DNA of 64,000 nucleotides from Yuukianura sp. NJ FZ-2021 (GCA_046563655.1 CM102290.1:14136001-14200000); one strand, 5' to 3'; shown: positions 1 to 64,000, numbered from the stretch's first letter. Made by a program: numbers and translations. Notes: a model not told the origin generated them from the sequence alone.

Positions 1-110
1 GAAGGTTATGTCAAAGTTAAGGCTAACTTAACGTCAAGATTAAGTCTACATTAATGTTGAGGTTAAGTTTAGATTAACTTTAAGGCTAAGTTTAGTTTAA
101 CTTTGTTTAC

Positions 111-3100
111 CTTGAGTACTGACGGAATAGCATCAGCTGTTGCATTGATAACTACTGGTTCTGGATCAATCATGAGTAGGATAAGAGCTCTTAGCAGAGT
201 GCCAACATGTGGTTTGATATCAGCCTTTGTCTTGGCCAAAAAGCTCGACAGCAGTAGGACTCCAGGAACACGGTTGCCCTTCTTGACATGCTTACAACAA
301 TCCAGTAGATCTTCAATTACCAGCCTCACTCCTAATTCATCTTCAACCGACAACAAAACGTTTTCGCAGTGACTCAGATCAGCGTCAAACGTTGAAGTCT
401 CCAGTGACTTCTTCAAAGTAGCCACCAGTACTGGAAAGATCTTTGGCAGTTGACGTGACAAAGCCTCTCCAGCCACTGAGCACAGGATTCCAAGTGCCTT
501 TAAGTTGGCTGGAGGTGCAATCAGCTGTGGAATCAAGTAGGGCATGACAGCCTTTGATTTGGCTTGAAGCACTTGACACAGTCCATCCAGAGCATAACTT
601 CCCTCTTCCTCATCTTCCAACTTCTTCAACAGAAACGGCAGTATTTCATCCAGTGCTCGTGTTCCCACTGTAGTATGGAGACTTCCGAACGTTTGAGCAG
701 CAGCACGTCGTACGAAAACGACTGGATCACAAAGTGCCTTTCGTAAAGTCGGGACCAAATTTTCAACAAAAGCTAAAACCATTTCCTTGCTCGTTGCTGC
801 CATAATTTCTGACAATCCAATGCAAACTCCTTGTCTCTCTTCTGGTCTTGGACATTCCAGGCCCTTCTCCAGTATCGGTATAATTTCTGGAAGAATCTTC
901 TCTCCTAACTTCCTCACGAGATCACCCAGTGTCCTGGCTGCTACATGTCTTTTGTCATGTGATCCACTTGCCAAGAAGTTGAGGATAAGCGAAAACAGAG
1001 TTGGCAGAATTTCTCTCAGAGTCTTTGGTGTATTGGCCACAATGACTTTCCAGACGTGAAGGGCCGCTTGACGAACCATAAGAGCAACATCGGATCGACC
1101 AAGATACAATCCCGCCAGAATTTGATCTCTTCGTTCTTGTCCCAGTTTTTCAATAATCAGAGTTTGTGAGCCTTCCGTTCCAAAGTTGTCATCATCTCCA
1201 GCTGATTCTGTGCTCATCTTTCCAGAAACTCCGGAGATTTTGTAGAGAAGATCACCGAGAAGTTGTACCGAAGAGTACCGAATTCTCCAGTTATCGTCAA
1301 AGATTCCTTGGCGTAGTTGTGGCAGCAGAAGAAGGATGGCAGTATCAGCATATCCAGTGACAATACGTTGTCCAGCACGCAGAGCCGTCTCTCTCACAAA
1401 CTCATTTTCATCTGCTAGAGCCTTTAGAATTGGATTGATAATTTCACCAATGTAGGGCACAAAGTCATTTTCAAACACCGTTGGCATGTAGATAAACATC
1501 ATCATGTAACCATCTCTCACATGAGGTGGTATATCATCAGAATCTGCTTTTCGGATAATTTCTACACACAAAAACACACAAAATTAAGATATTTTCTAAA
1601 ACACTTTTCTGAAAAAAAGTTTTTCCAAATTCTAAAAAGTTGTCTAACCTGGCATGAATCGCTCCAATTTGTCTACTCCAAGAGCACCAATGACTTCAGA
1701 GAGACCTTGAGCTGCTCCAGATCTATCCACAGAGTTAGTTTCAGAAACAAGAGTCTTCATCAACCATGGCAACAGATCGTCATAACTCTTTTCGCCCATT
1801 CCGCGAGTCATTGATCCCAGAGCCTTCGCCGCTACCGTCCGAACTTCCGGTACTGGATCGAGTAGTGAAGCACGAATTCCTGGCATCACATTTTTCAAAT
1901 ACGGCGCCAAATCTTTGTGATCCGTCAAAGAAAACATGTTTCCAATAATTTGACACGCGAGTCTCCTGTTCTCCGTAGATCGATCCAGAAAAGCTCTTTC
2001 AACTACCGGCATAATGAGAGCCAGTGACGGAGAGTCCACCATATGCACAAACTCCGTTTTGAGTAAACTGTTCAAACACGGTGTGGTTTTCTTTGCAGGG
2101 TCTTGAAGTGCTTGCAGTAGTACTGGCACGACTGTTTGAATCTCTGGATTCCTAATGACTGAACCAATCACACTCAGAGCCTTGGCTGCCGAATCTTGAA
2201 CTTTGACATGAGAGTCTCCCAGGACTTCAATCAGATGAGGCACAATCATAGGGAGACATCCAGAAAGTTGTTTTGGAGCACAGTAGGCCATTCTTCCTAG
2301 CAAATCCACCGATCCGCATTTCGTACGCCAAGAGTCTTCGTTGAGTGCTGTCAGAAGAGCAGGCAGGACGAGCTTGACCCCGTGACCTGACAGACGGCTC
2401 ATGACGGCTCTCGCTGTGTTTTCTGTGGCTTCTCGAACGTATTGATTTCCATCTCCCAGACACTGGAGCAAGTATGGCAAAACATGGACAATGTACGGCT
2501 CAAACAGACGACCAAGAAAATCACAGAGCAGTTCCAAGGCCATGAGGGCCCCTTCGCGACGTCTAAAATTTTTCTTGTCTTGCATTCCTTCTGCCAGGAC
2601 ATTCATGATGTCAAACTGTTTTAGCGAAAGAACGCCCAGTCCCTTGATGATTCCTGCCAGACCGTACGCTGCTCCTCGTCTATAACCAAGCATAAACATT
2701 GTTTATAAACATAAACAGTATGATAAACATAAAATTACTTTTATAGTTGTGACAAATAAGTAAACGTTTTCGACGAAAACGTTTAGATATTTGTCATTGT
2801 CACAACTATAAAGAAGAAAGTTTAGCAGAAAACGAAAAGTGTTCGTTTTCTTCTAAACGCTCTTCAAACGTTTTCGTTTTGTTTCTTGTTTCGTAACGTT
2901 TTCCTTACCTCTGTCCGTACACTTCGGCTGTCAAAGCCTTCTTGATTAGTCCGTCGACGATTTTGGCAGCATCTTCCTCTATGGCAGGTACGAGCGCTGG
3001 AAGACAATTTGCAACTGCTTCTTGGACCTGATTTCAAACAAAAATCAGAAAATTCTCAAAAACGTTGGTCAAATTTTCAAAAATGTCAGTATACTGCTGG

Positions 3101-6100
3101 AGTTGAAATTTCAAAATTTTGATAATTTTACCTTCTCTGATGGAGTTGAGAGTGTTTCGAGTAACGTCATGAAAATAGACTTGACCCGAGGATCTTTAGG
3201 GTCAATGTGTCTGGCCAAACATCCCATAAGCACTACACACGACTGACGAACTCTGTCCAAGTGACTGGAGTCTCCAGGTTGGTCCAGATGAGACTCAATC
3301 AGCGTCGCAAATCCCTCCATACACTCTAAAAAGTTAAAATTCAAATCATTTTCGAAAAAAAGATCAAAATTTGAAATTTCAAACCTTTGCCATGAAGCTG
3401 GACAATGTTTAGAGCCGCATCTAGCATGGCCATGTGCACTGTGGGATGTCGATCCAAGAAAGTAGTCGATACAAGCCACTTCATTGTGCTCATCGCCTTT
3501 CAAAAAACAACAAAGTCACGTCATTTCCACTCAAAATTCAAAAGTTTTTTTCTCAAAATTTTAGTTTCAAAATTCAAAATTTTTACTTACAAGGTACGCA
3601 GGCATCCATTTGGCCAATTCGTTCACTCCGAGACCAGCTCCATGCCGTCCCTCCCAAGTATCCACACCTTCTTGCAAAACACGTCCAAAGTCGTCCATCA
3701 CAGGCGGTGTCATGCGCGAAAAATCTTCGTAGATGAAAAGCAAATCCGTCACAACAACGTCAATGTGCTCAGCATACTCTTCCATCAGTGCACCAAGAGC
3801 CTTTGCCGCTGACGTTCTGATTTCCAGGCAGGGGTCAACGATACCTTCATAAAAACCAAAACCACATTTCAAAAAATCAATTTTTTCAAAATTTTGAACT
3901 TTCTCGGTTACCTTTTAGTAAAAGTTCATGCAGTCCAAAATTCTTTTCGAATCCACGAGTAGCCCAAATTTTCTTTGCCAATTCTTCAATTTCCGGTACT
4001 TGGTCATAGCAGAGCTGAAACACGGCAGCGATTAATTTCTGTTGATCTTCATCTGATAAGCGATCCAACTCTGGATAAGCTTCGGACATAGCCTGAATCC
4101 AAAACAAAAAATATTATTATGCATAGTATATTTCGTATTATATAAAATATATTTAAATATATAAATGCATATAATATAATAAGTCCCTTACACGAAGTGC
4201 AGCATCTCTGGCTACCATAAGATGACTATGGAATCCCTTCAAGTGGACTTCAAGTTCCTCTGAATCTGGGTCAGGACTTAAGGGCTCTCCGCAGGATTTG
4301 GCAAGTTCAAGCAGCACATTCACAGCAGTTTGCTGAACACGGTGCTCCGTTGTTCCTAAAAAACCAGCACAGGTTTCAGAAAAATGTTTCGTGTTTCGAT
4401 TTTTTTCGTTTTTTTTGAAAAAGTTTACCAATCAAATGATACAGCAACTGCGTGAGGTCTCTTCTGGGAATGAATTCTGGCGAGTGGTCGAATCCGTTGG
4501 CACGAGCTTTGAGCATTGCCATCGTACAGTCCAGAATGGCCGTCATGACCTGCGCAGAAGGCGTCTTCGAGCGTGAGTGAATGACTTGTTTGAAAAACGG
4601 AAAAATGAAGGCGTAGTTGGCAGCGTTGAAGTCTTCATTCCCTTTAGCGGCCTAAAAAACAAGAAAAAGTTTCAAAAAAAAATATTTTTTTTTAACTTTC
4701 AAATCTTTAGAACTAACTTTTTTTGAAAATTTACCTCCACCAATTTCGTCAGTAGCGACGGAAGTGCTGCTTCCAGTTTCACTGTTTCGTATTCATGACT
4801 AAGATCACACTGTGGATTGAACGCTTTTATGCTCACATTCGACACAACTTCGCCTAAAAACGTAACAAAAATGCCAACATTCAGAGAAAAGTGACCATTT
4901 TTGTTACAATTCGATCGAAATGTTGGATTTTCGAAAAACCAAGTTTAAAATTTTAGTCAAACTTGCCCAAATTTTTGTCAAATCGGAAGAGAGCAGTGCC
5001 CAAATCCAAGTAGAACTTGACTGCATAGGGAGATGAGAGTGGACTTGACATGAGGTCAATGATGTCTCCAAGAAAGTCTTTGACATTGAACCCCAGAGCA
5101 CCAACATTCCCTTTCAAGGCGGAGTTTATAAGCAGAAATCCAGACTGCAGACGGTGATCAATCTTCAAAAACAAAAACAAAAAACAAATCAAAATTTTGA
5201 AAATCCGAAAATTTTGGCTTTACATACCGTTCTGACGTTCTTTCTAATCAAATCTTCCTTCTCCAACTGACTTTTCATGACATCTTTTTGCTTCTGTGTC
5301 AACTTCGGTTCTTTTCCAGCCTCTTTTCGCTTCTTTTCCAGCTCCTTCCTAAGGTTAATCTCTTCCAATTGTTCCTTGTACGAATACGCTTTGCTCTCTC
5401 GCTTCATGTTCCCCATCACATCAAATTCATGACTGAAAAAAAAACACAAACAATTTTCAAACTTTTGAAATTTCGAAATCAACAAGATTCTTACGTTTCT
5501 AGAACCGAATTGTCGAAAAGTTGTCCCTCCGGAGTATGATAGATGAAGTACTCGTCTCTCGTCACTTTTTTATAGTCGAGTCCCTTTATCAAATCTTGAA
5601 ACGCCTCCACAAGCTTCTCCACCACAACTTCACCGTGGACGAGCGACAGCGTCTCCAAAATAGGTCCACGGTTGACTATCTCCTCGTCCGTGACGTACTT
5701 CATGAGGCGACTGGTCCAGTACTTCCCAACTAACTTATCTGGACGAAGGCCCATCAGTTGGACAATGCTTAACCAGTAGTTGGGACGACTGCCGATTGAA
5801 AGTGGGAGGAGCTCAAGAGCAGCCACTTCAAGCTCCTCCCCCTCCAGCAGCTCCTTGAACACCGATCCCAGGAACCGCAGAATCTCCATCCTCACATGGT
5901 CCTTGAACAAATTCAAAAATTTCAAAATTTTCAAAAAATTGCACAATTTTCAAAAACTTTGTGAGTCTTACATTTGTTTCAGGTACGTTACGCTCAAAAG
6001 CTCGAATAACATCAAGCGTCAAACTCTGACGGTTGCTTCCCTGTAGCACCTCTTTGATCAAAGCCTTTGGTTTCTTTCTTGCCTAAAAACAGAAAAAAAA

Positions 6101-7977
6101 AGAACAATTAGTAAAAGATGTCAATGTGCTATTTTTTGTACATTTCATATGTTTTTACCTCGTATTGCTTCACAGTCGCTGCTAATGCTAAAGCGTCAAA
6201 GGCAGTTGGTCGCACTTTTTCGTAATGATCTTGAATAAGACGCTGTGCAAACGTAGCCACAATGTCAGCACAGCCGAGAGCATCGCTGTCAACCAGTTTC
6301 CGGTCAACGTGTTGCGGTAAACAGCGGATCAGGAGGAGAAGTGAATCGGAAGGAGCCGACGGAGCTACCATCAGAACCAATCCAAGGCACAAACATTCCA
6401 GCAAGTTAGAACCCTGAAAACACACAAAAACATCAATAAGCATAAAAATCAGCTTTTCAAAATTTCACTTTTTCCAAAAATTTTACCTGAAAAAGTTGAG
6501 GACTCATCTTTTCAAATGCTTTTTGAATAGGATCGACATTATCCGTCAAGAACTTGTTCCTTGGAAAATAGAAGTAGGTGGCAATCAATCTGCAGAAAGA
6601 CGTTCGCACAGGGCCCTTGAGATTAGTCAGACCCTTGGACACATAAGTTTGAAATGAAGGGACTGAATGGTCCACCAGTGGCTTGCACCATAAAGTCATG
6701 ACATTCAGGTATTCAATCAGAGTTCCCTCATGAACTAAAAGGAAAAAGTTCAAAATTTAGAAAAAGTTTCAAAATTTTGAACATTCATGAATACCTTCAA
6801 CGTCTAAAGCCTTGATGCAAGTATCAAAAACATAAGTTGCAACTTGGCTCATCGCATCCGACGGCTCCACACAGTAACTGATTTCTCCAATTGCCTGTAG
6901 CCACAAACTTTTTGAAAAAATTCTTAAAATTTTTGGAAAAAAAAACTGACCCGCAGAATACTGATTTTGTGTACTGCAACGGTGAGTTTCCCTTCAGCGC
7001 CGTTGAGTACTGCAAAGTATCTTTCGACAAGCGTTTTCACAGCTGATGGTTGTTGAATCTAATAAAAAGTTCAGTTTTTATAACTTTTTGAAACTTTTAA
7101 AAAGTTTTCAGAAAACGTTGATAAAACGTACTTTCTTTGCCAGGATTCTGGAGGCTGTCAGTGCATGTTCTCTCGACAAATCGTCAGTCGAATGGAGGCT
7201 CGTGGCAAACATTTTACCCAAATCAGCTGAGAAGTCACTCAAATCTACATTGAGGCCGCTTAGCGTTGCAGCAACTCTCTAAAAAAGTGTAAATTAAGTT
7301 AGTCGAGAGGAATTGATGAATGATAATTGAAGTGTTCATACTTGAATTGATGTCTCTGGAGAGCGGAGCATAGCCTTTTGACAAGCAGGTAGAATGACTG
7401 AGCCAAAGTCCTCTGACGAAACGACATGTGACAGAAGGTGTTGTGAGATCTGGGTAACAATCCATTCCGATTCTGATTCCTTGGGCAAGATGACCTCTCG
7501 AATGTACTTGGCCACAACTTCCTTCCGGAACTCTGGGACTCTCGATTGGCCAAGGGTATCTTCCAGAATTTTGTACTTTTCCATGTAAGTGACTGCGTAG
7601 CCCAAGGCCAGAAGACTCTTGTCAGTGCCCAGGAGCCCTTCCAGAACTGTCTTCCGCTTGTCACTTGGCAGAGCACTGAAGAACTGACGAAGGTGTCTCC
7701 TCGCGTAGTAACCAAATCGACCATGCTGAATTTGTGAAGTTAGTAGAACGAGTATGTGATAAAACCTTGGTGGTAGGTCTTGATCCTTCGGCGTATCGAT
7801 GAGTAGCTTCCGAAGTATTGCCAGAGCATCTTTACTCGTCGGTGACCTGTAACAACAAACAGAAAAAGTAAGAGCTAGTCGTCCGTCTTACTAAACGTCA
7901 TCAGCTTCTTAGCTTATCTACATTTTGGAAGCCATATCTGTCTCAATTACTAATCGGCAATCAACTCCACCTTCCAT
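111..7977 (-). CDS. GCN1: eIF2-alpha kinase activator GCN1 (HEAT-repeat protein), multi-exon; 3' end lies beyond the left window edge
   Basis: Exon ORFs translate to GCN1 motifs: RRGAAYGLAGIIKGLG, GRLFEPYIVHVLP, LSGHGVKLVLPALL, WRTKCGSVDLLG, MAYCAPKQLS, DDNWRIRYSSVQLLGDLL, AYSYKEQLEEINLRKELEKK. Many short GT-AG introns. Last visible exon ends at a donor at 110/111. Start codon uncertain (ATG at 7977 or 7935, or further upstream exons). Confidence 0.95.
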
Positions 7978-9105
7978 ATGTGATCATGGACCATGTCCAA
8001 ACCCCCCTTTACACACTTATACGTTGTACAAACGTTCAATTAGTAAAATATATGCATACGTGACATGTTTGACTCTTCTTTTGTCCCAATTTGACATCGA
8101 CATCGTTCCGGGTTGGTCCGTTACCTTTTCCTTACTAAACTAGTGAATACTCCTGATCTAATCAATTAGAAAACCACAAAAACAAGTTAGTAGAGTACCA
8201 ATTAATTCAAATAGTGGAGCTTATGAGTTACAACTGCTAATGCGTAGCTGATAAACTGAAGGAAATACGTTGTGTTTTTGGATTTACAAGCAAAAGAAGT
8301 TCAGCCGGCATCGAAAGTTTTTACCCACTGCAAAATAATGTAATGCAAAAAACATCACATTTCATATTTTGAACTTCGCACTTACAGTTCGTAGTCATAA
8401 AAACAGAAAAAGATGTGAAATATTAAATTTACTTTCAATTAATTGTCAACTTTAAATAACCATTACAATTAATTTAATCCCTTATCAAAATATAAATAAA
8501 AATCACTTAAGTTTCATATTAAACTATTGATCATAATATTGACAAAATTAAATCGGGTAACAGTTTTATTAAATTTCTAAGTTACTCTCGCCCTTAAATT
8601 AGGAACAACAAATTTCATAAAATATTTTACATATTTAAATATATTTTGAATATATTTTATAATATATAAAATACGATAGATAAATAGAGTATAAGGTCAT
8701 TGACTATAAATTTAGAAAGGCTGCACACAGAGAACAAAGAACCTAATAAGACCAACCCAATTTTCACAAAGTTTTAAATTCAAATTAGTTCAATTAGAAT
8801 AAAAATTATTGAAATTAAAAAAACACCTTTTAACGTATTTTGCAGTTTTGCAATAACGTATTCTGCATTACGTATTTCGCACTTTTATACATTTACATAA
8901 CAAAATGTAATAACAATACTCAAACAAAGTATTTTCTTTTTACCTAAAATTAATTGAGCAACCCATAACTTATAGTTTTAGTATAAATTTAAATTAAGTT
9001 AATTGAAAGTAACCATAGATTATTGTCTGGAACAAAGAACATTACGAATTAAGTTACGAATTGCTTCACTCTTTGTTTCGTTTTTTGGTAGATTTCAGTA
9101 CTTCT

Positions 9106-11019
9106 TTAGGCATCAGTGGTAAGGCCATCACCGGCTCCGTCGTTGTACGGACGCAATTCTTCCTCCAGCGTTCCAATTTCACTTTTGAGTCGAGTACGCA
9201 TGGCCGTTCCAGTTGATTTATCACCAATTTGTTTCAGCATGTGACGCAAAGTCTCTCGTTTTCCTGGAATATTGTTGAAAATCCTAACAGTTTTGTCACC
9301 ACAGCTCACCACATATTTGTCTCCTTCTCCAAATGCCAAATCCCGAATTGGAACTGTTTCAAAAACGTTTCAAAATTTCAGAAAACGTATAGTTGTCGAA
9401 GTTATTGCTAAATAGTACCTTCGTAGTTGACGTCTACAGTGCTACCGACAGGAATTCCGCCCATGAGGACAGAGAAAAAGTGAATTTCGTTTCCAGCACC
9501 AACGATGAGCACAAATCCATCAGCTGAGAGACGAACAACTGGCAGGGGCGGATTGTCGCTGTCAGTGGCCATGACAGATTCTGGGATAGAGCCACTACAC
9601 AACTCAGAGGGACGGATACCTAACGAACACAATTAATCGATTAATCGATTAATTGAAAACTAACTACTGAATCAAATGTTACCTTGCAGGTCATAGAGTC
9701 TCCAGAGGAGTTTCTTGCCCTGATGAGCAAGTGCCACAATCTTGGATGAGTCCCGACTCCAGTCAATTGCCAGTACTTCTCCAGCAGCTTTTGTCCAAAT
9801 CTGTTTGTGTCCGGACAGTAAGATCTTCGTATGATAATCCAAGTCCTGAGCCACGTCCATCACGAACAGATTGACATTGTCCTTGTACTTGCCACAGAAA
9901 GCGATGAATCGTCCACAGTGTGACATCCTGGCGACGTTCGTCTTTCCTTCTCCAACGATCGCGTGTTTCCCTATGGGTGAGCCCTTAAAGTTCCACAAGG
10001 CCACATGACTCTCCTTATCACAGGTTATTAAGCACTTGGGATGAATTCCAATACCAACAATTGGAGCAGAGTGATCCTGCAGTAGTCAATTAATCTGATT
10101 AATAATTAGTTACTCAATTAATTTAAACCAAAAAGTAACTAGATTGTTAATGTCTTCGCCCTTCGCTTCTTACAGTCTTTGCTTTGACGGCTTGCTGAAT
10201 GCGGGAACCGCCTTCGACCAAGTCAGCCTTCTTGACAATCTTGTACACTTCGACACTGTTGTCCGCTTTGGCTACCATGAAGGCCTTATTGTCCGGACTG
10301 AAGCAAACTGAAATGAAGAACAAAGTCAGCTGATTCAAAGTTAATAAATTGATGGTTAGTTGGCTCACTGATTTTGGCAGCGTCGAATCCTAAATTGGCA
10401 CGATATTGTGTATGGTCAGGCGAAGAAAAGTTTTTAGTATGCCACAGAAAGACAACTCGATCTACAACATTAAAGAAAATTGAGGTGAATTTAGATATAC
10501 ATTTCATTAAACGAATTCAAATAATCGAATAGTAAACTATTTTCAATTACCTGTGCCAACAGTGGCTAAGTACTTGAAGTTAGGTGAAAACTCCATTGCC
10601 AGTACTTCGCCAGAGTGCCCCTTCAAGTTAGTCTGGAACCATTCGCACTCCGGATTGTAGTCTTGTTTAGATTGTTTATGCTCACGACCTTTGACTTGCT
10701 TCTTCTTCTTGGCTCCCTTTCCTTCACTAATGCTTACTCTCCCACCAGAGTCTTTCCGAGACCTAGCAATCTTGGCAGCATTCGCTATTCAACATAAGCA
10801 ACATGATTAGTACAAAGTTAGACTCTGGTTTTCATCTTTGAATCGTTGAATTAAGATCATGTGCATACCAGCCCTGTCCCGCTCTCTCTTTTCAGCATGC
10901 GAAGCCAGTTTGATCAGAACGTAAATGAGGAAGGCCACAATAATGGAGAATATGCCAAGGTAAAACACGTTCCTCATAAACGTCTCTCCAGCAGTTTCCG
11001 TTGACGTTCCAGCGGCCAT
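9106..11019 (-). CDS. TBL2: Transducin beta-like protein 2 (WD40 repeats with N-terminal transmembrane anchor), multi-exon
   Basis: N-terminal hydrophobic segment VFYLGIFSIIVAFLIYVLI. WD exons read LKGHSGEVLAMEFSPNFKYLATVG, VFLWHTKNF...YRANLGFDAAKI, FSPDNKAFMV, ARMSHCGRFIAFCG and YVVSCGDKTVRIFNNIPG, followed by a C-terminal coiled coil, matching TBL2 architecture. ATG at 11019, TAA at 9106. Confidence 0.85.
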
Positions 11020-11849
11020 GTTTCTCCACACTGGAGACAAGCAAACCAATCAATTAAAAACATGGAATGACTATTGTTAGACTATCTGGAAAACTTACAT
11101 TTGTTCAACTCTGTCTAAAGTAGATTGAAGACACAAGACTCGTCTTCGCTTATTTCACGTCTCCAGACAACTCCCACCAATTGACACTCCACCTGAATGA
11201 CACTGATTAAGCACAACTAATTGACAATTGTCAATGCCTCATCAATTAATTGATCAATTGATAATTACCTTGCCAGAAACAGCTGTTGTACCGGTAATCG
11301 TTGAATCTTTCTTCTTTCCAGAAAATCTTCAACTCGACTCGAGGCGACGTGTTCAAAACACGAAGAAAAAAAAACAGAAAAAGAAACCTCGGCGCCTCTC
11401 TCAAAAAAACTGCAAAGAAAAAAAAACACAACAAAATTAATAAAATTCAAATTTTTGCCGCCATTCAATTTCAATTCAAAATCTCAATTTGCCCCGATCA
11501 AGTGGCGTATTACGCACAAAATGTAGGAACAATAAACATTCTTAGGAACAATAAGCCTAATCTCAAAAATGTTAAATTAAAAGCATTCAATAAATTAAAA
11601 TAATTCAAACACTAGTTGAATGATTAACATATCTTTTATGTTATCATAATTCATTACATAATCAGGATATAAATTATACCATATTCGTGATATATATTTA
11701 TGATAAAAAACGACGTAAGACTCTAGATCACTAAACCTTTATAAAACGTTAAACGTTAAAACTCCAAGGAACTAAGAAGCACTAAATTAGAATATAATCT
11801 GTAGGAAGGTTACTGGCGGTTACTTAATGTTACTTTGATGGTTACGTAG

Positions 11850-12513
11850 TTACTTATTATCACGATGTTCCAAGCCAGCCTTGAAACCCACCTTGTAGCC
11901 TGCCCTATACGCTGCATACATTGCCTTGACGATGCTGTCATCTTCATCGTCACCGTCATCTGGAGAAATGGACTCATTGCTCTCTTCTTGTTTCTGCTTT
12001 TGTTCCATGTAAGCAGCATACAACTTTCCAGAACATTTCGGACGAGCCTTTCTTTCCGATTCGGGAGGTGGGAAGACCGCATTGTACAAAAGTCCACTGC
12101 CACGACTATTCCTTGGTGGTTCTGATTTAGGTGGAGGACTAAGTAGCACTGGGGTTGACTGTAACGTTGGGATAGAGATGCTAGAAGTTGGCATGACCCA
12201 AGTATGGCTGTTGTGGATCAAAGGAGGCACACTGGTGACGACTGGTACCCAGTTTCCTGGAGGCAACGATTCCTCAACGACATAGATATTTCCGAGCATC
12301 TTTTCCTTGTCAAAGGCAGCATTGATTTCAGTGTCGTCCCAAGGATCCGATCCACTGCTACTCCCAGCATATCCCACCTTATACCAAAGAATTAGAACTT
12401 TGTCGGGTAATTCATCGCTTTTGTGACGTTTGTCTTTCGTTTCTTACTTCATATAATGTGTTGTGCGTGTTGCGTTGTTGACCTGGGATGAAAGTAAATG
12501 GTGGGAACGACAT
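11850..12513 (-). CDS. SMN: Survival motor neuron (SMN)-like protein, divergent, lacking a recognisable Tudor domain
   Basis: Spliced N-terminus TLYE|VGYAGSSSGSDPWDDTEINAAFDK (70-nt GT-AG intron 12378-12447) resembles the SMN Gemin2-binding motif (VLFRRG...SDIWDDTALIKAYDK). Pro-rich middle. C-terminal DDSIVKAMYAAYRAGYKVGFKAG resembles the YG-box. Start at ATG 12513 is tentative. Confidence 0.65.
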
Positions 12514-13418
12514 TTCGTTTTCGCTACGATTTGATCCTCTTCCTCTAAGTTCGTTTATTGCTGTAACACTGGAGCTGCAAATTCATAAGCACAAATTCTT
12601 ATGTTACGACACTGAACTGACACTGACAGTGCTATTTGGCGTGTCCATTGGTTATCGTAAGCAGTATTTTCTTTTGGACAGACCTTATCACTGTCACACC
12701 GATGATCCCGAATCCCGGGTCGTCACCTTTCGGAAGTTTCTGTCCACTTGAGTATTCAATCCTTCTCGCCTATGATGTAAGTGTCCGCTGTACAACAAAA
12801 AGAAAACGACGTTTCCAAAACGTTTGAACAAATAGAAAAACGTATTGATAAAAATTAGTCTAGTTGATTACTCTTTGTGCAAGAGTAACGAGTCCAACGA
12901 GAATAGAATGCTTTTGGCTTTCCCTTACCGCGTACCGATACGCCGTCGCAAAGCAGAATCCGGTGACCTCTGATGACCTGCTTCTTTTTGCTCAAATCCA
13001 CGTCCACCTCTCGCTCCTGCAACCAATTACGAACTGACGAGTTGAGGAATCTACTGGAACTGGAGAGTACGGGGAAAAACACGCGGGCAACAACACAAAA
13101 CGCTCCTTCACACAACACTGTTCACCCACATCAACACGGTGGTCACTACATCAGATAAAAGTTATCGCTTATCACTGGAAACTTATCGCTTATCGCCGAT
13201 TTCTTATAAGTCAATCGTTCGGAATTTACTTTTTAAAATTTTAAGGTGTTTAAATCTACTTAATTAGTACCCTATGATTTATGATTTTGGCGAGTTAGGA
13301 ACACAACTGAAAAAAAAAATTACTGGAGGTGGGGGGTATGATTGTGAGCATGCTAAACATTAAGATCCTTTGGTTAATTAACGTCTAAAAAGTTAACTGT
13401 TAATTAAATTGTGACTAA

Positions 13419-15423
13419 TTAATCTGGTTGTTGGGGTGCTTGAATGGAGAAGTAGGGAGCAGAGTTGTGAGCTAGCACGGTATGACAAAATTCACAAACG
13501 TGGTAGTCCCGCGTTCCACGTCGCACGGATCGCTCCAGACAATTTTTACAAAAGATTCGTCCGCAGTGACAACAATTGCTCTGCAAAGCACACAAAAGTT
13601 GTGTTAATTCAGTAATTACCTTGTAATTAGCAAGTAATTAGTTTGTAATTAGCAAGTAATTAGTAATTACCTTATCCCTGTTGTCGTTGATTGTCGTTTT
13701 ACAAGTGTTACATTGCGAAATGTCATCGGGATGTTGCCAACGGACTTCCGTTTCAGCTTGTCGAATCGTCTCGAGTCCAATCTGAAGTGACTTTGACAAT
13801 GAAATGAGATCACGCTGAAGCTCTTCGGAGCTCGCCAGCTCCTTGTGCAGAGTAGAAATTTTTGCTTTGGCTTCTGCCAATTCCAGATCCGCCAACTCCT
13901 ATTATAAGCATTAACAATTTCAAAAACGTTTTTCAAAGTTTAAAAATTTTTGACTTTTTGCAATCTTGAAATTTTTTCAAAATTGGTCTCACCTTCTCTT
14001 CTGCCAACTTTGCATTTTGCTTGAGGAGCTGAGACGAATTGGCTTCAGAAACTAGGAGCTTGTTTTTCATGTCTGTTGCCGTTCGCTCAAATCTACTCCG
14101 CTCGGATTCATACAACTCTCGATAGTCTTCAAGTTCTTTGAGTTGACTTCTACAAAAACAGTGTTAACTAACATAAGTTAGAGTTAATTAGCTTAATTAA
14201 AGTTAGTTAATTAGGTTAATCATACCGCAACGTCTGGATTTCAGTGTTGAAGCTATCTTCGATGTTGATTCTTTCTTCTTCTTCAGTCTGTACTCGATCG
14301 CGCAGGAATTTCAGTTCGCTTTCGATTTCTTCTTTGCCAATTTTGACACTAATAAGCTCCTCATTGACTCGCAACAAGATTTCTTGCAGCTCCTGTATGG
14401 ATATGCGATATTAATTGATTAGTTAATTAATTGATAATTAATTAATTAATTAGTTAAGAATAAGTGATGATGATGAACTTACCATTACAGAATTAGGTAA
14501 GGAAATGGATTCGCTTTGAAGAATCTGGGAGTGGGCGACGTGTTTTCCTCGAAGCTTGTCGTTGTCGTACTCTAAACTGAAAAATTGAACACAGAAAAGG
14601 TTCGAAACTTGAATGTTTTAAAACTTTTCTTGGGTGAAACAAAGTAATGTACGTGTAACTTACGTCTGAATGTTTTTCTGGATCTCCGTCCTCTCAATCG
14701 CGAGTTTCCGAATAGTTCGTTCCATTTCTTGTAGAGAATTTTCGTAGCCTGTATTCAGTTCAAGGAGTATAGCTTCGCAGTTACTTTGCTGTTCCTCCAG
14801 CTTCCGAATTCTGGCCTAATTTTTATAAAATTTTGTACTATGTAATTAGGAGCAGAGAATAAAAATAACATGTTGTTAAACCTGAGCATCCTCGCAAAGC
14901 TGGTTCCATTCTCCCTCCATTTCATCCCGTAACTTGGCTGCTTTCTGTAAATCTTCTCTTAGTTTAGCAATTACAGATGCCTGTTCCCCCTGTTGAACTT
15001 CGCGAATCTGCCGTTCATTGACTTTCATTCTAAGATTTTCCAACTCGAGATCCATCTTTTGCCTTAGACGACGTTCAGCTTCAAGTTCCTCTGAAATTTA
15101 CAATAAAATTATCGTAGCATGTAATCTTTGAGGTGGACTAATTGAATAAACTAATTAGTTCATTCTTACCCTCCTTCTGAAGAAAAAGTGTTCGGAACTT
15201 AGCCCTCTTCTCTCCGAATTCTGCATTCATATCAGTGATTGTTTGTTGCAGTATCTTGATATTATCTTGGTCTTCCAACAAGTAGGGAGTAGATGTAACT
15301 GGAAATTAAAAAAAAAACGTTTGTTAATCGTTAAATCACTCTCATGACTTTAATTAAAAACGAATACTCACCGGTTTCTTCGAAGTTGATGTCATCATGC
15401 ACATGATCCTGCTCAGAATCCAT
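13419..15423 (-). CDS. RABEP1: Rabaptin-5 / Rab GTPase-binding effector protein (coiled coil, Rab5-binding region, C-terminal FYVE-like finger), multi-exon
   Basis: Coiled-coil exons, then SEELQRDLISLSKSLQIGLETIRQAETEVRWQHPDD (Rabaptin Rab5-binding signature), then CNTC...CCHCGRIFCKNC...VCEFC. ATG at 15423, TAA at 13419. Confidence 0.85.
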
Positions 15424-15745
15424 TCTGAACAATAACTTATAAATAAACAGCGTAACAAGTTATAATTTACAGATTGTAATTCCACTAAAACTAAAGAATT
15501 CCTTTGGAATGAATCAATAGAATGAAACCAGGATCACCAATCCACAAGATCAATACGGTTCACGTTCCTCCTTTAGCCTAAATTAATTAAACTAATTAAA
15601 GCTACTGTTAACTGAGACGTTCTAGTAATCAATTAATCGACAGCTTTTAATTGACAACTTTCTCAGCTGACTAAATCCAACATCCTCCGTTCCGTTTTTT
15701 TATTTCTTCGTGTCAATTTATGACTTTCAACTTTCAAATGTAAAG

Positions 15746-15754
15746 TTTCCCGCC
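15746..15754. promoter_or_regulatory. E2F-like site (TTTCCCGCC) in the divergent Rabaptin/AKAP1 intergenic region
   Basis: Motif match between two head-to-head genes. Single short motif only. Confidence 0.25.
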
Positions 15755-16522
15755 GTATACGAAAAAATTGTCTCACAGTACCCCAATTTTTCAGTGTAAA
15801 CAAACATAAAAGAAAGCGAAACGCCATAAATTTTAAATTCTTCTTTGTTCAGTTAAATATAAACAATTAAATACTAAAACTTAATTAACTAATTAAGCAC
15901 ACAATGAACCACCTCAATGGAAGCAAATACGAAGATTTTTTTATCGTTTTCATTTATAATATCCGATGAATCGACGAATGGGAACAAATTCACATGTTGT
16001 TGGTAAGAAACTAAAGTTTAAGACAATAATCAATATTGGAACAATAGCGAGGAAAAATAGATTTGAATAATTCAATTGACAATAATTAATTAACTACGGA
16101 AGATCAATGTATCAAAATGAACCATTTTAATCAAAGAGTCAATTGCTATTAATTTTTGACCGGTGTTTTGAGCTGAAGTGTTATTTCCAAGGTGTAGTGA
16201 CTCCCTCTACGCCTTTAGACCTGTTGAGCGGATGAGATCTGCTGAGCACGAGGCCCGTGTCTTTTTCCATGTGGATTCGGACGAGACAACACAAACAGAC
16301 CATATTGCTGCAAGTTGTCCACCACATCAGTCGAATTAGTCAACCGGTTAACTTAATTACTTCCCACATTTAGTCATAAGAGGTCAACTGGACAGTTGGA
16401 GTTCCATTAGGCGGCTTACGGTATCATCCAAATCTTGATTTTTTGGTCACTTCATAACAACCGGCACCGGAAAACAGTTTTACCGAAAAACGTTTCTTCG
16501 TCGTCACTCGTCATTCGTCAAT

Positions 16523-18317
16523 ATGGTGGAGAGAATAGAAGAGCAACAGGATTTGTTGGCCTTGGACGATGACCTTCGTCACTTGACCATCGACGATGAC
16601 CTTCATCACTTGTCCATCCGCGATGACTCATCGTTTGTGGAGGGAGAGGGAGAGGAGTGCTGCAGTGACAGTGGCAAAGGGGGCTCAGAAATACTGACTT
16701 CGGACAGTATCAACGAGGGGTCAGAGATCGTCACACCAGCGGAGAGTATCAATGAATCGACAGATTCTACGGTAGCGGCTCCATGGCATGCCTGTCCTGC
16801 CTACAATGCTTTTACTGCCTACTCAGAAACCATGGGAGCACTCATGCCTTGTCACGCCATGATTTACGAATTTGAAATTCCTCAGTGCATTGTGGGGCGA
16901 CTGATAGGGAAGTACGGGAGTTTTGTCAATCGAATCAAAGGGAATACCGGAGCCAACATTATTATTAAAAAGCATCACAGAAATACTGCCATGAAAATTT
17001 GTGCTATTGAGGGTAAGTCAAGGTACAGTATCCTGCCCTCCAGTACTTCAACTGGATCCTAAATCATGAACTATGACCTACCTTTTTTAAAGCAATAGTC
17101 ACATGATGTAACGTTTTCGTTTCGTTTTGTGCTTTACAGGCCTGTGTGGTGAAATTGAAGAAGCAATTGGTATGATTCGTGAGAGATTCCCTATGAAACG
17201 CTACCCGTCTCTGCGACTGGAGCAACTGAATACCCAAAGACCGATACCAGGAGCTACTGCCATTTCCTTCCTGCCACCAAATAATAAGGTAAACACTGCA
17301 ACTTCTGTGGAATCGTTGCAACTTCGTATGACTGTAACTAATTTGTGTATGTTTTGTGTTGATTTAGCTGCACTTAATCGAGGGAGTTGTAAATGACGTC
17401 AGCATCAGTTGTGTCATCAACGTCAACCACATTTTCGTTCAACAACCAACACATCCCACCTTCCCCTCGCTCGCTCGTCTCCACAAAGCTTTAAAATCCT
17501 TCTACGAACAAACCGAAGTCGCTCCAAAACTTATTCGACCTTTCAACGGTAAGAATTTTACAAAAGTTTTTAGTAAAAAAAAAACGAACGTTGTATGATT
17601 TGAACCTGGAACTTTGTTTTTTAGCTGGGGTGATCTGCGTTGCACGACTGGAAGGAGACTGGTACCGAGCTGAGGTTGTGTGTTTGCATGAAGGTGGAGA
17701 GGAAGTGACGATTCGGCTAGTGGATGGAGGTGGTTACGCATGCTTGCCGGTGGAGGAACTGCGTCAAATTCGATACGATTTTGTGACGATACCGTTTCAG
17801 GGAACGGAGTGTCGGTTGGCCGAAGTTGGGCCACGAGATCCATCGTCAGTTGAACTCGGGGGAGACGTCGAAGCCTACGTGGACAGCATTTGTCAAGGTC
17901 AAGTTTTGCAGGCTCATGTCGCTGGTTACTCACTCACTACGAACGAAACGCTCATCTACTTGTATCGAATGGGAGAAGATCAGGTAACTACTGCCACAAC
18001 ACACTTTTCACAACGAATCATAATCGCTTGAACTTCAAATCATAATCGCTTGAAATGTGCTGCAGATTCCAGTATTGGTGAACCACGAACTGGTAGCTCT
18101 GGGACTGGCGGCATGGGCAGACGACAGCGCTGGAATTCTGGATTCCAGTAACTTCGTGGAGCCAGTGATGATTCTGGACAGCTCATGTGTCAACCTCTCG
18201 TCACCACTCATTATGTCATCCGACGAAGTGCCGATTGAGCCACCACATGAACCCACCACTTTCGGCCCCACTGCCGAGCCACCATGTTCTGCCACCTCCG
18301 AAGTCTTCTCTCACTGA
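16523..18317 (+). CDS. AKAP1: KH + Tudor domain protein, A-kinase anchor protein 1 / spoonbill-like, multi-exon
   Basis: SDSGKGGSE motif; KH domain YEFEIPQCIVGRLIGKYGSFVNRIKGNTGA; IRERFPMKRYPSLRLEQ; HIFVQQPTHPTFPSLARL; Tudor GDWYRAEV...IRLVDGGGY...LRQIRYDFVTIPFQGTECRL; LVNHELVALGLAAW. GT-AG introns at about 17012, 17289, 17549 and 17983. Confidence 0.85.
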
Positions 18318-19697
18318 CCGCTGACCTCTGACTCTTCACCCCGGCAAATCCTTTGACTATTTTTATGGGAATTTCGGGAAATACTTTTTGGTGATCCATT
18401 TCTTCTCTCTTTCAGATATTATCTTAGCAGTTAGAAATTTTAGAATCGTTTAGAACCGTGGGAAATCTAGTTTTCAGCAGCAAAGTTTATGTTAATCGCC
18501 GATTGGTTAGCGTTGAAGAAAAAAATTCCCAGTTTAGAACAGAACGGCGCAAAAAGGCTTAGTGTTTAAACGTAAACACACTTCAGGAAAGTAGTTTTTA
18601 GGCGTTAGCGTGTTGACGTTTACGTATAAACGTGTACGTGTTAACGTTTACATTTAAACGTGCGTATGATTGTTAACGTTTGAGTATAAACGTTTACGTG
18701 TACGGATGAGTGTTTACGTTTAGGAAACGTTCTAAGTAACCTCAAGTGCTCACAAAAACCGGAAAACGTTTTGTCTTTAGAATTATAGAAAAAGTATAAC
18801 GTTGTATCAATTAATTTTAAATTCTCGTTTAAAATTTAAAAAAGGGAACGAAATTCGTCGAAATCTTCAACGTTGAAACTTCGTCTCGTGCCTTGGAACG
18901 TAAGTTCTTTGAATGTAACATAAACTTACTAAAAGCAAAATCATGCAAAAATTTTAACAATATAATACGAGATTGTTTATCTAAAAGTAATTATTTTATA
19001 GTAATTATACTATGTTAATCTAAACATGAAGAAACTGGATCAGAATCAAACAAAATGGTTTTCTTTTGTTTTTTAAAATCTATCGTTTTTCGTTGATTTG
19101 GGACGAAATAAATTCACAATGCAATCGGAGCAAAGAAAGTTACTAATTTTAGACATTGTTCAAAAAAATTTTGAACAATGTTTAAAATTCTGTTTACAAA
19201 AATTTTATTTTTTTATGTGAAACGTATGTTTGATATAAGTTCATGTGAGATATGAATGGTCAGTCATAAGGTTTAAGCTGTTTACAACTTGTGGACGTTT
19301 TTTATTATGAGTGATTGGAAAATGTATAAAATGGTGCTTTGTATAACATTTTTGTGACCAATGTATGAAGCCATGACAATTTTCTTGGAAGAGGAGTCGT
19401 CATCCAGTCATAGACGAAGAAGCATCAGAGCGGGCTGGACGTTTACATAGTGTTACTCTCGCAAGACAAGGTCAGAGGTCAAGGTCACGCAGCAACAGGT
19501 CAAGTGTACATTTCCTTCTGATTGACTGGACATCAGCTCAGCATTGGACACTTCATCGTTGGACTCAACAAATTGGTAAGCAAAACATGAAACACTTTGT
19601 AACTGGAAGTGTAACTTCTACGAAAACTTCGAAGAGAGAGAGAGACTCAAACGTTTTTTTTTTCGTTGAGGTACTAAAATAACCTTGGAGCGACAAA

Positions 19698-20663
19698 ATG
19701 GCTGACAAAAGGTCAGGGGTCACCGGAACTGGAAAGAAATACAAATGTGACCAATGTCACAAACAGTTCAACAGTGCACGAAACCTACGTCGACATTCCG
19801 TAGTGCACTTGGATGTTCGGCCATTCAGTTGCTCTAGATGCCCAAAAACATTCAACCAGAAAGGTCAACTTACACGGCACATGAAAGGTCACACGTACGA
19901 GGGATTGGTCGAATGCAGTCACTGCAAAAACAAATTCAAATCAAATGGAGAACTCAACAAACATCTTATCATACACACAAAAGTAAGCAAATTCACATGT
20001 ACAACCTGCAACTATGCTGCACAGTCAAAATGGCATTTGGACAACCATGTTGCAACACACACAAATGAACGTCGTTTCCAGTGTACGGAGTGCCAACAGC
20101 GATTTACAAGGGACAGTCATCTGAAGCTGCATCTGAGGATCCACACTGGAGACAAGCAATTCCAGTGCAACATCTGCACATACGCAGCCATAAGGAAAGA
20201 GCTTCTGGACATCCACATGCGACAACACACACATGAGAAATCATTTGCATGTGTGTTGTGCACAGCCACATTCAAGTCACAAGGTACTTTGAAGTACCAC
20301 ATGGGGATCCACACTGGAGAGAAACCACATACATGCAAGGAATGTGGCAAAGGATTCATTATGTCCAGCGCATTGAAGAATCATGTGAAGATGCATGCGG
20401 GAGTGAAGGATTTCGAGTGCACAGTGTGCCACAAGAAGTTCACAAAGAAATCAACACTCACTGAGCATGCGCGTGTCCATTCTGGAGAGAAGCCTTTTAC
20501 ATGTAAGTTCTGCGACAAAGCATTTGGACGTAGGGGTACTTTGACCTGCCACATGCGAATCCATGTGAATGAGAAACCGTGTAGTTGTGGCAGTTGCAAG
20601 GCAGAGTTTAAACGTAAACTCCCTCTACGTCGTCACCAGGAAGAATGCTGCGTCGACGCATAA
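19698..20663 (+). CDS. C2H2 ZNF array copy 1 (321 aa, 10 C2H2 + 1 C2HC)
   Basis: Repeated CxxC-x12-HxxxH units with TGEKP-like linkers; ends HQEECCVDA. The most divergent full-length copy. Confidence 0.93.
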   Translation: MADKRSGVTGTGKKYKCDQCHKQFNSARNLRRHSVVHLDVRPFSCSRCPKTFNQKGQLTRHMKGHTYEGLVECSHCKNKFKSNGELNKHLIIHTKVSKFTCTTCNYAAQSKWHLDNHVATHTNERRFQCTECQQRFTRDSHLKLHLRIHTGDKQFQCNICTYAAIRKELLDIHMRQHTHEKSFACVLCTATFKSQGTLKYHMGIHTGEKPHTCKECGKGFIMSSALKNHVKMHAGVKDFECTVCHKKFTKKSTLTEHARVHSGEKPFTCKFCDKAFGRRGTLTCHMRIHVNEKPCSCGSCKAEFKRKLPLRRHQEECCVDA

Positions 20664-21485
20664 GTTACAAATTGTGTCCAATCAAATCATCTCATTTGGT
20701 TAGTTAATCTAGGAGCTGTTACATAACTTAAGTTAGTCTGTTATTGAAATAAAGTTTACTATTGCATTCATGAACTGTAGCACACAAATTTTCCACTCTG
20801 ATTTTCTGTTTAAATTCTATTATTAGTTGAATTTGTTGATTAGTTAATGTTGTTGTAGGAATAATTGAATTTAGTAGGTTTAGTCCACTGACATCCTAGT
20901 ATTCTTATACAATTTCTGTTTGCAGGTCACTGACCTCTACACAAATTCAAAATCCAGCTCACAATGTAAATAAAAATAAAAATAAATTTTCCATCATGAA
21001 TCATAAGCAAAATATATCTTAATGTTGCTTCGTCGTTTCAAATTTAACTTCAAGTAATAACACCTAAATAATTTCCAAGTTTCCACATTCTGTTTTACTC
21101 TGTTTTTGTGTCGCATTGGTTCAGATTTTAGAAAATCCATAAGTTTTTTTTATGTAATCAAAAAAATGCAGTTTTGTATGGGATTTTTGTGTATGATGTG
21201 ATAACAGTTTCGGAAGGAAAGGAGCCTTTTTGTCCAGTTAGAAGAGTAGAAGCATCAGAGTGGGAAGGACGTTTGCTTTGTTACTCTCGCAAGACTAGGT
21301 CACTGGTCAAAGTCACATCACTGGAGGTCAAGGTCACATCACTTCAGGCCAAGGTCACGCAGTCAGAGGTCAAATTAGGTAAGGATAAAGGCAATTCTTG
21401 AATATCAGCTTCACCAACGTTCAAAAAACGTTAAGAACGAAAAATTTGAAGAACAAGAAGTCATTCGTTTTGTCTTTGACCGTAG

Positions 21486-22109
21486 ATGGCCAGTGCCGAG
21501 TCAAACATGGAAGGTCAAAGGTCAAATGTCGCTGAAGCCCCGGCAAAATTCGAATGTCACCAGTGTCACAAGGTACTCAAGTCAGTACAAACTCTACGTT
21601 CGCATGCCGCAGTCCACTCGAATGTACGGCCATTCAGCTGCTCTAGATGCCCCAAAGCATACAAGTGGAAATATCAACTTACAGTTCACATGAAAGGTCA
21701 CACCATGGAGGGATGGTTTGAATGCGAACATTGCAACAAGAAGTGCAAAACAAAGTCAGCACTCAACTCGCATCTCATAATACACACAAACGTAAGCAAA
21801 TTCACATGCACAGTGTGCAACTATGCTGCTCAAACGCAGAGAGGTTTAAACAACCACTATGTAACACACACAAGGGAACGCTGGTTTGAGTGTGCGCAGT
21901 GTCAAAAGACTTTTACGCAGGACGGTAGTCTAAAGACACACATGTGGATTCATGCGGAAGTGAAACCATTTAAGTGCAGTTTCTGTCAATATGCATCCAT
22001 CCAGAAACGAAGTATGGAGAACCACATGAGAAAACACGCCAATGAGCGGCCATTGCCTGCTGAGCTGTCTGACAAACCCAAACGGAAATGCAGTTGCATT
22101 ATTTTGTAA
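21486..22109 (+). CDS. C2H2 ZNF array copy 2 (207 aa, 6 fingers, unique polybasic CaaX tail)
   Basis: Fingers 1-6 are homologous to the other copies but more diverged; ends DKPKRKCSCIIL*. Confidence 0.85.
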   Translation: MASAESNMEGQRSNVAEAPAKFECHQCHKVLKSVQTLRSHAAVHSNVRPFSCSRCPKAYKWKYQLTVHMKGHTMEGWFECEHCNKKCKTKSALNSHLIIHTNVSKFTCTVCNYAAQTQRGLNNHYVTHTRERWFECAQCQKTFTQDGSLKTHMWIHAEVKPFKCSFCQYASIQKRSMENHMRKHANERPLPAELSDKPKRKCSCIIL

Positions 22110-23192
22110 AGTAAACATTGTTTAGTTTAATTAGTTATTTCATTTTATTAGTTAGTTAAATTGAAGTTAGTTAATTCTTAAACATTGATTTGTTGATGGC
22201 GATTCTCAGTGTTCGTGGTAGAGCTCGTAACTTTTTCATTTTTTTATGCTTTCTGGGATGATTAACTTGCTCAATTAATTTTTTAGTTAATCAATCGTAG
22301 TTAAATTAATTACTAATTCATGATTGATTAATTGTGTTAAGTTTTAGATTTTTTTAGATTTTGAAATTTTAGGAAGTGACGTAAAGTGTAGAACTCATTT
22401 GCTCAAATAATTTCTGTTTTGAAGTCAATGACGTCTGGACTCAGCGTCCAGTTCAAAATGTTAAATAAAAATTTACTAACTCTTTTAGCATCAAAAGGAA
22501 TTATGAGTTGTTTTGTGGTTTCAAATTATTTCAAAAGATTTGACTCATCTCAAAATTTTACATTTCTGTTTTTTTTTCGTGGAGGTAATTTTTTCATGTT
22601 TAATTACTTTTGCAATGCATGAGCTTATAAGATTGGGTAAATCAAGAGAACGAGAATTTTAATTTAAAAATTTCAATTTTCCGTTCCAAAAAGTAATGCC
22701 AAATGTAAATGGATTGGAAGATATGAAATGCTCTGCAAATGTGAAATCAATTGGCAAATCTTGTGATTCGCGAGGTTACACGTTTTTATCAAAATTCTGA
22801 GTTTTTGGAAAATGTAAAATCCTGATTTTTTGTGACTGATGCCATGTCAGTTTTCCTGGAAGATGAGCCTTCGTCCAGTCAGAGGCAGAGAAGCAGCAGA
22901 GCAGGATAGACGCTTACAGTGTTACTCTTGGAAAACAAGGTCAGAGGTCACGGTCACACCACTGGAGGTCAACGTCACACCAGTAGAGGTCAACGTCACA
23001 CCACTGGAGGTCAAGTGTACATTCACTTCCGATTGACAGAACAACAAGCTTTGTACACTTCATTGTTGGACTAACGAAAAACCTGTGATTTTGTGCTTGA
23101 AATAGTATAATTTACTTTAAAGAATATGGAAAGAGTAATTACTAATAATTCTTGTTTTGTTTAGGTACTAAAAAGAACCTAGCTGAGGCAAA

Positions 23193-24158
23193 ATGGCTGC
23201 CAGAAGGTCAGAGGTCACTGGAACTGGAAACAAATACGAATGCCATCAATGTCACAAGCATTTCAAAAGTGCAGCAAACCTACGAAAGCATTCCGTGCTC
23301 CACTTGGATGTTCGACCATTCAGTTGCTCTAGATGCCCAAAAACATTCAACAGGCAAGATAATCTTACGATTCACATGCGAGGACACACGTATGAGGGAT
23401 TGGTTGAATGCAGTTACTGCAAAAACAAATTCAAATCAAATGGAGCACTCAAGGAACACCTCATCATCCACACAAAAGTAAGCAAATTCACATGCACAAT
23501 CTGCAACTATGCTGCACAGTCAAAGAGGAGGTTAAACGACCATGTTGCAACACACACAAATGAACGTCGTTTCCAGTGCACGGAGTGTCATAAGCGATTT
23601 ACAAGAGAGGACAGTCTGAAGATGCATCTGAGGATCCACACTGGAGACAAGCGATTCCAGTGCAACTTATGCACTTATGCAGCCATAAAGAGAGAGCATC
23701 TTGACATCCACATGCGACAACACACGAATGAGAGACCATACGCATGTGTGTTGTGCACAGCCACATTCAAGCAACAAAGTGTGTTGAAGTACCACATGGG
23801 GATCCACACTAGGGAGAAACCACACCCATGCAAGGAATGTGGCAAGGAATTCAGCACTTCCACTGCATTGACGTATCATGTGAAGATGCATGCGGGAGTG
23901 AAGGACTTCGAGTGCACAGTGTGCCACAACAAGTTCAGAGAGAAATCAGCACTCACTAAGCATGCGCGTATCCATACTGGAGAGAAGCCATTTGCGTGTA
24001 AGTTCTGCGACAAAGCATTTGCACGAAGGGATACTTTGAACATCCACCTTCGCATCCACTTGAATGAGAAGCCGTTTAGTTGTGGGAGGTGCCAGGCAGA
24101 GTTCAGATACAAAAGCAATTTGTTGCGTCATCGGGAACAATGCTGCGTCGATGCATAA
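23193..24158 (+). CDS. C2H2 ZNF array copy 3 (321 aa)
   Basis: Intact 11-finger ORF ending CCVDA. Confidence 0.93.
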   Translation: MAARRSEVTGTGNKYECHQCHKHFKSAANLRKHSVLHLDVRPFSCSRCPKTFNRQDNLTIHMRGHTYEGLVECSYCKNKFKSNGALKEHLIIHTKVSKFTCTICNYAAQSKRRLNDHVATHTNERRFQCTECHKRFTREDSLKMHLRIHTGDKRFQCNLCTYAAIKREHLDIHMRQHTNERPYACVLCTATFKQQSVLKYHMGIHTREKPHPCKECGKEFSTSTALTYHVKMHAGVKDFECTVCHNKFREKSALTKHARIHTGEKPFACKFCDKAFARRDTLNIHLRIHLNEKPFSCGRCQAEFRYKSNLLRHREQCCVDA

Positions 24159-25144
24159 GTTACAAATTCTGTCCAATCAAATCACTTGTTAGTTTGTTAG
24201 TTACTGCTATAACGCAGAAGGTGTAGTTACATAACTTAGGCTATTTTGTTGCACTATAGCTTACCTAAGGTCTGTTAAGTCTTAGGTATAATAGTAATTG
24301 TATAAATAGTATATAATTATATATAATTATATTAATATGCTCATTTGGTGCATCTCCCACTCATGACAAACAGCACATAACTTTCCCTCTGTTTCTCTGT
24401 TTCAATTTGATTAGTTCATTTGTTGTTTAGTTAATGTTGGTGTCGGAATAATTGAATTTAGCAGTTTAGTCCACTGATAACCATCACTCAAGTATTCTCG
24501 TGTAATTTCTGTTTTGAGGTCACTGACCTCTACACAAATTCAAAATCCAGTTCGAAATGTAAATAAAAATTCATAGTGTTCTTTGCAGCATAAAAAACTT
24601 GTGTGCTGTTTCGTGGTTTCAAATTATTTAAAACAGTTTGAGTAATTTCCAAATTTTACAATTCTGTTTTTTTTTATTTATACGTAATTTTTTTTCAATT
24701 TCAGTTAACAACTCGAAACCTAGAGAACAAGATTCTTGTAATCTCAAAAATTTAAATTCTCTGTTGCAAAAATTAAGTAAAATGTACAAATACATTATAA
24801 TATATGAAATGCTCTGCAAAGCTTGGCAATTCTTGTGATCCGCGAAGTTACAACTTTTTAACAAAACTATGAATTTTTGCAAGATGCAAAAAATCCTGTT
24901 TTGTGTGATGCCATGACAGTTTTCTTGGAGGGAAGAAGAGCCTTCGTCCAGTCAGAGGCCGAGAAGCATCAGAGCGGACAAGACGCTTCGAGTGTTTCTC
25001 TCGCAAGACAAGGTCAGAGGTCAAGGTCACGCAGGAAGAGGTCAAGGTCACATTTAGTTTTGATTGACTGCACATCAGCTTAGCTTTGGACACTTCATCG
25101 TTGGAGACAGCAAATACAGGTTAGGAAAATACGAAACACTTTGT

Positions 25145-25528
25145 GCTCTAAATCCTGATTTTAAAACCGAATTTTTGACGGATTCCGAGAAAACGAAATC
25201 CGGATTCCAAAATTTTGAATCCCGATTTTCTATTTGAGGGGATTGGCGGTAGTGGAAAATTGGATTTTCAGGGAAAAAAAAAGATTTAAATATAAATGTT
25301 AAAAAAAAATTTTTTTTCAAAGTAAATAGTCGTATATCGTCCATATATATTCTATATTTACGCTTTAGTGTTTAAAACTCATATATGCCATTATAAAATT
25401 CAAAAATTTCCTTATGGAAGTTTACCAAATACCCCAAAAATCCGAATCCGAAACCGGATTTGGCCACCAGAAATCCGCATAAATCCGAAATCCGGATTTT
25501 TGGAAATCGTACGGATTTGAGAGCCCTG
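25145..25528. mobile_element. hAT-like MITE remnant inserted upstream of ZNF copy 4
   Basis: Absent from paralogous units (they read TTTTGTGCTGGAGGTGTAAC here). Right end reverse-complements to CAGGGCTCTCAAATCCG; left end is eroded (GCTCTAAATCC). Many AATCCG/CGGATT subterminal repeats. No clear TSD. Confidence 0.6.
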
Positions 25529-25611
25529 GTGTTGGAGGTGTAACTTCTACGGAAAATGTGAAAAAGAAGTGCTTTTTTGTTTAGGTACGAAAAGTACCTA
25601 GCTGAGATAAC

Positions 25612-26265
25612 ATGGAAGGTCAAAGGTCAGAGGTCACCGAAACTGGAAACCAATACGAATGTGACCGATGTCACCAGGACTTCAAAACTGCAGAAACTCT
25701 ACGTGCACATTACGTTGGGCACTTGGAAGTTCGACCATTCAGTTGCTCTAGATGCCCAAAAACATTCAACCGGAAAGCTCAACTTACAAGACACATGAAA
25801 GGTCACACTTACGTGGGATTGGTTGAGTGCAGTCACTGCAAAAACAAATTCAAATCAAATGGAGAACTCAACAAACATCTTATCATACACACAAAAGTAA
25901 GCAAATTCACATGTACAACCTGCAACTATGCTGCACAGTCACGAAGAGCCTTGAACGACCATGTTGCAGCACATTCTAAAGAACGTCGTTTCCACTGCAC
26001 GGAGTGCCATAAGAGATTCACACAAGAAGGCGATCTGAAGATGCATCTGAGAATTCACGCTGGAGACAAGCGATTCCAGTGCAACTTGTGCACTTATGCA
26101 GCCATAAAGAAAGAGCATCTTCGTATCCACATGAGACAACACACGGGGGAGAAACCATTTGCATGTATGTTCTGTGATAAGGCATTTACACAGAAGTGTA
26201 ATATGATCTGCCACATGCGAATCCATGTGAAACAGACGCCAACGCTCAGTTCCGGCAGTTCCTAG
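25612..26265 (+). CDS. C2H2 ZNF array copy 4 (217 aa; fingers 7-9 deleted, premature TAG in the last finger; possible pseudogene)
   Basis: F6 is joined directly to F10. After TAG 26263-26265 the frame continues AEFKCKRTLRRHREECCVDA to the ancestral TAA at 26326-26328. Confidence 0.8.
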   Translation: MEGQRSEVTETGNQYECDRCHQDFKTAETLRAHYVGHLEVRPFSCSRCPKTFNRKAQLTRHMKGHTYVGLVECSHCKNKFKSNGELNKHLIIHTKVSKFTCTTCNYAAQSRRALNDHVAAHSKERRFHCTECHKRFTQEGDLKMHLRIHAGDKRFQCNLCTYAAIKKEHLRIHMRQHTGEKPFACMFCDKAFTQKCNMICHMRIHVKQTPTLSSGSS

Positions 26266-27747
26266 GCAGAGTTTAAATGCAAACGTACTTTACGTCGTCA
26301 CCGGGAAGAATGCTGCGTCGACGCATAACTTTCAAATTTTGTCCAACCAAACTATCTCATTTGATTAGTTAATCCAGAGCTAAAGTTACTTAACTTAAAT
26401 TAATTTGTTAGTTTTGTTAAAGGTTAATTGTTGGTTGTTGAATCGTTATTAACAACTTATCAGTTATGTGATTCCTACCGTTGCACTCCTGAGGTATAGC
26501 CAATTAGTTTTCCCATATGTTTGTTTGTTTCATTTTCAGTAGTTTTTGTTGTTTAGTAAATATTGTTTTAGGAATAATTGAATTTAGCAGTTTTAGTCCA
26601 CTGACATCCATCACTCAACTATTCTCAATTAATTTCTGTTTTGAGGTCATTGACCTCTACACGCCAAATCCAGTTCAAAACGTAAATAAAAGTTCAACAA
26701 CATCAGTACAAATGATTTACTGTTGCTTCGTGGTTTCAAATTATTTCCAACGCTTTGAATAATTTACAAATTCTCGACTTCTATTGCCTCAAATTTCTGT
26801 TTTTGTGTCACAGTGTTGCAGTGTTCAGTATTTAAAAAAAATCAAACAAATCTAGGTTCAAAATTTTGAAATTTTAGAAAGCGACGTAGAGTGTAAGACT
26901 CTACGTCGCTCAAGTAATTTCTGTTTCAAATTCAATAACGTCGGGACTCAACGTCCAGTTCAAAATGTTAAGCAAAAATTTACTAACTCTTTTGCCATCA
27001 AGGAATTATGAGTTGTTGTGTGGTTTCAAATTATTTCAAAAGATTTGACTCAGCTCAAAATATTATATTTCTGTTTTTTTTTTCGTGGAAGCAATTTTTT
27101 CATGTTTAGTTAACTAGCAATGCATGAGCTTATAAGACTGGGTAAATCAAGAGACCAAGATTGTTAATTAACAAATTTAAATTTTCCGTTATAAAAAGTT
27201 ATGTGAAATGTAAATGGATTGGAAGATATGAAATGCTGTGCAAATTTCAAATGAATTGGCAAATCTTGTGATTCGCGAGGTTACACGTTTTTATCAAAAT
27301 CTGAGTTTTTGGAAAATGTAGTAAAATGCTGATTTTTTTGTGATATTTTGTGACTGATGCATTGTCAGTTTTGTTGGAGGATGAGCCTCCGTCCAGTGAG
27401 AGGCAGAGAAGCAGCAGAGCAGGAAAGACGTTTACATTGTCACTCTCGCAAGACAAGGTCAGAGGTCGAGGTCACACCACTGGAGGTCAACGTCACACCA
27501 TTGTTGGGTCAACGTCACACCACTGGAGGTCAACGTCACACCATTGTTGGGTCAAGGTCACACCACTGGAGGTCAAGTGTACATTTAGCTCCAACACTTT
27601 TTGTTGTTGTAGTCAGCAAATTGGTAAGAAAAACACGAAACATTTTGTGCTGGAGGTGTAACTAGTACTGGTTACTATGAAAAATACGAAAACAAAAGTC
27701 AAAATGTTTTTTTTTGTTATGTATTAGAGGACCCTGGCTGCGACAAA

Positions 27748-28713
27748 ATGGCTGACAAAAGGTCAGACGTCACTGGAACAGGAAACAAATACGAATGCGA
27801 CGAATGTCACAAACAGTTCAAAAGTGCAGCAAACCTACGACAGCATTCCGTGCTCCACTTGAGTCTTCGACCATTCAGTTGCTCCAGATGCCCAAAAACA
27901 TTCAACAGGATCTACCATCTTACAGTTCACATGAGAGGTCACACTTACGAGGGATTGGTTGAATGCAGTCACTGCAAACACAAATTCAAATCAAATTCAG
28001 AACTCAAGAAACACCTCATCGTACACACAAAAGTAAGCAAATTCACATGTACAATCTGCAACTATGTTGCACAGTCACAGACGAGGTTGGACGACCATGT
28101 TGCAACACACTCAAATGAACGTCGTTTCCAATGTTCGGAGTGCCACAAGAGATTCACGGAAGAGGGCAGTCTGAAGAGGCATCTGAGAATCCACACTGGA
28201 GACAAGCGATTCCAGTGCACCTTCTGCACTTATGCAGCCATAGAGAAGAAGACTCTTGACATCCACATGCGACAACACACGAATGAGAGACCATACGCAT
28301 GTGTGTTGTGCACCGCCACATTCAAGCAACAAAGTGTGTTGAAGTACCACATGGGGATCCATACTAGAGAGAAACCACATCCATGCAAGGAATGCGGCAA
28401 GGAATTCAGCAGTTCCACTCACTTGAAGAATCATGTGAAGATGCATTCGGGAGTGAAGGATTTCGAGTGCACAGTGTGCCACAAGAAGTTCAGACAGAGT
28501 GCACACCTCACTAGACATGCGCGTGTCCATTCCGGAGAGAAGCCATTTACATGTAAGTTCTGCGACAAAGCATTTGCAAAGAGGGGTACTTTGAGCATCC
28601 ACCTTCGGATCCACTTGAATGAGAAGCCGTTTAGTTGTGGGAGTTGCCAGGCAGAGTTCAGATACAAAAGCAATTTGCTGCGTCACCGGGAACAATGCTG
28701 CGTCGACGCATAA
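27748..28713 (+). CDS. C2H2 ZNF array copy 5 (321 aa)
   Basis: Intact 11-finger ORF ending CCVDA. Confidence 0.93.
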   Translation: MADKRSDVTGTGNKYECDECHKQFKSAANLRQHSVLHLSLRPFSCSRCPKTFNRIYHLTVHMRGHTYEGLVECSHCKHKFKSNSELKKHLIVHTKVSKFTCTICNYVAQSQTRLDDHVATHSNERRFQCSECHKRFTEEGSLKRHLRIHTGDKRFQCTFCTYAAIEKKTLDIHMRQHTNERPYACVLCTATFKQQSVLKYHMGIHTREKPHPCKECGKEFSSSTHLKNHVKMHSGVKDFECTVCHKKFRQSAHLTRHARVHSGEKPFTCKFCDKAFAKRGTLSIHLRIHLNEKPFSCGSCQAEFRYKSNLLRHREQCCVDA

Positions 28714-30089
28714 CTTAAAATTTCTGTCCAATCAAATCACTTGTTAGTTACTGTTATAACGCAGAAGGTAAAGTTACATTCCCTTGGTTAATTTGTTCCA
28801 CTAGCTTACCTAAGGTCTGTTAAGTCTTAAGTATAATAGTATATTAGTATATATATATAATAGCATATTAGTATATATATACATAATAGCATATTAGTAT
28901 ATAATAGTATATAATTATATATAATTATATTATTATACTTTAATGCTATTCCTGCTGTTCCACCTCCCGCTCAGGAAAAGCAGCACATAACTTCCCCTCT
29001 GTTTTTCTGTTTCAATTTGATTAGCTACTTTGTTGATTAGTTAATGTTGTTGTAGGAATAATTGAATTTAGTAGTTTTAGTCCCCTGACATCCATCACTC
29101 AACTATTCTCATGCAATTTTTGTTTCGAGGTCATTCACCTCTGAACAAATTCAAACTCCAGTTCAAAATGTAAATAAAAGTGTAGTTTTCTTTGCATCAG
29201 AAGAAAAGTATGAGCAGTTTCATGATTTCAAATTATTTTCAAACACTTTGAATAATTTACAAATTTTCAATTTCTATTGCCTCAAATTTTTATTTTTGTG
29301 TCGCAATGTTGCAGTGTTCAGTATTTAAAAAAATCAAACAAATCTAGGTTCAAAATTTTGTAATTTGTAAGCGACGTAAAGTGTAGAACTCATTTGCTCA
29401 AGTAATTTCTGGCCTCTGGACTGAACGTCCAGTTCAAAATGTTAAATAAAAATTTAATAACTCTTTTAGCATCAAAATGAATTATGAGTTGTTTTGTGGT
29501 TTCATTTCAAAAGATTTGACTCATCTCAAAATTTTACATTGCTGTTTTTTTTTTCGTGGAAGTAATTTTTTATGTCTAGTTACTAGCTATGCATTAGCTT
29601 ATAAGACTAGGTAGATCAAGAGAACAAAAATTTTAATTAAAATTAATTAATTAGATATGAAATGCTCTGCAAATGTCGAATGAATTGGCAAATCTTGTGA
29701 TTCGCGAGGTTACACGTTTTTATCAAAATTATAAGTTTTTGGAAAATGTAAAATCCTGATTTTTTGTGATTTTTTGTGACTGATGTCATGTCAGTTTTCC
29801 TGGAAGATGAGCCTCCGTCCAGTCAGAGACAGAAAAGCAGCAGAGCAGGAAAGACGCTTCCAGTGTTACTCTTGGAAAACAAGGTCAGAGGTCAAGGTCA
29901 CACCACTGGAGGTCAATTGTACATTCAGTTCCGATTGACTGGACATCATCATCTTAGCTTTGGACTTTTCATTGCTGGAGTAAGGAAAAAATGTTATTTT
30001 GTGCTGGAAGTATAATTTACTTCCAAGAATATGGAAAGAGTCATAATGCTTGTTTTGTTTAGGTACTAAAAGAACCTAGCTGAGACAAA

Positions 30090-31559
30090 ATGGCTGACAA
30101 AAGGTCAGAGGTCACTGGAACTGGAAACAAATACAAATGTGACCAATGTCACAAGCACTTCAAAAATGCACAAACTCTACGTCAACATTCCGTGCTCCAC
30201 TTGGATGTTCGGCCATTCAGTTGCTCTAGATGCCCAAAAACATTCAACAGACAGTCTCTTCTTACAAGGCACATGAAAGGACACACGCACGAGGGAATGT
30301 TTGAATGCAGTCACTGCAAAAACAAATTCAAAACAAATTTTGAGCTCAACAAACACCTCATCATGCACACAAAAGTAAGCAAATTCACATGCACAATCTG
30401 CAACTATGCTGCGCAGTCGCAGAGGAAGTTGGACTACCATGTTGCTACACACACAAATGAACGTCGTTATCAGTGCACGGAGTGCCACAAGAGATTCACA
30501 ACAGATAGACATCTGAAGATGCATCTGAGAATCCATGCAGGAGACAAGCGATTCCAGTGCAACTTCTGCACTTATGCAGCCATAGAGAAGAGAAGCCTGG
30601 AGATCCACATGCGACAACACACGAATGAGAAACCATACGCATGTGTGTTGTGCACAGCCACATTCAAGTCACACAGTGCTTTGAAGTACCACGTTGGGGT
30701 TCACACTGGGAAGAAACCACACCCATGCAAGGAATGTGGCAAGGAATTCAGCAGTTCCACTATTTTGAAGAATCATGTGAAGATTCATGCGGGAGTGAAG
30801 GAGTTCGAGTGCACAGTGTGCCACAAGAAGTTCAGACAGCAATCAACAGTCACTAAACATGCGCGTGTCCATTCTGGAGAGAGGCCATTTGCATGTGTGT
30901 TGTGCACAGCCACATTTATGCAGCAAAGTGCTTTGAAGTACCACATGGGGACACACACTGGGGAGAAACCACACCCATGCAAGGAATGTGGCAAGGAATT
31001 CAGTAGTTCCACTATTTTGAAGAATCATGTGAAGATTCATGCGGGAGTGAAGGAGTTCGAGTGCACAGTGTGCCACAAGAAGTTCAGACAGCAATCAACA
31101 GTCACTAAACATGCGCGTGTCCATTCTGGAGAGAGGCCATTTGCATGTGTGTTGTGCACAGCCACATTTATGCAGCAAAGTGCTTTGAAGTACCACATGG
31201 GGACACACACTGGGGAGAAACCACACCCATGCAAGGAATGTGGCAAGGAATTCAGTAGTTCCACTATTTTGAAGAATCATGTGAAGATTCATGCGGGAGT
31301 GAAGGACTTTGAGTGCACAGTGTGTCTCAAGAAGTTCAGACAGCAATCAACAGTCACTAAACATGCGCGTGTCCATTCTAAAGAGAGGCCATTTGAATAT
31401 AAGTTCTGCGACAAAGCTTTTTCACAGTTGGGTACATTGACCTGCCATCTTCGGATCCACTTGAATGAGAAGCCGTTTAGTTGCGGTAGTTGCCAGGCAG
31501 AGTTCAGATACAAACGCAATTTGTTGCGTCACCAGGAACAATGCTGCGTCGACGCATAA
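30090..31559 (+). CDS. C2H2 ZNF array copy 6 (489 aa, 17 fingers; F7-F9 block triplicated)
   Basis: A 252-bp internal repeat occurs three times (about 30637-31392). 489-321=168 aa = 6 fingers. The penultimate finger has Cys->Tyr (FEYKFC). Confidence 0.9.
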   Translation: MADKRSEVTGTGNKYKCDQCHKHFKNAQTLRQHSVLHLDVRPFSCSRCPKTFNRQSLLTRHMKGHTHEGMFECSHCKNKFKTNFELNKHLIMHTKVSKFTCTICNYAAQSQRKLDYHVATHTNERRYQCTECHKRFTTDRHLKMHLRIHAGDKRFQCNFCTYAAIEKRSLEIHMRQHTNEKPYACVLCTATFKSHSALKYHVGVHTGKKPHPCKECGKEFSSSTILKNHVKIHAGVKEFECTVCHKKFRQQSTVTKHARVHSGERPFACVLCTATFMQQSALKYHMGTHTGEKPHPCKECGKEFSSSTILKNHVKIHAGVKEFECTVCHKKFRQQSTVTKHARVHSGERPFACVLCTATFMQQSALKYHMGTHTGEKPHPCKECGKEFSSSTILKNHVKIHAGVKDFECTVCLKKFRQQSTVTKHARVHSKERPFEYKFCDKAFSQLGTLTCHLRIHLNEKPFSCGSCQAEFRYKRNLLRHQEQCCVDA

Positions 31560-32697
31560 GCTACAAATTCTGTCCAAACAAATCAGTTGTTAGTTTGTTA
31601 GTTACTGCTATAACGCAGTTGGTAAAGTTACATAACCGAGGTTAATTTGTTTAGTCTACCTAAGGTCTGGTAAGTCTTAAGTATAACAGTATATATATAC
31701 TATATATATATATATATTATTATATAATATTATTATTATATATATTATAGTAATTAATTATATAATTATTTATAATTATATTATTATACTTTAATGCGAT
31801 TCCTTCTGTTGCAAGCACTTATTAAAAACAGCACTTCTTCCCCTCTGTTTTTCTGTTCCAATTTAATTGGTTAAATTTGTTTAGTTAATGTGTTTTAGGA
31901 ATAATTGAATTTAGTAGTTTTAGTCCCCTGACCTCCATCACTCAAGTATTCTCGTGTAATTTGTGTTTTGAGGTAATTGACCTCTGGACAAATTCAAAAT
32001 CCAGTTCAAAATGTTAAATAAAAATTGACTAACTCTTTTAGCATCAAAAGGAATTATGAGTTGTTTTGTGGTTCCAAATTATTTCAAAAGATTTGACTCA
32101 TCTCAAAATTTTACATTGCTTTTTTTTTGTGGGAGTAATTTTTTCGTATTTAAGTTACTAAGTTACTAGCAATGCTTGAACTTTTAAGACTGGGTGAATC
32201 AAGAGACCAAGAATTTTAATTACCAATCTTCAATTTTCCGTTATAAAAAGTTGTGTGAAATGTGAATGGATTGGAAGATATGAAATGCTCTGCAAATCTC
32301 AAATCAATTGGCAAATCTTGTGATTCGCGTGGTTACGCGTTTTTATCAAAATTCTGAGATTATGGAAAATGTAAAATGCTGATTTTTTGTGACTGATGCC
32401 ATGTGAGTTTTCTTGGAAGATGAGCCTCCGTCCAGTCAGAGGCAGAGAAGCAGCAGAGCAGGAAAGACGTTTCCAGTGTTACTCTCGCAAGACAAGGTCA
32501 GAGGTCAAGGTCACGCCACTAGAGGTGAATTGTACATTCACTTCCGATTGACTGGACATCAAGCTTTGGACTCTTCATTGTTGGAGTAAGGAAAAAAATG
32601 TTATTTTGTGCTGGAAGTATAATTTACTTCCAAGAACATGGAAGGAGTCATAATGCTTGTTTTGTTTAGGTACTAGAAAGAACCCGGTTGAGACAAA

Positions 32698-33663
32698 ATG
32701 GCTGACCAAAGGTCAGAGGTCACTGGAACTGCAAAGAAGCACGAATGCGACCAATGTCACAAACAGTTCAAAAGTTCAGCAAACCTACGACAGCATTCCG
32801 TGCTCCACTTGGATGTTCGGCCATTCAGTTGCTCTAGATGCCCAAAAACATTCAACCAGAAAATTCATCTGACAAGACACATGAGAGGTCACACGTACGA
32901 GGGATTGGTTGAATGCATTCACTGCAAACACAAATTCAAATCAAATGGAGAACTCAACAAACACCTCATCATACACACAAATGTAAGCAAATACACATGC
33001 ACAATCTGCAACTATGCTGCACAGTCACAAGGGAATTTGGACAAACATGTTGCAACACACACAAATGAACGTCGTTTCCAGTGCACGGAGTGCCACAAGA
33101 GATTCACAACAGATAGCTCTCTGAAGATGCATCTGAGGATCCACGCTGGAGACAAGAGATTCCAGTGCAATATCTGCACTTATGCAACCAGAGAGAAAGA
33201 AAGTCTGGAGATCCACATGCGACAGCACACACGAGAGAAACCATTTGCATGTGTGTTGTGCACAGCCACATTCAAGTCACACAGTGTGTTGAAGTACCAC
33301 ATGGGGATCCACACTGGAGAGAAACCACACCCATGCAAGGAATGTGGCAAGGAATTCAGCACTTCCACTCACTTGAAGAATCATGTGAAGATGCATGCGG
33401 GAGTGAAGGATTTCGAGTGCACAGTGTGCCACAAGAAGTTCAGACAGAAATCACACCTCACCAGACATGCGCGTGTCCATTCTGGAGAGAGGCCATTTGA
33501 ATGTAACTTCTGTGACAAAGCATTTGCACAGAGGGCTCATTTGACCCGCCACCTTCGGATCCACTTGAATGAGAAGCCGTTTAGTTGTGGGAGTTGCCAG
33601 GCAGAGTTCAGATACAAACGCAATTTGTTGCGTCACCGGGAAGAATGCTGCGTCGACGCATAA
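32698..33663 (+). CDS. C2H2 ZNF array copy 7 (321 aa)
   Basis: Intact 11-finger ORF ending CCVDA. Confidence 0.93.
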   Translation: MADQRSEVTGTAKKHECDQCHKQFKSSANLRQHSVLHLDVRPFSCSRCPKTFNQKIHLTRHMRGHTYEGLVECIHCKHKFKSNGELNKHLIIHTNVSKYTCTICNYAAQSQGNLDKHVATHTNERRFQCTECHKRFTTDSSLKMHLRIHAGDKRFQCNICTYATREKESLEIHMRQHTREKPFACVLCTATFKSHSVLKYHMGIHTGEKPHPCKECGKEFSTSTHLKNHVKMHAGVKDFECTVCHKKFRQKSHLTRHARVHSGERPFECNFCDKAFAQRAHLTRHLRIHLNEKPFSCGSCQAEFRYKRNLLRHREECCVDA

Positions 33664-34945
33664 GTTACAAATTCTGTCCAATCAAATCAGTTGTTAGTTT
33701 GTTAGTTACTGCTATAACGCAGTAGGTAAAGTTACATAACCTAGGTTAATTTGTTGCACTAGTTTACCTAAGGTCTCTTAAGTATCAATTCTGTATAATG
33801 CTAACTCAACTCTTATTAGTACTAACAATTAGCATCAAATATAATAGCATATTAGTATATATATAATAGTATATAATTAATTATATATAATTATATTATT
33901 ATACTTAAATACCTCCTACTCATGAAAAGCAGCACATAACTTTTCCCATCTGTTTTTCTGTTTCATTTTGATTAATTAGTTAATTTGTTGTTTAGTTAAT
34001 GTTGTTGTAGGAATAATTGAATTTAGTAGTTTTAGTCCCCTGACATCCATCACTCAAGTATATGCTCATGTGCAATTTGTGTTTTGAGGTCATTGACCTC
34101 TGGACAAATTCAAAATCCAGTTCAAAATGTAAATAAAACTTCACTTTTCTTTACATCATAAGAAAATTTTGAGCAGTTGAAACTGCACATATGGTTTCAT
34201 ATTAATTTCAAACACTTTGAATAATTTCCAAATTTTGCATTTCTATTGCCTCACATTTCTGTTTTTGTGTCGCAAATTGTGACTCGCAATGTTGCAGTGT
34301 TCAGTATTAAAAAAAAAATTAAAACAAATCTAGGTTCAAAATTTTGAAATTTTAGAAAGCGACGTAAAGTGTAGAACTCATTTGCTCAAGTAATTTCTTT
34401 CTCAAGGTCAATGACGTCGGGACTCAACGTCCAGTTCAAAATGTTAAACAAAAATTGAATAACTCTTTTAGCATCAAAAGGAATTATGAGTTGTTTTTTG
34501 GTTTCAAATTATTTCAAAAGATTTAACTCAGCTCAAAATTTTATATTTCTGTTTTTTTTTTCGTGGAAGCAATTTTTTCATGTTTAGTTACTAGCAATGC
34601 ATGAGCTTATAAGACTGGGTAAATCAAGAGACCAAGATTGTTAATTAACAAATTTCAATTTTCCGTTCCAAAAAGTTATGTGAAATGTAAATGGATTGGA
34701 AGATATGAAATGCTCTGCAAATTTCAAATGAATTGGCAAATCTTGTGATTCGCGAGGTTACACGTTTTTATGAAAATCTGAATTTTTGGAAAATGTAGTA
34801 AAAACGCTGATTTTCTGTGATATTTTGTGACTGATGCCATGTCAGTTTTCCTGGAAGATGAGCCTCCGTCCAGTCAGAGGCAGAGAAGCAGCAGAGCAGG
34901 AAAGACGTTTACAGTGTTACTCTCGCAAGACAAGGTCAGAGGTCA

Positions 34946-35050
34946 AGTCACACCACTGGACGTCAACGTCACGCCACTGGACGTCAACGTCACACCACTG
35001 GACGTCAACGTCACGCCACTGGACGTCAACGTCACACCACTGGACGTCAA
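34946..35050 (+). repeat. 21-bp minisatellite (GTCACACCACTGGACGTCAAC) x5 upstream of ZNF copy 8; variable copy number in other units
   Basis: Direct tandem repeats are visible. Related arrays lie near 22953, 27471, 42573 and 49807. Confidence 0.85.
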
Positions 35051-35195
35051 GTGTAGATTCAGTTCCGATTGATTAGACATCAAGTTTTGGGCACTTCATT
35101 GTTGGAGTAAGGAAAAACATGTTACTTTGAAGAATATGGAAAAAGTAATAATGCTTGTTTTGTTTAGGTACTAAAAAGAACCTATCTGAGGCAAA

Positions 35196-36161
35196 ATGGC
35201 AGACAAAAGGTCAGAGGTCACTGAAGTTGGCAACAAATACGAATGTGACCAATGTCACAAACACTTCAAAAGTGCAGCATACCTACGCCAGCATTCCGTA
35301 GTTCACTTGGATCTTCGACCATTCAGTTGCTCCAGATGCCCAAAAACATTCAACAGGATGTACCATCTTACAATTCACATGAGAGGTCACACGTACGAGG
35401 GATTGGTTGAATGCAGTCACTGCAAACACAAATTCAAAACAAATGGAGAACTCAAGAAACACCTCATCATACACACAAAAGTAAGCAAATTCACATGCAC
35501 AATCTGCAACTATGCTGCACAGTCACAAACGCGGTTGGACAACCATGTTGCGACACACACAAATGAACGTCGTTTCCAGTGTACGGAGTGTGAAAAGAGA
35601 TTCACACAAGAGAGCCATTTCAAGAGGCATCTGAGGATCCACGCAGGAGACAAGCGATTCCAGTGCAGCTTATGCACTTATGCAACCGTAGAGAAGAAGG
35701 CTCTTGACATCCACATGCGACAACACACGAATGAGAAACCATACGCATGTGTGTTGTGCACCGCCACATTCAAGCAACAAAGTGTGTTGAAGTACCACAT
35801 GGGGACCCACACTGGAGAGAAACCACACCCATGCAAGGAATGTGGCAAGGAATTCAGCACTTCCACTCACTTGAAGAATCATGTGAAGATGCATGCGGGA
35901 GTGAAGGACTTGGAGTGCACAGTGTGCCACAAGAAGTTCAGACAGAGTGCACACCTCACTAGACATGCGCGTGTCCATTCTGGAGAGAGGCCGTTTGCAT
36001 GTAAGTTCTGTGACAAAGCATTTGCAGAGAGTGGTACTTTGACCCGCCACCTTCGCATCCACTTGAATGAGAAGCCGTTTAGTTGTGGGAGTTGCCAGGC
36101 AGAGTTCAGATACAAACGCAATTTGCTGCGTCACCGGGAAGAATGCTGCGTCGACGCATAA
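35196..36161 (+). CDS. C2H2 ZNF array copy 8 (321 aa)
   Basis: Intact 11-finger ORF ending CCVDA. Confidence 0.93.
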   Translation: MADKRSEVTEVGNKYECDQCHKHFKSAAYLRQHSVVHLDLRPFSCSRCPKTFNRMYHLTIHMRGHTYEGLVECSHCKHKFKTNGELKKHLIIHTKVSKFTCTICNYAAQSQTRLDNHVATHTNERRFQCTECEKRFTQESHFKRHLRIHAGDKRFQCSLCTYATVEKKALDIHMRQHTNEKPYACVLCTATFKQQSVLKYHMGTHTGEKPHPCKECGKEFSTSTHLKNHVKMHAGVKDLECTVCHKKFRQSAHLTRHARVHSGERPFACKFCDKAFAESGTLTRHLRIHLNEKPFSCGSCQAEFRYKRNLLRHREECCVDA

Positions 36162-37357
36162 CTTAAAATTTCTGTCCAATCAAATCACTTGTTAGTTTGT
36201 TAGTTACTGTTATAACGCAGAATGTAAAGTTACATAGCCTTGGTTAATTTGTTCCACTAGCTTACCTAAGGTCTGTTAAGTCTTAAGTATAATAGTATAT
36301 TAGTATAATAGTATATTAGTATAATAGTATATTAGTATATATATATAATAGCATATTAGTATATAATAGTATATAATTATATTATTATACTTTAATGCTA
36401 TTCCTGCTGTTCCACCTCCCGCTCAGGAAAAGCAGCACATAACTTCCCCTGTGTTTTTCTGTTTCAATTTGATTAGCTACTTTGTTGTTTAGTTAATGTT
36501 GTTGTAGAAATAATTGAATTTAGTAGTTTTAGTCCCCTGACATCCACCACTCAACTATTCTCATGCAATTTTTGTTTAGAGGTCATTCACCTCTGAACAA
36601 ATTCAAACTCCAGTTCAAAATGTAAATAAAAGTGTAGTTTTCTTTGCATCAGAAGAAAAGTATGAGCAGTTTCATGATTTCAAATTATTTTCAAACACTT
36701 TGAATAATTTACAAAATCAAACAAATCTAGGTTCAAGTTTAAAATTTAGTCCAGTTCAAAATGTTAAATAAAAATTTACTAACTCTTTTAGCATCAAAAG
36801 GAATTATGAGTCGTTTTGTGGTTTCATTTCAAAAGATTTGACTCATCTCAAAATTTTACATTGCTGTTTTTTTCGTGGAAAGTAATTTTTTTGATGTTAC
36901 AAAAAGTTATGTGGCATGTAAATCGATTGCATGATATGAAATGCTCTACAAATACCAAATCTTGTGATTCGCGAGGTTATACGTTTTTATAAAAATTATA
37001 AGTTTTTGGAAAATGTAAAATTCTGATTTTTTATGATATTTTGTGACTGATGCAATGTCAGTTTTCCTGGAAGATGAGCCTACGTCCAGTCAGAGGCAGA
37101 AAAGCAGCGGAGAAGGAAAGACGTTGACAGTATTACCCTCGCAAGACAACGTCAGAGGTCAACAACGTCACACCACTGTAGGTCAATTCTACATTTAGTT
37201 CCGATTGACGACATCAAGCCTTGGACACTTCATTGTTGGAGTAAGGAAAAACATGTTATTTTGTGCTGGAAGTATAATTTACTTTGAAGAGTATGGCAAG
37301 AGCCATAATGCTTGTTTTGTTTTCTTTAGGTAGTAAAAAGAACCTGGCTGAGGCAAA

Positions 37358-38321
37358 ATGGCTGATAAAACGTCAGAGGTCACTGGAACTGGAAACAAAT
37401 ACAAATGTGACCAATGTCACAAGCACTTCAAAAGTGCAGCAAACCTACGTCAACATGCCGTAGTCCACTTGGATGTTCGGCCATTCAGTTGCTCCAGATG
37501 CCCAAAAACATTCAACTGGAAAGGTCAACTTACAATTCACATGCGCGGTCACACGCACGAGGGATTGGTTGAATGCAGTCACTGCAAAAACAAATTCAAA
37601 ACAAATTTTGAGCTCAACAAACACCTCATCATACACACAAAAGTAAGCAAATTCACATGCACAATCTGCAACTATGCTGCAGCATCACAAGGGCATTTGG
37701 ACAACCATGTTGCAACACACACAAATGAACGTCGTTTCCAATGCACGGAGTGCCACAAGAGATTTACAAGAGAGAGCCATCTGAAGATGCATCTGAGGAT
37801 CCACGCTGGAGACAAGCGATTCCAGTGCAACTTCTGCACTTATGCAGCCATAGAGAAGAAGTCTGGACATCCACATGCGACAACACACGAATGAGAAACC
37901 ATATGCATGTGTGTTGTGCACAGCCACATTCAAGTCACACAGTGTGTTGAGGTACCACATGGGGATCCACACTGGAGAGAAACCACACCCATGCAAGGAA
38001 TGTGGCAAGGAATTCAGAACTTCCACCACATTGAAGAATCATGTGAAGATGCATGCGGGAGTGAAGGACTTGGAGTGCACAGTGTGCCACAAGAAGTTCA
38101 GACAGGTAGCTCACCTCACTGCTCATGCGCTTGTCCATTCTAGAGAGAGGCCATTTGCATGTAAGTTCTGCAACAAAGACTTTTCCTGGAAGAATAGTTT
38201 GACCTGCCACCTTCGGATCCACTTGAATGAGAAGCCGTTTAGTTGTGGGAGTTGCCAGGCAGAGTTCAGATACAAACGCAATTTGTTGCGTCACCGGGAA
38301 CAATGCTGCGTCGACGCATAA
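37358..38321 (+). pseudogene. C2H2 ZNF array copy 9, frameshifted by a 2-bp deletion in finger 6
   Basis: Span is 964 bp versus 966 bp in intact copies. GAG AAG AAG T CTG GAC at about 37861 versus GAG AAG AAG ACT CTT GAC in copy 5. ORF is split into 37358-37894 and 37875-38321. Confidence 0.8.
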
Positions 38322-39758
38322 GCTACAAATTCTATCAACCAAATCACTTGTTAGTTTGTTAGTTACTGCTATAACGCAGTAGGTGAAGTTACATAACCTA
38401 CTTAATTTGTTGCACTAGTTTACCTAAGGTCTGGTAAGTCTGAATTCTGTATAATGCTAATAGGTAGTACTAACAATTAGCATTATATATAATAGTAGAT
38501 TATAATTATATAATTATATTATTATATATACTTTAATGCGATGCCTTGTCCTAAATAACCTGTTGCACCTCCCATTCATGAAAATAAGCAGCACATAACT
38601 TCCTTTCCGTTTTTCTGTTTCAATTTGATTTAGTTAAATTTGTTGTTTAGTAAATGTTGTTGTAGGAATAATTGGATTTAGCAGTTTTAGTCCACTGACG
38701 TCCGTCACTCAAGTATTCTCGTCCAATGTGTCTTTTGTTGGTCGTTGACCTCTGGACTTGAGTTTTTGAGCTTAAAATGTAAATAAAAGTTCGGTTTTCT
38801 TTGCATCAAAAGAAAATTACGTGTAGTTTCATGGTTTCAAATTATTTGAAATGCTTTAAATAATTTCCAAATTTTGCATTTCCATTGCCTCAAATTTCCG
38901 TTTTTGTGTCGCATTGTTTGAGTGTGCAGTAGTTAGAAATAAATTCAAACAAATCTAGGTTCAAAATTTGGAAATTTTATAAAGCGACGCAAAGTGTAGA
39001 ACTCATTTGCTCATAATTTCTGTTTCGAGTTAACTGACGTCGTGACTGAACGTCCAGTTCAAAATGTTAAATAAAAATTTACTAACTCTTTTAGCATCAA
39101 AAGGAATTATGAGTTGTTTTGTGGTTTCAAATTATTTCAAAAGATTTGACGCATCTCAAAATTTTACATTGCTGTTTTCTTTTTCGTGGGAGTAATTTTT
39201 TCATGTTTAGTTTACTAGCAATGCATGAGCTTGCATGAGACCAAGATTGTTAATTAACAAATTTCAATTTTCCGTTCCAAAAAGCTATGTGAAATGTAAA
39301 TGGATTGGAAGATATGAAAAATGAAATGCTCTGCAAATTTCAAATGAATTGGCAAATCTTGTGATTCGCGAGGTTACACGTTTTTATCAAAATTCTGAGT
39401 TTTTGGAAAATGTAAAATCCTGATTTTTTGTGATATTTTGTGACTGATGCCAGTTCAGTTTTCCTGGAAGATGAGCCTCCGTCCAGTCAGAGGCAGAGAA
39501 GCAGCAGAGCAGGAAAGACGTTTACTCTCGCAAGACAAGGTCAGAGGTCAAGGTCACACCACTGGAGGTCAAGTGGACATTCACTTCCGATTGACTGGAC
39601 ATCATCACCTCAGCTTTGGACACTTCATTGTTGGAGTAAGGAAAAAAGTGTTATTTTGTGCTGGAAGTATAATTTACTTCGAAGAATTTGGAAAAGAGTC
39701 ATAATGCTTTTGTTTTGTTCTCTATAGGTCCTACTAAAAAGAATCTGGTTGAGACAAA

Positions 39759-40811
39759 ATGGCTGACAAAAGGTCAGAGGTCACTGGAACAGGAAACAAG
39801 TATGAATGTGACCAATGTCACAAGCACTTCAAAAATGCAGCATACCTACGCCAGCATTCCGTAGTTCACTTGGATCTTCGACCATTCAGTTGCTCCGAAT
39901 GCCCCAAACGATTCAAATACAATCAGGATCTGAAGAGACACACCGCCATACACACAGGAGAAAGACCATTCCACTGCACAAGATGCACAAAAACATTCAT
40001 CCAGAAAAACCAACTTACAGTTCACATGAGAGGTCACACGTACGAGGGATTGGTAGAATGCAGTCACTGCAAACACAAATTCAAAACAAACTCTGAACTC
40101 AAGAAACATCTCATCATACACACAAAAGTAAGCAAATTCACATGCACAATCTGCAACTATGCTGCACAGTCACAGCTCAAATTGGACAACCATGTTGCCA
40201 CACACACAAATGAACGTCGTTTCCAGTGTACGGAGTGCCACAAGAGATTCACAACGGATAGCCATCTGAAGATGCATCTGAGGATCCACGCTGGAGACAA
40301 GCGATTCCAGTGCAACTTCTGCACTTATGCAGCCATACACAAGCAGACTCTTGACATCCACATGCGACAACACACGAATGAGAAACCATTTGCATGTGTG
40401 TTGTGCACAGCCACATTCAAGCAACAAAGTGTGTTGAAGTACCACATTGGGACCATCCACACTAGGGAGAAACCACACGCATGCAAGGAATGTGGCAAGG
40501 AATTCAGCGCCTCCACTCACTTGAAGAATCATGTGAAGATGCATGCGGGAGTGAAGGATTTCGAGTGCACAGTGTGCCACAAGAAGTTCAGACAGCAAGC
40601 TCACCTTACTGATCATGCGCGTGTCCATTCTGGAGAGAAGCCATTTGCATGTAAGTTCTGTGACAAAGCATTTGCACACAGGGGTACTTTGACCCGCCAC
40701 CTTCGCATCCACTTGAATGAGAAGCCGTTTAGTTGTGGGAGTTGCCAGGCAGAGTTCAGATACAAACGCAATTTGCTGCGTCACCGGGAACAATGCTGCG
40801 TCGACGCATAA
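39759..40811 (+). CDS. C2H2 ZNF array copy 10 (350 aa, 12 fingers)
   Basis: Extra finger CSECPKRFKYNQDLKRHTAIHTGERP after F1, plus a one-codon insertion (HIGTIH). Confidence 0.92.
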   Translation: MADKRSEVTGTGNKYECDQCHKHFKNAAYLRQHSVVHLDLRPFSCSECPKRFKYNQDLKRHTAIHTGERPFHCTRCTKTFIQKNQLTVHMRGHTYEGLVECSHCKHKFKTNSELKKHLIIHTKVSKFTCTICNYAAQSQLKLDNHVATHTNERRFQCTECHKRFTTDSHLKMHLRIHAGDKRFQCNFCTYAAIHKQTLDIHMRQHTNEKPFACVLCTATFKQQSVLKYHIGTIHTREKPHACKECGKEFSASTHLKNHVKMHAGVKDFECTVCHKKFRQQAHLTDHARVHSGEKPFACKFCDKAFAHRGTLTRHLRIHLNEKPFSCGSCQAEFRYKRNLLRHREQCCVDA

Positions 40812-40960
40812 CTTACAAATTCTGTCCAATCAAATCACTTGTTAGTTTGTTAGTTACTGCTATAACGCAGAAGGTAAAGTTACATAGCCTTAGGTTAATT
40901 TGTTCCACTAGCGTACCTAAGGTCTCTTAAGTCTTAAGTATAATAGTATATTAGTATATA

Positions 40961-41510
40961 CAGTGAGTGCCACGAAAACCTTTGTGCGCACTTTGCACTT
41001 TGTGCGCAGTTTGTGCGCAGTTTTTGCGCAGTTAGTGCGCAGTTAGTACGCAGTTGGTGCGCAGTGGGTGCGCAGTTTATGCGCACTCTGTGCGCAGTTT
41101 GTGCGCAGTTTATGCGTACTTTGTGCGCAGTTGGTGCGCAGTTTGTGCGCAGTTTGTGCGCACTTTGTGCGCAGTTGGTGCGCAGTTTCTGCGTACTTTG
41201 TGCGCAGTTTGTGCGCACAAGTCAGTTTTGCCAATCAGCGAATTTTTCTTCCTGTATGCTACATTTCTAATCGAAATATTGAACTTTCCTCTATTTCTCA
41301 TAGTAATCGCAAAATATAGAATATGGAGCATTCCATTCTATATTTTATATTCATATTCTATAAACTCTATAAAGTGAGTTGAAATTAACTCTCTAATATT
41401 TAGACACAGGATTTTGTTAGGTTGTTTTGTGTAACATCTTTCCCCCCAGATTTCGCAAAATAAACAAAATAATTACTGTGGAGGTGTGCAGGTTTTCGTG
41501 GCACTCACTG
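40961..41510. mobile_element. Tc1/mariner-type MITE (550 bp) with an internal 11-bp tandem repeat
   Basis: Perfect 21-bp TIRs CAGTGAGTGCCACGAAAACCT...AGGTTTTCGTGGCACTCACTG flanked by TA on both sides. Inserted into the TA-rich tract that is uninterrupted in other units. No transposase ORF. Confidence 0.9.
40981..41220. repeat. 11-bp tandem repeat (TTTGTGCGCAG), about 20 copies, inside the MITE
   Basis: Directly visible; it explains the repetitive spurious ORFs on both strands. Confidence 0.92.
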
Positions 41511-41760
41511 TATATATAATAGCATATTCGTATATAATAGTATATAATTATATATAATTATATTATTATACTTTAATGCTATTCCTGCTGTTCCACCTCC
41601 CGCTCATGAAAAGCAGCACATAACTTCTCTTCTGTTTTTCTGTTTCAATTTGAGTAGTTAATTTGTTGTTTAGTTAAAGTTGTTGTAGGAATAATTGAAT
41701 TTAGTAGTTTTAGTCCACTGACGTCCATCACTCAAATGTGCTCGTGTAGTTTGTGTTTTG

Positions 41761-41773
41761 AGGTCATTGACCT
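41761..41773. promoter_or_regulatory. Perfect IR1 nuclear-receptor palindrome AGGTCAtTGACCT (ecdysone-response-element consensus); representative of copies in most units
   Basis: Perfect matches start at 20924, 24517, 26644, 34087, 41761, 42037, 46204 and 51344. Versions with 1-2 mismatches start at 29128, 31971, 36580, 38739, 44146 and 48665. Function untested. Confidence 0.55.
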
Positions 41774-42805
41774 CTGAACAAATTCAAAATCCAGCGCAAA
41801 ATGTAAATAAAAGTTCAGTTTTCTTTGAATCTTAAGAAAATTATTATTATTATTTCAAACACTTTAAATAATTTCCAAATTCTTAATTTCTATTGCCTCA
41901 AATTTCTGTTTTTGTGTCGCAATGTTGCAATGTTCAGTATTAAAAAAAAATTCAAACAAATCTAGGTTCAAAATTTTAAAATTTGGGAAAATGACGTAAA
42001 GCGTAGAACTCATTTGCTCAAGTAATTTCTGTTTCAAGGTCAATGACCTCTAGTCTCAACTTCCAGTTCAAAATGTTAAAATAAAAATTGACTAACTCTA
42101 GCATCAAAATGAACTATGAGTTATTTTGTGATTTCAAATTATTTCAAAAGATTTGGCTCATGGTGATTTTATCTCAAAATTATACATTGCTGTTTTTTTC
42201 GTGGAAGTAATTTTTTCATGTTTAGTTACTACCAATGCATGAGTTTATAAGACTGAGTAAATCAAGAGAACAAGAATTTTAATTAACAAATTTCAATTTT
42301 CCGTTCCAAAAAGTTATGTGAAATGTGAATGGATTGGAAGATATGAAATGCTCTGCAAATGTGAAATCAATTGGCAAATCTTGTGATTCGCGAGGTTACA
42401 CGTTTTTATCAAAATTATGAGTTTTTGGCAAATGTAAAATCCTGATTCTTTGTGACTGATGCCATGTGAGTTTTCCTGGAAGATGAGCCTCCGTCCAGTC
42501 AGAGGCAGAGAAACACCAGAACAGGAAAGACGCTTCGAGTGTTACTCTCGGAAGACAAGGTCAGAGGTCAAGGTCACACCACTGGAGGTGAACGTCACAC
42601 CAGTAGAGGTCAACGTCACACCACTGGAAGTCAAGTGGACATTTAGACCAGATTGACTGGACATCAAGCTTTAGACACTTCATTGTTGGAGTAAGGAAAA
42701 AAATGTTATTTTGTGCTGCAAGTATAATTTACTTCGAAGAATATGGAAAAAGTCAATGCTTGTTTTGTTTTGATTAGGTACTAAACAGAACCTGGTTGAG
42801 ACAAA

Positions 42806-43771
42806 ATGGCAGACAAAAGGTCAGAGGTCACAGGAACTGGAAGCAAGTATGAATGCGACCAATGCCACAAACACTTCAAAAGTGCACAAACTCTACGTCA
42901 ACATTCCGTGCTCCACTTGGATTTTCGGCCATTCAGTTGTTCTAGATGTCCAAAAACATTCAACCAGAAAGGTCTGCTTACACGACACATGCGAGGACAC
43001 ACGTACGAGGGATTGGTTGAATGCAGTCACTGCAAAAACACATTCAAAACAAACTCAGACCTCAAGAAGCATCTCATCATACACACAAAAGTAAGCAAAT
43101 TCACATGCACAATCTGCAACTATGCTGCGCAGTCGCAGAGAGCGCTGGACGATCATGCTGCGACACACACAAATGAACGTCGATTCCAGTGTACGGAGTG
43201 TCACAAGAGATTCACAACAGAGAGCAGTCTGAAGATGCATCTGAGGATCCACGCTGGAGACAAGCGATTCCGGTGCAATATCTGCACTTATGCAGCCATA
43301 GAGAAGAGGACACTTGAAGTCCACATGCGGCAACACACGAATGAGAAACCATTTGCATGTGTGTGGTGCACAGCCACATTCAAGTCACACAGTGCTTTGA
43401 AGTACCACATGGGGATCCACACTGGAGAGAAACCACACCCATGCAAGGAATGTGGCAAGGAATTCAGCAGTTCCACTCACTTGAAGGATCATGTGAAGAT
43501 GCATGCGGGAGTAAAGGACTTCGAGTGCACAGTGTGCCACAAGACGTTTACACAGAAATCAACACTAACTACACATGCGCATGTCCATTCTGGAGAGAAG
43601 CCGTTTGCATGTAACTTCTGTGACAAAGCTTTTTCAGAGTTGGGTAATTTGACCCGCCACCTTCGAATCCACTTGAATGAGAAGCCGTTTAGTTGTGGGA
43701 GTTGCCAGGCAGAGTTCAGATACAAACGCAATTTGTTGCGTCACCAGGAAGAATGTTGCGTCGACGCATAA
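42806..43771 (+). CDS. C2H2 ZNF array copy 11 (321 aa)
   Basis: Intact 11-finger ORF ending CCVDA. Confidence 0.93.
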   Translation: MADKRSEVTGTGSKYECDQCHKHFKSAQTLRQHSVLHLDFRPFSCSRCPKTFNQKGLLTRHMRGHTYEGLVECSHCKNTFKTNSDLKKHLIIHTKVSKFTCTICNYAAQSQRALDDHAATHTNERRFQCTECHKRFTTESSLKMHLRIHAGDKRFRCNICTYAAIEKRTLEVHMRQHTNEKPFACVWCTATFKSHSALKYHMGIHTGEKPHPCKECGKEFSSSTHLKDHVKMHAGVKDFECTVCHKTFTQKSTLTTHAHVHSGEKPFACNFCDKAFSELGNLTRHLRIHLNEKPFSCGSCQAEFRYKRNLLRHQEECCVDA

Positions 43772-44901
43772 GTTACAAATTCTGTCTAACCAAATCACTT
43801 GTTAGTTTGTTAGTTACTGGTATGACGCAGTAGGTAAAGTTAGGTAACCAAGGCTATTTTGTTGCACTAGCTTACCTAAGGTCTGGTTAGTCTCAAGTAT
43901 AAAAGTAATAGTATATTAGTTTATATATAATAGTATATGATTATATAATATATGATTATACTTTAATTCCTTCTGTTGCACCTCCCACTCATGAAAAGCA
44001 GCATATAACTTCCCCTCCATTTTTTTGTTTCACCTTGAGTAGTTAAATTGTTGTTTAGTTAATGTTGTTTTAGGAATAATTGAATTTAGTAGTTTTAGTC
44101 CACTGACATCCATCACTCAAGTATTCTTGTGTAATTTCTGTTTTGAGGTCATTGGTCTCTGGACAAATTCAAAATCCAGATCAAAATGGTAAATAAAAAT
44201 TTACTAAGTCTTTAGCATCAAAAGGAATTATGAGTATTTTTGTGGTTTCAAACTATTTCAAAGGATTTGACTCATCACAAAATTTTACATTGCTGTTTTT
44301 TTTTTCGTGGAAGTAATTTTTTTCATGTTTAGTTACTAGCAATGCATGAGTTTATAAGACTGGGTAAATCAAGAGAACAAGAATTTTAATTTACAAATTT
44401 CAATTTTCCACTCCAAAAAGTTAGGTGCAATGTGAATGGATTGGATTGGAAGATGTGAAATGCTCTGCAAATGACAAATCAAATCTTGTGATTCGCTTGG
44501 TTATGCGTTGTTATCAAAATTCTGAGTTTTTGGAAAATGTAAAATTTTCTGATTTTTTGTGACTGCTGCCATGTCAGTTTTCCTGGAAGATGAGCCTCCG
44601 TCCAGTCAGAGACAGAGTAGCAGCGGAGCAGAAAAGACGTTTCCAGTGTCACTCTCGCAAGACAACGTCAGAGGTCAAGGTCACGCCACAGGAGGTCAAA
44701 GGTCAAGCTCACACCACTGGAGGTCAAGTGTACATTCAGTTTCGATTGACCGGACAACGAGTTTTGGACACTTCATTGTTGGAGTAAGGAAAAGAAATTG
44801 TTGTTTTGTGCTGGAAGTATAATTTACTTCCAAGAATATGAAGGAGTTCATAATGCTAGTTTTGTATTACTTAGGAGCTAAAAGAACCTGGTTGAGGCAA
44901 A

Positions 44902-45867
44902 ATGGCTGACCAAAGGTCAGAGGTCACTGCAACTGGAAAGAAGCACGAATGCAACCAATGTCACAAACAGTTCACAAGTGCAGCAAACCTACGAAAGCAT
45001 TCTGTACTGCACATGGATATTCGACCATTCAGTTGCTCTAGATGCCCAAAAACATTCAACCAGAAAACTCATCTTACACGACACATGAGAGGTCACACCC
45101 AGCAGGGATTGGTAGAATGCAGTTACTGCAAAAACAAATTCAAATCAAATGGAGAACTCAAACAACACCTCATCATACACACAAATGTAAGCAAATACAC
45201 ATGCACAATCTGCAACTACGCTGCAGCATCACAAAGGCATTTGGACAACCATGTTGCAACACACACAAAGGAACGTCGTTTCCAGTGCACGGAGTGCCAC
45301 AAGAGATTCACGGAAGAGGGCAGTCTGAAGATGCATCTGAGAATCCACGCTGGAGACAAGCGATTCCAGTGCAACTGCTGCACTTATGCAACCATACACA
45401 AGCAGACTCTGGACATCCACATGCGACAACACACGAATGAGAAACCATTTGCATGTGTGTTGTGCACAGCCACATTTATGCAGCAAAGTGCATTGAAGTA
45501 CCACATGGGGATCCACACTAGAGAGAAACCATACCCATGCAAGGAATGTGGCAAGGAATTCAGAACTTCTACCACATTGAAGAATCATGTGAAGATGCAT
45601 GCGGGAGTGAAGGACTTGGAGTGCACAGTGTGCCACAAGAAGTTCAGGGAAAAATCAACCCTCACTAAACATGCGCGTGTCCATTCTGGAGAGAGGCCAT
45701 TTGAATGTAAGTTCTGTGACAAAGCTTTTTCAGAGTTGGGTACTTTGAGCATCCACCTTCGCATCCACTTGAATGAGAAGCCGTTTAGTTGTGGGAGTTG
45801 CCAGGCAGAGTTCAGATACAAACGCAATTTGTTGCGTCACCGGGAACAATGCTGCGTCGACGCATAA
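44902..45867 (+). CDS. C2H2 ZNF array copy 12 (321 aa)
   Basis: Intact 11-finger ORF ending CCVDA. Confidence 0.93.
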   Translation: MADQRSEVTATGKKHECNQCHKQFTSAANLRKHSVLHMDIRPFSCSRCPKTFNQKTHLTRHMRGHTQQGLVECSYCKNKFKSNGELKQHLIIHTNVSKYTCTICNYAAASQRHLDNHVATHTKERRFQCTECHKRFTEEGSLKMHLRIHAGDKRFQCNCCTYATIHKQTLDIHMRQHTNEKPFACVLCTATFMQQSALKYHMGIHTREKPYPCKECGKEFRTSTTLKNHVKMHAGVKDLECTVCHKKFREKSTLTKHARVHSGERPFECKFCDKAFSELGTLSIHLRIHLNEKPFSCGSCQAEFRYKRNLLRHREQCCVDA

Positions 45868-47225
45868 GTTACAAATTCTGTCCAACCAAATCACTTGTTA
45901 GTTTGTTAGTTACTGCTATAACGCAGTATATGTAAAGTTACGTAACCTAGGTTTATTTGTTGCACTAGTTTACTTATTAAGGTGTGCTAAGTCTGTATAA
46001 AAGGCTAATTGTAGAACTGCGATTCCTTCTGTTGCACCTCCCACTCCTGAAAAGCAGCAGATAACTTTTCCCCTCTGTTTTTCTGTTTCAATTTGATTAG
46101 TTCATTTGTTGTTTAGCCAATGTTGTTGTAGGAATAATTGAACTTAGTAGTTTTAGTCCACGGACATCCATCACTCAAGTATTTCCGTGTAATTTGTATT
46201 TTGAGGTCATTGACCTCTGGACAAATTCAAATTCTAGTTCAAAATGTAAATAAAAGTTCACTTTTCTTTGCATCATAAGAAAATTATTTGGAGTTTCAAT
46301 GGTTTCATATTATTTTCCAACACTTTAAATAATTTCAATTTTCAGTTTCTATTGCCTCAAATTTCTGTTTTTGTGCCGCAATGTTGCGATGTTCAGTGTT
46401 TAAAAAAAATCAAACAAATCTAGGTTCAAAATTTTGAAATTTTAGAAAGCGACGTAAAGTGTAGAACTCATTTGCTCAAGTAATTTCAGTTTGGAGGTCA
46501 ATCACGTCGGGAATGAACGTCCAGTTCAAAATGTTAAATAAAAATTTACTATAAGTCTTTTAGCATCAACAGGAATCATGAGTTGTGTGGTTTCAAATTA
46601 TTTCAAAAGATTCAAAAGACTCATCTCAAAATTTTACATTTCTGTTTTTTTTTCGTGAAAGTAATTTTTTCATCTTCAGTTACTAGCAATGGATGAGCTT
46701 ATAAGACCGAGTAAATCAAAGAGAACAAAAATTTTAATTAACAGATTTCAGTTTTCCGTTCCAAAAAGTTATGTGAAATGTGAATGGATTGGAAGATGGG
46801 AAATGCTCTGCAAATGTGAAATCAATTGGCAAATCTTGTGATTCGCGAGGTTACACGTTTTCAAAATGGGTGTTTGGAAGCTGTAAAATGCTGATTTTTT
46901 GTAAACTTTTTGGACTGATGCCATGTCAGTGCCTCCGTCCAGTCTCAGAGGCAGAGAAGCACCAGAGCAGGAAAGACGTTTCCAGTGTTACTTTCGGAAG
47001 ACAAGGTCAGAGGTCACACGCAGCAAGAGGTCAAGTTTACATTTAGCCACGATTGACTGGACATCAGCTCAGCTTTGGACACTTTACTGTTGGAGTCAGG
47101 AAATTGGTAAGGAAAACACGAAACACTTTGTACTGGAAGTGAAAATTACTACGAAAAAGTCCAGAAATAAAGCACAATGGTTGTTTTGTGTTGCTTAGGT
47201 ACTAAAAGAACCTGGTTGGGACGAA

Positions 47226-48191
47226 ATGGCTGACAAAAGGTCAGAGGTCACTGGAACTGGAAACAAATACGAATGCGATCAATGTCACAAAAACTTCAAA
47301 AGTGCAGCAAGCCTACGAAAGCATTCCGTGGTCCACCTGGATGTTCGACCATTCAGTTGTTCTAGATGTCCAAAAACATTCAACCAGAGTTACCAGCTCA
47401 CAGTTCACATGCGCGGTCACACGCACGAGGGATTGGTGGAATGCAGTCACTGCAAAAACAAATTCAAAACAAACTCAGCACTCAAACAACACCTCATCCA
47501 ACACACAAAAGTAAGCAAATTCACATGCACAATCTGCAACTATGCTGCACACTCACAGAGGAGGTTGGACGACCATATTGCAACACACTCAAATGAACGT
47601 CGTTTCCAGTGCACGGAGTGCCACAAGAGATTTACAACGGATAGCGATCTGAAGAGGCATGAGAGGATCCACGCAGGAGACAAGCAATTCCAGTGCACCT
47701 TCTGCACTTATGCAACCATACACAAGCAGAGTTTGGGCATCCACATGCGACAACACACGAATGAGAAACCATTTCCATGTGTGTTGTGCACAGCCACCTT
47801 TATGCAGCAAAGTGTGTTGAAGTACCACATGGGGATCCACACTGGTGAGAAACCACACCCATGCAAGGAATGCGGCAAGGAATTCAGCAGTTCCACTGGA
47901 TTGAAGTATCATGTGAAGATGCATGCGGGAGTGAAGGATTTCGAGTGCACAGTGTGTCACAAGAAGTTCACACAGAAATCAAACCTCACTGCTCATGCGC
48001 GTGTCCATTCTAAAGAGAGGCCATTTGAATGTAAGTTCTGTGACAAAGCTTTTTCAGAGTTGGGTACTTTGAGCATCCACCTTCGCATCCACTTGAATGA
48101 GAAGCCGTTTAGTTGTGGGAGTTGCCAGGCAGAGTTCAGATACAAACGCAATTTGTTGCGTCACCGGGAACAATGCTGCGTCGACGCATAA
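47226..48191 (+). CDS. C2H2 ZNF array copy 13 (321 aa)
   Basis: Intact 11-finger ORF ending CCVDA. Confidence 0.93.
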   Translation: MADKRSEVTGTGNKYECDQCHKNFKSAASLRKHSVVHLDVRPFSCSRCPKTFNQSYQLTVHMRGHTHEGLVECSHCKNKFKTNSALKQHLIQHTKVSKFTCTICNYAAHSQRRLDDHIATHSNERRFQCTECHKRFTTDSDLKRHERIHAGDKQFQCTFCTYATIHKQSLGIHMRQHTNEKPFPCVLCTATFMQQSVLKYHMGIHTGEKPHPCKECGKEFSSSTGLKYHVKMHAGVKDFECTVCHKKFTQKSNLTAHARVHSKERPFECKFCDKAFSELGTLSIHLRIHLNEKPFSCGSCQAEFRYKRNLLRHREQCCVDA

Positions 48192-48680
48192 GTTACAAAT
48201 TCTGTCCAATCAAATCACTTGTTTGTTAGTTTCTGCTATAACGCAGTAGGTGAAGTTACATAACCTACATAGTTTAATTTGTTGCACTAGTTTACCTAAA
48301 GTCTGGTAAGTCTGAATTCTGTATAATGCTAATTAGTACTAACAATTAGCATTATATATAATAGTATCTATATTATAATTATATATACTTATATTGTTAT
48401 ATATACTTATATTATTATATATACTTATATTATTATATATACTTATATTATTATATATACTTTAATGCGATTCCTTGTACTAAATAACCTGTTGCACCTC
48501 CCACTCATGAAAATAAGCAGCACATAATCCCTTCCGTTTTTCTGTTTCAATTTGATTTAGTTAAATTTGTTGTTTAGTAAATGTTGTTGTAGGAATAATT
48601 GGATTTAGTAGTTTTAGTCCCTTAAAGTTCATCACTCAAGTATTCTCGTGCAGTTTGACTTTTGTGGTCATCGACCTCTG

Positions 48681-49010
48681 CAGGGAGGAAAACCTCATGG
48701 ATCTTTGAGGGGGTGGTCGCCGAGATTGGCAGGGGGTGGGTGGGGGGAGGGGTACTTGGCACCCTGAAAAGTGCACGAAATGCTTAGTTTTTAGAAATAA
48801 AAACGCAGTTTGGAGGCGGATTTCGGCTTAAAAGCGATGTATTTGAGCCAAAAACGCAATAAAATTTAGATTTTTAGTTACCGAACCGCCATTTCGCGCT
48901 AGTTTTTGTAGGAATTTTAACAAAAACGTTGTCAAGGGGGTGGGTGGTCCAGGCGCTTCGCGCCTGGATGGGTGAAACACCCATAGCTCCATACGGGGTT
49001 TTCCTCCCTG
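48681..49010. mobile_element. hAT-type MITE (330 bp)
   Basis: 14-bp perfect TIRs CAGGGAGGAAAACC...GGTTTTCCTCCCTG; 8-bp TSD GACCTCTG at 48673-48680 and 49011-49018; absent from paralogous spacers. Confidence 0.92.
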
Positions 49011-50032
49011 GACCTCTGGACAAATTCAAAATCCAGTTCAAAATGTAAATAAAAGTTCGGTTTTCTTTGCATCAAAAGAAAATTATGTGCAGTTTCATGG
49101 TTTCAAATTATTTCAAATGCTTTAGATAATTTTCAAATTTTGCATTTCCATTGCTTCAAATTTCCGTTTTTGTGTCGCATTGTTTCAGTGTTCAGTAGTT
49201 AGAAATAAATTCAAACAAATCTAGGTTCAAAATTTTGAAATTTTATAAAGCGACGCAAAGTGTAGAACTCATTTGCTCCAGTAACTTCTGCTTCGAGTTA
49301 ACTGACGTCGTGACTGAAAGTCCAGTTCAAAATGTTAAATAAAAATTTACCAACTCTTTTAGCACCAAAACGAATTAATTATATCAAAACATTTGACGCA
49401 TCTCAAAATTTTACATTACCGTTTTTTTTTCGTGGAAGTAATTTTTTCATGTTTAGTTACTAGCAATGCATGAGCTTATAAGACTGGGTAAATCAAGAGA
49501 ACAAGAATTTTAATTAACAAATTTCAATTTTCCGTTCCAAAAAGTTATGTGAAATGTGAATGGATTGGAAGATATGAAATGCTCTGCAAATGTCAAATCA
49601 ATTGGCAAATCTTGTGATTCGCGAGGTTACACCTTTTTATCAAAATTCTGAGTTTTTGGAAAATGTAAAATCCTATGATTTTTTGTGACTGATGCCATGT
49701 CAGTTTTCCTGGAAGATGAGCCTCCGTCCAGTCAGAGGCAGACAAGCAGCAGAGCAGGAAAGACAACTCCAGTGTTACTCTTGGAAAACAAGGTCAGAGG
49801 TCAAGGTCACACCACTGGAGGTCAACGTCACACCAGTAGAGGTCAACGTCACACCACTGGAGGTGAAGTGTACATTCAGTTCCGATTGACATCAAGCTTT
49901 GGACACTTCATTGTTGGAGTAAGGAAAAGAAACGTTATTTTTTGCTGGAATAATTTCCTTCCAAGGATGTGGAAAGAGTCATAATGCTTGTTTTGTTTTG
50001 TGTAGGTACTAAAAGAACCTGGTTGAGACAAC

Positions 50033-50998
50033 ATGGCTGACCAAAGGTCAGAGGTCACTGGAACTGTAAGCAAATACGAATGCGATCAATGTCACAAGCA
50101 CTTCAAAAGTGCAGCAAGCCTACGAAAGCATTCCGTGCTCCACTTGGATCTTCGACCATTCAGTTGCTCTAGATGTCCAAAAACATTCAACCTCAAAAGT
50201 CAACTTACAATTCACATGCGAGGTCACACCCAGCAGGGATTGGTGGACTGCAAACACTGCAAAAACAAATTCAAAACAAATTCAGCACTCAACAAACACC
50301 TCATCATACACACAAAAGTAAGCAAATTCACATGCACAATCTGCAACTATGCTGCACAGTCAAAGAGGAATTTGGACGACCATGTTGCAACACACACAAA
50401 TGAACGTCGTTTCCAGTGCACGGAGTGCCACAAGAGATTCACACAGGAAAGTCATCTGAAGAGACATCTGAAAATCCACACTGGAGACAAGCAATTCCAG
50501 TGCAACTTCTGCACTTATGCAGCAGTCAGGCAGGAAACTCTGAAAATTCACATGCGACAACACACACATGAGAAGCCATTTGCATGTGTGTTGTGCACAG
50601 CCACATTCAAGTCACACACTGCTTTGAAGTACCACGTTAGGATCCACACTGGTGAGAAACCACACCCATGCAAGGAATGTGGCAAGGAATTCAGAAATTC
50701 CACTCACTTGAAGTATCATGTGAACATGCATGCGGGAGTGAATGATTTCGAGTGCACAGTCTGCCACAAGAAATTCAGGCAAAAATCAAACCTCACTGTT
50801 CATGCGCGTGTCCATTCTGGAGAGAGGCCATTTGAATGTAAGTTCTGCGACAAAGCTTTTTCAGAGTTGGGTACTTTGAGCATCCACCTTCGGATCCACT
50901 TGAATGAGAAGCCGTTTAGTTGTGGGAGTTGCCAGGCAGAGTTCAGATACAAACGCAATTTAGTGCGTCACAGGGAACAATGCTGCGTCGACGCATAA
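50033..50998 (+). CDS. C2H2 ZNF array copy 14 (321 aa)
   Basis: Intact 11-finger ORF ending CCVDA. Confidence 0.93.
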   Translation: MADQRSEVTGTVSKYECDQCHKHFKSAASLRKHSVLHLDLRPFSCSRCPKTFNLKSQLTIHMRGHTQQGLVDCKHCKNKFKTNSALNKHLIIHTKVSKFTCTICNYAAQSKRNLDDHVATHTNERRFQCTECHKRFTQESHLKRHLKIHTGDKQFQCNFCTYAAVRQETLKIHMRQHTHEKPFACVLCTATFKSHTALKYHVRIHTGEKPHPCKECGKEFRNSTHLKYHVNMHAGVNDFECTVCHKKFRQKSNLTVHARVHSGERPFECKFCDKAFSELGTLSIHLRIHLNEKPFSCGSCQAEFRYKRNLVRHREQCCVDA

Positions 50999-52111
50999 GG
51001 TACAAATTCTGTCCAACCAAATCACTTTTTAGTTTGCTAGTTACTGCTAGAACGCAGTATATGTAAAGGTACGTAACCTAGGTTTATTTGTTGCACTAGT
51101 TTACTTATTAAGGTGTGCTAAGTCTGTATAAAAGGCTAATTGTAGGAATGCGAAAATGCGATTCCTTCTGTTGTACCTCCCACTCCTGAAAAGCAGCAGA
51201 TAACTTTTCCCCCTCTGGTTTTCTGGTTCAATTTGATTAGTGAATTTGTTGTTTAGTTAATGTTGTTGTAGGAATAATTGAATTTAGTAGTTTTAGTCCA
51301 CTGACATCCATCACTCGAGTATTCTCGTGTAATTTGTGTTTTGAGGTCATTGACCTCTGGACAAATTCAAAATCCAGTTCAAAATGTAAATAAAAGTTCA
51401 GTTTTCTTTGCATCACAAGAAAATTATGAGCAGTTTGAATGGTTTCAAATTATTTCAAACACTTTAAATAATTTACAAATTTTCACTTTGTATTACCTCA
51501 AATTTCTGTTTTTGTGTCGCAATATTTCAGTGTTCATTATTTAGAAAAAAAAAATTCAAACAAATCTCGATTCAAAACTTTGTGATTTTGTCATTTCGAA
51601 AAGTATTTGAAAATTTTTATGTTTTTGAAATGCTTGACCCCGACATTAATTTTTTAGGACGTCGTTGCCCTTAATTCCCAGAAAGCAAGATTGAAGGAAA
51701 AAGAGTTTTAAAAAAAAGAAAAGAAATAGTTTGAAGTAATTAAGAGCTTAACTAAATCCTTGATTACTTTCACCCTCTTTGTTAATTACTGTAGTGAGGT
51801 GTGACTGAGCTGCAGCACTGCAATGACCCACATTGGACCATGCCCCACGTGCCATGTCATGCCCGCACAAAGACGTTAAGTCCATGTCTCACGTCCTACA
51901 CACATTCCAACCCCAACGATAATAGTTCCACAAGGAACTTTGATTAATAAGGTGGGGGGTAGAAGTGAAGATGGGGAGGGTACAGGAGTTACCGTATCTC
52001 CCAGCATATAACACGCACACTCAAATCTCTCAATTTCGTTCTATTTTGTCTACGATTCACGAGAGGAAATATTCGATAGAATTAATGAATTGAAATTATT
52101 TAGACCAACTT

Positions 52112-52390
52112 AATTAGTTAAAATATTACGTTAAATTAACCTTGTTAGTTAAAATATTACGTTAAATTTACTCAATTAGTGAAAATATTACGTTAATTTA
52201 ACCTAGTTAGTTGAAATGAAAAATTGAAATTAAATCAGAATAAGAAAGCGAATTAGTTAAAATATTACGTTAAATTAACCGAGTTAGTTAAAATAAAAAA
52301 TTAAAATTAAATAAAAATAAGAAAGTGAATTAGTTAAAATATTACGTTAAATTAAATTAATAGTTAAGGTATTACGTTAGATTAACTTAA
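52112..52390. repeat. AT-rich degenerate repeat (TTAGTTAAAATATTACGTTAAATT), about 6 copies
   Basis: The motif recurs with variable spacing between the ZNF array and the calponin-family gene. Confidence 0.7.
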
Positions 52391-52848
52391 GGGGTTTAAA
52401 TTATTACATTAAATTAATTTTATTAATTTAAATTATTACTTGAGATTAAAACGGTTCTCAACAATTCCAGTACATGTAAAAGTTCGGTTTTCAAAAAAGA
52501 AGTTGTTTGTGTTCCATGCTTTTGGTAAAATTGTGTTACATGGCGGTGTGTTGTAACTTATAAGCGAGGAAATAGGGTAGTGGGAGCATAACCGTTAAGG
52601 AGTAGGGTGATGCTGGGAGGAATATCGGTAACTGCAGTTGACTTTTGTACCTGAGAGGCTGAGGGGTTGGTTCACAGGTGAAGACACCGTAATCACAATT
52701 CACCTGTCTCTCCTGCATTCCACAACCATCCAGTCTACTATCAACAACACACAACTACAAAGTCAGCTTCCAGAACACATCGCATTATCGGTATCTGAAC
52801 ACTTTTTGGGTATCTGGACACTTTTTGGGTATCTGGACATCGAGTGAC

Positions 52849-53987
52849 ATGGCGTACCACGGTCCGGCCTACGGACTCAGCAGAGAGTGTCAAATGAAGG
52901 TACAATTTCTAGAATTTACAAACGAAAATGAAAGTAACCTTTTTGCCCCGTATGAAAATAATATAAATTTTTAATTAACTTAAGCTGTGTATTGTTACAA
53001 AACTTAAAAATTATGAAAAGTGTTGCGTATCAAAGTCACGTGAGGAGTCCGCGGTGTCGGTGTCACTTGCGAGTAACTTTTTTTTGAAAAACTATTTTTT
53101 GAAAACTAACTTTTTAAAAACTTTTTTTTGAAAAGTCGCAAGCAAAGTTTAGCCTGGAGCGAGCCAAGGAAGCTGTGTCATGGGTGGAGGCTGTTTTGGG
53201 TCGTAAGCTGGAATTTCCCAATGCTCATGGCAGCTTGATGCGAGATCAGTTAGACTTCGCCTATGTTCTCAAAGATGGCCTCGTCCTGTGCGAGTAATGA
53301 CCAAAATTAAAAAAAAAATGACATGAATTTCAAAATTTTGAAAATTTTATGCTTCTTTTTTAGGTTGATTAACATCCTATGTCCAAATGCAGTAAAGAAA
53401 GTGAATAATCCTACAGCCCCTTTTAAGCAAGTAAGTTCACAAGTACGAAAGTTTCCAAAATTTTTGAAAAGTTTTTCTATAAAGTGCACTTTTTACGTTT
53501 TTTGAATTTCAGCGGGAAAATTTAGAGTTGTTTTTGAAAGGGTGTGAGAAGTATGGTTTAAAATCCCAAGACTTGTTCCAAGTGAATGACCTCTACGAAC
53601 ACAAGAATCTGTACATGGTCGTTGATTGTATTTTTGGGCTTGGGGGAATGGTAAATTCCAAATTTTGGAAAAAGTTCAAAATTTTGAAAGTTTTTTCGTT
53701 TTTTAGGCTCAGAAGAAGGGGTTCAATGGTCCACGACTTGGGGTCAAAGTGGCAGATGAAAACAAACGGAGTTTCAGTGCTGAAACGATTGCCGAAGGCG
53801 GGAAAATTATTGGACTGCAATATGGATCCAACCAGGGAGCAAGTCAGAGGGGCATTGTGTTTGGCAATTCACGCAAAATATTGCCCACAGGTAACTAATT
53901 AACTAATTAATTAACTTAACTAATCAATTAACTCATTTTTAAACTAATTTGTATCTTTTTTTGTTGCTAGAGTTCATGCGAAACTGA
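52849..53987 (+). CDS. Calponin-homology protein of the myophilin/Mp20/transgelin family, 6 exons
   Basis: Spliced translation: MAYHGPAYGLSRECQMK|SQAKFSLERAKEAVSWVEAVLG...FAYVLKDGLVLCE|LINILCPNAVKKVN..APFKQ|RENLELFLKGCEKYGLKSQDLFQVNDLYE..|AQKKGFNGPRLGVK...IIGLQYGSNQGASQRG (calponin repeat)..|EFMRN*. Confidence 0.92.
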
Positions 53988-55574
53988 AAGAGAAAAGAAG
54001 TTTCCGAAAACAATTTTCCGAAAACATTTTCACGAAAACGCAACTTTTAAACGCAAACAAAGAAATCTCAAATTCCTCCAAAATATTTTGTTTAACGACG
54101 TTAAAGTTAAAATTAAAGTTAAAAATTAATTATTTTGGTACGAAACTCGAACAAATCTTGAAAACAAAGTCTTCCGTCCGCACTTTTGTGCGGAATGACT
54201 CTATGTGCCACTAATCCACAGACACAATTTACTAAAAACTGTGCAAAGACAATTAACTACGGTTTAACTAAAATAAGTTTAACTAAGGTTAGCTAACTTA
54301 ATCTTGTTCAATTAGCAATTTCAAAACGAACAAAATCCCTTTAGGAAATATTTCTTAGGCTAGCAATACCTGTGTTTAGAAATGTTTGACCTAAAAATGT
54401 TAGTCTTTGTGCTAAAAATGTAAACAAGTTAGGTTATGTGCTAAACCTAATTTAAAAAAAAAAGTTATGTTAATTGTTATTTCTAACCAGGCGTTTCGAA
54501 ATAATCTTTCGCACGTTGTAACGAACTTCGTCTATGCAAAGCCACGTTTCATTTTTACATTGCGAAAGAGTGTGTCCAAGAATTGACAGTTTTTAATTCA
54601 AAATGCAAAGAAAAGTATAGACTTTACCTCCAGAAATGATGCCAGCATGTAAATATTATTGTTATTATTTGTAATATTTTTATTAAAATTTATTCATTTT
54701 TACACAATTAATTCATGACTAATCCCCACTTTGCCACTGTTGTAAACAGCTACACCAAACGATTAGATCCAAAACGTTTGCACTTTTGGAAAGTTTGAAA
54801 TTTTGAACAAACGAACTTTTTTAAAAAGTTTACATCCACAAATGATGTGCCATGAAAATTTAGGTGAGAAACCAAAACAAAAAAAAAGATTGTAAAAAAA
54901 ATACTATGCATCGCCCATGAACTTTTCTGCTGTTGAATAAAGCACAAGGTTAAAAGATGAAATATGCTTAATTAAATGTATTAACTAATTAGTTTATATG
55001 AATTAATAATATTGATAATAATATTAATATAATAGTTGTATTTATAATAATAATATTAATATTGGAATTCACTTCAAATTCAAATGCTAAACCACTGACG
55101 CCGTCCAAGTTTTTCATTCTGCGAACATAGATGGCAGTGCAAATGCCGCGTCAGTCTTGAGTTCAACTCTAAACTAAAAAAAAATTCGCGAAAATTCCTT
55201 GGTGACAGACGTATCGTACATGTGAAAAAATTGGACAACGACCACTACCACTTTCCGACCACCGACCATCTACCACTTCCTCGAGCACTACGCTACCCCG
55301 CAAGGTTTCTATGACAACGAAAACCTAATTTTCTTTAACAGGTTGGTTGGTTACTACCTGGCATGTTGACAAAAAAAAAACTAAAAAAAACTAAAAATTA
55401 ATACCAATTTAGTACCAAGTCAAAAAAGTGGTAACAATTTGTATGCAAAATTTAAAAAATTGGCTGTAATGTTGATGACTACGCTGCCCCGAACTGAAAA
55501 GATACTTCTTTTTTTGCAAATTCAAAAAAACATGAGGTATTACCCAACCTGTTAAAGAAAATCAAAAGAGCAAA

Positions 55575-55643
55575 CCTTGCTACGCTGTCTTCTAGAACTG
55601 ATTTGACATTGTCAAATCAGTGCTAGACGACAGGGTGGCAAGG
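55575..55643. repeat. 69-bp imperfect palindrome (34-bp arms, 30/34 identity, 1-nt spacer)
   Basis: CCTTGCTACGCTGTCTTCTAGAACTGATTTGACA-T-TGTCAAATCAGTGCTAGACGACAGGGTGGCAAGG. Confidence 0.85.
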
Positions 55644-58600
55644 TCAAATTTTCAAATTGACAAGCGGGATTTTTTCACGTGTTTAAAATAACATAATGCC
55701 GAAACATAACTTTGAACATAACTTTTTATGTTTTGTTCACTCATGGTTCAAACGTGGACTTGAAGATGAGTTAAGTAGGTCACTCGTTGTGTGACTTGAA
55801 GAAAGTTTTTGTTGTTGTCGCTCGTCCTACATTTTCAGGTCTTTGTTCTTTACTTTTTAAGTCACGACTTTTTTCAAGTGTCTTCTTTGGTAACAGAAAT
55901 TTTGAAACTTTGAAATGAAATTGGATTGAAATGGGATCTCGTTTCGGATAATATAGGAACAACAAAATTAACAACCAACAATTTTTTCTTTTTCAATTGA
56001 CTCAAATGTCTTTGTGCTCTTGATTAAATTTCAAGTTAAACTTGAAATAATTAGAATGAGATAGTCGACTTAGCTTTCCAGTTTTTGTTCCAACAAGGTT
56101 TATGTTTAAAAAAGAGGCTTAATTGCCCTGTCCTACTTTTAGAACAAAATTCAAAAAAACAAGGACAATAAACTCAAAATTTTGAAATCACAATTCAAAT
56201 GACAAAAATATTCGCCAATCATCCAAGTGACCTGGAACCTCTTATCAAATTTAAATTTTTTGAAGAGCTTTGTGCATTTTCCATTTTTCGAATTTTTCAA
56301 CAAAAATTAAATTTTGGCGGAAATCTTTGATTTTGATTCTGGAGCATGTTGGCTTCAAAAGTGCAAATTCTGACTAAAACACGCTCGTGTTGTACCACGT
56401 GATTTCAAAAACAACGTAAAAAATATTTTCCCGCCAAAAAAAAACACAAGCGGCTTTTGGTTTTGATAAAAAAGAAAAGAAATTAAAATCAGTTTTGCGT
56501 TTCCTCGTTACTCAAATTTCAGTTCTACGAAAGTACAAATGACAAAGTTTTAATTTTTTGTAAGGTCAAAGGTCATCCCTATTTTTTCTACTTTTTATTT
56601 AGGTTTTCCATGAAAGTGGAACTTGACACGCCGAAATGCATTGAAAATCTACTAAATGACTGATTAGTTTTAATGAATTGGAGAAATATGTTTTTAATAC
56701 GCACATGTTAGATACATGTGCTCGATGTTTCAAAATTCAGAATTCTTATGCTGCTCAAAAATTTACTTTTTCCGTAATCTGAAATCTTATAACAAAAATG
56801 TCCACTTATAGACAATTTCCGTAGTACTTATTTTTCCATTTGAGTCAAATTTGAAATTTGTCACAAATTTGTCGTTTCCAAATTTGTGTTGTTCAAAATT
56901 TGCATAAACTTTGTATAGACCAGAGTCACATGTTTCAACGCATGGCCTCATGTTCACTCCATCGATTTGCTAATTTAGTCAAGAGCAAACGTGACCATGA
57001 ATTCGCAAACTGCTCGTGCTAAAAATTTTCTTTTTGGATCAAGTTTCAAGTAAATTTGAATTCACCCGGGTTTTCCAAGTTTTTTTTGTTTTTTGTTTTG
57101 TTTTTTTGTTTTTTTTTTTTTTGAAAAACAAAGCATAAAGATTATTTCTACTTCAGTTGCGTTTTGATTTTTGGATTACGACAACAAAAAATTTTTTCGA
57201 AAACCTAATAAAATTTAAAACCAAATTGTGAAGTGTAGCTGCCGCTTTCAGTTGGGCTTAAAAGTGCTTTGTAAAATTCAAATTTTTGAATTTTTGCAAA
57301 TTATTCCAAATTCATTTTTGTTTCTAATCTTTCTGACGTACGTTCAAAAAATCAAAAATTTTGGCCGCTAAATTGTCCAATTTTGAAATTAGATTTGATG
57401 ACGTCATTGATTTTGTCTGCTCAAACACGATTGTGAGACTGTCCCGTTGAGAAAGTTGTTTGGCCACGCCCCCTCATTTTCTCTTGAAATGTTGCAGCGA
57501 TGTGGCCACTTTTCCATATTATCCAGAATTCTTGAGTAGCCAATCGCTTTTCGCAACAATTCAAAAGACAACTTAATTTGCACCCTCAAATATTTACAAT
57601 GTCCATCACTTTTTTTGAGTTAGAAAAAAATTCATGATTTTTTTTCAAATGTATGAAAACAGCGCCAAAGTTTGAATTTAAATCGGAATGAATGAAAATC
57701 GCTGGAAAAAGTTGGATTACTGTCAAGGATTCGTCTTAAGCAACGCACAAACTTAAGTTTGAATGGAACCGCGTTGGCGGCAATGTTTGAGTTTGTTCAA
57801 ACATGAAATGGCGCCACATTTTGAATTTGAACGTTCCTTGCTGAAAACCATTGTTAACCCCAGCGATTGTAGAGCTGGAGGGCATTAGTTATTCAAACCG
57901 TGGGCGGGCGGGAACTTTTGAAAAACGCTGGATAAAGCTTGTAACGGAAACTTTGAAAACAGAACGAGCTGTCCAGAACTTTGAACATTATTTGTGCCAT
58001 TGTTGATTTTCTGTCGATGTAACACTTTGACAAAGAAATCAATGCTTAATTTCCATTTTATGATAGTCTCAAAGGCACCATCGATTAACTTTTTGAAAAT
58101 GAATTTCCAGGGGCTCATTTCGGAAAACCGGATTTCGAACAAGGTCGTCGTTTTTAAATTTTTGATGTGAAATGCGACTTCTTTTCCCGCCCACTTTTCT
58201 CTACTGAATTTCACAACACATGTGACCTTCAACCACAGTTTCTTCAACAAAACGCAAAAAAATGTCCGAGTATTACGTAATCACGTAAAAGGGGGGAAGT
58301 GTGAACAAACAAAGTTTTGGAGGGTTGCATAAGAAAATAATTTTATGTATTACGTTGCAATATTCCGACCCCCCTCCCCCGCTTTTTATGGGGGGGGGGG
58401 GATAAACCATGAAGTTTGAAGTGTAAAATCTATTACTTTAAGTTTATGTATTAATATATTATCTATATAATATATTATGTGTATAATATTTTAATTTATG
58501 TTTATGATTGGTTTATGTTTAAACAAGTTGCTTTTACATTTTTACCAGCTCCGGCGAGGGGTGGGAGGGGATAGTGATTTGGTCAATTAGTCCCCCCATA

Positions 58601-60840
58601 ACTCGAAACACGGATTGCGTAATTCCTAATAAAGTGCAGAGTGAGTGAAAAGAGAAGAAGAGTTTAATGTTTGTTTTTTAGCAACAACAAAAAATGCCAA
58701 AAAATGCAAAGAAAATACAATGACCTTTGAGTCAAGATAGGTCAAGAGCCTCTTGTCATGAAAATCCTCCGTTGAAACTGATATAACAAGTGAGGAGAGT
58801 TGCATAATTGACTCAACTTGTTCTGTTAGTTAATCGTAAGGTGTTTGTGAAGTGAAGTACTTGATTCTGAATGTACTTGATACTTCTGGACAAGTCGTTG
58901 ACTCAAGTCTAAACTTTAGTTTTTGTTAGGCTAGGTTTTTAGAAAGTGTTAACAACCCGAGAGACTTGTTTTGTAAGAAGAGAAAGACTCAAGGTCAACA
59001 AGAATGTTTGGCAGAGATGACCTTAGTCAACCCGCCCATCAATCCAAACCCACACCAACTCATCTTCTTTTCATAAGATGAAAGTGATGAAACTGCCTAC
59101 GTTTTAAATCTGCCCGCTCTCCTCTTCCAAACTCGTTTTCCAAGATTCCTTTCAAACAGGTCACTGACACTTTCATCTTAAAGTTACAACATTTTAGCAT
59201 AGGTTAGGCTTCTTCACTTTCAAAATAAAAAGTTCATCTTCTCCTCGTTTTCATTTTCTAAAAAATAAAACCAAAATTTTATAACTGGTTGGTCAAGGTC
59301 AAATTCATAAATAAAAATTTCCAATAATTCTAAAAATCATTTTCTTCTGAATCAATTTCAACAAAAATTGAAGAAAAATGTATATTTTTTTTTGGCAGAA
59401 GTGTACGTGACGTTGTACCCGTCACAAAAAAAAATTGTAAAAGTTTGGACAACCTTGTTTTGATTTTTGATGAACCAATGTCATGGGGGCAGAAATATTG
59501 ACAAAATTTTGGATTGGTTCTAGGAAATTTGATTAGATTAGAAATTTCCAAAATCATGGTGGAATAGTTGCAAATTACGATGTAGTTGATTACATCACTT
59601 GCATAAGGTCACTCGATACTGCCAGCATTAGTGGTCACGTTATGCATTGGTCCAAAAAAAAACTTGGTCAGATTAGTCGTGTGTAATCGATTATGGCTTG
59701 ATTTGAGGCCATCTCCTCCCTTCCAGAACTTTTTGCTGAAATGATTCAATATGGACTGTAGATATGACACTTTGTATTTCCAAGTATTATGACACTATTA
59801 CGATTTATCACAACACTCTTTTTAAAGTTACGCAAATCGCTCATGACTTTCAACTTTTCACCTGAAAAAAAAATCAGCGATTTCATACTTTATGCATCAT
59901 GCATGCCCTCATCATCTTCCGGAAACGAAAATTCCACAAAATGTATTAATTTTGCACAACATTGAAAATTAAACGAAATTTTTAATTTTCAAACAAAATT
60001 AATGAGAATTAATCAAAATTTAAAGGAAAGGAAATTTTTCAGCAAAAATGAAAAAACACCAAACATTTTTTTAATTTTTGCCTAAAATTGATTGGGCATG
60101 AATTGAAAATGGAATGAAAAACGAAACAATTGGTTTGAATTTCTTTCTAAAAAATGCAAAACAGAGTTTTTTTTAAAACTTTGTGTAAAATGTTAAAGTT
60201 GATGCCGGGAGAGATTGAAATGTTGGTTGTGTTTGGTGTTATTTTTTGTGTTTGGAGGTCAGGGTGTCTGTGTTGACATAAACCCTGAACTCAAATATCG
60301 TAAGCCAGTGACACTGTAAGAGCAGTTTTGGTAAGAAGGTTAATGTGAAGGCTCACAGGATTTGTAACTTCAGCTTTGTTGTGTAGCAGGAACGTTACAA
60401 GGGGCTCACTTTGTGCCAATTCCACAAAGGAAAAGAAAGTTGGCTTCAATTTGGCATTAGAAAGGAGCACACGCAAACCAGATCAACATAACACACTCAT
60501 TTAACATTAGTATAAACCTAACGCCATTAGGTTAACCCAGTAAGTTTGCAAACCTAACAACCAGCGTTGTCAAAAATATGTGCTAAAAACCCCCGAAATA
60601 TGGACAATTTTTTTTCTTTTTAAAAAATCTCCCACAGATTTACTTATTTAACATTAAGGGCATGGGATAATAAATAAATATTTAGTACCAAGAAAAACCC
60701 GAAAATATTTTTTTCGTTTAAGTAAATATTTTTGACATCCCTGCTAACAACACATTAGGTTACACACCAAATACATGAGGTTGGACTCACGGGCAGTCAT
60801 TGTACAACATTGTGACTCAAGTCACAAGTTTAGTAATTAC

Positions 60841-63445
60841 TTGAGAAGGGGGCCCTTGGTCGTCCAAGTTCAAGATCGAGGTTGCAGTGTCCCTTCCCAT
60901 GTCTGACTTTCACAAAGTGCCAAAGAGAGAGCTGCACCACAATCTCCTTTGATTTGGGAATGAGGTCAAAGTTAATAATACGAGGCACACTTTCGGCAGT
61001 GAGTACTGGGAGTACTACTGGGCATGGGGGCAGGGTAATGCCACAGTTATGCTATCATGCATCATCATCATCATCCTCCCCACTCCCTCCTGTGATGCAT
61101 ATCCATTTGGTTTCATGATGATCCACCCCCTTCTGCTGTCTTTGATGGAGTAACCTACAAACCCAGAAGGACACATAAGACTTTAAAACCACCACGCCTT
61201 CAATCTACTTCAAAATATTCAAAACTTACACCTAAAAAGTGTAACTTCACATGTACGAAGTGTCAAAGTACTCACTTTTCAAAAAAAAAAATGGCGGCAA
61301 CTCCCACTTCAGTTTGAAAATGATGAAAAACTCGAGTTCCTTTTGAAAATGGCGGCAACTTCCACTTCAATTTAAAAAATGGTGGCAAAATCGATTTTGA
61401 AAATGGCGGCAACTTCGATTTCAATTTGATTTTTCCCACCAGAATTCCATCATCTGGTGTAAAAAAAAATTCCAAGATTTGATGAAAGCCGAGAGTTGTG
61501 CGGAGGAGAGGGTTGACTTTTCGTCGGAAAAAGCTGAAAGGCTTCCGTCTGTCTAAAAATGAACACAAAAACAAAATGTTTACGTTCAAAAGGAAGCCTA
61601 AAAAGCTTAATTAACACAAAAACAAGAAAGTTGAAAAAACATAGCCTAACCTTAGCAAAAACATAACTTAGTCTAACACTAACCTAGGGCAACCCCAATG
61701 TTCGTATCCAACAGTTTCCTGGAACGGCCGTTGTTGTTTTCCTTTCATTACTGGACATCACAATAACATGAAAGACTTGAGCAGTAGAAGCACCGTCTCC
61801 TGGACCACGGTTCGACGGTTTTCATGACTCTTGACCTTGGCAGTGACTTTGACATGTCGTGCATCTCTTGAAACTTCCTTCCGTTTTAAAGTTGCTTCCT
61901 GAGGTATAATGGACACATCACAGAAGCATAAGGAAACTCGTTTCTTTTTAGGAAGTTGGTCATTCATTGTCTAGATTTGATAACAATTGGACAATTAAAG
62001 AGAAGAGAGATTTCACTTGTTCAGATTTTGTGTGTTACGCACGAGGGGATGGAGTTGAGGTGCTCTTGAGTTGTTGAGAAGATGTCATCGCTAACATAAA
62101 AAATAAGTTGATTTTAGAATATAATAGAGAGAGTATAGGAGATGATCTTGGTTAAACTTACGATTAGTAATCGCCTCATTCATAACAACAAATAGACACT
62201 CCATTGTTGGTGTAGTGGTGGGCCAGAGTGGAGCAGAGACCTACTTCCTACTTTTTTCTTCTTCTGTGATGATGATGATGATGAAGTGAATTGATGATGA
62301 TGCTGGTGGTGGACGAGATATGTAGGAAAGTGGGTCAGTGTCTCTCCTTCTCTTTGCTAACTATTAAGCACACAGATTGAAAGTAACTGAGCGGAAGATA
62401 CTGGCAGTAGTGGAATCCGGGTTAGGATGTTGCCCGAGGGCTGTTCAAGGTCTAGATCACAACAATGCTATTTGCCCATTGTTGTGATTGCCCAAGGGAA
62501 CGAATCCACTTCCTCCGTAGTTACTCCTTCAACATCATCATCCCAAAGAAGAATACTGCGGAGTGTTCCTTGTACTTGAGCAGCATCTTGTACTTGGTCA
62601 CTGGCAGTTAGTTGCAGAGGCAGCTTCTTGTCCTACAACTCACAAAGTGACGCCGTTACATCAGTCAATCAGACTCACTCTCAACGGTGGCCGTGGTGAA
62701 GGCGGAGTTAGTCGTCATCTCTCATCTATCACACGATTTTAAACCGTGGCTCATCACCGCTGGCTCATCCTGAGACTTAGTAGTGAACTTGAGAAGTTGA
62801 GACTAAAAACCATTGTCAAGTTGGTGCTCCCTCATCAGTAGTTGATTGTCACGTTGGCTGGATAGGAGTCCATGGCAGCACCAACATCAGTATCGACATC
62901 AGTATCGTCATCAGGATTATCTCTTCTGGAACTTCCCTAAACAGTTTAGAAAGTGGATTAATTGAGGTGTATTACGGTAACATCAGTTAATTGAGAGCGT
63001 ATGGGGACAGTGCTTTGACAATTGAAGTGTTTAGTGTATTTACACTGGGAACTTTACCTCTGAATGCGCCAGTCCCGAATCCGCTCCATCCCAGGACATA
63101 ACCAGAAGAAGTGTTGAAACATAGTGAAAATCTCTCATACGGTATTCATACCCCTTCCAGAAAAGACTGCTGTGGCTCATCTCCGGTAAATCGCTTTACA
63201 GTAGCCATCCACCTTTCAATAAGTCAATAACAGAAACAGAGTCAATTGAAAAGTACAGTTGGATCCACAAAACCCAAAACTAATTCAACAATTAACACAG
63301 TTAATTAAAAGTGAACACAAGTGTTGTTACCTGGTTACACAGTTGACAATTGAGTCATCATAATGCACACGGGCGGACTCCTACTTCTTCAGTCTCGTCC
63401 AGGTAAAAACGTTTCTCCTCATTTTTCAAACGTTTGACTCTTTTT
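60841..63445 (-). ncRNA. Candidate spliced non-coding transcript (lncRNA, long UTR or decayed gene)
   Basis: GC-balanced blocks alternate with AT-rich 68-131 nt gaps bounded by GT...AG on the minus strand. No long ORF was found in any exon or in the splice joins I checked. Confidence 0.35.
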
Positions 63446-64000
63446 CTAAAAAAAGGAAAAAATTGGCAATTTTTTGGAAACTGGAAATTAGAGGAACGAA
63501 AACGAACTTTTCTAAAAAAAAATTCAAAATGGCCCTCGAGATTCAAATTTCTTCCGGCCAAAACCGCCTATTGTTTCTCACAAATTTTTCCGCCGTGACT
63601 AATCCTCAGATATGTCGGAAACTCGGCTTTTCGCATCTTCTTTTCCTGTTGTCATTGGTAGGCTATTGTGTCCACATTTTGTTTTATGTAGGATCAACTA
63701 ATCCAGGAATTTGGAGTTTAGTTCCTCATCGTCACCATTTTTTGGTCAAATCAGGGTCACTTCCCTCTCCACATAATTAGACAATTAATTGGAGGTTTAG
63801 AGGAATTCAAGGTTTCACTTCCGGGGAGATATTTTATAACAAATGGGTTCCATCAGTCGACAACATTATTGTCATACCCAATACAAATTGTTCAATGTAC
63901 GGTTACCGTAGATTTCCAAATAGTGCCCCTATTCCAAACAACTCCTTATCTCTCTTGTAGTACCCCTCCAAAGGTACAACAATTAGTACCCCGGGGTACT

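What the first reader, a model, noticed from the sequence alone, without database searches (positions are those of the whole stretch)
19698..50998. 14-gene tandem array of effector-less zinc-finger proteins with hypervariable DNA-contact residues: candidate KRAB-independent genome-defence or arms-race repertoire
Seen: scaffolds and linkers are nearly identical among copies, but the recognition helices (-1 to +6) differ in almost every paralogue. F2 reads QKGQLTR, RQDNLTI, RKAQLTR, RIYHLTV, RQSLLTR, QKIHLTR, RMYHLTI, WKGQLTI, QKNQLTV, QKGLLTR, QKTHLTR, QSYQLTV, LKSQLTI. F5 reads RDSHLKL, REDSLKM, EEGSLKR, TDRHLKM, TDSSLKM, QESHFKR, RESHLKM, TDSDLKR. F10 reads RRGTLTC, RRDTLNI, KRGTLSI, QRAHLTR, ESGTLTR, WKNSLTC, HRGTLTR, ELGNLTR. 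Only about 14 aa precede F1, so there is no KRAB, ZAD, BTB, SCAN or SET domain. Established: positions -1, 2, 3 and 6 specify C2H2 base contacts, and this divergence pattern typifies vertebrate KRAB-ZNF clusters and PRDM9. Inference: a young, positively selected repertoire recognising fast-changing targets such as transposons or satellites through an unknown effector route.
Basis: partly seen in the sequence, partly recalled or inferred. Interest (0 to 1): 0.88.

Follow-up and report, generated by a model that had tools for sequence, protein, structure and literature searches.

The report
Fast-evolving zinc-finger gene cluster
An arthropod-like genome carries 14 side-by-side genes for proteins made only of DNA-reading zinc fingers, whose DNA-touching residues have been driven apart by selection; this pattern is real but already known from other animals.

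Summary
Window 19698-50998 carries 14 same-strand poly-C2H2 loci and none elsewhere. Nine are 321 aa with 11 fingers. Copy 10 has an extra finger and copy 6 a triplicated three-finger block. Copy 9 has a 2-bp frameshift, copy 4 is deleted and truncated, and copy 2 is an old six-finger member.

No other domain was found. Pfam matches only zinc-finger models. 13 of 14 copies have an in-frame stop within 30 nt upstream of the ATG. None of 143 spacer ORFs reaches a Pfam cut-off.

Positive selection on base-contact residues is strongly supported. Omega is 1.97 at positions -1, +2, +3 and +6 against 0.27 elsewhere, and omega = 1 is rejected (p 4e-11). M1a/M2a gives 2dlnL 98, or 72 with four segment trees that allow for the evident gene conversion. 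All 13 sites with P>0.9 are contact positions.

The targets (transposons, satellites), any repressive role and expression are untested. Domain-less tandem zinc-finger expansions in arthropods, and selection on contact residues, are already published. This is a clean new member of a known kind.

The parts
19315..51589 (+). Whole tandem array: 14 units of about 1.7-3.0 kb, each with a conserved upstream region, a single coding exon and a spacer
   Evidence: Start-to-start spacing is 1707-3047 bp. Spacer homology reaches from 19315 to 51589 and is all on the + strand. There are no family members outside this range.
19698..20663 (+). Copy 1: 321 aa, 11 fingers, intact; the most divergent member of the main group
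   Evidence: dS 0.29-0.43 to the others
21486..22109 (+). Copy 2: 207 aa, 6 fingers, different N-terminus; an old member (dS about 0.94, scaffold dN/dS 0.23)
23193..24158 (+). Copy 3: 321 aa, intact
25612..26328 (+). Copy 4: F1-F6 followed by an F10-like finger. F7-F9 are deleted, there is a stop codon inside the last finger (ORF ends at 26265), and the upstream region is unrelated to the other copies. Probably a decaying copy.
27748..28713 (+). Copy 5: 321 aa, intact
30090..31559 (+). Copy 6: 489 aa. The F7-F9 block (252 bp) is present three times at 96% match, at 30639-31395. The F10-equivalent finger has Tyr for its first Cys.
32698..33663 (+). Copy 7: 321 aa, intact
35196..36161 (+). Copy 8: 321 aa, intact; the reference copy for the searches
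37358..38321 (+). Copy 9: full-length, but a 2-bp deletion at CDS nt 504-505 shifts the frame, so the ORF stops at 37894. The remaining fingers read on in the +1 frame to the usual stop.
39759..40811 (+). Copy 10: 350 aa, 12 fingers. The extra finger at 39885-39968 has no source sequence in the window. One extra residue in F7.
42806..43771 (+). Copy 11: 321 aa, intact
44902..45867 (+). Copy 12: 321 aa, intact
47226..48191 (+). Copy 13: 321 aa, intact
50033..50998 (+). Copy 14: 321 aa, intact
34700..35106 (+). Example (copy 8) of the conserved upstream region shared by 12 copies. I read it as promoter plus non-coding first exon (inference). It contains AGGTCA direct repeats and 1-5 copies of the 21-bp unit GGTCAACGTCACACCACTGGA.
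   Evidence: Alignment. 24 motif matches against 0 expected, all upstream of copies and on the + strand. Tandem repeats.
35107..35167 (+). Example (copy 8) of a putative short 5'-UTR intron: GTAAG donor and TTTAG acceptor about 25 nt before the ATG. Inferred from conserved splice-like motifs only; no RNA evidence.

Best explanation
What it is. This is a lineage-specific family of genes for 'only zinc fingers' DNA-binding proteins. It has grown and turned over by tandem duplication.

Gene structure. Each unit has its own conserved upstream region and one coding exon. The protein is 14 N-terminal residues, 11 fingers and a four-residue tail.

Selection (shown). The fold is held by purifying selection. 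Scaffold omega is about 0.27 and the zinc ligands are essentially invariant. The base-contact positions -1, +2, +3 and +6 of fingers 2-6 and 8-10 have been pushed apart by positive or diversifying selection. Every full-length copy therefore carries a different contact signature.

What that implies (inferred). Each copy most likely reads a different long DNA site. Fingers 1, 7 and the terminal C2HC finger 11 are not diversified. I infer that they act as a common anchor or as a protein-contact surface that stands in for the missing effector domain.

How the array changes (shown). It evolves by unequal crossing-over (finger-block triplication, finger gain), by mosaic gene conversion between copies, and by loss of copies (birth-and-death).

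What drives it (not shown). My best guess, at about 0.35-0.4, is recognition of fast-changing repeated DNA such as transposons or satellites, with repression by occupancy or by recruitment through the constant fingers. Diversification of ordinary host gene regulation is nearly as likely.
For: Structure.
- 14 loci, with 9 in perfect 11-finger register.
- Only C2H2 models match.
- An in-frame stop lies within 30 nt upstream of the ATG in 13 of 14 copies (copy 5 at -123), with no upstream in-frame ATG.
- 143 spacer ORFs of at least 45 aa have no Pfam family at its curated cut-off, and no KRAB, ZAD, BTB, SCAN or SET.

Constraint.
- M0 omega is 0.425. My code's lnL of -5062.136 matches iqtree's -5062.134.
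- Cys and His positions have omega of at most 0.03, and the helix +4 Leu 0.08.

Positive selection, 12 copies.
- M1a -4873.71 against M2a -4824.58: 2dlnL 98.3, omega2 5.7 on 4.5% of codons.
- M7/M8 2dlnL 105.3; M8a/M8 91.2.
- All 14 sites with P>0.5 are contact positions. Contacts are 44 of 321 codons (hypergeometric 1e-13).

Fixed partition.
- Omega at contact positions is 1.97 against 0.27 elsewhere. Omega_contact = 1 is rejected (2dlnL 43.6, p 4e-11).
- By position: -1 2.10, +2 2.03, +3 2.43, +6 1.42, +1 0.78, and all other positions at most 0.57.

By finger.
- F2 4.86; F3-F6 2.06-2.24; F8-F10 2.07-2.72.
- F1 0.97, F7 1.32, F11 0.53.

Robustness.
- With four segment-specific trees, M1a/M2a 2dlnL is 72.4 and omega2 4.3. 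17 of 18 sites with P>0.5, and 13 of 13 with P>0.9, are contacts.
- With the nine intact 321-aa copies only, 2dlnL is 59.0 and 13 of 13 sites are contacts.
- The neutral yardsticks agree with each other: 4-fold sites have median distance 0.16 and flanks 0.11-0.19. Contact dN is 0.47.

Mosaic history.
- Segment trees are incongruent, and M0 lnL improves by 230 units for 63 extra parameters.
- Distances in the coding region and in the flanks are uncorrelated across pairs (rho 0.17).

Turnover.
Against: - There is no evidence of transcription or translation. No RNA run was listed, and that is not evidence either way.
- DNA binding, target class and repression are untested.
- Only 4 of the 10 inter-finger linkers are close to the canonical TGEKP form (F6/7, F7/8, F9/10, F10/11). 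Not all fingers need bind DNA contiguously, and some may bind RNA or protein.
- The site-model tests use my own code. Branch lengths were fixed in proportion to the M0 tree and only a scale was optimised. Posteriors are naive empirical Bayes. Segment boundaries were set at finger boundaries and not inferred.
- Recombination is known to inflate such tests, and four segments may not capture all of it.
- By the cruder NG86 count, contact dN/dS measured on the same codons is only 1.02. The excess over 1 rests on the ML estimates and on comparison with whole-gene or flank neutral distances.
- In Hemiptera the comparable ZF271-like expansion showed no correlation with repeat content (PMC6444547). 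That weakens the transposon reading.
Confidence: 0.75

Rival explanations
1. The copies are host-gene regulators. They diversified after duplication to control different sets of ordinary host genes, for example stage- or tissue-specific programmes, and not to fight selfish DNA. The mechanics are the same (paralogue-specific DNA binding); the driver differs.
For: - Positive selection on contact residues fits neofunctionalisation as well as it fits an arms race.
- The old member, copy 2, kept scaffold dN/dS at 0.23 over dS of about 0.94. That shows long-term retention and not rapid turnover.
- The milkweed-bug paper notes that an arms race need not be the pressure and found no link to repeat content (PMC6444547).
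Against: - Continuing diversification at the same positions in nearly all copies, together with gene loss and finger gain, is more typical of conflict-driven families.
- A zinc-finger/transposon count correlation across animals is reported to be independent of accessory domain (PMC10547256).
Confidence: 0.3
2. There is no adaptive process. The contact residues are simply unconstrained, and gene conversion or alignment and model artefacts create an apparent omega above 1.
For: - The NG86 count gives contact dN/dS of 1.02 on the same codons.
- The array clearly has a mosaic, recombinant history. This is known to raise false positives in site tests (established knowledge, recalled).
Against: - Omega_contact = 1 is rejected (2dlnL 43.6).
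- The signal survives segment-specific trees (2dlnL 72.4) and restriction to the nine intact copies.
- Alignments are gap-free.
- Contact dN of 0.47 is two to three times the neutral distance at 4-fold sites and in the flanks (0.11-0.19).
- Under neutrality plus conversion, contact codons could not exceed linked silent sites.
- F1, F7 and F11 contact positions are not elevated, so the effect is not a property of the position class as such.
Confidence: 0.07
3. The fingers mainly bind RNA or proteins, and the variable helix residues tune those contacts and not DNA bases.
For: - Most linkers are non-canonical.
- Pfam also lists matches to the dsRNA-binding jaz-type finger model.
Against: - The positions under selection are exactly the four canonical base-contact positions: 13 of 13 at P>0.9.
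- Neighbouring helix positions +1, +4 and +5 are constrained. This is the signature of DNA-reading fingers (established knowledge; Emerson and Thomas 2009, abstract read).
- The jaz-type matches overlap ordinary C2H2 matches.
Confidence: 0.08
4. The array is a dead or dying relic that is no longer functional.
For: 3 of 14 copies are disrupted or truncated (2, 4, 9), and copy 6 has one broken finger.
Against: - Ten copies keep complete reading frames of 321-350 aa.
- Scaffold omega is 0.27 and the zinc ligands are invariant.
- The upstream regions are conserved.
Confidence: 0.03

Closest known systems
ZF271-like / APEZ poly-zinc-finger expansions of hemipteran insects (milkweed bug, pea aphid)
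   Same: - Arthropod setting.
- Proteins consist of tandem C2H2 fingers with no KRAB or any other domain.
- Genes sit in tandem clusters (4-8 genes reported there).
- Disrupted copies indicate turnover.
- A transposon arms race is discussed as one possible driver (PMC6444547, passages read).
   Different: - No close sequence relative was found. The best hits among near-length proteins are 27-46% identical generic poly-zinc-finger proteins, so family membership by descent is not shown.
- This array is larger (14 genes) and far more uniform: a fixed 11-finger frame and a single coding exon. The Oncopeltus clusters differ in exon structure and have 3-45 fingers.
- In the passages I read, that paper gives no site-wise selection test. 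One is given here.
Tetrapod KRAB zinc-finger gene clusters
   Same: - Tandem clusters.
- Positive selection on DNA-contact residues of recent paralogues.
- Finger gain and loss (Emerson and Thomas 2009, abstract and section titles seen; PMC10547256).
   Different: - There is no KRAB domain or exon.
- Insects are stated to lack a direct KAP-1 orthologue (PMC6444547).
- Targets here are unknown.
FiNZ zinc-finger genes of cyprinid fish
   Same: - Lineage-specific and clustered.
- Positive selection was found with the same M1a/M2a-type test in 4 of 7 clades.
- Only a very short N-terminal sequence precedes the fingers (PMC10547256).
   Different: - FiNZ is a conserved 28-aa domain on its own upstream exon. 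Here only about 14 residues precede F1, on the same exon, under moderate constraint (omega 0.44).
- An in-frame stop precedes the ATG.
- Transposon repression was shown for FiNZ and not here.
Insect ZAD zinc-finger genes
   Same: An arthropod-type, lineage-specific, fast-evolving zinc-finger family (PMC7655104, search listing and abstract only).
   Different: No ZAD domain (PF07776) appears in the proteins or the spacers.
OZF / ZNF146 ('only zinc fingers') type proteins
   Same: The protein consists of nothing but about 10 fingers. Several database hits carry the name 'OZF-like'. What is known of OZF itself is recalled and was not checked.
   Different: OZF is a single conserved vertebrate gene, not a diversifying array. 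Identity to the OZF-like hits is only about 34-42%.
PRDM9
   Same: Hypervariable contact residues and finger-array length change by unequal exchange (recalled).
   Different: There is no SET or KRAB-like domain. Variation here is between paralogous genes and not alleles of a minisatellite-like array. Only copy 6 shows recent internal repeat expansion.

Membership tests
C2H2 (Krueppel-type) poly-zinc-finger proteins | Tandem C-x2-C-x12-H-x3-H units matching Pfam zf-C2H2 / zf-H2C2_2 above the curated cut-offs | tested here: met
   PF00096 scores 144.8 and 151.5 bits (cut-off 25.2). PF13465 scores 193 and 213 bits (cut-off 40) for copies 1 and 8. There are 11 units in 28-aa register. The last unit is C2HC.
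KRAB zinc-finger proteins | N-terminal KRAB domain (PF01352), usually on separate upstream exons | tested here: not met
   No KRAB match in copies 1 and 8 or in 143 spacer ORFs of at least 45 aa on both strands. An in-frame stop lies upstream of the ATG in all 14 copies, within 30 nt in 13.
ZAD zinc-finger proteins | [quoted passage not shown] | tested here: not met
   No match. Only about 14 residues precede F1.
BTB-, SCAN- or SET-(PRDM) zinc-finger proteins | Presence of the BTB, SCAN or SET domain | tested here: not met
   No match in the proteins or the spacer ORFs.
FiNZ zinc-finger proteins | A conserved 28-aa acidic N-terminal FiNZ sequence on its own exon; restricted to cyprinid fish | tested here: not met
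   The N-terminal peptide is about 14 aa and lies on the same exon as the fingers. The neighbouring GCN1 exon is closest to arthropod sequences among named hits. No FiNZ model was available for a direct sequence comparison.
ZF271-like / APEZ subfamily (Hemiptera) | Finger-only proteins in tandem clusters with pseudogenes | tested here: met
ZF271-like / APEZ subfamily (Hemiptera) | Phylogenetic placement inside that subfamily | not tested
   No reference sequences of that subfamily were fetched. The best database hits are only 27-46% identical, so common descent is open.
Conflict-driven (transposon-targeting) zinc-finger repertoire | Positive selection at base-contact residues among recent paralogues | tested here: met
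Conflict-driven (transposon-targeting) zinc-finger repertoire | Binding to, and repression of, transposons or satellites; early embryonic or germline expression | not testable with these tools
   No genome is held for this window, no RNA run was listed, and no binding-site predictor or repeat library is available.

The most novel reading that the evidence does not exclude
This is an arthropod 'only zinc fingers' adaptive repertoire that silences fast-changing selfish DNA with no accessory domain at all. It would use its three constant fingers (F1, F7 and the terminal C2HC F11) as the effector or partner interface. It might also be wired to the germline: the array starts 1.3 kb downstream of a KH+Tudor (TDRKH/Papi-like) gene. 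Every unit carries AGGTCA direct repeats both in its upstream region and at codons 5-9.
Probability: 0.1. Interest if true: 0.6.

Novelty: new member of a known kind. Interest (0 to 1): 0.32.

Why it matters
Two things are already known. Clustered zinc-finger genes diversify their DNA-contact residues, and arthropods have domain-less expansions of such genes. How a protein made only of fingers exerts any effect is not known.

This array is an unusually clean case for that question.
- It has a fixed 11-finger frame and gap-free alignments.
- Eight fingers are diversifying and three are constant.
- Its own pseudogenes serve as internal controls.
- The shared upstream region is small.

If the organism can be cultured, the array could serve two purposes. 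It could show whether the constant fingers recruit partners. It could also show whether such families target repeats outside vertebrates. As a discovery in itself it adds an example, not a principle.

Tried and rejected
- Whole genome: none is held for this window. Copy number elsewhere, a repeat library and binding-site scans were therefore impossible.
- Expression: no RNA holder was listed for window 32600-42500.
- Earlier notes of this scan: nothing was found near, by sequence or by words that bears on this. One unrelated bacterial note came back.
- Close relatives, near-length search: 2075 proteins had E of 1e-3 or less among 2220 candidates. The 120 listed are 27-46% identical.
- Close relatives, exhaustive representative search: 186,622 hits. 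The 150 listed are all 817-5807 aa poly-finger proteins at 29-45% identity. The list is sorted by bits, so a short relative at 50-65% identity could lie below it. That search is therefore uninformative on close relatives.
- Hidden upstream coding exon: ATG-ORFs of 51-102 aa cross the 21-bp repeats, but they are read in three different frames in different copies. The shared 31 codons give pN/pS of 0.67, 0.55 and 1.96 in the three frames (7 of 12 copies usable). There is no coding signal, so this was rejected.
- 'Spacers are more conserved than silent sites': suggested against NG86 dS. It was not upheld when 4-fold sites were used (median 0.16 against 0.11-0.19).
- Rfam: 0 matches in the window.
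- Spacer ORFs: only four sub-threshold chance matches (ETRAMP, DUF3931, Apolipoprotein twice, one ZFHX3 finger model). All are below the curated cut-offs.
- A MAFFT placement of the extra finger of copy 10 produced a chimeric F2. It was corrected before any selection test.
- Structure and complex prediction were not used, because no claim here depends on them.

Full report
**What is there**

The window is eukaryotic. Its left end carries exons of the ribosome-stalling sensor GCN1 on the minus strand. For these exons the best named hits are arthropods (spiders, beetles, a termite, Artemia) at about 64% identity, and a few unnamed records reach 70%. No whole genome is held for the window.

Between 19.3 and 51.6 kb lie 14 loci on the + strand that encode tandem C2H2 zinc fingers. 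A tblastn search with copy 8 finds exactly these 14 and nothing else in the 64 kb. Spacer homology defines the array as about 19315-51589.

On the left, the array is flanked by a gene with a KH domain and a Tudor domain. On the right it is flanked by a calponin-homology exon.

**The copies**

Nine copies (1, 3, 5, 7, 8, 11, 12, 13, 14) are 321 aa. Each has about 14 residues, then 11 fingers in exact 28-residue register, then the tail CCVDA. The last finger is C2HC.

| Copy | Length | What differs |
|---|---|---|
| 10 | 350 aa | One inserted finger at 39885-39968 with no source sequence in the window, plus one extra residue |
| 6 | 489 aa | The 252-bp block for F7-F9 is present three times at 96% match; the next finger has Tyr for its first Cys |
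| 9 | full-length | 2-bp deletion at CDS nt 504-505, after which the fingers continue in the +1 frame to the usual stop |
| 4 | 217 aa ORF | Lacks F7-F9, has a stop and Cys-to-Ser changes in the last finger, and has an unrelated upstream region |
| 2 | 207 aa | Six fingers and a different N-terminus |

Copy 2 is an old member. Its dS to the others is about 0.94, and its scaffold dN/dS is 0.23. Copy 4 has dS 0.38 and scaffold dN/dS 0.26.

**No effector domain**

- Pfam matches at or above the curated cut-offs are all zinc-finger models.
- All 14 copies have an in-frame stop upstream of the ATG with no in-frame ATG before it. It lies within 30 nt in 13 copies and at -123 in copy 5.
- About 400 bp upstream is conserved among 12 copies. 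It contains a GTAAG donor-like and a TTTAG acceptor-like motif about 25 nt before the ATG. I read this as a non-coding first exon and a short 5'-UTR intron. This is inference only.
- Of 143 stop-to-stop ORFs of at least 45 aa in all spacers on both strands, none reaches a Pfam cut-off, and none matches KRAB, ZAD, BTB, SCAN or SET.
- Longer ATG-ORFs upstream run through a 21-bp repeat, which has no stop in any + frame. They are read in different frames in different copies and show no coding signature.

**Selection: simple counts**

Among 12 alignable copies, amino-acid identity is median 0.45 at the 44 canonical base-contact positions (-1, +2, +3, +6). At the other 277 positions it is 0.87. The contact value is the lower one in 66 of 66 pairs.

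NG86 counts on the nine intact copies:

| Site class | dN | dS | Ratio |
|---|---|---|---|
| Whole gene | - | - | 0.39 |
| Non-contact codons | 0.068 | 0.254 | 0.27 |
| Contact codons | 0.47 | 0.46 | 1.02 |

**Selection: likelihood models**

I wrote a codon-likelihood program (GY94, F3x4). Its M0 likelihood reproduces iqtree's (-5062.136 against -5062.134).

With 12 copies:

| Comparison | 2dlnL | Notes |
|---|---|---|
| M1a vs M2a | 98.3 | omega 5.7 on 4.5% of codons |
| M7 vs M8 | 105.3 | |
| M8a vs M8 | 91.2 | |

All 14 sites with posterior above 0.5 are contact positions. The hypergeometric probability is 1e-13.

A fixed two-class model gives omega 1.97 for contact codons and 0.27 for the rest. 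Omega = 1 is rejected for contacts (2dlnL 43.6, p 4e-11).

The profile over the finger period is as follows:
- Position -1 has omega 2.10, +2 has 2.03, +3 has 2.43 and +6 has 1.42.
- Position +1 has 0.78, and every other position is at most 0.57.
- The zinc ligands are near 0.

By finger, contact omega is as follows:
- F2 is 4.86.
- F3-F6 are 2.06-2.24.
- F8-F10 are 2.07-2.72.
- F1 is 0.97, F7 is 1.32 and F11 is 0.53.

**Recombination**

Trees for four segments cut at finger boundaries disagree with each other. Fitting them raises the M0 likelihood by 230 units for 63 extra parameters. Distances in the coding region and in the flanks are uncorrelated across pairs (rho 0.17). The array therefore has a mosaic history of gene conversion or unequal exchange, which can inflate site tests.

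With the four segment trees the result holds. M1a/M2a 2dlnL is 72.4 and omega is 4.3 on 4.5% of codons. 17 of 18 sites at P>0.5, and 13 of 13 at P>0.9, are contact positions.

With only the nine intact copies, 2dlnL is 59.0 and 13 of 13 sites are contacts.

The neutral yardsticks agree. The median distance is 0.16 at 4-fold sites and 0.11-0.19 in aligned flanks. The contact dN of 0.47 is therefore two to three times neutral.

An earlier impression that the spacers are more conserved than silent sites did not survive this comparison.

**Limits of these tests**

- Branch lengths were fixed in proportion to the M0 tree.
- Posteriors are naive empirical Bayes.
- Breakpoints were chosen and not inferred.
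- There are no orthologues and no population data.

**Reading**

*Shown:*
- This is a tandem family of finger-only proteins held under purifying selection on the fold.
- It is under positive or diversifying selection on the base-contact residues of eight of eleven fingers.
- It evolves by duplication, finger gain, block triplication, mosaic exchange and loss.

*Inferred:*
- Each paralogue binds a different DNA site.
- The three constant fingers provide a shared anchor or partner surface.

*Not shown:*
- Expression. No RNA holder was listed.
- DNA binding, targets and any repressive effect.

I put the transposon/satellite reading at about 0.35-0.4 and diversification of host gene regulation at about 0.3.

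**Comparison with what is known**

- Positive selection for new DNA-binding specificity among recent poly-finger paralogues was described for mammals (Emerson and Thomas 2009, abstract read).
- It was also described for the cyprinid FiNZ family, where the same kind of test was positive in 4 of 7 clades and knock-down derepressed transposons (PMC10547256, passages read).
- That paper also reports hundreds to thousands of poly-finger ORFs in many arthropods and molluscs. It finds a finger-gene/transposon correlation that is independent of accessory domains.
- The milkweed-bug genome paper describes the closest match, the ZF271-like/APEZ proteins. They have no KRAB or any other domain, occur in tandem clusters of 4-8 genes with pseudogenes, and are discussed as a possible arms race. 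That paper found no correlation with repeat content in Hemiptera (PMC6444547, passages read).
- No close sequence relative of the present family turned up. The best near-length hits are 27-46% identical. The exhaustive search is uninformative here.

This is therefore a new, very tidy member of a known kind. I did not see the supplements of these papers, which may list comparable arrays.

**Noticed in passing**

- The unit GGTCAACGTCACACCACTGGA occurs 24 times with at most 3 mismatches, against 0 expected. All are on the + strand, 180-300 bp upstream of the copies, with 1-5 per copy.
- AGGTCA-N-AGGTCA occurs 24 times against 0 expected. It appears once in most upstream regions and again inside the coding sequence at +12, where it encodes K-R-S-E-V-T. 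The upstream stretch therefore looks like a diverged duplicate of the gene's 5' end.
- That these motifs resemble nuclear-receptor half-sites is my recollection and is untested.

Noticed in passing
window 22944-23014, 27462-27576, 34942-35050, 42564-42634, 49797-49864 and single units upstream of the other copies: A 21-bp unit (GGTCAACGTCACACCACTGGA) is tandemly repeated 1-5 times, 180-300 bp upstream of the ATGs. There are 24 matches with at most 3 mismatches against 0 expected, all on the + strand and only in the array. Copy number differs between units.
   Followed up: partly
window, e.g. 34933-34945 (upstream) and 35208-35220 (codons 5-9 of copy 8); 24 sites in all: The direct repeat AGGTCA-N-AGGTCA occurs in most upstream regions and again inside the coding sequence at +12, where it encodes K-R-S-E-V-T. 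The upstream stretch resembles the start of the coding sequence, as if it were a diverged duplicate of the gene's 5' end. Within the array AGGTCA occurs 107 times on the + strand and 14 on the - strand. Any likeness to nuclear-receptor DR1 or extended half-sites is recalled and not tested.
   Followed up: partly
window 16523-18031 (+): The gene immediately upstream of the array has a KH domain and a Tudor domain, the architecture of TDRKH/Papi-type piRNA-pathway factors. It ends about 1.3 kb before the first unit. The adjacency may be coincidence.
   Followed up: partly
window 30639-31395: Copy 6 carries a recent triplication of a 252-bp three-finger block at 96% match. This shows finger-array growth by unequal exchange within a gene.
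   Followed up: yes
window 39885-39968: The extra finger of copy 10 (helix YNQDLKR, canonical TGERP linker) has no source anywhere in the window. Only its first 12 bases match the start of F2. It may have come from a family member elsewhere in the genome.
   Followed up: partly
window 40995-41217: An 11-bp tandem repeat (GCAGTTTGTGC, about 20 copies) lies in the spacer after copy 10, which is the longest spacer of the array. It yields spurious sub-threshold 'Apolipoprotein' matches.
   Followed up: no
window 69-7900 (-), 9672-10085 (-), 53483-53902 (+): The flanking genes are GCN1 (large exons, HEAT repeats, N-terminal GCN1 domain), a weak beta-propeller-like exon and a calponin-homology exon. 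Among named hits GCN1 is closest to arthropods (about 64%). This is the only clue to the organism.
   Followed up: partly
window 33664-35195 and the other spacers: The spacers are alignable between units over about 500-700 bp downstream and about 950 bp upstream of each gene. They contain an internal duplication of roughly 300 bp and AT-rich microsatellites just after the 3' conserved 100 bp. No Rfam family and no Pfam domain was found in them.
   Followed up: partly
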